Of a stretch of DNA of 26,579 nt, positions 1 through 26,579 are shown piece by piece. Position numbers and translations under genes: made by a program. The notes under the pieces were generated by a model that worked only from the letters and a program-made list of their open reading frames with translations, did not search any database and was not told where the DNA came from. Position 1 is the stretch's first letter. Every line of letters begins with the position of its first letter. Origin of the DNA: Elusimicrobiota bacterium (GTDB taxonomy: Bacteria > Elusimicrobiota > Elusimicrobia > Elusimicrobiales > Elusimicrobiaceae); assembly GCA_031258375.1 (NCBI GenBank), contig JAIRMX010000079.1, positions 1 to 26,579 of the forward strand. The letters are read 5' to 3'.

Positions 1-145
1 TTCTTTTGCTATTATTCTTTTGAGTAGTGTTTATTTTTTCGATCATACTAAAAGTATACACTACTCACCTTCTTTTTGTCTCCTAATTGTGCAACAAGAC
101 CCATTAAGTTTTGCAGATAGTCTCTTAATTTATTATCATAATTAT

Positions 146-1918
146 ATGGAAATGTTTAAAACGCAAGAAATAACAGGGCAAAATACATATATAAGTTTAG
201 CCAATAAATACAGACCTCAGACTTTTGAAGAAGTCGTCGGGCAGAAAAGTATTACTAAAACGCTTGTAAACGCGCTTAAATCCGGCCGTATAGCGCATGC
301 GTATTTGTTTTACGGCCCGCGCGGATGCGGCAAAACAACCTCGGCGCGCATATTTGCAAAAGCTTTAAACTGCACGGGATACGGCGAAGACAAACCCGCG
401 CCTACTCCTTGCGGCAAATGCCCGCAATGCGTGGAAATATCAAATTCTTCCGATATGGACGTGCTAGAGCTTGACGCCGCAAGCAATACCGGCGTGGACA
501 AAGTGCGCGAAGCGATTATAGACACGGTTGCTCTTTCATCCGGGCGCGACAGATACAAAGTTTTTATTTTAGACGAAGCGCATATGCTTTCTACGCCCGC
601 GTTCAACGCTCTTTTAAAAACTATAGAAGAGCCCCCGCCGCACGTCGTATTTATTCTTGCCACTACGGAATTGCACAAAGTGCCGCTGACTATTGCCTCC
701 CGCTGCCAAACTTTTCGTTTTAAGCCGATTACGGAAGAGGAAATCGCCTCGCATTTGCAGGATTTGGCCGGCGCGGAAAATATCGAGCTTGACGAAGAAG
801 CCGCAAAAATAATAGCTAAAACCGCAGGCGGCGCGCTGCGCGACGCGCTGACAATACTTGATAGAGCAATAGCGTTTTCCGGCGGAAAAGCAAATAAAAA
901 CGCGCTTAGCGAAATGCTCGGTTTGCTGCCTCAGGATTTAATAAAAAACGCCGCGGCCGCTGTTATAAAAAACGACGGCCCCGCGCTTCATAAAGTTTTT
1001 GCAACCATGTCCGAAGAAGGGTTTGACGCTCTTAGTTTGCTTAAAGATTTAAAAACAGCTTTTGGTGAACTTTTTTATTTCTCGCTTAACGCGGGTTGCG
1101 AACCATTCTCCGGCGCAAAAGATATGGTTAAAGAAACTTCGCATGCTTTTATAGCCGGCTTTACGCGCAAAATCTCAAAATTAATTGACGAAGTTAAATT
1201 TTCGGATACGCCGCTGCTCTCTGCGGAAGTAGGATTGTTTACCATAATGAACGGCGCTTTTGATATTGAAAGCTTTATTTCTCGGCTTGAAGCTTTGGAA
1301 AGCGGAGTAAATTCTTCAAAAAAATCCGGCGGCGCGGATTTTAACGATAAAAAAACTATAACCGACGGGCAAAAAACAGCGGAACATAAACCCACAGCAA
1401 AGGAAATTTCCCCCGAGCAAAAAATATTTTCAGGCGGTTTGGACATATGGACGGCTTTCAAGGCAGAACTGTCCAAGAAACATCCTTTCCTTCACGATAT
1501 AATTCAAGATTCGCTTCCGTCTTTTGAGTTGGAAGACAGATGGATTTTGAAATTTAAAAGCAAGGATTCTTATTTTAAAGACGCGGTTAAAAACCGCGTT
1601 AAAGATCTGCAGGCCGCCGCTTTTAAAATTACGGGAAAAAATATTCAGTTTGATTTTCTTGCCGGAGAAAGTTCGGCAGGCGATGAACGGCCGTATAATG
1701 CAAATCCTTTTAAACAAAACATTAAAGCGTCTCCCGAACAAAATATTTCCGCCGCTCAAGAAATGATAAGCAAAGAACAGCCTTTTTTGGAAGGCGATTA
1801 CTCGTCCTTTTTGCAATCTCAAGAATCTAAGAGTAAAACGCAGACCGCGCATGAAATAAGCGAAGCGACAAAAAAAATATTGAATATTTTTGACGGTTAT
1901 ATAACGGAAGCGGTTTAA
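146..1918 (+). CDS. dnaX: DNA polymerase III subunit gamma/tau
   Basis: LANKYRPQTFEEVVGQ, Walker A GPRGCGKTT, CGKCPQC Zn module, LELDAASN, DEAHMLS, SRC motif. Start moved from the ORF-track position 20 to ATG 146 (or 152), because the upstream extension is non-homologous AT-rich sequence. Confidence 0.96.
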   Translation: MEMFKTQEITGQNTYISLANKYRPQTFEEVVGQKSITKTLVNALKSGRIAHAYLFYGPRGCGKTTSARIFAKALNCTGYGEDKPAPTPCGKCPQCVEISNSSDMDVLELDAASNTGVDKVREAIIDTVALSSGRDRYKVFILDEAHMLSTPAFNALLKTIEEPPPHVVFILATTELHKVPLTIASRCQTFRFKPITEEEIASHLQDLAGAENIELDEEAAKIIAKTAGGALRDALTILDRAIAFSGGKANKNALSEMLGLLPQDLIKNAAAAVIKNDGPALHKVFATMSEEGFDALSLLKDLKTAFGELFYFSLNAGCEPFSGAKDMVKETSHAFIAGFTRKISKLIDEVKFSDTPLLSAEVGLFTIMNGAFDIESFISRLEALESGVNSSKKSGGADFNDKKTITDGQKTAEHKPTAKEISPEQKIFSGGLDIWTAFKAELSKKHPFLHDIIQDSLPSFELEDRWILKFKSKDSYFKDAVKNRVKDLQAAAFKITGKNIQFDFLAGESSAGDERPYNANPFKQNIKASPEQNISAAQEMISKEQPFLEGDYSSFLQSQESKSKTQTAHEISEATKKILNIFDGYITEAV

Positions 1919-1935
1919 CTCGATTTAATATTATT

Positions 1936-2529
1936 ATGAAAAGTTTAGACAGACTTATAAAAGCGTTCCGCCGTCTGCCCGGCGTAGGGCCTAGGCAGGC
2001 GGAACGCTTTGCGTTGCATTATTTACGCGCGCCGGAAAGCGAAGTCGCGGAGTTTACTAACGCGCTTTTAAAAATGCGCGAAAACGTGCATTACTGCCCT
2101 ATTTGTTTTTCTTACAGCGAAGGCGCCGTATGCGAAATATGCTCGGACGATACCCGCGATAATACTTTGCTCTGCGTGGTGGAAGAGCCAAAAGATATAG
2201 AAGCCATAGAAAAAACGCGTTCTTACAACGGAACATATCATGTTTTGCACGGATCTATTTCCCCGATAGAAGGACGCACCGCCGATTCCATAAAAATCAA
2301 AGAGCTTATAGAGCGCGTGCAAAATTCGCCTTCTGAAATAAGAGAAGTTATTATAGCCACTAATCCGGATACCGAAGGCGAAACGACATCTCTTTATCTA
2401 GCCGACGTTTTGCGCGGGCTTGTGGGTAAAATAACGCGCATAGGTTATGGCATGCCTCTCGGCGGACATATAGATTATATTGATGAAATGACTCTTGCGC
2501 ATGCGCTTAAAGGCCGCACGAAAATATAA
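1936..2529 (+). CDS. recR: Recombination mediator RecR
   Basis: HhH motif RRLPGVGPRQAERFA, C4 zinc finger (CPIC...CEIC), Toprim part VVEEPKDI...YHVLHG...IIATNPDTEGETT...RIGYGMPLGG; follows dnaX. Confidence 0.97.
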   Translation: MKSLDRLIKAFRRLPGVGPRQAERFALHYLRAPESEVAEFTNALLKMRENVHYCPICFSYSEGAVCEICSDDTRDNTLLCVVEEPKDIEAIEKTRSYNGTYHVLHGSISPIEGRTADSIKIKELIERVQNSPSEIREVIIATNPDTEGETTSLYLADVLRGLVGKITRIGYGMPLGGHIDYIDEMTLAHALKGRTKI

Positions 2530-2532
2530 AAA

Positions 2533-3639
2533 ATGGAGCAGTGTAAAAAAATGTTTAATAAAAAAAATAATATTATTTATATTTTAGTTTTATGTCTGCT
2601 TTTTCTTGCGCAGTTTACAAGCGCTAAAGAAAAGCTTCAAATCAAAAATTCGCACAATCATTATATTCCCGTTGGCGGAGATAAGATAGCGCCTTCAAAT
2701 TACTCCGACCCGGACAATTGGCTTGCTTTGCCAAAAAAAGAAAATTTAAAAAAGAAAGTAGACATATTTTTTATTTATCCCACTTCGTGGCGCGCCGGCG
2801 GAAAATATCCCGTGTCCGATATTAATAATCAGGAAATGAGGCAATGGGCGCAGTATTATTTAAAGTTCAGAGCGACGGCTTTTGAAACTTCCGGCAATAT
2901 TTTTGCTCCGTATTACAGGCAGCTGGACGCGCTCTTTGCGGACGAAACGGGATCAATGCAAAAGGCGTATAAATATTTTCAGGGCGTGCCGAAAACGGAT
3001 ATTATCGCCGCTTTCGATTTTTATATTAAAAATTTCAATAACGGAAGACCTTTTATTTTGGCGGGGCATTCGCAAGGTTCAATTATGATAAGGGAAATAT
3101 TATTTGATTATATGAAGAAAAATCCCGACGTTTATAAACGGATGATTGCGGCTTACGCTATCGGCATTCCTATGTTAAAAGAAGATTATGAAAAAAATCC
3201 GCATGTCAGGCCGGCCTTAGGCCCCGATGATACCGGAGTTGTAATTTCATATAATACGGAAGCGCCGGTAGTAGACGCGCCCGGAAATCCTCTGTCCGTT
3301 CCAAATGCAATTTTAATTAATCCGATTTCGTGGAAGACAACGGACGAGTCTGCGGGAAAAAATAAAAATATCGGTTCTTTATTTGTAGATAAAGATAATA
3401 AAGCAAAGAAAATAAAACGCCTTGCGGACGCTAAAATTAACCCGCTTAGAGGAACCATAGTCTGCTCTACCGTTGAGCGCGAACAATGGAGTTCCGCTCC
3501 GGAATCAAGAGCGTATTTCCCGCTGGGAGTTTTCCATGAAAACGACATTCCTTTATATTATTATAACTTGCGCAAAAACGCGGAAAATAGAGTAAAACAA
3601 TATTTTAAAATTCAAAAAAAGATAAACATGCAAAAATAA
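2533..3639 (+). CDS. Exported alpha/beta-hydrolase-fold protein, DUF3089-like
   Basis: N-terminal signal-like stretch, VDIFFIYPT, IFAPYYRQ, nucleophile elbow GRPFILAGHSQG, C-terminal FHENDIPLYYYNLRKN. Start may be ATG 2551. Confidence 0.75.
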   Translation: MEQCKKMFNKKNNIIYILVLCLLFLAQFTSAKEKLQIKNSHNHYIPVGGDKIAPSNYSDPDNWLALPKKENLKKKVDIFFIYPTSWRAGGKYPVSDINNQEMRQWAQYYLKFRATAFETSGNIFAPYYRQLDALFADETGSMQKAYKYFQGVPKTDIIAAFDFYIKNFNNGRPFILAGHSQGSIMIREILFDYMKKNPDVYKRMIAAYAIGIPMLKEDYEKNPHVRPALGPDDTGVVISYNTEAPVVDAPGNPLSVPNAILINPISWKTTDESAGKNKNIGSLFVDKDNKAKKIKRLADAKINPLRGTIVCSTVEREQWSSAPESRAYFPLGVFHENDIPLYYYNLRKNAENRVKQYFKIQKKINMQK

Positions 3640-3669
3640 AATAACCGGCGCTTATAAAGCCAGTTTTTT
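3638..3669 (+). terminator. Possible intrinsic terminator between convergent genes
   Basis: AACCGGC...GCCAGTT imperfect stem followed by a T run and preceded by an A run. Confidence 0.35.
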
Positions 3670-3698
3670 ATTATCGGAGAAAAATACTGGAAATATAA

Positions 3699-4187
3699 TT
3701 ATTTCACGCTTTCGCATAGTTCTTTTCCATAGTTTGTTATTCCGTTACATTCGGTTTTGTTCGGATTGGAGGAATTCTTGAACCAAATTACGAAATGAAG
3801 GTCCATATTGTTTACACAATTACTTCTCGTATCACTGTGTCCCGGGCAAAATTCAATTGCGGCATAATTAACTCCCAACGATGGGATAACCCCGCTTAAA
3901 TTATCAAACGCTCCACCATTACACAATAAATAGCTATCATCAAGTTTTACCGGACAGACTTTTGAGAAATCAATATCTAAATCCGCAAAAGAAACAGCAT
4001 AGTCTCCATGTATTAAATAATAATGTTCTTGGGCATTTCTTAGGCTGTATGCCAGCTGCACAAGGTTCATAAGGCGAGTTTTGTCAACGGCTTTTTTGTA
4101 TTGCGGCAGCGCAATAGCGGCGAGAATGCCGATGATTAAAACCGCCACTAATAATTCAATCAGCGTGAAACCTTTTTTATTTCTCAT
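3699..4187 (-). CDS. Type IV pilin-like protein (prepilin N-terminal methylation motif) #1
   Basis: MRNKKG|FTLIELLVAVLIIGILAAIALPQY class III signal with Glu+5; Cys-rich variable C-terminus; GAGG RBS upstream. Confidence 0.9.
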   Translation of the reverse strand: MRNKKGFTLIELLVAVLIIGILAAIALPQYKKAVDKTRLMNLVQLAYSLRNAQEHYYLIHGDYAVSFADLDIDFSKVCPVKLDDSYLLCNGGAFDNLSGVIPSLGVNYAAIEFCPGHSDTRSNCVNNMDLHFVIWFKNSSNPNKTECNGITNYGKELCESVK

Positions 4188-4213
4188 ACTTTATACCTCG
4201 TTATTTTTTTGCC

Positions 4214-4426
4214 AAACAAAAACGGCCGTTATATTTGAGCCACGAAAATAACCCAAAATATAACAGCCGTAGTTTCCCGTCCGCAAGGACGGGAAACATT
4301 CAGCACGCGACATCAAGAGGATCAGTCCTGACATCGTGTGCTTGATAACGAGCTGTTTTTAGGTTTTTCGTGTGCTTTTGAAATTCTCAAAAGCTCGTTT
4401 TGCCTTCGCAAAACACCCAAAAACAT
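4214..4426 (-). ncRNA. Structured cis-regulatory leader, copy 1 (upstream of pilin #1)
   Basis: P1 GTTTTTGGG/CCTAAAAAC encloses GTTTTGC-GAAG-GCAAAAC and GCTTTTGA-GAATT-TCAAAAGC. Then CAGCTCGTTATCA, a long variable hairpin, GTTTCCCGTCC-TTGC-GGACGGGAAAC, and a 15-bp terminator stem ACGGCTGTTATATTT/AAATATAACGGCCGT plus T tract. Homologous to copies at 15697-15903 and 22889-23098. Confidence 0.8.
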
Positions 4427-4430
4427 TTCA

Positions 4431-4449
4431 AATTTTTATAAGCCGATTA
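4431..4449 (-). promoter_or_regulatory. Conserved promoter-like motif TAATCGGCTTATAAAAATT just 5' of leader copy 1
   Basis: 19/19 identical to 17984-18002 and 18/19 identical to 14489-14507; lies 5-15 nt upstream of each leader's GTTTTTGG. Confidence 0.55.
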
Positions 4450-4460
4450 TTTTTTCTTTT

Positions 4461-4583
4461 GTCACACTGAACCCCGTATTAAGACTTTACGGGGCAGGGC
4501 CATTTCAGTGTCTCTCTATTCGTCACCCTGAACTTGTTTCAGGGTCTGCCGTACGACAGATTTTGAAACGAGTTCAAAATGAC
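4461..4583. repeat. Cluster of REP/RPE-like palindromic units, one with a nested hairpin
   Basis: GTCACCCTGAACTTGTTTCAGGGTCT (4522-4547) faces AGATTTTGAAACGAGTTCAAAATGAC (4558-4583). A third unit, GTCACACTGAA...ATTTCAGTGTCT (4461-4512), is interrupted by CCCCGTA...TACGGGG. Conceptual translation gives RHPELVSGS/QILKRVQND, typical of such palindromic repeats. Confidence 0.7.
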
Positions 4584-4897
4584 AACTTCCTATTTTTTCG
4601 ACTTACATTAACAACCGTTTTCTCCTTGATTTTGCTTTCTAATTTTATTATACAATAAATTTAACTTCTTTTTACGGCACTGCTAAATAGAATACATAAA
4701 ACAACAAATTTTGAGGTTTAAGATTATGTTTGTATGGCGCAATATTTGAAAACTAAGAAAATTAATGCGTTCTATGTATGCTATTTGGCATTGCCTTTAA
4801 TTTAAAGAAATTGGTTTGTTTTTAGTAATTAGACTTAAGTCTTTCCCATTAATTCATAAGCTATTTTATATAATAAATATAAGGGCATAATTCCTTT

Positions 4898-7800
4898 ATG
4901 CAATTTATATCGGCAGTTCCGAACGTTTCCGCAGCCGCTTTTTATCTTGCTCAAAAACAAAAAAGCGGCGAGATTCTTTTTGTCTGCAAAACCGAAGAAG
5001 AGCTTGAAGAATTCGCCGCAGCCGCCAACACTTTTATACCTGAAAATATTTCCTTAAACGCGGCAATTTTAGGCGAGAATAAATTTTCGGTTTATAGCGG
5101 CTTATATGAAATTACGACTTCAAAAGAAAATATTTTTGCGGCGACAACTTACGAGAACGCAAAAATCCTGCTGCCGGGTAAAAAAGATTTCCTCTCAAAA
5201 ATAATTACAATTAAAATCGCGCAAAATTTGCAGCGCGCCCATTTGCTTGCAAAACTTGAAGACTGCGGATACGAACGAACGGATTTTACGGAGAAACAAG
5301 GCGAATACGCGCTTAGAGGCTCCGTAGTCGATATTTTTAATATAAATTCCGCGCTGCCGTGCAGGATTTATTTCAGCGGCAACACGATTTCGACAATATC
5401 TCTCTTTGATATTGAAACGCAAAATACGAAAACCAATTTGTCGGAAATAAATATAATCCCCTTCAAATTCGCTCAGGAACTTTCTTCCCTTAAACACTGG
5501 ACTAAGAATTTTGATATTTATCTGCAAAATCCTAAGGAAGAGGATTTGAAGAATTTTGAAGGCAGCATAAGCGTATTAACAAATTTTAACGCGGAGAACG
5601 CAATCGACGCGGGCTTGCGCTCAAATACGAATTTCAACGCGGATTTAAAATTGTTCGACGCTGAAGTTTTGCGTTTGCAAAAAGAGAATTTCAAAATAAT
5701 ATTTTACTGTCTCAACAGAGGCGAAGCCGACAGATTGCGGGAAGTTTTTAACGATTACGAAGGCCTCAAAAAATTGCCCGCTATCATTGCTCCGCTGCGG
5801 CGGGGATTTTGCAGTTTCTCGGAAAAATTCGCTTATTTTACTTCCGGCGAAATATTTAACAGGAATTACCGCTCGTCGGCGTTAATTAAAGATTTCAATA
5901 GCGCAGGCGCAAAACGCTTGCGATTTAAAGAGCTTGAGGCGGGGGATTATATTGTCCATCACGAACACGGCATAGGACGATACGGAGGCATGAAAACGCT
6001 TGAGAACGACGGCATTCATATCGATTGCCTTATAATAGAATTTAAACGCGGAGAAAAACTATACGTCCCTGCAAGCGACTTTCGCAAAATACAAAAATAT
6101 ATAGGTTTAAAAGGCAAAGCGCCGAAAATATCCTCTTTAAACGGCAATAGCTGGAAAGAAGTAAAAAAGCGCGTGAAAGAAGACGCTCAAAAAACGGCAA
6201 AAGAAATTTTAAAATTGGAAGCTCTTCGTCAAGCGAATAAAGCGCAAAATCTTTTTGGAGACGAGCGTCTTGAAAGAGAGTTTCAAGATTCTTTCCCATA
6301 CGAACAAACGGACGACCAGACCAAAGCTATAAACGAAATCCTTGCCGACATAATGCAGCAACGCCCTATGGACCGAGTGCTTATAGGCGACGTTGGCTTT
6401 GGCAAAACGGAAGTGGCAATGCGCGCGGCTCTAAAAGCCGTCTTAAGCGGTTCGCAAGTTATTGTTTTGGCGCCGACTACGGTGCTTGCGGCGCAGCATT
6501 ATAAAACGTTTTGCGCGCGAATGGCGGGTTTTCCCGCAAGAATTGCAATGCTCAGCCGCTTTCAAAGTAAAAAAGAACAAAAAATTACAGCGACCGACAT
6601 AAAAAAAGGAATTGTCGATATCGCAATAGGCACGCACAGGCTGCTTTCAAAAGATATAGAATTCAAAAATTTAGGATTATGTGTTATTGACGAAGAGCAT
6701 CGCTTCGGCGTGAAACAAAAAGAAAAAATAAAAGCGAAATCTTTAGGCGTGCATACTCTTATGCTTTCCGCAACGCCTATTCCGCGCACTTTAAATCAAT
6801 CGCTTTCAAGTCTGCGGGATATGTCCGTTATAGAAACGGCTCCGCAAGGCCGTATGCCGATAAAAACGCACGTTTTGCCTTATAACGAAGATATTGTGGC
6901 CGCTGCGGTGCGCGAAGAAATCGCGCGCGGCGGGCAGGCGTTTTACGTTTATAATAAAGTTGAAAATATGCCCTCAAAATTGTCCCGCCTTCAAAACATT
7001 CTGCCGGAAGTTCGCATTTGCATGGCCCACGGACAGCTTGAAGACGCCGCGCTTGAAACCACTCTTTGGGATTTTTATAATAAAAAATACGATATGCTTT
7101 TGGCTTCTACCATAATAGAATCGGGTTTGGATATAACGAACGCAAATACCCTCATTATTGAAAACGCGCAGGACTTTGGCCTTGCGCAATTATATCAATT
7201 GCGCGGACGCATAGGGCGCGGAGATAAAAAAGCCTGTTGCTATCTCTTGCACCCCGAGTGGCTTCTGAAAAAACAGGAAGAGGATTACAGCGTGAATTCT
7301 TTTTTCGGCAAAATTGCGAAAAAACAGAAAAGCTCGACGGAAGAAGCGCAAAAGCGTTTAAACGCGATAATGGAATTCAGCGAGCTTGGAAGCGGTTTTC
7401 GTCTTGCTCTTAGGGATTTGGAAATACGGGGCGGCGGAGAACTTTTAGGCATACGCCAGCACGGGTATGTAAACGAAGTCGGACTTTCGCTGTATTGCGA
7501 TTTAGTTTCAAACGAAGTCAAAAAACTTAAAGGCGAAGTTCCCCCGCGCAAATTTTTGGCTGCGGTCAATCTGCGGGTTGCGGCGTATATCCCGCCTGAT
7601 TATATGCCAAACGACAGCGAGCGTCTTCGTTATTACAAAGAATTTATGGCTACAGACGACAGACAACAGAAAGAAGATCTTTTGCATTCTCTTGAAAATA
7701 TAAGCGGCCCCGCGCCGATAGAGCTGCTCAATCTTGTAGAAATTATTCAGCTTTCTCAAGACGCCGGCAAAGAAAATATACGTCAGGTAGAAGGCGGCGA

Positions 7801-8002
7801 CGGCTTTACGGATTTTTATTTCGCAAAAACTTTTAAAATTCCTCCGGCGGCCGTAAGCGAGCTGATAAATAAATTTACAAATAATATCAAGTTTATTCCC
7901 GCTCCAAACGGCGACGGCATTCGTATTTATCATATTCCAGCCGCCAACGCGATGGAAAATGCAAAAAGGCTGTTTGTAACTTTAAAACGAATATTAAACT
8001 AG
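4898..8002 (+). CDS. mfd: Transcription-repair coupling factor
   Basis: UvrB-homology segment (GEYALRGSVVDIF), CarD/RID (VHHEHGIGRYGG), GDVGFGKT, DEEHRFG, SATPIPRTL, QLYQLRGRIGR, TRG motif RDLEIRGGGELLG, C-terminal TRCF domain. Confidence 0.95.
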   Translation: MQFISAVPNVSAAAFYLAQKQKSGEILFVCKTEEELEEFAAAANTFIPENISLNAAILGENKFSVYSGLYEITTSKENIFAATTYENAKILLPGKKDFLSKIITIKIAQNLQRAHLLAKLEDCGYERTDFTEKQGEYALRGSVVDIFNINSALPCRIYFSGNTISTISLFDIETQNTKTNLSEINIIPFKFAQELSSLKHWTKNFDIYLQNPKEEDLKNFEGSISVLTNFNAENAIDAGLRSNTNFNADLKLFDAEVLRLQKENFKIIFYCLNRGEADRLREVFNDYEGLKKLPAIIAPLRRGFCSFSEKFAYFTSGEIFNRNYRSSALIKDFNSAGAKRLRFKELEAGDYIVHHEHGIGRYGGMKTLENDGIHIDCLIIEFKRGEKLYVPASDFRKIQKYIGLKGKAPKISSLNGNSWKEVKKRVKEDAQKTAKEILKLEALRQANKAQNLFGDERLEREFQDSFPYEQTDDQTKAINEILADIMQQRPMDRVLIGDVGFGKTEVAMRAALKAVLSGSQVIVLAPTTVLAAQHYKTFCARMAGFPARIAMLSRFQSKKEQKITATDIKKGIVDIAIGTHRLLSKDIEFKNLGLCVIDEEHRFGVKQKEKIKAKSLGVHTLMLSATPIPRTLNQSLSSLRDMSVIETAPQGRMPIKTHVLPYNEDIVAAAVREEIARGGQAFYVYNKVENMPSKLSRLQNILPEVRICMAHGQLEDAALETTLWDFYNKKYDMLLASTIIESGLDITNANTLIIENAQDFGLAQLYQLRGRIGRGDKKACCYLLHPEWLLKKQEEDYSVNSFFGKIAKKQKSSTEEAQKRLNAIMEFSELGSGFRLALRDLEIRGGGELLGIRQHGYVNEVGLSLYCDLVSNEVKKLKGEVPPRKFLAAVNLRVAAYIPPDYMPNDSERLRYYKEFMATDDRQQKEDLLHSLENISGPAPIELLNLVEIIQLSQDAGKENIRQVEGGDGFTDFYFAKTFKIPPAAVSELINKFTNNIKFIPAPNGDGIRIYHIPAANAMENAKRLFVTLKRILN

Positions 8003-8333
8003 TAGAAAGATTAATTATATCTCTTTGATATTTTACATGAGCCAAAGGTCTTATTATTTAATATTAGTACATGTCGAACTTTTTAGTTTAAACGAATAGA
8101 TGACTAGCGAATGATATTAGTTCATTATTTCCCTTATATTTTATAGTGAAAAATCATAAAAGATATATACAAAATCTATCTACGCGTCGTTTTTTATTCC
8201 TTATTTTTTTAACAATATTTATATTCGGACGAAAAAACATCGTCCTTGTAATTTTGTTATAATTTCTAAAGACGGCTTGTGTCGGGATAACTTTAAATTC
8301 AAAAAATTATCAACGTATGCGTAAAAGGAGAAA

Positions 8334-9305
8334 TTGGTGGAATTAAGATTATTAATTATTGGAACGACAGCTTTTATTTTTGCAAAAACCGCAAAATATT
8401 TTAAAAAGAAAAATTTATTTCAAAATAAAAATTTTTTTATGGCATTTAATGCTCTTTTCGCGCTTATTGCCGGGGGAATGATCTATTATCTTTTGAATTT
8501 TATGTCCGCAAACGGCATTCAGGGCGGCCTCTCGCCAAGCAAAACGGCTTTGATAATAACCGCTACTGTAGCTTACGCCGTTTACAATATTTACAAAGCC
8601 AAAAATGCCGGCAAAAAACAAACTGAAAAAATTTATGCTTTTAATCTTGATTGGGCGGAAACCGTTTATTTTGCCGGATTTTTCGCTTCGGTGGCGATGT
8701 TTTTTCTTCTTCAGGCTTTTAAAATACCGTCGGCCTCTATGCGCAATACTTTGCTTGAAAAGGATAATTTGTTCGTAAATAAAATAGTTTACGGCATAAG
8801 GCTGCCTTTTATGAACCGCAAACTTATAAAATTCGGCGATATAAAGCGCGGCGACGTTATAGTATTTCGCTTTCCTGCGGAAAACAAAAAACAAATAAAC
8901 TGCGGCGAGCCGCAATACGGCCGCGATTTTGTCAAGCGCGTCGTAGGCCTTCCGGGAGAAACGGTTGAGATGAAAAACAAACAAGTATTTATAAACGGCG
9001 ATTTAATACCGTCGCAGAGTTATGAAGTTTACAGCGATCATCCCGAGCAGAACGTAGACAATTTTTTATCGACGGAACAATATCAGCGAATATGGGAAAA
9101 CAGAGAACTTGAGCAATATTTCGGCCTTGCGCTGCGCGATAATTTCGGGCCTGTAACAATTCCTCAAGGCGCATATCTTGCAATAGGAGATAACAGGGAT
9201 TTTTCCTGCGATTCCCGTTTTTGGGGGCCTGTGCCGGAAAAAAACATCAAAGGCAAAGCGTGGTTTATCCACTGGCCTCTGAGCAGAGTGAGCTTGATAA
9301 AATAA
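8334..9305 (+). CDS. lepB: Signal peptidase I
   Basis: QAFKIPSASM (catalytic Ser), GDVIVF, DFVKRVVGLPGE (catalytic Lys), GDNRDFSCDSRFWG; AGGAG RBS before TTG; extended -10 TGTTATAAT at 8255-8263. Confidence 0.93.
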   Translation: MVELRLLIIGTTAFIFAKTAKYFKKKNLFQNKNFFMAFNALFALIAGGMIYYLLNFMSANGIQGGLSPSKTALIITATVAYAVYNIYKAKNAGKKQTEKIYAFNLDWAETVYFAGFFASVAMFFLLQAFKIPSASMRNTLLEKDNLFVNKIVYGIRLPFMNRKLIKFGDIKRGDVIVFRFPAENKKQINCGEPQYGRDFVKRVVGLPGETVEMKNKQVFINGDLIPSQSYEVYSDHPEQNVDNFLSTEQYQRIWENRELEQYFGLALRDNFGPVTIPQGAYLAIGDNRDFSCDSRFWGPVPEKNIKGKAWFIHWPLSRVSLIK

Positions 9306-9307
9306 AT

Positions 9308-9721
9308 TTAGTAAGGCCAGGCAATAATTTCAATATTTATATTTGCTTTTCTGGCCGCATGAAGTATTTTCTCCCGCGTTTTCTCATCCGGCAAAGAAAA
9401 ACCTTTTATGCGTTTCAAATTCCAATAAACTTTAGCTCCTCTTGGCAACCGTATAAGTTCTTCTATAAAAGCATCCGTTCCGTAACTGACAAGATTGTCT
9501 TTCATAATATATTCACGCGAAGAAATTTTTGTGGCTGATTCAAAAACAGCATATGCCCAAGTATCTTCGTGCGGCCATGAATAAAGTTCGTACGCCGCCG
9601 CCGCAGCAGGCGCGCTTATATCCGTGCTCGGATTAATACTGCTTATTTGAAATCCTGCGCCCGGGCCGCAGCCGGCCGCAAACGAAAAAGTAAGACATAT
9701 ATATAATAATTTAGCTTTCAT
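9308..9721 (-). CDS. Hypothetical lipoprotein
   Basis: Lipobox-like FAAG|C after a hydrophobic stretch; GGAG RBS upstream; no recognisable family. Confidence 0.65.
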   Translation of the reverse strand: MKAKLLYICLTFSFAAGCGPGAGFQISSINPSTDISAPAAAAAYELYSWPHEDTWAYAVFESATKISSREYIMKDNLVSYGTDAFIEELIRLPRGAKVYWNLKRIKGFSLPDEKTREKILHAARKANINIEIIAWPY

Positions 9722-9780
9722 TTCTCCTCCAATTTATAAAAGTCTTAGATAATAATATCATTTTATGTTAAAATTATGTT

Positions 9781-10560
9781 ATGGATAATAAAAAAGATTT
9801 TTCAAATGATATGTTATATTCTCTACAAATAGGGGGTATTGTAGCCGTTGCTCTGTTGCTAATATTTCCCGTTTATTTATATATGCGAAAAGCGACGCGC
9901 ATAGAAAACTCCTTAAGTCCGAAAAAATTGGATTCCTTTAAATCAGACACTGCGCAAATAATAAATCCCAGCCGTCAATTCCTGCCTTCCGCAAACGCCG
10001 GATATGCCGGTATTGACGTAGGCCAGCGCAGTGTAAAATATGCGAACACCGGCTCGGCAATCTTAGGCGTTACCGCACAAACAATCACGCAATTTACACC
10101 TGAGGATTTCAGAAAAATAGGGGAAACGCCGTGGAGCCTTACCAATACCGTCGCCGCCAATCGTAATTTCCCAAGCTTGGTCGAGGTAGTATTTAATAAT
10201 CCCAATGTGGTGGCCGGTTTTTTAGGGAGAACAACAACTCAAGAACTACTTAATTCTCCCGATAAAATCACCTCGATTATTCAAAATAATGATTCAATAA
10301 TAGAACAGTTTTTCTCAAGTCCCGCGGCTGTCGGGACTCTAGGAAATGAAAATATGATGCTTGCAATAGCCAAAAGCACGTTGCTTTCGCAGATATTTAG
10401 CTCAAAAACAGGCCAGTATTTTATTAAAAATCCCCGTCGCGCGCGCGCGCTTGCAGCCGGCAATAAAACGCTTGCGCCCTTGCTTAGCAACGAGAGCGTA
10501 AAGAAATTTTTATTTGCTCATCCGCAGACAAAAGCCGCGGCTGCGGAATTTTATAAATAG
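9781..10560 (+). CDS. Hypothetical single-pass membrane protein
   Basis: 259-aa ORF with one N-terminal hydrophobic helix (IGGIVAVALLLIFPVYLY); fills the space between neighbours; no family recognised. Confidence 0.7.
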   Translation: MDNKKDFSNDMLYSLQIGGIVAVALLLIFPVYLYMRKATRIENSLSPKKLDSFKSDTAQIINPSRQFLPSANAGYAGIDVGQRSVKYANTGSAILGVTAQTITQFTPEDFRKIGETPWSLTNTVAANRNFPSLVEVVFNNPNVVAGFLGRTTTQELLNSPDKITSIIQNNDSIIEQFFSSPAAVGTLGNENMMLAIAKSTLLSQIFSSKTGQYFIKNPRRARALAAGNKTLAPLLSNESVKKFLFAHPQTKAAAAEFYK

Positions 10561-10645
10561 GGATATTTCTCGTAGAATTAGATAAAAACTAAAAACAGCG
10601 TATAAATTTTGTAAACCATAAAATAAACTCAAAAAGGCGGTATTT

Positions 10646-11308
10646 ATGAAAATTGCAAAATATATAGACCATACTCTCTTAAAAGCTTATGCTTCCGATA
10701 AAGAAATAGAAATTCTTTGTAGGGAAGCAATGCAATACGGTTTTGCCTCCGTATGCGTTAATCCGTTTTGGGTGTCTTCTGCGGCTAAAATTTTGAGAGG
10801 CAGCAATGTTAAAGTTTGCACCGTAATCGGTTTTCCGCTTGGCTATAATAAGCGTCATGTAAAAGCTTATGAAACCGCAGTCGCCCTTCAAGACGGAGCT
10901 AGGGAATTTGATATGGTTATGAATATAGGAGCGCTTAAAAGCAGGTTGTTTGACGAGGTGCAAATCGATATCGAAACCGTGCGGCGCGCCGCAAGAGAAA
11001 ATATTTTGAAAGTTATTATAGAAACATTTTACCTGACAGAAGAAGAAAAAGTTAAAGCATGTCAAATCGCCGCAGCCGCAGGTGCGGATTTTGTAAAGAC
11101 ATCGACCGGATTTTCGGGTAAAGGCGCGACGGAAGAGGATGTGAGACTTATGAAACAGGCTTCCGGCGTCAAAGTCAAAGCTGCCGGAGGAATTCAAACT
11201 AAGGAAGATATGTTTAAAATGATAGACGCCGGCGCGGACAGAATAGGCACCAGCTGCGGCGCGCAAATTATTTCTTCTTTAGAAACGCATATCGGCGCTG
11301 GAGTGTAA
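10646..11308 (+). CDS. deoC: Deoxyribose-phosphate aldolase
   Basis: IDHTLLK, VIGFPLG, DMVMN, LKVIIET, FVKTSTGF (Schiff-base Lys), VKAAGGI, RIGTS. Confidence 0.96.
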   Translation: MKIAKYIDHTLLKAYASDKEIEILCREAMQYGFASVCVNPFWVSSAAKILRGSNVKVCTVIGFPLGYNKRHVKAYETAVALQDGAREFDMVMNIGALKSRLFDEVQIDIETVRRAARENILKVIIETFYLTEEEKVKACQIAAAAGADFVKTSTGFSGKGATEEDVRLMKQASGVKVKAAGGIQTKEDMFKMIDAGADRIGTSCGAQIISSLETHIGAGV

Positions 11309-11327
11309 TTTTTATGTTCGCCAAATG

Positions 11328-11360
11328 AAAACGCCGCGAGAATGTTTCTCGCGGCGTTTT
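11328..11360. terminator. Bidirectional intrinsic terminator
   Basis: AAAACGCCGCGAGAA-TGT-TTCTCGCGGCGTTTT perfect stem between convergent deoC and the aminotransferase. Confidence 0.85.
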
Positions 11361-11371
11361 GAACTTAATTG

Positions 11372-12502
11372 TCATCTCTTATTTTTATAGAACTCTTTTA
11401 TCTCGTCTGAAATTATTTTTACGTCTTCTTCCGTAAGCTCCGGAAATATAGGCACGGAAATTACTTCTTTTGCGGCAATTTCCGTATGCGGGAAATCCCC
11501 AGGATTAATATTTAGATGCGAATAACACGGCTGCTTATAAAGCGGCACGGGATAATAAATCGCATTGCCGATATTATTAGCTTTTAAATGCTCGCTCAGA
11601 CCGTCTCTGTCCTTAACGCGGAGCGTAAACACGTAATAACTTTGCGTTGTGCCGTTTTGCTCGCAAGGAGGCAGAATTACTTGCGGAACTTCCGCCAAAT
11701 ATTTACGATACATTTGCGCGACTTGAACTCGGCCTTCCGTCCATTTTTTAAGATGATTAAGTTTAACGTCAAGTATGGCGGCCTGTATTTCGTCCATACG
11801 CAGCGTTGAGCCTTCTCTATCGTATTCGTAAGCTTTGCCCGCGCTGCGTCCGCTGTGACGTATGCTTTGGCAAAGGTCGGCTATATCTTTATTATTAGTT
11901 ATAACCGCGCCGGCATCTCCGCAAGCTCCCAGATTTTTGCTCGGATAAAAGCTAAAAGCCGCCGCCTCGCCGAAATTGCCCGTATAAATGTTTTTGTACA
12001 TAGCCAAATGGCTTTGCGCGCAGTCTTCAATAACTTTCAGATTATACTTTTTTGCGATTCTTAAAATTTCATCCATATCGGCGGGAAAACCGTATAAATG
12101 AACGGGTAAAATCGCTTTGGTTTTTTTGGTTATTTTGCGTTCTATATCTTTTGGGTCTATATTGAACGTAAGCGGATCTATATCGGCAAAAACAAAATCG
12201 GCTCCGCTAAGAGTGACCGACGTCGTCGTGGCTACAAAAGTAAACGGCGTGGTGATTACCTCGTCGCCTCTGCCTACGCCGGCGGCCATTAAAGCGATTT
12301 GTATCGCGCTTGCGCCTGAGGAGCAGGCAACGCAGTATTTTGCTCCGAGCGTTTTGGCAAAATTTTCTTCAAACGCTTTTGTTCTCGGGCCGAGCAGCCA
12401 TTGCATTGAGTTTAAAGCGTCCAGCGCGGCTTTGTTTAAATCTTCTTTAATGCTTTCGTGCTGTTGTTTCAGATTAAACAACGGTATGTTTTTTGTGTTC
12501 AT
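11372..12502 (-). CDS. DegT/DnrJ/EryC1/StrS family PLP-dependent sugar aminotransferase
   Basis: GDEVITTPFTF, PVHLYG, IEDCAQSH, FSFYPSKNLGACGDAG (PLP Lys), RMDEIQAA, SVPIFPEL. Confidence 0.93.
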   Translation of the reverse strand: MNTKNIPLFNLKQQHESIKEDLNKAALDALNSMQWLLGPRTKAFEENFAKTLGAKYCVACSSGASAIQIALMAAGVGRGDEVITTPFTFVATTTSVTLSGADFVFADIDPLTFNIDPKDIERKITKKTKAILPVHLYGFPADMDEILRIAKKYNLKVIEDCAQSHLAMYKNIYTGNFGEAAAFSFYPSKNLGACGDAGAVITNNKDIADLCQSIRHSGRSAGKAYEYDREGSTLRMDEIQAAILDVKLNHLKKWTEGRVQVAQMYRKYLAEVPQVILPPCEQNGTTQSYYVFTLRVKDRDGLSEHLKANNIGNAIYYPVPLYKQPCYSHLNINPGDFPHTEIAAKEVISVPIFPELTEEDVKIISDEIKEFYKNKR

Positions 12503-12503
12503 A

Positions 12504-13145
12504 TTATTTGTCCAAGAGTTTAATTTCTTTCATGGCAAGCAGCGCCCTGAAAGTTGATTTACATATCGTTTCCGACATATTTACCACCATTTTTATTACG
12601 AACAATCCCTCGTCTTTTGAAATTTCTTCTTTAAGTATTTCAGCTTTGTTCTGCGATATTATTTGATGTATTTTATCCACGACCTCCCAATTGGCCTCGC
12701 ATTTGATTACGACGGTTTCGTAAAGGCGGATATAATCAAATTTATTCATAACTTTTCGGAGGATAAACTGCAGTATCAAAACCGATGCCGTCGCCGCCGC
12801 GGCCAGCGTAAAATTGCCAAATCCCGCCGCCATGCCGACAGCCGCAACAACCCAAATGCTCGCGGCGGTTGTCAAGCCGGATATTTTATTGCCGTCCCGC
12901 AATATTGATCCGGCTCCCAAAAAGCCGACGCCGGCTACAACCTGCGCCGCGATACGCGACGGGTCTGCGCCAAACAAAAAAGCCGAATGTAGCGACATTA
13001 TCGTGAAAACCGCAGAGCCTATGCAAATTAAAGTGTTTGTCATAAATCCCGCTGGTTTATCGTGATAGCGGCGCTCAAGGCCTATCATTCCGCCGAGAAC
13101 GACCGAAAGTAAAAGCCTTATCAAAACTTCATCAATAGTTATCAT
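12504..13145 (-). CDS. MgtC/SapB family membrane protein
   Basis: RLLLSVVLGGMIGLER...KPAG, DPSRIAAQVVAGVGFLGAG, GLTTAASIW; soluble C-terminal domain. Confidence 0.92.
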   Translation of the reverse strand: MITIDEVLIRLLLSVVLGGMIGLERRYHDKPAGFMTNTLICIGSAVFTIMSLHSAFLFGADPSRIAAQVVAGVGFLGAGSILRDGNKISGLTTAASIWVVAAVGMAAGFGNFTLAAAATASVLILQFILRKVMNKFDYIRLYETVVIKCEANWEVVDKIHQIISQNKAEILKEEISKDEGLFVIKMVVNMSETICKSTFRALLAMKEIKLLDK

Positions 13146-14182
13146 ATATTTGGCATTGCGCTTAAAATAATAAAATAAATAAACATAACCGCAATTCCCA
13201 CCGGTAAAGCTGCTTTAGCCCATTCTTTGCTTTTAATTTTAAATTTGGACGCACAGATAATGTTCGGTATATTGCCGGGTATTAAAAAACCGCCGGACAC
13301 TACCAACGCTATCAACAAGAACTCAATTTGTTTATTTGTCATACTGGGCAGTATTTCAATGGCGGCAAGCGTCGCATTATCCAAAATAGCCGATATTATA
13401 TTAGCCCAGTATAAAGCCCAGGCGCTCAGTTTCATTATCGAAATTTCTGCAAGCGGCATAAGTCCCCGCCCGAACAATACTAAAGCCGTTACAAATAAAA
13501 AGACTTTTGCCGCGCGCGTTAAAATATCTTTCACATCTTCATGTTCAAGCTGCGCCGCCGTTTTATTTTGACCGTCTTTAACGCGTGCGGCAAAAAAGGA
13601 AAACAATATAACGCCCGGTAATATAAATTTCCACAGCAGCATAAAAAGATATCCAAAATGCGCGTTATGCGGCGGGCCGGAAAGCTTGCTGGTGACTATC
13701 GTGGAAAGCGGTTCGCCAAGAGGCGTAAGAACTGCTCCCAGACCAATGGCAAAACAACCCATTACTATAACATGCACGGTATCGCGGCGGGAAAGTTTTA
13801 AAGTGGTTGTAATTTCGCACAAAACCAGCGCGGCCACAATTGCGGTGATAACGCTTGAAAGCAATGATAAAATAAATACGATGCAGAAAATCGACGGTTT
13901 GAGGCCGGTTTTAATTTCAATAAGTTCAATGACTTTATTTATCTGCATACGGAATTTTCTAAACAATAATCCTGTTATTAGAACGGCAAGAGAAATGGCC
14001 ACCGGCTCGCGCAATGCTTCAATTATTAAATGTCCGCTCCATGCTCGGCTTATGCTTACCGCCAAAATACCCAAAACAAAAAGGAAAATTTCCAATTCTT
14101 TTTCCACAACATGCATAGTAAAAGGCAAGAAAAGCGCAAGCAAAACGACAATTGTTAGTAAAACGATTACGGTAAAAGACAT
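13142..14182 (-). CDS. DUF1646-family multi-pass membrane protein (putative cation transporter)
   Basis: VEKELEIFLF, GLGAVLTPLGEPLSTI, SAILDNATLAAIEI, SGGFLIPGNIPNII..S.FKIKSKEWA; ATGA overlap with the mgtC-like gene. Confidence 0.8.
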   Translation of the reverse strand: MSFTVIVLLTIVVLLALFLPFTMHVVEKELEIFLFVLGILAVSISRAWSGHLIIEALREPVAISLAVLITGLLFRKFRMQINKVIELIEIKTGLKPSIFCIVFILSLLSSVITAIVAALVLCEITTTLKLSRRDTVHVIVMGCFAIGLGAVLTPLGEPLSTIVTSKLSGPPHNAHFGYLFMLLWKFILPGVILFSFFAARVKDGQNKTAAQLEHEDVKDILTRAAKVFLFVTALVLFGRGLMPLAEISIMKLSAWALYWANIISAILDNATLAAIEILPSMTNKQIEFLLIALVVSGGFLIPGNIPNIICASKFKIKSKEWAKAALPVGIAVMFIYFIILSAMPNI

Positions 14183-14407
14183 TAATAATCCTCCGCAAAA
14201 TTTTCACATAAAGCAAATATCCGCAGATATATTAATTATATCATTACAATAAAAGTTATTCAGCATTTTTCCGATATCTTATCGAGAAATATCGTTATTA
14301 TTGCTATTTTTATCGCTTTAGAAACACATTGAAGTTTTACTTGTATTGCTATTCTAAAAAATATCTAGTAAAAAAAGAAGTAAGCGGCTGTTAATTTAAA
14401 GAGAGAA

Positions 14408-14474
14408 TGCTTGAATCGGCAATCTATGTTAAAGTCATAGAAATGGATGCCTGATTACAAATTTCAAGTATGAC
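14408..14474. repeat. Degenerate REP/RPE-like palindrome remnant
   Basis: GCTTGAATCGGCAATCT...GATGCCTGATTACAAATTTCAAGTATGAC resembles the 4522-4583 unit; ends in TGACAAAAGA, as does the unit upstream of leader copy 1. Confidence 0.35.
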
Positions 14475-14488
14475 AAAAGAGCAAAAAA

Positions 14489-14581
14489 TAATCGGTTTAT
14501 AAAAATTTGATACTGTTTTTGGTAGTTTCCGCAAGGGAACAAGCTTTTAAGATATCAAAGGCATTCACAATGTTCAAACAG
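14489..14581 (+). ncRNA. Truncated leader, copy 2 (promoter-like motif plus 5' domain only)
   Basis: TAATCGGTTTATAAAAATT, then CTGTTTTTGGTA, GTTTCC-GCAA-GGGAAC, AAGCTTTTAA-GATA-TCAAAGGCA...AAACAG; similarity ends there and no terminator module follows. Confidence 0.7.
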
Positions 14582-14588
14582 CGATAAC

Positions 14589-14807
14589 AATGCACATCAA
14601 ACGACTGGCGACCAGCAGCTGGCAGCCGCTGAGGAACTGATGATACTCACCCGTATGGATACTTTATTTGATAAAACTGCTGAGATGATGATTAACATGC
14701 AATTCCAGCAAAATCCCGGCCTTGCCCCATCTTTTACCGAAAATATATGCGCTATGAAAGACGGTGCACAAGCTACGCTACCACATTGTATGGATACCGA
14801 AGTATAG
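14589..14807 (+). pseudogene. Gene fragment, possibly DUF2059-like
   Basis: Open frame NAHQTTGDQQLAAAEELMILTRMDTLFDKTAEMMINMQFQQNPGLAP... with no RBS or plausible start; its 3' end runs into the IS remnant. Family call is from memory of AAEEL...QQNP-type helices and is weak. Confidence 0.35.
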
Positions 14808-15005
14808 GAAGATAGGGGAGGAGTTTTTGGAACTTGAAGAGTTTTTGTGGGGAGATAGTTTTTGGGCAGAGGGGTATTTTGCGGAGAGCGTAGGCGTAGC
14901 GGAAGAAGAGATGATAAGGCGGTATATCAGGGACAATGAATGTATGAATTATGCCGAGCAGTTGACCTTCTTAGAAACCACACCCTTTAGGGCGTGTGTT
15001 GCTCA
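14758..15005 (+). mobile_element. tnpA: IS200/IS605-family tnpA remnant with internal deletion and right-end hairpin
   Basis: VHKLRYHIVWIPKYRK joined directly to EFLELEEFLWGDSFWAEGYFAESVG...IRRYI; the HUH (HxH) segment is missing. Subterminal hairpin CACACCC-TTTA-GGGCGTG at 14979-14996. Confidence 0.8.
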
Positions 15006-15068
15006 TTGCTAAATGCTTTTAAATACTTATATTTGACTGTAAATTCCCCCGCCCCTTTGACCAATTTA

Positions 15069-15653
15069 TTAATTAAACATAAACCTTAACCCAGAGCTTG
15101 GACTTATTGAATATAAATCATAATCAACGCCACTCATATTAACATAATGAATTCCCAAATCAAGTTTTATATCCTCTGATAATGCTGGGGCTATGCCTGC
15201 ATAAAAAGAATATGTAAAATTATTTTCGCTATCCGAATATCCCAAAAAAGAAGCTTTAACTTTAGTTCTCCCTATGCCTGCTCCAAGAACAAATTCTGTA
15301 TCTGAATTTGAGAATTTTTTATTAAATAGGATAGTAAAAATAAAAGAATCTCCTGTCGCTGTTATCCCTTCAGACACTGGCAGTCCTAATTCGTTTCTAA
15401 TAAAACTTGCATCAACTATTGTAACTTGCGTGTGTCTTAAATATTCTCCCTCTATTCTCAAATTTTCAGCCAAAGATATCCCAAGTGATGTTCCTAAAAT
15501 AGGGGCTATATCATCATTCTTATAGCCTGATTCTTTATAATTTATAAAGCCTAATCCAGCTTTAAACGATATATAGGGTTTTACTGATGCTTCTTGAGCA
15601 AACAGTGGAATTACCAAAACCACAGCAACAAACATTATTATCATTTTCTTCAT
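15069..15653 (-). CDS. Outer-membrane beta-barrel protein (OmpA/opacity-like 8-strand type)
   Basis: Signal peptide MKKMIIMFVAVVLVIPLFA; alternating beta strands (YISFKAGLG, LRIEGEY, FVLGAGIG, FYAGI, LDLGIHY); C-terminal GLRFMF. The ORF-track start at 15788 lies inside the leader RNA and is rejected. Confidence 0.8.
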   Translation of the reverse strand: MKKMIIMFVAVVLVIPLFAQEASVKPYISFKAGLGFINYKESGYKNDDIAPILGTSLGISLAENLRIEGEYLRHTQVTIVDASFIRNELGLPVSEGITATGDSFIFTILFNKKFSNSDTEFVLGAGIGRTKVKASFLGYSDSENNFTYSFYAGIAPALSEDIKLDLGIHYVNMSGVDYDLYSISPSSGLRFMFN

Positions 15654-15696
15654 TTTTATGCCCTCTCTGTTATTAATATTTCTTTTGTTGTATACC

Positions 15697-15903
15697 AAAC
15701 AAAAACGGCTGTCATATTTGAGCCATAGGAAATAACCCAAGATATAACAGCCGTAGTTTCCCGCCCGAAGGCGGGAAACATTCAACACAAAGCAAAAGGC
15801 TCATGACTTCCTCTCGCTTTGTGTTTGATAACGGTCTGTTTCTGGATTTCCTATGTGCTTTTGATTTCTCAAAAGCTCATCCCTTTCGGGATTCCAAAAA
15901 CGT
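15697..15903 (-). ncRNA. Structured cis-regulatory leader, copy 3 (upstream of the beta-barrel gene)
   Basis: GTTTTTGGA/TCCAGAAAC, ATCCC-GAAA-GGGAT, GCTTTTGA-GAAA-TCAAAAGC, CAGACCGTTATCA, variable hairpin AACACAAAGC/GCTTTGTGTT, GTTTCCCGCC-TTCG-GGCGGGAAAC, terminator ACGGCTGTTATAT/ATATGACAGCCGT plus TTTT. Extended -10 TGCTATAAT at 15946-15954. Confidence 0.8.
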
Positions 15904-16185
15904 CTTTTAAAACTATTTTTAACAGTTACTTTTTAGTACAAATTTATTATAGCATATTTAGACACTTTACTAACATGAACACAATGAGCAAAATAAAATA
16001 CCTATATATACAATGCCAAATACCCAAGGTATGATCATTTCAATATGAGAAAATGGATAATAGATATCTCTATTTTCTCCTTTACCCAAAATGTTCCATT
16101 CATAATCATAAACAGAAATAGGCCATCTTTATTCTATATAGTGTATAACTTAAATTTTCCAGTATTTAATTGTTTATAAGATCGC

Positions 16186-16225
16186 AATAAACAAGGACGA
16201 GTTTTAACTCGTCCTTGTTATTTTT
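16186..16225. terminator. Intrinsic terminator following the displaced dnaK 3' copy
   Basis: AACAAGGACGAG-TTTTAA-CTCGTCCTTGTT 12-bp stem flanked by A/T runs. Confidence 0.75.
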
Positions 16226-16300
16226 AATTCTTATTTCCCGTCGACAACTTCGGCTTCCACAACGTCGTCTTTTTTAAGCTCTTCGGCCTGCCGGCCGTCT
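16222..16300 (-). pseudogene. Duplicated, diverged 3' end of dnaK (att-like direct repeat)
   Basis: 16222-16275 matches 19013-19066 at 53/54 nt; the next 25 nt match at 16/25. Encodes ...[17 protein letters not shown] versus DnaK ...[17 protein letters not shown]. Confidence 0.9.
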
Positions 16301-16779
16301 GCATCAGTCGCGCCGGCATTTGTTCCTGCTCCGCCGTACCCAGAGTCTGCGGCTGGGAAATTCCGGCGGACGAACCATAAATATTGTTGCCCGTCTAAAA
16401 TAGTCATGTGATGCATTCATAACAATTGTATATGGGAAGATTGAATAAAGGCCGGCAAGCAGCGGACAAAAAAAGTTCTGCTTCTTTTCATCAAATTTTA
16501 TTTATATTAGAAATACATTAATAAAAAATCTTAAAATTTGCAATGACATTGCATATTTTAAGATTTAAACCTGTTTAAAATTCTTCTTTTTATTTTTTAC
16601 CTATGAATTTGTTTAGCAATTTTTATTGAATATTTCTTTGAATACCCGCAGCTTTTTGCGCAGGTCAACCGGAGCGGGGTTTAGACCGTATATTGAATAA
16701 AAAAATATAAACGAAAACTAGAGTGGAAAATAGTATTTTTTCGGCATTGCCAAGAAAAATTCCAAATCCTGAACGGATT

Positions 16780-17757
16780 TTAAAAATTTTGTTTTGAAAG
16801 AACCGTGCTTTCGCAAGCCAGTTTAAATTCTTCTATATTAAATATATTTACGCTGTCAGGTTCTGGCCCCGCTTTGACAACTATTGCGTTTGGATTGTTC
16901 GGAGACCAAAATGTATCCCAAGGTTTATTATAAAAAGCAATTGTCGGCTTTTTAAAGGCCGACGCTATATGCACGGCTGAAGTATCGGGACTAATCAGTA
17001 GTTTGGCACTATAGATTAAGGAAATTAAATCAAACGGATTTTCAGTTTTGAAGAAATAAACGTTTGCAAAATTGTCGTGTAAATTCTTGATTTTGCCCAT
17101 TTGTTTCCTGCTCATATACGGAATAACAATTTGCGGCTTGTCAAATAACTGATTTAGCGTGCTGGCGATTAATTGTAATGTCTCTGCGTTAAAAGTTCTT
17201 CCTTGCGCGTGCGCGAACGGGTTTAACGCGATATATTCCTTTATTCCGTTGGCCGTTAAAAATTCTCGGTTTTTATCTTGGGATTTTTCCGTTAAATGAA
17301 CGTCATAATTATTATCAAAATCTTTTACTCCTAAAGTTTCTAATATTCCTATAACGCTATCTTTTGCATGATTGCCGGAAGAAATCCATTTAATCTCTCT
17401 AACTTTGTCTCGCGAAGCTATTTTTGAAAATAATTTCCAGTTTGGATAATTCTTCTTATACGATGTATCTATAGCCAAATCAAATTTATCTTTTCTAATT
17501 TTCAGTCCGTAATAAATTAGCGTTGGCCAACGGCTGTGCTTATGCAGTCTTCTCATCGGCATAACGTATAATCGGTTTATATATTTATTTTCTTTAAGAA
17601 ATGCTCCTGACGCGCCAAATGTCGCTACGCTTATATTTATCGCGGGATTTGCTTTCTTTAGTTCTCTATATAAAATTGAGTAAATTATTTCGTCACCAAG
17701 GCCTCCATCCGACCTAAAAATTAAAATACTGTTGATATTCTTAATGTTTATAGCCAT
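16780..17757 (-). CDS. Glycosyltransferase family 9 (heptosyltransferase-like, LPS core)
   Basis: ILIFRSDGGLGDEI, KFDLAID, YIALNPFA, LISLIYSAKLLISPDTSAVHIASAFKKPTIAFY. Confidence 0.88.
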   Translation of the reverse strand: MAINIKNINSILIFRSDGGLGDEIIYSILYRELKKANPAINISVATFGASGAFLKENKYINRLYVMPMRRLHKHSRWPTLIYYGLKIRKDKFDLAIDTSYKKNYPNWKLFSKIASRDKVREIKWISSGNHAKDSVIGILETLGVKDFDNNYDVHLTEKSQDKNREFLTANGIKEYIALNPFAHAQGRTFNAETLQLIASTLNQLFDKPQIVIPYMSRKQMGKIKNLHDNFANVYFFKTENPFDLISLIYSAKLLISPDTSAVHIASAFKKPTIAFYNKPWDTFWSPNNPNAIVVKAGPEPDSVNIFNIEEFKLACESTVLSKQNF

Positions 17758-17798
17758 ATTTTTCTCTTTTAGTCCCTTTAAATTGCAATTTATATGGC

Positions 17799-17970
17799 AA
17801 TAAAAAGGCGATAATCACTTCTTGAGGGTTCCTAAACGCCCAAAAAAATGAAAATCGCCAACCAGAACCCCTGCGGGTTCTGGTAATATGGCGACTTCAT
17901 CTTTGGCTTAGGAACCAATTTGCTTGTTAAGCAAATTCGTGCTGTTTCTATAAAACAGCTTCCAAAAACA
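17799..17970 (-). ncRNA. Variant structured leader, copy 4 (upstream of GT9)
   Basis: GTTTTTGG/CCAAAGAT encloses GCTGTTTT-ATAG-AAACAGC-AC and AATTTGCTT-AAC-AAGCAAATT. Then ACCAGAACCC-GCAG-GGGTTCTGGT and GGCGATTTTCAT/GTGATTATCGCC plus TTTTT, with a large loop containing TTTGGG. Preceded by the same 19-nt motif as copy 1. Confidence 0.6.
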
Positions 17971-17983
17971 AAGCCTTTCAAAC

Positions 17984-18002
17984 AATTTTTATAAGCCGAT
18001 TA
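17984..18002 (-). promoter_or_regulatory. Conserved promoter-like motif TAATCGGCTTATAAAAATT
   Basis: Identical to 4431-4449. Confidence 0.55.
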
Positions 18003-18096
18003 ACAGCTTATTTGCGACAATTTTTCTCCCGTATTTACTGACAATTTATTTTAGCAAAATTATTGATATTTTGCTTTGCTTCGTTTCAAATCGGTA

Positions 18097-18807
18097 TTAC
18101 AAACAAATATCCACAAAATTTTTACCAAATGCCGTTAAGTTTATATCACCTCTTTTCCAAGTATAGCTTTCATTATGTATTAATTTTTTAATACAAAATT
18201 TTGCAAGAATTTCATCCAAAATATTTTTCTGATCTCCAAGTCTAACATATAGGTTTTCAACAGCGATTATCTTCAATCTCTCCAGGTTGTCAATTATCAC
18301 GTCATCCAATTTATCATAATTATTTTTTATTAGCATTACTCGAATTTTACGAGACATTTTTTGATTTATTTCAAATATATCTACAGGAAATTTTACATTT
18401 TTAAGGAACTCGGCATCATCTTTGCTTAGTTGTTTTACAATCTCTATATAAGCGGGCAGAACTTTTGATTTTTTTGTTTTATCAATATCAGCAGTTAATA
18501 TATTTATAAACATATTTTTAATATGTTTTTGCTGTTCATCCAAGTTCCATTTTAACGCTTCAAACGTAGTCCCCCAAATATTAGTTGAAGCGTGAACGAG
18601 ATTTTGCGGTGGAATAGCCTTGATTTTTTCTTCCAACTCTTTTTTTAAATTATCAATTTGTTCTTTTGTTATGAAAGTATTTTGTAAAGCAGAAATTAAC
18701 TGTATTACTTGTCCGGCACTCCAACCAAAATTTTGAGTTAAATTACCACTCACTTGATTGACAAGATTATTCTGACCGGAAGTTTCAACAATTTGTTTAT
18801 CTAACAC
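18097..18807 (-). CDS. Abi-alpha/DUF4393-like protein
   Basis: FEALKWNLDEQQKHIKNMFINILTADIDKTK...PAYIEIVKQLSKDDAEFL and C-terminal NLERLKII...LTAFGKNFVDIC resemble DUF4393/Abi-alpha; visibly AT-rich; GTG start. Confidence 0.65.
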   Translation of the reverse strand: MLDKQIVETSGQNNLVNQVSGNLTQNFGWSAGQVIQLISALQNTFITKEQIDNLKKELEEKIKAIPPQNLVHASTNIWGTTFEALKWNLDEQQKHIKNMFINILTADIDKTKKSKVLPAYIEIVKQLSKDDAEFLKNVKFPVDIFEINQKMSRKIRVMLIKNNYDKLDDVIIDNLERLKIIAVENLYVRLGDQKNILDEILAKFCIKKLIHNESYTWKRGDINLTAFGKNFVDICL

Positions 18808-18977
18808 TTATATTACCGCCAGCTTGATTTACGACATTATTTTTACCTGATAATTTAGCCGTCTGCTTTTTATTGCAAATGTAAAATGTTGCGCCAGAAC
18901 CCAAAATAGTCCCTATTAGTGTACAAAGTATATTAACTATTATTTCGCTCATATTTATAGTATTCTGAGTTCTCAAT

Positions 18978-19010
18978 AAAAGGGCGGGAGTTTTTAGCTC
19001 CCGCCCTTTT
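18978..19010. terminator. Intrinsic terminator of the hrcA-grpE-dnaK operon
   Basis: AAAAGGGCGGGAG...CTCCCGCCCTTTT 13-bp stem 11 nt after the dnaK stop. Confidence 0.85.
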
Positions 19011-19021
19011 AATTTTAATTC

Positions 19022-20896
19022 TTATTTCCCGTCGACGACTTCGGCTTCCACAACGTCGTCTTTTTTGGATTCTTCGCCTTGCGGCGCGTCTTGTTGAGTA
19101 TTTGCGGCGTCGGCGTTTGCGCCCGAAGCTTTCTGCTGCGCCGCTTGCGCTTCCTTGTAAATAATCTCGCCGAGTTTCTGGCTCGCCGTTAAAGCGGCTT
19201 CGGTCGCTTTTTTAATGCGTTCGGTATCTTCGGATTTAATGGCGTCTTTCAAATCGTTTAAAGCCTGATCGATTTTTAAACGCTCGTCCTGCGATACTTT
19301 ATCGCCGTGTTCCTTTAACGCTTTTTCCGTTTGATATAAAACGCTGTCGGCCTGATTTTTGGCTTCAATTCGCTCTTTAGTCTTTTTATCTTCGTCCGCG
19401 TACTGCTCGGCCTGTTTGACGAAATTATTGACTTCGTCTTCGCTGAGTTTATTGGGAGCGGTTATGGTTATATGCTGTATTTTATTAGTCCCCAAATCTT
19501 TGGCGGAAACCTTTAAAATACCGTTGGCGTCAATATCAAAAGTGACTTCAATTTGCGGAACGCCGCGCGGAGCCGGAGGGATACCGTCCAAGTCAAACTT
19601 ACCGAGCGGAACATTGTCTTTTGCCATAGGTCTTTCGCCCTGTAAAACATTAACGGTAACCGCAGGTTGATTGTCGGCGGCCGTGCTGAATACTTGCGTT
19701 TTGCGTACGGGGATTGTGGTGTTGCGGTCAATAAGTTTTGTCATTACGCCGCCCAAAGTTTCAAGGCCGAGAGAGAGCGGAGTTACGTCAAGCAGCAAAA
19801 TATCTTTTACGTCGCCGGTTAAAACTCCCGCCTGAATTGCCGCGCCGTTTGCCACGCATTCCATAGGGTCAATGCCGCGCTCTATTTTTTTGCCCACGTG
19901 TTTTTCAACATATTCCTGCACTATGGGCATACGAGTAGGCCCGCCGACCATAATGATTTTGTCAATGTTGCTCATTGAAAGTTTACTGTCTGCAACGGCT
20001 CTGTCAATTGAAGCGCCGCAGCGATCCACTATCGGCCTGACAAGGCTTTCAAGTTTCGCGCGCGAAAGTTTAAGTTCCAAATGTTTGGGGCCGCTTGCGT
20101 CCGCAGTTAAGAAAGGCAGATTGATATCCGTTTCCATAGTGGTGGAAAGTTCTATTTTTGCTTTTTCCGCCGCGTCTTTAAGGCGCATCATTGCCTGTTT
20201 GTCTTTTGAAACGTCTATGCCGGTGGATTTTTTGAATTCGTCCACTAAATAATTTATAACCGCGTTATCCATATCCGTGCCGCCTAGCTTCGTGTCTCCG
20301 GAAGTCGATATAACGTCAAAAGTGCCTTCTTTGCCCATTTCCATAATGGTGACGTCCAGCGTGCCGCCGCCAAGGTCAAATACAAGAATTTTTTGTTCCT
20401 TACCGGTCTTGTCAATACCGTAAGCAAGCGCGGCGGCGGTAGGTTCGTTTAAAAGCCTGACTACTTCAAGCCCCGCAATTTTGCCCGCGTCTTTTGTCGC
20501 TTGTCTTTGATTATCGTTAAAATAAGCGGGAACTGTGATTACGGCTTTCTCAATCGTCTGTCCTAAAAAAGATTCGGCGTCTTTCTTTACTTTTTGCAAT
20601 ACGAAAGCAGAAAGCTGTTGAGGCGTAAATTCATTGCCGCGCAGATTGAATTTATAATTTTCCCCCATTCTTCTTTTAAACGCTGTTGCCGTACCTTCAG
20701 GATTGGCTACGGCCTGCCTTCTTGCAGGTTCGCCGACAAGACGCTGTCCGTCTTTAGTAAAAGCCACATAAGACGGAAACGCTTTTCCGCCTATGGAGCT
20801 GCCTTCCGCGGAAGGGATTATCGTCGCTTTGCCGCCTTCCATAACGGCAGCGGCAGTATTTGATGTTCCTAAGTCTATACCTATAATTTTAGCCAT
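19022..20896 (-). CDS. dnaK: Chaperone DnaK (Hsp70)
   Basis: [53 protein letters not shown], acidic tail; AGGAG RBS. Confidence 0.99.
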
Positions 20897-20931
20897 ATAT
20901 TTTCTCCTTTTAAATAAATTGTTCGTTTTTA

Positions 20932-21510
20932 TTATTTTTGCTCTTTCTGATCTTTTTGTTCTTGATTTTCCTCTTCTTTTTTCTTACCTACTATTACCTG
21001 CGCATAGCGCAGCACTTGCCCTCCAAAAGTTACGCAGCGGCAAAGCTCATCCGCCACTTTACCGTCGTCTTTATCCTCGCACGGTACTGTCGTAATAACT
21101 TCTTGAGTCATAGGGTCGTACGGTTTGCCTTTACTGCAGACAACTTCAACCCCTTCAGATTTGAAGACTTTATTAAATTCTTCAAAAATCATATTAAGAC
21201 CTTGTTTTATATGTTCCGTATCGGAGTCCTTTTTGTTTACTTCCGCCTCCGCTTTTAACATAGTGTCGTAAAGCGGCAAAAGTTTTTTTATAACTTCCGC
21301 TTTGCCAAATTGGATAAACATAGGCTTTTCCTTTTCGGCGCGTTTACGATAATTCTCAAAATCGGCCTGAAGCCTTAAAAGCTGATCGTAATAATCAGGC
21401 GATTTCGATTGCTCTTCGCGCTGCTCCGCATTTGCAGAAACTTTATCCGCCTGCGCGTCCTGCGCGGCAACGGGTTTTATTTCTTCTTTATTTTCTTTTT
21501 TCTTCGTCAT
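20932..21510 (-). CDS. grpE: Nucleotide exchange factor GrpE
   Basis: [41 protein letters not shown]; start reassigned from 21576 to ATG 21510 (23-nt overlap with hrcA). Confidence 0.93.
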
Positions 21511-22603
21511 TTTCTTTAACTTTGCCCAGAGAATTTTTCCAGTTTTGAATAGTAGTTCCAAGCATTTCCCCCACAAAATTTACTATGGACATCATTCTAT
21601 TATATTCCATGTGTTTGGGGCCTACTATGCCAAGTATGCCCACAGTTTTATCGCCGACTTTATATACGGAAGTAACGACGCTCAAGTCCCTAAGTTCGGC
21701 AATTTCGTTTTCAGCTCCGATGCTTACCGCGATGTTTCTGCCGCCGATACCGCTTTGCATTTCCCGCATTTTCTCGCTGAGAAACCCTGCCAATTTTTCG
21801 CGGTCTTCCAATACGCTGAGCATACGTCCTATATCGCCGTCGTCGTTGGAAATATTTTCCAAAAGATGGCTCATGCCTTCAATATAAAGGCGGTCGTCGC
21901 TTGTCTGTTGCGAGGACATATCTTTCAAAATTTGCAACGCCAACTCTGAAAAACCGTCGACGTCAGTCTGAGCGCCGCGCAAATTTTCCCATAATACGCG
22001 TTGCGCTTCGCGCAGAGTAAGGCCGGAAATCTGCTCGTTTATATAGCTGCCAAGCAGCATAAGCCGCGTTGGCGAAACCAAGTAATTTACGCGCACCGGC
22101 CAATGTTTGATTATTCCGTCTTCGGTAATTAAAACCGCAAGCACGTTATAAGGACCAAGCGGTATAAAATCAAGCCGCTGCACTACGGTATCCTGCACGT
22201 TGTTTGCCAGCACAAAACCCGCAGAGCCGGAAAGCATAGAAAGCGTCCTAGAAGTTTGTACCATAACGCGGTTGATTTCGTCGGTGTTTTGCCTGTATTC
22301 CTTTTCTATTCTTTCTCTTTCTTTGGCGGCAATTTTTTGAATTTTCGAAAGATAATCCACGTAAAATCTATAAGCTTTATCCGTAGGTATCCTTCCGCCG
22401 GAAGCATGCGGCTGATATAAATAACCTTCGTCCTCCAGCTTCTTCATAGTATTGCGTATAGTCGCGCTGGAAACGCCCGGCAATCCTTTTTGGGCAACCA
22501 GTTCGGAGCCCACGGGTTTGCGCGTTTCAACAAATTCCTGTATAACCATTCTAAGGATTTTTTCTTCGCGTTCTTTTACAATTTCAGGTTTTAATATTCT
22601 CAT
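21488..22603 (-). CDS. hrcA: Heat-inducible transcription repressor HrcA
   Basis: REEKILRMVIQEFVETRKPVGS, SSATIRNTMKKLEDEGYLYQPHASGGRIPTDKAYRFYVD, GILGIVGPKHMEY; start probably ATG 22603. Confidence 0.95.
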   Translation of the reverse strand: MRILKPEIVKEREEKILRMVIQEFVETRKPVGSELVAQKGLPGVSSATIRNTMKKLEDEGYLYQPHASGGRIPTDKAYRFYVDYLSKIQKIAAKERERIEKEYRQNTDEINRVMVQTSRTLSMLSGSAGFVLANNVQDTVVQRLDFIPLGPYNVLAVLITEDGIIKHWPVRVNYLVSPTRLMLLGSYINEQISGLTLREAQRVLWENLRGAQTDVDGFSELALQILKDMSSQQTSDDRLYIEGMSHLLENISNDDGDIGRMLSVLEDREKLAGFLSEKMREMQSGIGGRNIAVSIGAENEIAELRDLSVVTSVYKVGDKTVGILGIVGPKHMEYNRMMSIVNFVGEMLGTTIQNWKNSLGKVKENDEEKRK

Positions 22604-22643
22604 TTTTGCCGCCGTATAAAACAATTTGTCTGGCAACTCTATT

Positions 22644-22670
22644 TTAGCACTCGCAAAATATATTTGCTAA
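22644..22670. promoter_or_regulatory. CIRCE-like operator 1
   Basis: TTAGCACTC-N9-ATTTGCTAA (consensus TTAGCACTC-N9-GAGTGCTAA); lies over the predicted transcription start. Confidence 0.8.
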
Positions 22671-22671
22671 T

Positions 22672-22700
22672 ATTGTAACAAAAGATTTTAAAGTTGTCAA
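22672..22700 (-). promoter_or_regulatory. Sigma70-type promoter of the hrcA operon
   Basis: Minus strand TTGACA (22700-22695), 17-nt spacer, TACAAT (22677-22672). Confidence 0.85.
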
Positions 22701-22720
22701 TCCCCCATTTAGAGTGCTAA
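22694..22720. promoter_or_regulatory. CIRCE-like operator 2 overlapping the -35 box
   Basis: TTGTCAATC-N9-GAGTGCTAA; perfect right arm, left arm 6/9 and coincident with the -35. Confidence 0.7.
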
Positions 22721-22888
22721 AAATAAGCAAGATTTTCCCAAGCGAAAAAATTTAATATACATTTATATTTGATGTTTCCTTGATTTATCAAGTTATATTT
22801 TGCTACTATATGAAGTAGATTCGTACAATTTTACGGAAGGAGTATTTAAGAAAATAATATAAGCTTAAAGGTTTATTACAATTTGATT

Positions 22889-23098
22889 CTGTTTTTGGTA
22901 GTTCTGCGCGAGCGGGACAAGCTTTTGAGATATCAAAAGCACTGCTAAAACCAAAGACAGCTCGTTATCAGGCGTGGGATTTTGAGAATTGCAAGCTTAA
23001 AATCTTACGCCGAGCGTTTACTGCCTTCGGGCGGTAAACCACGGCTGTTATGTTTTGGGTTACTGCAAGAAGCTCAAATATAACGGCCGTTTTTATTT
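22889..23098 (+). ncRNA. Structured cis-regulatory leader, copy 5 (upstream of pilin #2)
   Basis: CTGTTTTTGGT/ACCAAAGACAG, GTTCTGC-GCGA-GCGGGAC, GCTTTTGA-GATA-TCAAAAGC, CAGCTCGTTATCA, GGCGTGGGATTTTGAG/CTTAAAATCTTACGCC, GTTTACTGCC-TTCG-GGCGGTAAAC, terminator ACGGCTGTTATGTTT/AAATATAACGGCCGT plus TTTT. Confidence 0.8.
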
Positions 23099-23126
23099 GT
23101 AAAAATAAAAAATAACGAGGTAAATT

Positions 23127-23660
23127 ATGAAAAATAAAAAAGGCTTCACGTTAATCGAAATGCTTGTAGTAGTATTAATCATCGGCATACTTGCCGCCAT
23201 CGCCTTGCCGCAATATTTAAAAGCAGTTGAAAAGGCAAAAATGGCGGAGGCCATTCAAAATGCTAAAGTTTTAGGAGAGTCTGCGCGCAGATATATTTTA
23301 ACCACCGGCAATATGCCGGCTTCTTTTGACGTTCTGGATATTACCGTTCCCTGCACAAAAATAAACGACTACCAATGCTACAATAAAGACTTTTTATACG
23401 ATATTACCGCAGGCGATTATAACGTAATTGGAGTTTTTCGCAAACCGACGGCGGACAACAATATCAAAAGTCAAGCTCCTGCGGGAATAGCTTTTTGGTT
23501 TGGAAGGGACTATTGCTCCGAACAATTCAAAGAAGGCACTTTCGCTTGTTTTGTAAGAAGAAACCTTCCGCAGGCCGACAAGTATTCGCAAATATGCAAA
23601 CTCTTAGCCGGACAAACGGTAATTTCGGTTCCGTATGACGATATCTACATACACCAATGA
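23127..23660 (+). CDS. Type IV pilin-like protein #2
   Basis: MKNKKG|FTLIEMLVVVLIIGILAAIALPQY; Cys-rich variable C-terminus; GAGG RBS. Confidence 0.9.
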   Translation: MKNKKGFTLIEMLVVVLIIGILAAIALPQYLKAVEKAKMAEAIQNAKVLGESARRYILTTGNMPASFDVLDITVPCTKINDYQCYNKDFLYDITAGDYNVIGVFRKPTADNNIKSQAPAGIAFWFGRDYCSEQFKEGTFACFVRRNLPQADKYSQICKLLAGQTVISVPYDDIYIHQ

Positions 23661-23834
23661 GCGACTAAAACGTCTTTGCAAAACGCGGGTATTGTTCCGC
23701 GCTCCATAACTTCCGTTTATGCGCATTTGAATTTAAATCACAAATTACTCTGCCCGTTGGTTTTAATTTATTGTACAATAAAGGGGTAGCCCTTAAAGGC
23801 TGCAAGACGGAACATTACTTCAGGAGAATAAATA

Positions 23835-25883
23835 ATGAAGAAAGTGTGCCTTATGACGATGACATTGTTGTTCTTGTTTGCTTGTTCGGGCAATAGAAAA
23901 GATACCTCGCGCGCGGACAAGTTTAATTACAACGTAGAGCAATTTGCCGATTTAGGCATTTTGCGCTATCAAGTGCCGAACTGGGATAAGCTGACTCTTA
24001 ATCAAAAAAAATTGGTTTACAGCCTCAGCCAAGCCGCTTTAAACGGCCGCGATATTTTGTTTGATCAAAACAATCGCTACAATCTTGCCATACGCAGGAC
24101 TTTGGAAGCTCTCTACGAAAACTATACGGGAGACAAAACCTCTAAAGACTACGAGCAATTTATCGTTTATCTTAAACGGGTGTGGTTCTCCAACGGCATT
24201 CATCACCATTACGGCGAAGAAAAGTTTTTGCCGGGGTTTTCCAAAGATTTTTTTACAAAAGCGGTAAAGTCTTTGAATTCCGCGTTCGTTCCTACGCGCA
24301 AAGGACAAAGCGTGGACGCTTTCTTGGCGGAAATAACTCCGGTAATGTTTGACCCCGAAGTTTATGCCAAAAAAGTTAATCAGGACAGTAGCTTAGACGT
24401 TATTGTCGCTTCGGCCAATAATTATTACGGGGAAGACATAACGCAAAAAGAAGTTGAAAACTTTTATAATGCGATGAAAGATCCAAAAGATACTTCTCCC
24501 GTTCCTTACGGACTGAACAGCCGTCTGGTAAAAAAGAACGGCAAATTGGTCGAGGAAGTTTACAAAATCGGTGGATTATATTCCCCCGCCATCGAAAAAA
24601 TAACGTATTGGTTAAACGAAGCCTCGAAATACGTCGAAAACGCCCAGCAAAAAAAAGTAATAGATTTGCTGATAGAATATTATAAAACCGGCGATTTGAA
24701 AAAATACGACGAATATTCCATAGCGTGGGTGCGCGACACGAATTCTTTGGTGGATTTTATAAACGGATTTACCGAAGTTTACGGCGACGCTCTGGGCATC
24801 AAAGGCTCGTGGGAAGCTTTGGTCAATTTCAAAGATATAGAATCCGAACACTTGACAAAAATTCTGGGCGATAACGCCCAGTGGTTTGAAGACAATGCGC
24901 CAATCAGTCCGCGTTTTAAGAAAAAGGAAGTAAAAGGCATTTCTTTCAAAACCATTACGGCGGCTATTTTGGGCGGCGATTGCTATCCTGCCACGCCGAT
25001 AGGCATAAACCTGCCCAATTCCAATTGGATTAGAAAAGACGTCGGCTCCAAATCCGTCACCATTACAAATATTACCGAAGCTTATGACAAAGCGGCTGCC
25101 GGTAACGGGTTTAACGAAGAATTTGTCTGCTGCTCAAAAGAAAAGAATTTAATGAAAAAATACGGCGCGCAAACGGATAATTTGCATACCGATTTGCACG
25201 AATGTCTGGGACATGCTTCGGGGCAATTATTGCCGGGCATCGGCAAAACTTCGCTGAAAGTTTACGGCTCCACTATTGAGGAAGCCCGCGCGGATTTGTT
25301 CGCGCTGTATTATATAAGCGACCCTAAGATAATAGAGCTGGACTTGCTGAAAGATCCCGAAGCCTATAAATCCGAATATTACAAATACATGATGAACGGG
25401 TTGCTTACGCAGTTAGTCCGCATAGAATTTGGTAAAGATATAGAAGAATCCCACATGCGCAACCGCTCTTTGATAGCTCGTTGGGTATTGGAACGCGGGC
25501 AAAAAGACAAAGTCGTGGAATTGAAAAAAGAAAAGGGTAAAACATACGTCGTAATTAACGATTATGTCAAACTCCGCGATTTGTTCGGGCAATTATTGGC
25601 GGAAGTTCAGCGAATTACGTCCGAAGGAGATTTTACGGCGGCGCGCAATTTGGTGGAGGGATACGGCATAAAAGTGGATCCCGTTCTGCATAAAGAAATT
25701 AAAGAACGCTACGACAAGCTCGGCATAGCTCCTTATAAAGGTTTCGTCAATCCCGTTTACTCGCTTGAAAAAGACGCAAACGGAAATATAACGGACGTCA
25801 AAGTTTCTTACAACGAAGGCTATGAAGAGCAAATGCTGCGTTATTCCAAAGAGTATTCCAACCTGCCGACGTATAACGACTGA
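23835..25883 (+). CDS. Dipeptidyl peptidase III (peptidase M49), lipoprotein
   Basis: Lipobox LFA|C; zinc motif HECLGH; EEARAD second motif; CAGGAG RBS. Confidence 0.92.
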   Translation: MKKVCLMTMTLLFLFACSGNRKDTSRADKFNYNVEQFADLGILRYQVPNWDKLTLNQKKLVYSLSQAALNGRDILFDQNNRYNLAIRRTLEALYENYTGDKTSKDYEQFIVYLKRVWFSNGIHHHYGEEKFLPGFSKDFFTKAVKSLNSAFVPTRKGQSVDAFLAEITPVMFDPEVYAKKVNQDSSLDVIVASANNYYGEDITQKEVENFYNAMKDPKDTSPVPYGLNSRLVKKNGKLVEEVYKIGGLYSPAIEKITYWLNEASKYVENAQQKKVIDLLIEYYKTGDLKKYDEYSIAWVRDTNSLVDFINGFTEVYGDALGIKGSWEALVNFKDIESEHLTKILGDNAQWFEDNAPISPRFKKKEVKGISFKTITAAILGGDCYPATPIGINLPNSNWIRKDVGSKSVTITNITEAYDKAAAGNGFNEEFVCCSKEKNLMKKYGAQTDNLHTDLHECLGHASGQLLPGIGKTSLKVYGSTIEEARADLFALYYISDPKIIELDLLKDPEAYKSEYYKYMMNGLLTQLVRIEFGKDIEESHMRNRSLIARWVLERGQKDKVVELKKEKGKTYVVINDYVKLRDLFGQLLAEVQRITSEGDFTAARNLVEGYGIKVDPVLHKEIKERYDKLGIAPYKGFVNPVYSLEKDANGNITDVKVSYNEGYEEQMLRYSKEYSNLPTYND

Positions 25884-25889
25884 TAGTTA

Positions 25890-25923
25890 TCATTGCGAGA
25901 CGGCAAAGTCGGCGTGACAATTC
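25890..25923. repeat. Degenerate REP/RPE-like half element
   Basis: TCATTGCGAG-ACGGCAAAGTCG-GCGTGACAATTC resembles GTCATTGCGAG...GTGGCAATC palindromic repeats. Confidence 0.35.
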
Positions 25924-25925
25924 GG

Positions 25926-25969
25926 AATTGAACCTCTTTCGCGAAATTGCGGGAGGGGTTCAATTTTTT
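25926..25969 (+). terminator. Intrinsic terminator after the DPP III gene
   Basis: AATTGAACCTCTTTCGC/GCGGGAGGGGTTCAATT stem with G-U pairs, followed by a T run. Confidence 0.8.
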
Positions 25970-26055
25970 GAAAAATTGACTCGTTTAAAAACTCTTTCCT
26001 CTTTTGTGAAATAACCTATAATATTTCAGAGACGCAAAGCAAAACCGGCGATTAG

Positions 26056-26577
26056 TTAAGGGAGAGTATAGCTTCTGTAATTATATTCAACGCCGCCCAG
26101 CATTTTACAAACATCGGCGGCATCCGGATTTTCTGCAATTGAGGGCATTGCCCAACACATACGACTGCCCGCAGGTCCGTAAGCGAGACCCTTATGTTTC
26201 TGAAAATTAGTAGAAATTTGCACTTTTCCCATTGAAGTGATGCTATTGGACAATATTCTACCTGAGTTGTTTTCAGCTGGAAGACCATAATAGCCAATTC
26301 CTTCTAAGTAGCAATGATTGCCTACAACGGACGTGCATGGCAGAGATATATCTAATTTTGTAAAGTCGTTGGTATACTCGTTATGCATCATATAATATAT
26401 TTCCTCCGCGTCGGCTATTGCTTTTTGTTGGGCAATAATTTGCGCGTAGCGCGTTTTTATAACCGCTTTTTGATATTGCGGAAGGGCTATTGCGGCGAGT
26501 ATACCGATAATTAGAACTACGATAAGAAGTTCAATAAGCGTAAATCCGTTAATTCTCAGATGAGGAAGTAGGGGGGG
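26056..26577 (-). CDS. Type IV pilin-like protein #3, 5' end beyond the window
   Basis: The frame of ORF 26056-26391 stays open to the edge and reads PPLLPHLRING|FTLIELLIVVLIIGILAAIALPQYQKAV...; the ORF track shows only the part from an internal Met. Confidence 0.88.
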   Translation of the reverse strand, partial: PPLLPHLRINGFTLIELLIVVLIIGILAAIALPQYQKAVIKTRYAQIIAQQKAIADAEEIYYMMHNEYTNDFTKLDISLPCTSVVGNHCYLEGIGYYGLPAENNSGRILSNSITSMGKVQISTNFQKHKGLAYGPAGSRMCWAMPSIAENPDAADVCKMLGGVEYNYRSYTLP

Positions 26578-26579
26578 GG
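26571..26579 (-). repeat. Homopolymer tract (at least 9 C on the coding strand) in the pilin leader peptide
   Basis: GGGGGGGGG on the + strand, running to the window end, in frame upstream of the GFTL cleavage motif. Confidence 0.6.

Follow-up and report, generated by a model that had tools for sequence, protein, structure and literature searches.

Riboswitches and leaders of the T-box, PyrR and LicT type act from a sense 5′ position and take two exclusive folds; in riboswitch and attenuator platforms a hairpin with a U tract lies just before the ribosome-binding site, and strands that have two partners are invariant. In the cobalamin riboswitch, the L5-L13 contact pairs the loop of the expression-platform hairpin with an element of the upstream folded domain, and its sequence varies. 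In the rep leaders of plasmids pT181 and pIP501, loop-loop contacts with a countertranscript RNA decide whether the leader terminator forms, and the kissing loop at the dimerisation initiation site of HIV-1, about 9 nt long, has a self-complementary core of 6 nt. The RfaH/ops, LoaP and UpxY systems serve pilus, LPS and capsule operons and act on long operons. To our knowledge, almost nothing is known about gene regulation in Elusimicrobiota. According to two papers, a c-di-GMP-II riboswitch lies upstream of the type IV pilin gene pilA1 in Clostridioides difficile (PMC6200980; PMC6366702), which makes it a precedent for a riboswitch-controlled type IV pilin gene.

The leader family described here shares the sense 5′ position, the platform layout and the invariant dual-partner strands with these systems, and modelling gives it two exclusive folds as well. 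It differs from known attenuators in its predicted antiterminator of ~22 bp, made of three parts of which the largest is different in every copy, in its 26-nt terminator loop and in its number, up to ~60 copies in a 1.5-Mb genome. We regard it as an undescribed structured RNA whose two modelled folds look like an on/off switch. The window, a stretch of 26,579 nt, comes from a termite-gut Elusimicrobiaceae genome (1.49 Mb, 84% complete), which also holds other repeat families. Five related elements had been picked out in the window by a first-pass annotation, and all of them were recovered, at 22-202 bits, by a covariance model (CM) built from the source genome's own copies and used to score the sense strand of the window. 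Three are complete: copy 1 (4216-4425, minus strand, 202 bits), running from P1 to the T tract, copy 3 (15699-15902, minus strand, 199 bits) and copy 5 (22890-23096, plus strand, 193 bits). The fourth belongs to a divergent subtype from which P4 is deleted (17802-17970, minus strand, 35 bits, E 4.7e-10), and the fifth is a truncated copy (14502-14582, plus strand; nhmmer 41.6 bits; CM 22 bits over 14514-14669) that retains only the promoter box, the 5′ strand of P1, P2 and P3, with an IS200-like transposase fragment 3′ of it (14764-15012, Pfam Y1_Tnp 3.6e-13).

Following the genome-wide search that had been suggested, an nhmmer-based survey placed these five elements among 62 related copies in the source genome, of which 52 are full length; at a leader length of ~210 nt, ~60 copies make up roughly 1% of the source genome DNA, and many lie at contig ends. 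The motif is present in 128 of 141 sampled genomes of the family Elusimicrobiaceae, where it is conserved with orthologous placement, and also, in a distant second family of Elusimicrobiota, in 11 of 44. Comparison of the window with Rfam 15 (~4,200 families including c-di-GMP-I/II, ydaO, T-box, SAM and ykkC) gave no match at gathering score, just as reading by eye had found no likeness to c-di-GMP-I/II, ydaO, T-box, SAM-I or ykkC. Six leader copies with their flanks, compared with Rfam at E<=5, gave nothing beyond five chance-level matches, all to unrelated families and scoring 19-21 bits (E 1-4.6) against gathering scores of 33-70, and the GEMM-I/II models showed no similarity to the leader even at this threshold. 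Two GGDEF-domain genes in the source genome imply that the messenger c-di-GMP is probably made there; the architecture and size of the leader differ from those of the c-di-GMP-II riboswitch. Our literature search found no paper describing the motif. Should our model hold, the leaders form a class of structured regulatory RNA not described before, matched hundreds of times across the ~190 sampled genomes; with ~60 leaders, the source genome would then carry one of the largest sets of a single cis-regulatory RNA in any one genome.

Consensus folding of 52 genomic copies with RNAalifold returned the order of parts first read from the window: P1 enclosing P2 and P3, a linker, P4, P5 and a final hairpin (13-bp stem, 26-nt loop) followed by the T tract. 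In copy 1, on the minus strand throughout, the 5′ domain of P1 enclosing P2 and P3 spans 4355-4424, with P1 formed by 4417-4424 and 4355-4363 and the near-invariant hairpin P3 at 4374-4394; the invariant linker AGCUCGUUAUCA (4343-4354), the 16-bp covarying stem P4 (4302-4342) and the tetraloop hairpin P5 (4272-4297) follow, and the terminator-like hairpin with its U tract closes the element (4218-4270; 13-bp stem 4258-4270 with 4222-4234, U tract 4218-4222). Upstream lies a conserved box of the GGCTTATAAAAATTTGA type (4431-4449, minus strand), at which the conservation of the 52 copies starts and which is likely to supply the leader's own promoter with its -10 region and start-site context. 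The loops are as first described, with GNRA in the P2 loops of three of the four window copies (GAAA, GCGA and GCAA; copy 1 has GAAG) and UUCG in two of the three P5 loops, both confirmed by reading the sequence.

Pairing in the leader goes far beyond chance: 94.9% of the cells are paired against 41-49% when the partners are slid, double changes occur at 39 of the 67 pairs, and not one of 500 shuffles reaches any observed measure. The covariation check proposed in the first-pass annotation therefore supports P1 to P5 and the terminator-like hairpin, with double changes at 14 of 16 pairs in P4 and at 6 of 10 pairs in P5 (100% paired). Sequence hardly varies in P1, P3, the linker and the terminator arms, and the remaining helices covary freely; this is the pattern to be expected of strands that have two partners. 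Selection rather than recent duplication had been proposed on the ground that the two pilins of the window differ synonymously, and both the covariation and the pilins support it; the first 35 codons of the two pilins hold 14 synonymous and 5 non-synonymous codon differences.

The sense orientation before genes extends to the whole genome, with 37 copies sense, 0 antisense and 6 ambiguous; every judgeable copy is sense and directly upstream of a gene, in the position of a riboswitch or attenuator, and the upstream neighbours point in either direction. At 24 copies the start codon follows 17-49 nt 3′ of the modelled element, a distance that can hardly accommodate another promoter. The envelope character of the downstream genes was likewise borne out: 33 of 46 downstream proteins are type IV pilin-like (N_methyl) and the others are mostly envelope or membrane proteins (GT2, OMP beta-barrel and membrane proteins). 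In the window these are the pilin-like genes of copy 1 (3699-4187, minus strand, Pfam N_methyl 1.1e-10, start 17 nt after the element) and copy 5 (23127-23660, plus strand, N_methyl 2.2e-10), the outer-membrane beta-barrel gene of copy 3 (15069-15653, minus strand, OMP_b-brl 3.4e-12, start 35 nt after the element) and, after the subtype leader, a glycosyltransferase family 9 gene (16780-17757, minus strand, Glyco_transf_9 3.4e-08). If the model is right, the leader would control the greater part of the type IV pilin-like repertoire of gut Elusimicrobiota, along with other envelope genes. From species to species the genes that it precedes are unrelated, and those 3′ of it in the second family are not surface genes only.

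High copy number, the many copies at contig ends, the IS200-like fragment adjoining the truncated copy and the further repeat families of the genome could all point to a selfish DNA repeat of the MITE or REP kind, or to a DNA palindrome used in recombination or protein binding. Random orientation or position, which the first-pass annotation had named as the mark of such a repeat, is not seen among the 37 sense and 0 antisense copies, and the reading is further contradicted by the strand preference of the pairing. Paired positions hold 320 G-U against 51 A-C cells, as anticipated from the view that the G-U pairs mean a sense-strand RNA, and copy 1 folds 20 kcal/mol better in sense (-97.4 kcal/mol, z -10.7) than in antisense (-76.8 kcal/mol). 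Conservation across the family with orthologous placement and compensatory changes in non-palindromic long-range pairs also speak against a DNA repeat, which we consider very improbable.

These long-range pairs form a 9-12-bp helix, supported by covariation, between the junction 3′ of P3 and the terminator loop. In copy 1 (minus strand) the junction strand 4365-4372 pairs with 4241-4248, the latter lying in the 26-nt terminator-like loop together with UUUGGGUUA (RNAduplex -13.5 kcal/mol); in copy 3 (minus strand) 15846-15855 pairs with 15724-15733 (-15.2 kcal/mol). The helix differs in sequence in nearly every copy, all 9 of 9 pairs covary, and it is found in 45 of 52 copies, where cognate strands reach -13.1 against -4.8 kcal/mol for non-cognate ones (p=1e-26). 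It recurs in 28 of the 28 best matches from 24 other species, and inspection by eye shows it in sequences of the second family as well. The pairing of a platform loop with an upstream strand of variable sequence resembles L5-L13 of the cobalamin riboswitch by analogy, but here 9-12 bp are made to a junction strand instead of a short loop-loop contact, the helix can be extended into P1 and the terminator arm, and the B12-type core is absent.

Minimum-energy folding of the full-length leader gives P1 and the terminator. When the nascent RNA was modelled, as the lowest-energy fold before the 3′ arm of the terminator is made, a ~22-bp interrupted helix appeared instead in 42 of 52 copies, and among 29 sequences that represent other genera and the second family, 27 gave the same alternative. 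It uses up the 3′ strand of P1 and the 5′ arm of the terminator in the manner of an antiterminator. In silico, the leader therefore has two mutually exclusive folds of which one holds the terminator, as a regulated attenuator would, and sequestration of the terminator 5′ arm in the conserved alternative supports the switch or attenuator reading first offered for the window. We give a probability of about 0.62 to the model that a portable cassette of promoter and leader, which in the source genus also brings a matching ribosome-binding context, controls the downstream gene through the choice between these folds. In the proposed off state, P1 would close the P1-P2-P3 junction, the 3′ hairpin and U tract would stop RNA polymerase, and the invariant linker, left single-stranded, could also cover the Shine-Dalgarno sequence. 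In the on state, three adjoining stretches would pair with the 5′ arm and loop of the terminator: the copy-specific junction 3′ of P3 with its complement in the loop, the P1 3′ strand CCAAAA with UUUUGG, and the linker start ACAGCU with GGCUGU. The resulting ~22-bp helix would enclose P4 and P5, open P1 and prevent the terminator. The design would be unusual in that a hypervariable, copy-specific helix nucleates the antiterminator and invariant strands have two partners each, in the matching of the ribosome-binding site to the linker and in apical loops that fall into self-complementary classes.

Covariation proves only the copy-specific part of the ~22-bp helix, the CCAAAA/UUUUGG and ACAGCU/GGCUGU segments being almost invariant, and the copy-specific helix could equally be a pseudoknot that coexists with P1 and the terminator. 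The modelled helix is also so stable that an effector might have difficulty in tipping the balance, and it may win every time and give constitutive read-through. This connects with a rather unlikely reading in which the leader is a constitutive 5′ UTR module, an mRNA stabiliser, insulator or processing site spread as a promoter-UTR cassette and sensing nothing; the unrelated genes downstream in different species are those of a portable cassette, a very stable alternative helix may always block termination, and neither a ligand pocket nor a partner protein has been identified. A simple stabiliser, however, would need no seven conserved helices, dual-partner strands, terminator and matched anti-Shine-Dalgarno strand, all of them features kept across two distant families, and intact genes still follow copies that lack the long-range helix, which suggests that the two states differ in outcome.

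In 50 of 52 copies the 13-bp terminator-like stem has an ACGGC/GCCGU base followed by at least five U, a G+C-rich stem with an immediate U tract as in canonical intrinsic terminators. A consensus terminator scan did not call the leader hairpins because their loop of ~26 nt, largely occupied by the long-range helix, exceeds the usual 3-8 nt. In copy 1 the terminator 5′ arm is a possible pairing partner for the 5′ part of the linker, and linker CUCGUUAU is complementary to the Shine-Dalgarno context AUAACGAG (4197-4204 in copy 1). Across the genome, 20 of 24 sites of ATAACGAGG plus ATG are downstream of a leader; the complementarity is absent in a 165-nt-offset subclass and in the second family. 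Having its own promoter-like box and terminator, the element might also be a multicopy stand-alone small RNA gene, with the compact ~210-nt RNA (pseudoknot, possible P4 dimer) as its product and expression of the downstream gene as leak-through or incidental. This reading, which we hold to be unlikely, draws on the full-length minimum-energy fold being the terminated form, on self-complementary P4 loops that suggest RNA-RNA assembly, and on a 151-nt contig of a related leader that is the deepest from one RNA run (depth 28), the only RNA runs that contain this DNA being shallow poly-A termite metatranscriptomes kept as contigs. Strict sense orientation (37 to 0) goes against it, as do a ribosome-binding context matched to the linker, a conserved alternative fold that disables the terminator, and starts at 17-49 nt, which leave no room for a promoter so that the genes depend on read-through.

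Within the two-fold model we infer both termination at the U tract and a cellular signal that sways the choice of fold. That signal might be a protein bound to the invariant P3/P1 domain, a small ligand seated in the conserved junction where the long helix meets P4 and P5, or an RNA-RNA contact through the self-complementary P4 loop. A dedicated protein antiterminator of the RfaH/ops, LoaP or UpxY type, recruited by the leader, would be a special case of the two-fold switch in which the effector is named. The downstream pilins, GT9, GT8, GT2 and outer-membrane proteins are reminiscent of NusG-paralogue regulons, and a protein could plausibly bind the invariant P3 hairpin, but we think such a factor improbable: only one NusG-family gene (a single PF02357 match) was found in the 84%-complete source genome, and leader units are mostly single short genes, not long operons.

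The P4 loops, of ~9 nt, always have a self-complementary core (UAAUUA, UCAUGA, UUAUAA, UUGCAA, GAUC or AGCU; GAUC in copy 1), and these six discrete classes are kept from the source genus to the distant family. In size and core the loop is comparable to the HIV-1 kissing loop. It seems quite doubtful that terminated leaders act through kissing dimers on nascent leaders of the same P4 class, but if they did, dozens of paralogous pilin and surface-protein genes could come under dosage control class by class, or be expressed in a mutually exclusive way. Unlike pT181 and pIP501, the leaders come with no antisense gene; contacts, if made, would join leaders that share a loop class, and P4 lies outside the switching strands.

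The leaders form a large set of natural variants that could serve as a ready-made mutational series for co-transcriptional strand exchange, and as cultured relatives exist in the family Elusimicrobiaceae, along with a complete Elusimicrobium posterum genome, the predictions are testable. Junction-loop complementarity is missing from seven copies in the source genome, and in six of these P1 survives in the nascent fold. Copy 5 of the window is such a case: its junction does not complement its terminator loop (duplex only -5.1 kcal/mol), and its nascent fold retains P1. The P4-less subtype (17802-17970), with two further copies in the source genome, keeps P1, P2, a P5-like hairpin and the final hairpin, has a different P3 sequence, and preserves the junction-loop complementarity as GGUUCCUAA with UUAGGAACC.

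The five related elements that the first-pass annotation picked out of the window are real, as a covariance model built from the genome's own copies finds all of them on the sense strand. Three are intact leaders, namely copy 1 (4216-4425, minus strand, 202 bits), copy 3 (15699-15902, minus strand, 199 bits) and copy 5 (22890-23096, plus strand, 193 bits), and a three-way alignment reproduced the block order claimed for them, in which P1 encloses P2 and P3 and is followed by a linker, P4, P5, a terminator-like hairpin and a T tract. The fourth is a variant from which P4 is deleted (17802-17970, minus strand, 35 bits, E 4.7e-10), and the fifth is truncated (14514-14669, plus strand, 22 bits). 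Pfam searches bore out the envelope genes said to lie 3′ of four of the elements, encoding a pilin, an outer-membrane beta-barrel protein, a family 9 glycosyltransferase (GT9, behind the variant) and a second pilin. About 180 nt 3′ of the truncated leader starts a fragment of an IS200-like Y1 transposase (82 aa, 14764-15012, plus strand) whose Pfam match is confined to the C-terminal end of the model, which suggests that this leader was cut by insertion or rearrangement. A protein with an Abi_alpha (abortive infection) domain (18097-18807, minus strand) is encoded between the variant leader with its GT9 gene and dnaK. The synonymous divergence noted earlier between the two window pilins amounts to 14 synonymous codon differences within the first 35 codons, thus their leaders are not recent copies.

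These leaders belong to a structured RNA family that is real, strongly supported and apparently undescribed, unusual in architecture and exceptional in copy number, and whose function we infer. The Rfam comparison proposed as a check on novelty gave no relevant match, either for the window at gathering score or for six copies at E<=5, and no description of the family turned up in full-text literature searches or in a targeted check of a paper for mentions of Elusimicrobia or pilins.

RNAalifold on 52 copies gave a P1 of 8 bp, a P3 of 8 bp, a P4 of 16 bp, a P5 of 10 bp and a final stem of 13 bp with a 26-nt loop, which is atypically long for a terminator and exceeds the loop limit of the consensus terminator scan, which therefore missed the leader hairpins. 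P2 is variable, with insertions of up to 50 nt, and its site resembles the variable stems of riboswitch aptamers in accepting large insertions. Around nine copies (L026, L030, L031, L035, L042 and L043 among them) hold P2 insertions of 20-50 nt that form an extended hairpin. Standard pairs occupy 94.9% of the cells in the trimmed alignment, against 41-49% when the partners are slid by 1-3 columns. Covariation, on which the regulatory model had been staked, is clear: both sides change in 39 of 67 pairs, and none of 500 shuffles attains any observed measure. Double changes fall at 14 of 16 pairs in P4 and 6 of 10 in P5, and the variation in P1, P3 and the final stem is nearly all U-A to U-G. As the first-pass annotation had it, the G-U pairs favour the sense strand (320 G-U versus 51 A-C at paired cells), and copy 1 folds at -97.4 kcal/mol (z -10.7) in sense versus -76.8 on the other strand; given this excess and the better fold, the structure is that of a sense-strand RNA. 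By eye, no conserved small ORF is apparent in the leader, the only consensus ATG being in the GAAUG variant of the P4-P5 junction.

The assembly that includes the window, as contig C24, totals 1.49 Mb in 237 contigs and is 84% complete. DnaK of this genome is 86-92% identical to that of the closest Elusimicrobiota gut MAGs among the matches listed (termite, human and rumen samples), and the best DNA match is a termite gut metagenome, which makes this a termite-gut Elusimicrobiaceae genome. Iterated nhmmer found 62 sense-strand leader copies in it, 52 of them full length, and 62 is a lower bound since many copies lie at contig ends. The alternative that the elements are MITE or REP repeats predicts random orientation relative to genes genome-wide; when the nearest long reading frame was scored for full-length copies followed by 600 nt or more of sequence, 37 frames were sense, none antisense and six ambiguous, and this consistency rules the alternative out. 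On the upstream side there is no such bias, 17 neighbours having the leader's orientation and 14 being divergent. Twenty-four start codons are located 17-49 nt past the modelled element. The prepilin N-terminal methylation motif occurs in 33 of 46 downstream proteins and two of the 46 are family 2 glycosyltransferases, while the remainder includes OMP beta-barrel, TM2, RDD and other membrane or signal-peptide proteins. A second repeat family, independent of the leader, is ~140 nt long and present at ~60 loci genome-wide, with hairpins CCCTCGCCGC-TAAA-GCGGCAC and CTCCCTTT-ACAA-AAGGGAG. Some 17 of its copies sit between leader and pilin gene, directly 3′ of the T tract (e.g., G000 C196:16085-16249 in this genome), and this placement gives rise to a subclass in which the gene is offset by 165 nt; none follows the three intact window leaders, and most other copies are distant from leaders, with a few just upstream of one.

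The conserved region extends from a GGCTTATAAAAATTTGA-type box just 5′ of P1 through the T tract. The leader's own promoter probably has its -10 region in this box, and the 5′ end of the transcript would be expected a few nt before GUUUUUGG. A TTGTTA-like hexamer is found 18 nt upstream of the box in one leader subclass; the consensus promoter scan saw no convincing combination of -35 and -10 elements there. A sigma-54 promoter within P4 (GGCAC) was rejected by eye, as the spacing is a misfit and the segment covaries as a helix. One subclass of leaders, copy 1 (window 4450-4532, minus strand) and ~15 others, is preceded by a conserved module made of a hairpin, CCCCGTAA...TACGGGG, and then TTCAGGGTGACA(A/G)AAGA. 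In its place, another subclass has a 6-bp hairpin that covaries (TAAGCC-loop-GGCTTA and variants) and lies in the spacer immediately 5′ of the -10-like box.

A further helix joins distant parts of the leader. The junction, i.e., the strand after P3, forms 9-12 contiguous pairs with the 3′ part of the terminator loop in 45 of 52 copies, with a sequence that differs in nearly every copy. Cognate pairing averages -13.1 kcal/mol versus -4.8 for non-cognate combinations (Mann-Whitney p=1e-26), and double changes are seen at all nine pairs, with several Watson-Crick pair types per position. None of the 28 best hits from 24 other species lacks the helix, which is also present in the P4-less variant of the window (by reading the alignment) and in a second, distant family of the phylum. 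Exact genome-wide matches of the copy-specific 9-12-mers comprise their own two strands and scattered chance hits without any cluster, so no trans-acting partner locus was found in this genome.

We also folded each leader as nascent RNA, up to the base preceding the terminator 3′ arm. For 42 of 52 copies, energy is then lowest not with P1 but with a long interrupted helix that encloses P4 and P5. It joins the copy-specific junction to the complementary part of the terminator loop, CCAAAA in the P1 3′ strand to loop UUUUGG, and the linker start ACAGCU to GGCUGU in the terminator arm. When the leader is folded at full length, the energy minimum is P1 together with the terminator. The alternative fold, there 20-26 pairs long, also has the lowest energy for the nascent RNA in 27 of 29 sequences drawn from other genera and the second family. 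In this fold the terminator loop would stand in for the 5′ strand of P1, and the linker for part of the terminator's partner; such mimicry would account for the near-invariance of P1, linker and terminator arms against the drift of other helices. A covariation test of the extra antiterminator pairings has no power on these nearly invariant segments, and of the alternative helix the copy-specific part alone is proven by covariation, and it might also exist as a pseudoknot alongside P1 and the terminator. In the two-state model, which we favour, a cis-acting leader would pass between fold 1 (P1 and terminator, off) and fold 2 (the long helix blocking the terminator, on), and so set how much transcription reads through and, in this genus, how accessible the mRNA is to ribosomes. 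The alternative helix is very stable, which makes a constitutive outcome rather than switching possible. A related leader is seen in RNA as a 151-nt contig at depth 28, showing presence in RNA libraries only; the RNA runs that match this DNA are shallow poly-A metatranscriptomes available as contigs, without transcript ends or strand.

Seven copies, copy 5 and those at C84:7798, C76:1983, C210:2544, C20:173, C107:1536 and C74:122, have no junction-loop complementarity. Copy 5 and its closest relative, on C84, which have an identical loop sequence, are among the six of these seven whose nascent fold retains P1. At least four of the seven precede intact-looking pilin genes, and the seven may be locked-off or differently controlled copies.

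The link to translation concerns the linker CUCGUUAU, which is complementary to AUAACGAG at the Shine-Dalgarno. The AUAACGAG context precedes most of the genes served by leaders, non-pilin genes included, its UAGCGAGG variant still pairs with the linker through G-U, and 20 of the 24 genomic ATAACGAGG sites followed by ATG lie 3′ of a leader. Fold 1 would leave the linker unpaired and able to mask the ribosome-binding site, whereas fold 2 would engage it. The complementarity is absent from the 165-nt-offset subclass and the second family, and is therefore a lineage-specific addition.

P4 is not among the switching strands. Its apical loop of ~9 nt always has a self-complementary core in the same place (UAAUUA, UCAUGA, UUAUAA, UUGCAA, GAUC or AGCU). 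The 100 leaders compared, from two families, have 29 distinct loops; all 29 contain a palindrome of at least 4 nt (15.1 in shuffled loops) and 17 a 6-nt one (4.0 shuffled), and identical loop classes recur in this genome, other genera and the distant family. Since a 6-nt palindrome is unable to fold on itself, the simplest reading would be intermolecular loop-loop pairing between leaders of the same class. The hypervariable junction after P3 is unable to form a specific pocket, so the P1-P3 domain is more likely a protein or structural platform. A better candidate for a ligand site would be the fold-2 junction of the long helix, P4 and P5, which has the conserved strands GUUAUCA, GAGYG or GAAUG, and CYA. 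With two GGDEF genes in the genome, c-di-GMP is a possible effector. No DAC domain was found in this genome (84% complete), and the search for NusG genes found only one and no specialised paralogue.

Outside this genome, leader matches were found in all 24 species of the same genus and in 128 of 141 sampled genomes of the family (7 of 10 genera; 13 genomes without a match). None was found in 16 genomes from two other families of the order, or in 26 further families, and one more family gave a single borderline match (E about 0.01). The second family, which lies outside this class, had matches in 11 of 44 genomes. Copy number per genome ranges from 1 to ~60, all counts being lower bounds, with at least 27-28 copies in each of two second-family genomes and at least four in one complete 2.2-Mb genome of the family. 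Pilins and lipoproteins are among the products of genes served in other species, as are GT8 and GT9 enzymes and a nuclease-like protein. In at least three genomes from two genera (leaders L069, L070 and L172 of genomes G001, G015 and G052) a leader precedes a gene for a zinc-ribbon protein with the N-terminus MALIKC.ECGKE...CPNCGYS, which may be an ancestral, orthologous leader site in genomes with few copies. The served genes may be linked by being accessory or variable, and not by surface function only. Genes served in the second family include an acyltransferase and, behind L179, L189 and L194 (genomes G171, G198 and G192), DUF262-like and DNA-methylase-like genes that look defence-related by N-terminal sequence alone.

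Follow-up and report, generated by a model that had tools for sequence, protein, structure and literature searches.

The locus analyzed here raises the question of whether a segment that lies in the multi-stem junction of a repeated leader RNA, and that changes from copy to copy, really pairs with the loop of the terminator further downstream, and of what such a pairing might do for the gene that follows. The leader, ~205 nt in length, is repeated in gut Elusimicrobia up to ~60 times per genome, 5' of genes for pilins and other surface proteins, and the window (the whole stretch of DNA analyzed, 26,579 nt) contains three copies of canonical form along with a divergent variant and a fragment. 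The features to which the argument refers are the following, bit scores and E values being those of the covariance model (CM) R1:

15699-15903, minus strand: copy 3, full leader (197.6 bits), preceding the beta-barrel OMP gene 15069-15653 (minus strand; Pfam OMP_b-brl)
15846-15855, minus strand: variable junction of copy 3, CATAGGAAAT, 5' strand of the long-range helix, forming 10 perfect pairs with 15724-15733
15724-15733, minus strand: loop strand of copy 3, ATTTCCTATG, 3' strand of the long-range helix, within the 24-nt terminator loop 15718-15741
15836-15845, minus strand: P1 3' strand of copy 3, CCAGAAACAG, whose possible partners are the P1 5' strand (15894-15901) or the terminator 5' arm plus loop start
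15705-15754, minus strand: terminator hairpin of copy 3 (5' arm 15742-15754, loop 15718-15741, 3' arm 15705-15717), followed by a T-run at 15699-15704
4216-4426, minus strand: copy 1, full leader (199.8 bits), preceding the pilin-like gene 3699-4187 (minus strand; Pfam N_methyl)
4365-4372 (CACGAAAA) with 4241-4248 (TTTTCGTG), minus strand: variable helix of copy 1, 8 bp
17802-17971, minus strand: copy 4, divergent short variant (34.8 bits, E = 9e-9), preceding the GT9 glycosyltransferase gene 16780-17757 (minus strand; Pfam)
17908-17916 (GGTTCCTAA) with 17827-17835 (TTAGGAACC), minus strand: variable helix of copy 4, 9 bp
22889-23096, plus strand: copy 5, full leader (199.5 bits), preceding the pilin-like gene 23127-23660 (plus strand)
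22942-22950 and 23054-23077, plus strand: junction and terminator loop of copy 5, with the variable helix missing
14518-14578, plus strand: truncated leader fragment, model positions 6-68 only, from the P1 5' strand to P3 (25.3 bits, E = 5e-6)

The preliminary description had proposed that the junction segment after P3 is complementary to the terminator loop in copies 1, 3 and 4, and each of these pairings was found at the positions given for it, together with the AGC/GCT pair said to flank it in copies 1 and 3. The pairing had been considered weak in copy 5, and there the variable helix is indeed absent, the longest complementary run being only the conserved CCAAA/TTTGG. The fragment at 14518-14578 (plus strand) is located upstream of, and divergent from, a DUF1646/MgtC/aminotransferase operon.

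Reading and aligning the copies gives a common architecture that comprises, in 5' to 3' order, P1, P2, P3, the variable junction, the P1 3' strand, a linker, P4, P5 and the terminator. P1, which is formed by CTGTTTTTGG in its 5' strand and CCAAAAACAG in its 3' strand and is paired at 97.5% across copies, makes up a three-way junction with the P2 hairpin, which covaries, and the P3 hairpin, which is nearly invariant in the copy alignment. A hypervariable segment of 8-11 nt separates P3 from the P1 3' strand, and a conserved linker lies 3' of the latter. Hairpins P4 and P5 are followed by a predicted large-loop intrinsic terminator consisting of a 13-bp G+C-based stem (98% paired in 50 copies), a loop of ~23 nt and a T-run (TTTTT). 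Outside the pairing strand, the main family has conserved loop residues, UUGGGUU and GCUCAA. A consensus terminator scan called no terminator at the leaders because it permits only loops of 3-8 nt.

The covariance model R1 was built without the junction-loop helix and then run on the genomes of relatives, where it matched 24/24 genomes of the genus and 109 of the 120 genomes of the family, but none of the 16 genomes from the order's other families. Within the Elusimicrobiaceae the leader is conserved in six of the ten genera sampled, and the genomes bearing it include Elusimicrobiaceae, Elusimicrobium and Avelusimicrobium MAGs from termite, rumen, chicken and horse guts. The source genome, a 1.49-Mb MAG in 237 contigs derived from a termite-gut metagenome (assembly 84% complete), contains ~58 copies according to nhmmer. 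In the family survey, several near-complete genomes have no more than 1-5 copies, others belonging to the same genus exceed 50, and a complete, single-contig 1.6-Mb genome of the family (G044) has zero copies. Many contigs of the source MAG stop within or beside a leader copy (e.g. C118, C128, C65, C21, C15 and C215), and the repeat is probably a main cause of the fragmentation of this assembly; since contigs break at the leader, copy numbers obtained from MAGs are likely to be underestimates. No family in Rfam 15, including c-di-GMP-I/II, cobalamin (RF00174), T-box and sRNA-Xcc1 (RF02221), matches the leader either at the gathering score or at E<=10, and no description of it was found in the Elusimicrobia literature on RNA motifs and pilins. 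A BLAST comparison of copy 3 with 72,556 plasmids, a method of low sensitivity for this purpose, gave no match either. The leader is hence an uncatalogued RNA family of the Elusimicrobiaceae.

The pairing itself was assessed by searching, without fixing the register, for the longest uninterrupted Watson-Crick run that junction and terminator loop can form, with a threshold of at least 7 bp. A perfect helix of 7-12 bp was found in 43 of the 50 full copies of the source genome, all of which have distinct junction cores (50/50), whereas a run of at least 7 bp occurs in only 9 of the 2450 combinations that join the junction of one copy to the loop of another. Complementarity is also maintained in further homologues: the same search, applied after CM-column parsing to 88 full-length copies from 23 other species, identified a perfect helix of 7-11 bp in 86 of them. 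Double-sided changes affect 9 of the 10 helix pairs in the alignment of the source-genome copies (A2) and 10 of 10 in that of the other 23 species (A3), where pairing extends to 90% of the cells; when all helices of A3 were taken together as one structure, none of 500 shuffles reached the observed values. The copy-specific, covarying pairing put forward in the preliminary description, which had named a multi-genome covariation analysis as one way to check it, thus passed that check decisively. The junction-loop helix and its copy-specific covariation are certainly real and far beyond chance.

A further property of the helix is its strictness. Over 129 helices and 1196 bp there are zero internal G-U pairs and zero mismatches, and such a total absence of G-U is not predicted by the ordinary compensatory evolution of RNA helices. 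The duplex energy averages -10.8 kcal/mol (range -4.8 to -15.8), with a G+C content of 37%. The variable helix is also kept in the short-loop subfamilies, where it takes up 8-10 of the 10-12 loop nt.

The sequence of the helix follows descent. Paralogues all differ in helix sequence, whereas orthologues from different species have the same one, as illustrated by CAGTAACGCT, which is common to the source genome, G023 and G009; among the 86 copies from related species, 70 distinct cores can be counted. Near-identical cores provide examples of compensated changes, with ACTAAGCGG and ACTAACCAG each accompanied by a matching loop and TAATACGAGT and CAATACGAGT likewise each matched by its own. Given that orthologues keep the helix sequence, drift among old paralogues would suffice to generate the diversity, and the simplest reading of these comparisons would be that selection acts on complementarity only and that the paralogues are old. 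Selection for orthogonality received no support, the mean maximum cross-run being 5.16 in the observed set against 4.87 ± 0.15 in shuffled cores, so that the set is not more orthogonal than expected. The suggestion in the preliminary description that the copy-specific sequence could tune each gene is not supported by these comparisons, even though the duplex energies cover a wide range.

The helix is missing in 7 of the 50 source-genome copies, copy 5 among them, as against 2 of the 88 copies from relatives, the genomes of which are mostly better assembled. Because all 10 positions of the C74 junction find their match in the loop of C210b, while C74 (96-358) and C210 (2531-2793) are each mismatched internally, some of the helix-less copies probably arose when the assembler, or else recombination, joined two different copies across the conserved ~110 nt that separate the arms. 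Copy 5 (22889-23096, plus strand) and the C84 copy (7809-8014) have a terminator loop in common and both lack the variable helix; this loop (ACTGCAAGAA) resembles a direct, not an inverted, repeat of the junction (ACTGCTAAAA), and the pair may represent either genuine leaders that are silent or an artefact of assembly. In the C106 copy (1794-2055), P1 to P5 are intact and the terminator is absent, P5 abutting the ribosome-binding site and ATG of a gene for a secreted protein, and this copy looks like a natural terminator-less variant.

The remaining helices and the position of the element indicate in which molecule the pairing operates. P1, P3, P4 and the terminator stem present many G-U variants and few other mismatches in both A2 and A3. 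Read on the sense strand, the helices neighbouring the variable one accept G-U but not A-C: at the P3 pair 63-79, for instance, 27 copies have UA and 23 have UG, and P4 contains many GU and UG pairs. At the ends of the variable helix, 13 neighbouring G-U combinations stand against 5 A-C, and the junction strand has a modest bias of A over T and C over G; both this G-U excess and the A/C richness of the junction are weak sense-strand signatures. In most source-genome copies with enough flanking sequence, an ORF on the same strand starts ~20-170 nt downstream, and co-orientation with the following gene is also seen in the 23 other species. Sense-strand G-U variation together with this co-orientation identifies the element as a transcribed, structured leader, and we conclude that the junction-loop pairing acts in RNA.

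The genes downstream of the leaders code mostly for type IV pilin-like proteins with an N-terminal methylation motif, and otherwise for beta-barrel OMPs, GT9 and GT8-like glycosyltransferases, lipoproteins and small membrane proteins. Several conserved elements accompany the leader. The motif CGGCTTATAAAAATTTGAT, which most copies have ~20 nt 5' of P1 (at window positions 4431-4449, for example), is probably the promoter of the leader family itself. In 16 copies (e.g. C130, C23, C176 and C196), a second conserved module, ATTGGACAAAAAGCAGTTATTTTCTCTCTTT, is located after the T-run, and the start codon of the pilin gene lies ~165 nt downstream in copies with this module, as opposed to 20-40 nt in the others. 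The invariant linker CTCGTTAT is complementary to ATAACGAGG at the ribosome-binding site (window positions 4197-4204 and 23112-23119, and many other copies) and to ATAACGAG, also at the ribosome-binding site, a motif that follows the terminator in many copies; ATAACGAGG is similar to the terminator 3' arm as well. This complementarity between linker and ribosome-binding site may add a second level of regulation, acting on translation. A single NusG gene was identified in the source genome, which thus gives no sign of a dedicated antitermination factor. Two GGDEF proteins are encoded in the same genome, and the leader might possibly be a second-messenger riboswitch, by analogy with the multi-copy c-di-GMP riboswitches that precede pilin genes.

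As regards the function of the helix, we propose, with confidence evenly balanced between acceptance and doubt, that it is the anchor, or toehold, of a transcription antiterminator switch. According to this model, the terminator loop, once transcribed, would be captured by the junction, which is always single-stranded, and the anchor helix so formed would extend through the P1 3' strand (CCAAAAACAG) into the start of the loop and the terminator 5' arm. The extended helix would constitute the antiterminator: with P1 displaced and the terminator 5' arm held, the polymerase would read into the gene for the pilin or other surface protein. Were P1 instead locked by a ligand or a protein bound at the conserved three-way junction, invasion would halt at the anchor, the terminator would close and transcription would end. 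The stability of P1 would therefore be the likely control point, and the variable helix a permanently exposed toehold beside the region of strand exchange.

Several lines of evidence are in keeping with the antiterminator model. The terminator 5' arm and the start of the loop (CTGTT-ATAT-TTTGG) repeat the whole P1 5' strand (CTGTTTTTGG), and the P1 3' strand can consequently pair with either. When the variable helix is forced in ViennaRNA, it extends via the P1 3' strand into the terminator 5' arm. Nearest-neighbour folding, which is calculated without pseudoknots or kinetics, favours P1 plus the terminator by 8.3 ± 4.3 kcal/mol in the full-length RNA, whereas in transcripts that end before the 3' arm the minimum-energy fold exchanges P1 for the long-range helix in 39 of the 43 matched copies, against 0 of the 7 unmatched ones, the mean advantage of the long-range fold over P1 at this stage being 6.0 kcal/mol. 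A scan over transcript length places the flip to the terminator at 10-12 of the 13 nt of the 3' arm in 28/43 matched copies (range 5-13), and at 4-6 nt in six of the seven unmatched copies, the seventh flipping at 12. The predicted energy landscape is that of a kinetically controlled terminator/antiterminator switch.

The evolutionary evidence for competition with P1 is more uneven. That the TTT(T)GGG of the loop mimics the P1 5' strand and competes with P1, as the preliminary description had it, holds for the main family in so far as the mimicry is concerned; the extension based on it (CCAAA/TTTGG) shows no covariation, however, with duplex energies of -4.76 kcal/mol for self and -4.69 kcal/mol for cross combinations (permutation p = 0.24), and TTTGG is absent from the short loops of the divergent subfamilies that keep the variable helix. 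The competing extension as a whole (CCAAA/TTTGG and AACAG/CTGTT) is near-invariant in sequence. Likewise, the two mutually exclusive folds suggested at the outset are plausible in terms of folding energies, but the covariation resides only in the variable part, which does not compete with P1, and not in the extension. In the short-loop subfamilies the helix fills most of the loop and would strain a closed stem, a circumstance that suggests competition without amounting to proof.

The same observations bear on the strongest alternative, a static tertiary pseudoknot in which the helix docks the terminator hairpin on the three-way junction and coexists with P1 and the terminator, with no switching involved. 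We consider this reading possible, if rather doubtful. Such a static fold could be the leader's aptamer or protein-binding platform, or else a stable small RNA that ends at the terminator. The main-family loop of 23 nt, in which 7-9 and 3-6 unpaired nt flank the pairing strand, offers room for a helix of 8-10 bp beside a closed stem and is thus long enough to accommodate the helix, P1 and the closed terminator together, which is the reason why a static pseudoknot stays a rival. It is also consistent with the fact that the universally conserved part is the variable helix alone and not the P1 mimic, with the conserved loop residues UUGGGUU and GCUCAA, which could make tertiary contacts, and with the strong preference of the full-length RNA for P1 plus the terminator, a state to which the helix could simply add. 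A permanent helix that uses 8-10 of the 10-12 nt of a short loop is, on the other hand, hard to reconcile with a closed stem, and a static fold leaves unexplained both the repeat of the P1 5' strand in the terminator 5' arm and loop start and the sharp difference in predicted co-transcriptional behaviour between matched and unmatched copies.

A second alternative takes the diversity of the helices as its starting point. That the gene-unique helix is an address, ~60 near-identical leaders being opened singly by a trans-acting nucleic acid or by some process that depends on exact identity, appears very improbable. The more specific form of the idea, according to which a separate RNA or DNA key targets the unique junction or loop of each leader and opens one of ~60 pilin-like genes, we judge to be highly unlikely. 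The uniqueness of all 50 junction cores in the source genome, the strict Watson-Crick character of the helix, which recalls guide-target pairings, and the stability of the sequences among orthologues would all agree with a key acting in trans. Nevertheless, the 9-11-mers recur elsewhere in the genome only at a few scattered places, about as often as chance would predict, and no array of keys was found in the 84%-complete assembly; the cores, moreover, show no greater mutual orthogonality than shuffled sets, and intramolecular pairing already accounts for the complementarity.

The absence of G-U pairs from the helix led to the testing of a DNA-level reading, in which the two helix arms, which are perfect inverted repeats of 7-12 bp located ~110 bp apart, would serve as sites for recombination around a gene-specific core, much like lox or FRT spacers, and in which inversion of the intervening ~110 bp would destroy the terminator. 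A requirement for identity at the DNA level would indeed leave all 129 helices free of G-U pairs and of mismatches, and sequence logic dictates that flipping would turn the terminator 5' arm and abolish the hairpin. Against this stand the lack of any flipped copy among ~58 leaders of the source genome and 88 full-length ones from 23 other species (nhmmer and CM matches, with partial matches inspected), the lack of conservation of the arm flanks from one subfamily to another, and the sense-strand RNA signatures of every other helix. No strand-change joint was detected either in source-run contigs over 19.6 kb of the window, at ~8x depth and in contigs that drop rare variants, and four "skip" joints in those contigs are cross-matches between paralogous copies. 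Gene-specific recombination sites are accordingly extremely unlikely. An invertible DNA switch, as a candidate class, is not supported, for the inverted repeats are present but both orientations were never found.

Finally, the idea that the complementarity is due to chance, or is incidental to a palindromic mobile repeat (MITE/REP-like) without RNA function, which the high copy number and the frequent breaking of contigs at the leader might evoke, can be set aside as next to impossible in view of the contrast between self (43/50) and cross-copy (9/2450) matches, the double-sided changes in every helix, the fixed orientation relative to downstream genes and the conservation in six of the ten genera sampled of the family. 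The REP/MITE-like dispersed palindrome is, as a class, effectively refuted, its orientation being gene-fixed and G-U being accepted on the sense strand only.

Having weighed these alternatives, we return to the toehold of a transcription antiterminator as the preferred reading. A leader family that reaches ~60 copies in 1.5 Mb and is found in most of the sampled Elusimicrobiaceae genomes appears to control large families of pilin-like genes, a hallmark of this little-studied gut phylum. If the helix is an antiterminator toehold, the leader would be a natural attenuator with a sequence-free, gene-specific anchor by which the kinetics of strand exchange are set, a principle for which the examples to date are mainly synthetic RNA devices, and the ~130 natural helix variants would provide a ready-made mutational series. 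Identification of the effector could reveal how the Elusimicrobia regulate their surface. Should the address reading prove true, the choice among many pilin-like genes would amount to RNA-addressed variable surface expression.

Among known systems, cobalamin riboswitches use a regulatory kissing loop between L5 of the aptamer and L13 of the expression platform. The leader is similar to them in that a long-range pairing ties a sensor domain to the loop of the regulating hairpin, but it pairs a junction strand, rather than a loop, with that loop, forms a hypervariable helix of 8-11 bp instead of a few pairs and lacks similarity to RF00174. T-box leaders are also multi-copy and terminator-controlling elements with one short gene-specific segment; in their case, however, this segment pairs with tRNA in trans, whereas that of the leader pairs with its own terminator loop, and the T-box model does not match it. 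Toehold-mediated strand displacement is the basis of synthetic toehold switches, in which, as proposed here, a short, perfectly paired, single-stranded toehold adjoins a helix that is then displaced by branch migration; the leader differs in being natural, intramolecular and co-transcriptional, and its displacement step is inferred. A parallel in terms of genomic deployment is given by the c-di-GMP riboswitches (GEMM-I/II) of Clostridioides difficile and Geobacter, many copies of which precede pilin, adhesin and other surface genes and exert their effect on terminators (PMC6200980, PMC11477304, PMC8835794). The leader resembles them in its multiple copies before pilin and surface genes and in the presence of GGDEF proteins in the source genome, but its architecture is different and none of their Rfam models matches it even at E = 10.

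The leader can also be compared with the terminator/antiterminator expression platforms of transcriptional riboswitches and attenuators. As in these, a 5' leader contains a multi-stem sensor closed by P1 and followed by an intrinsic terminator, the P1 3' strand has an alternative partner in the terminator 5' arm, and folding calculations predict that the terminator fold wins in the full-length RNA and the alternative in the nascent one. In contrast to them, the alternative would be nucleated here by a strict Watson-Crick helix of 8-11 bp between a free junction strand and the terminator loop, the helix sequence differs in each paralogue and the loop, at ~23 nt, is unusually large. Apart from the lack of a curated-family match, then, the leader resembles a riboswitch or attenuator expression platform in all but its hypervariable, strictly Watson-Crick helix, its very large terminator loop and its extreme copy number.
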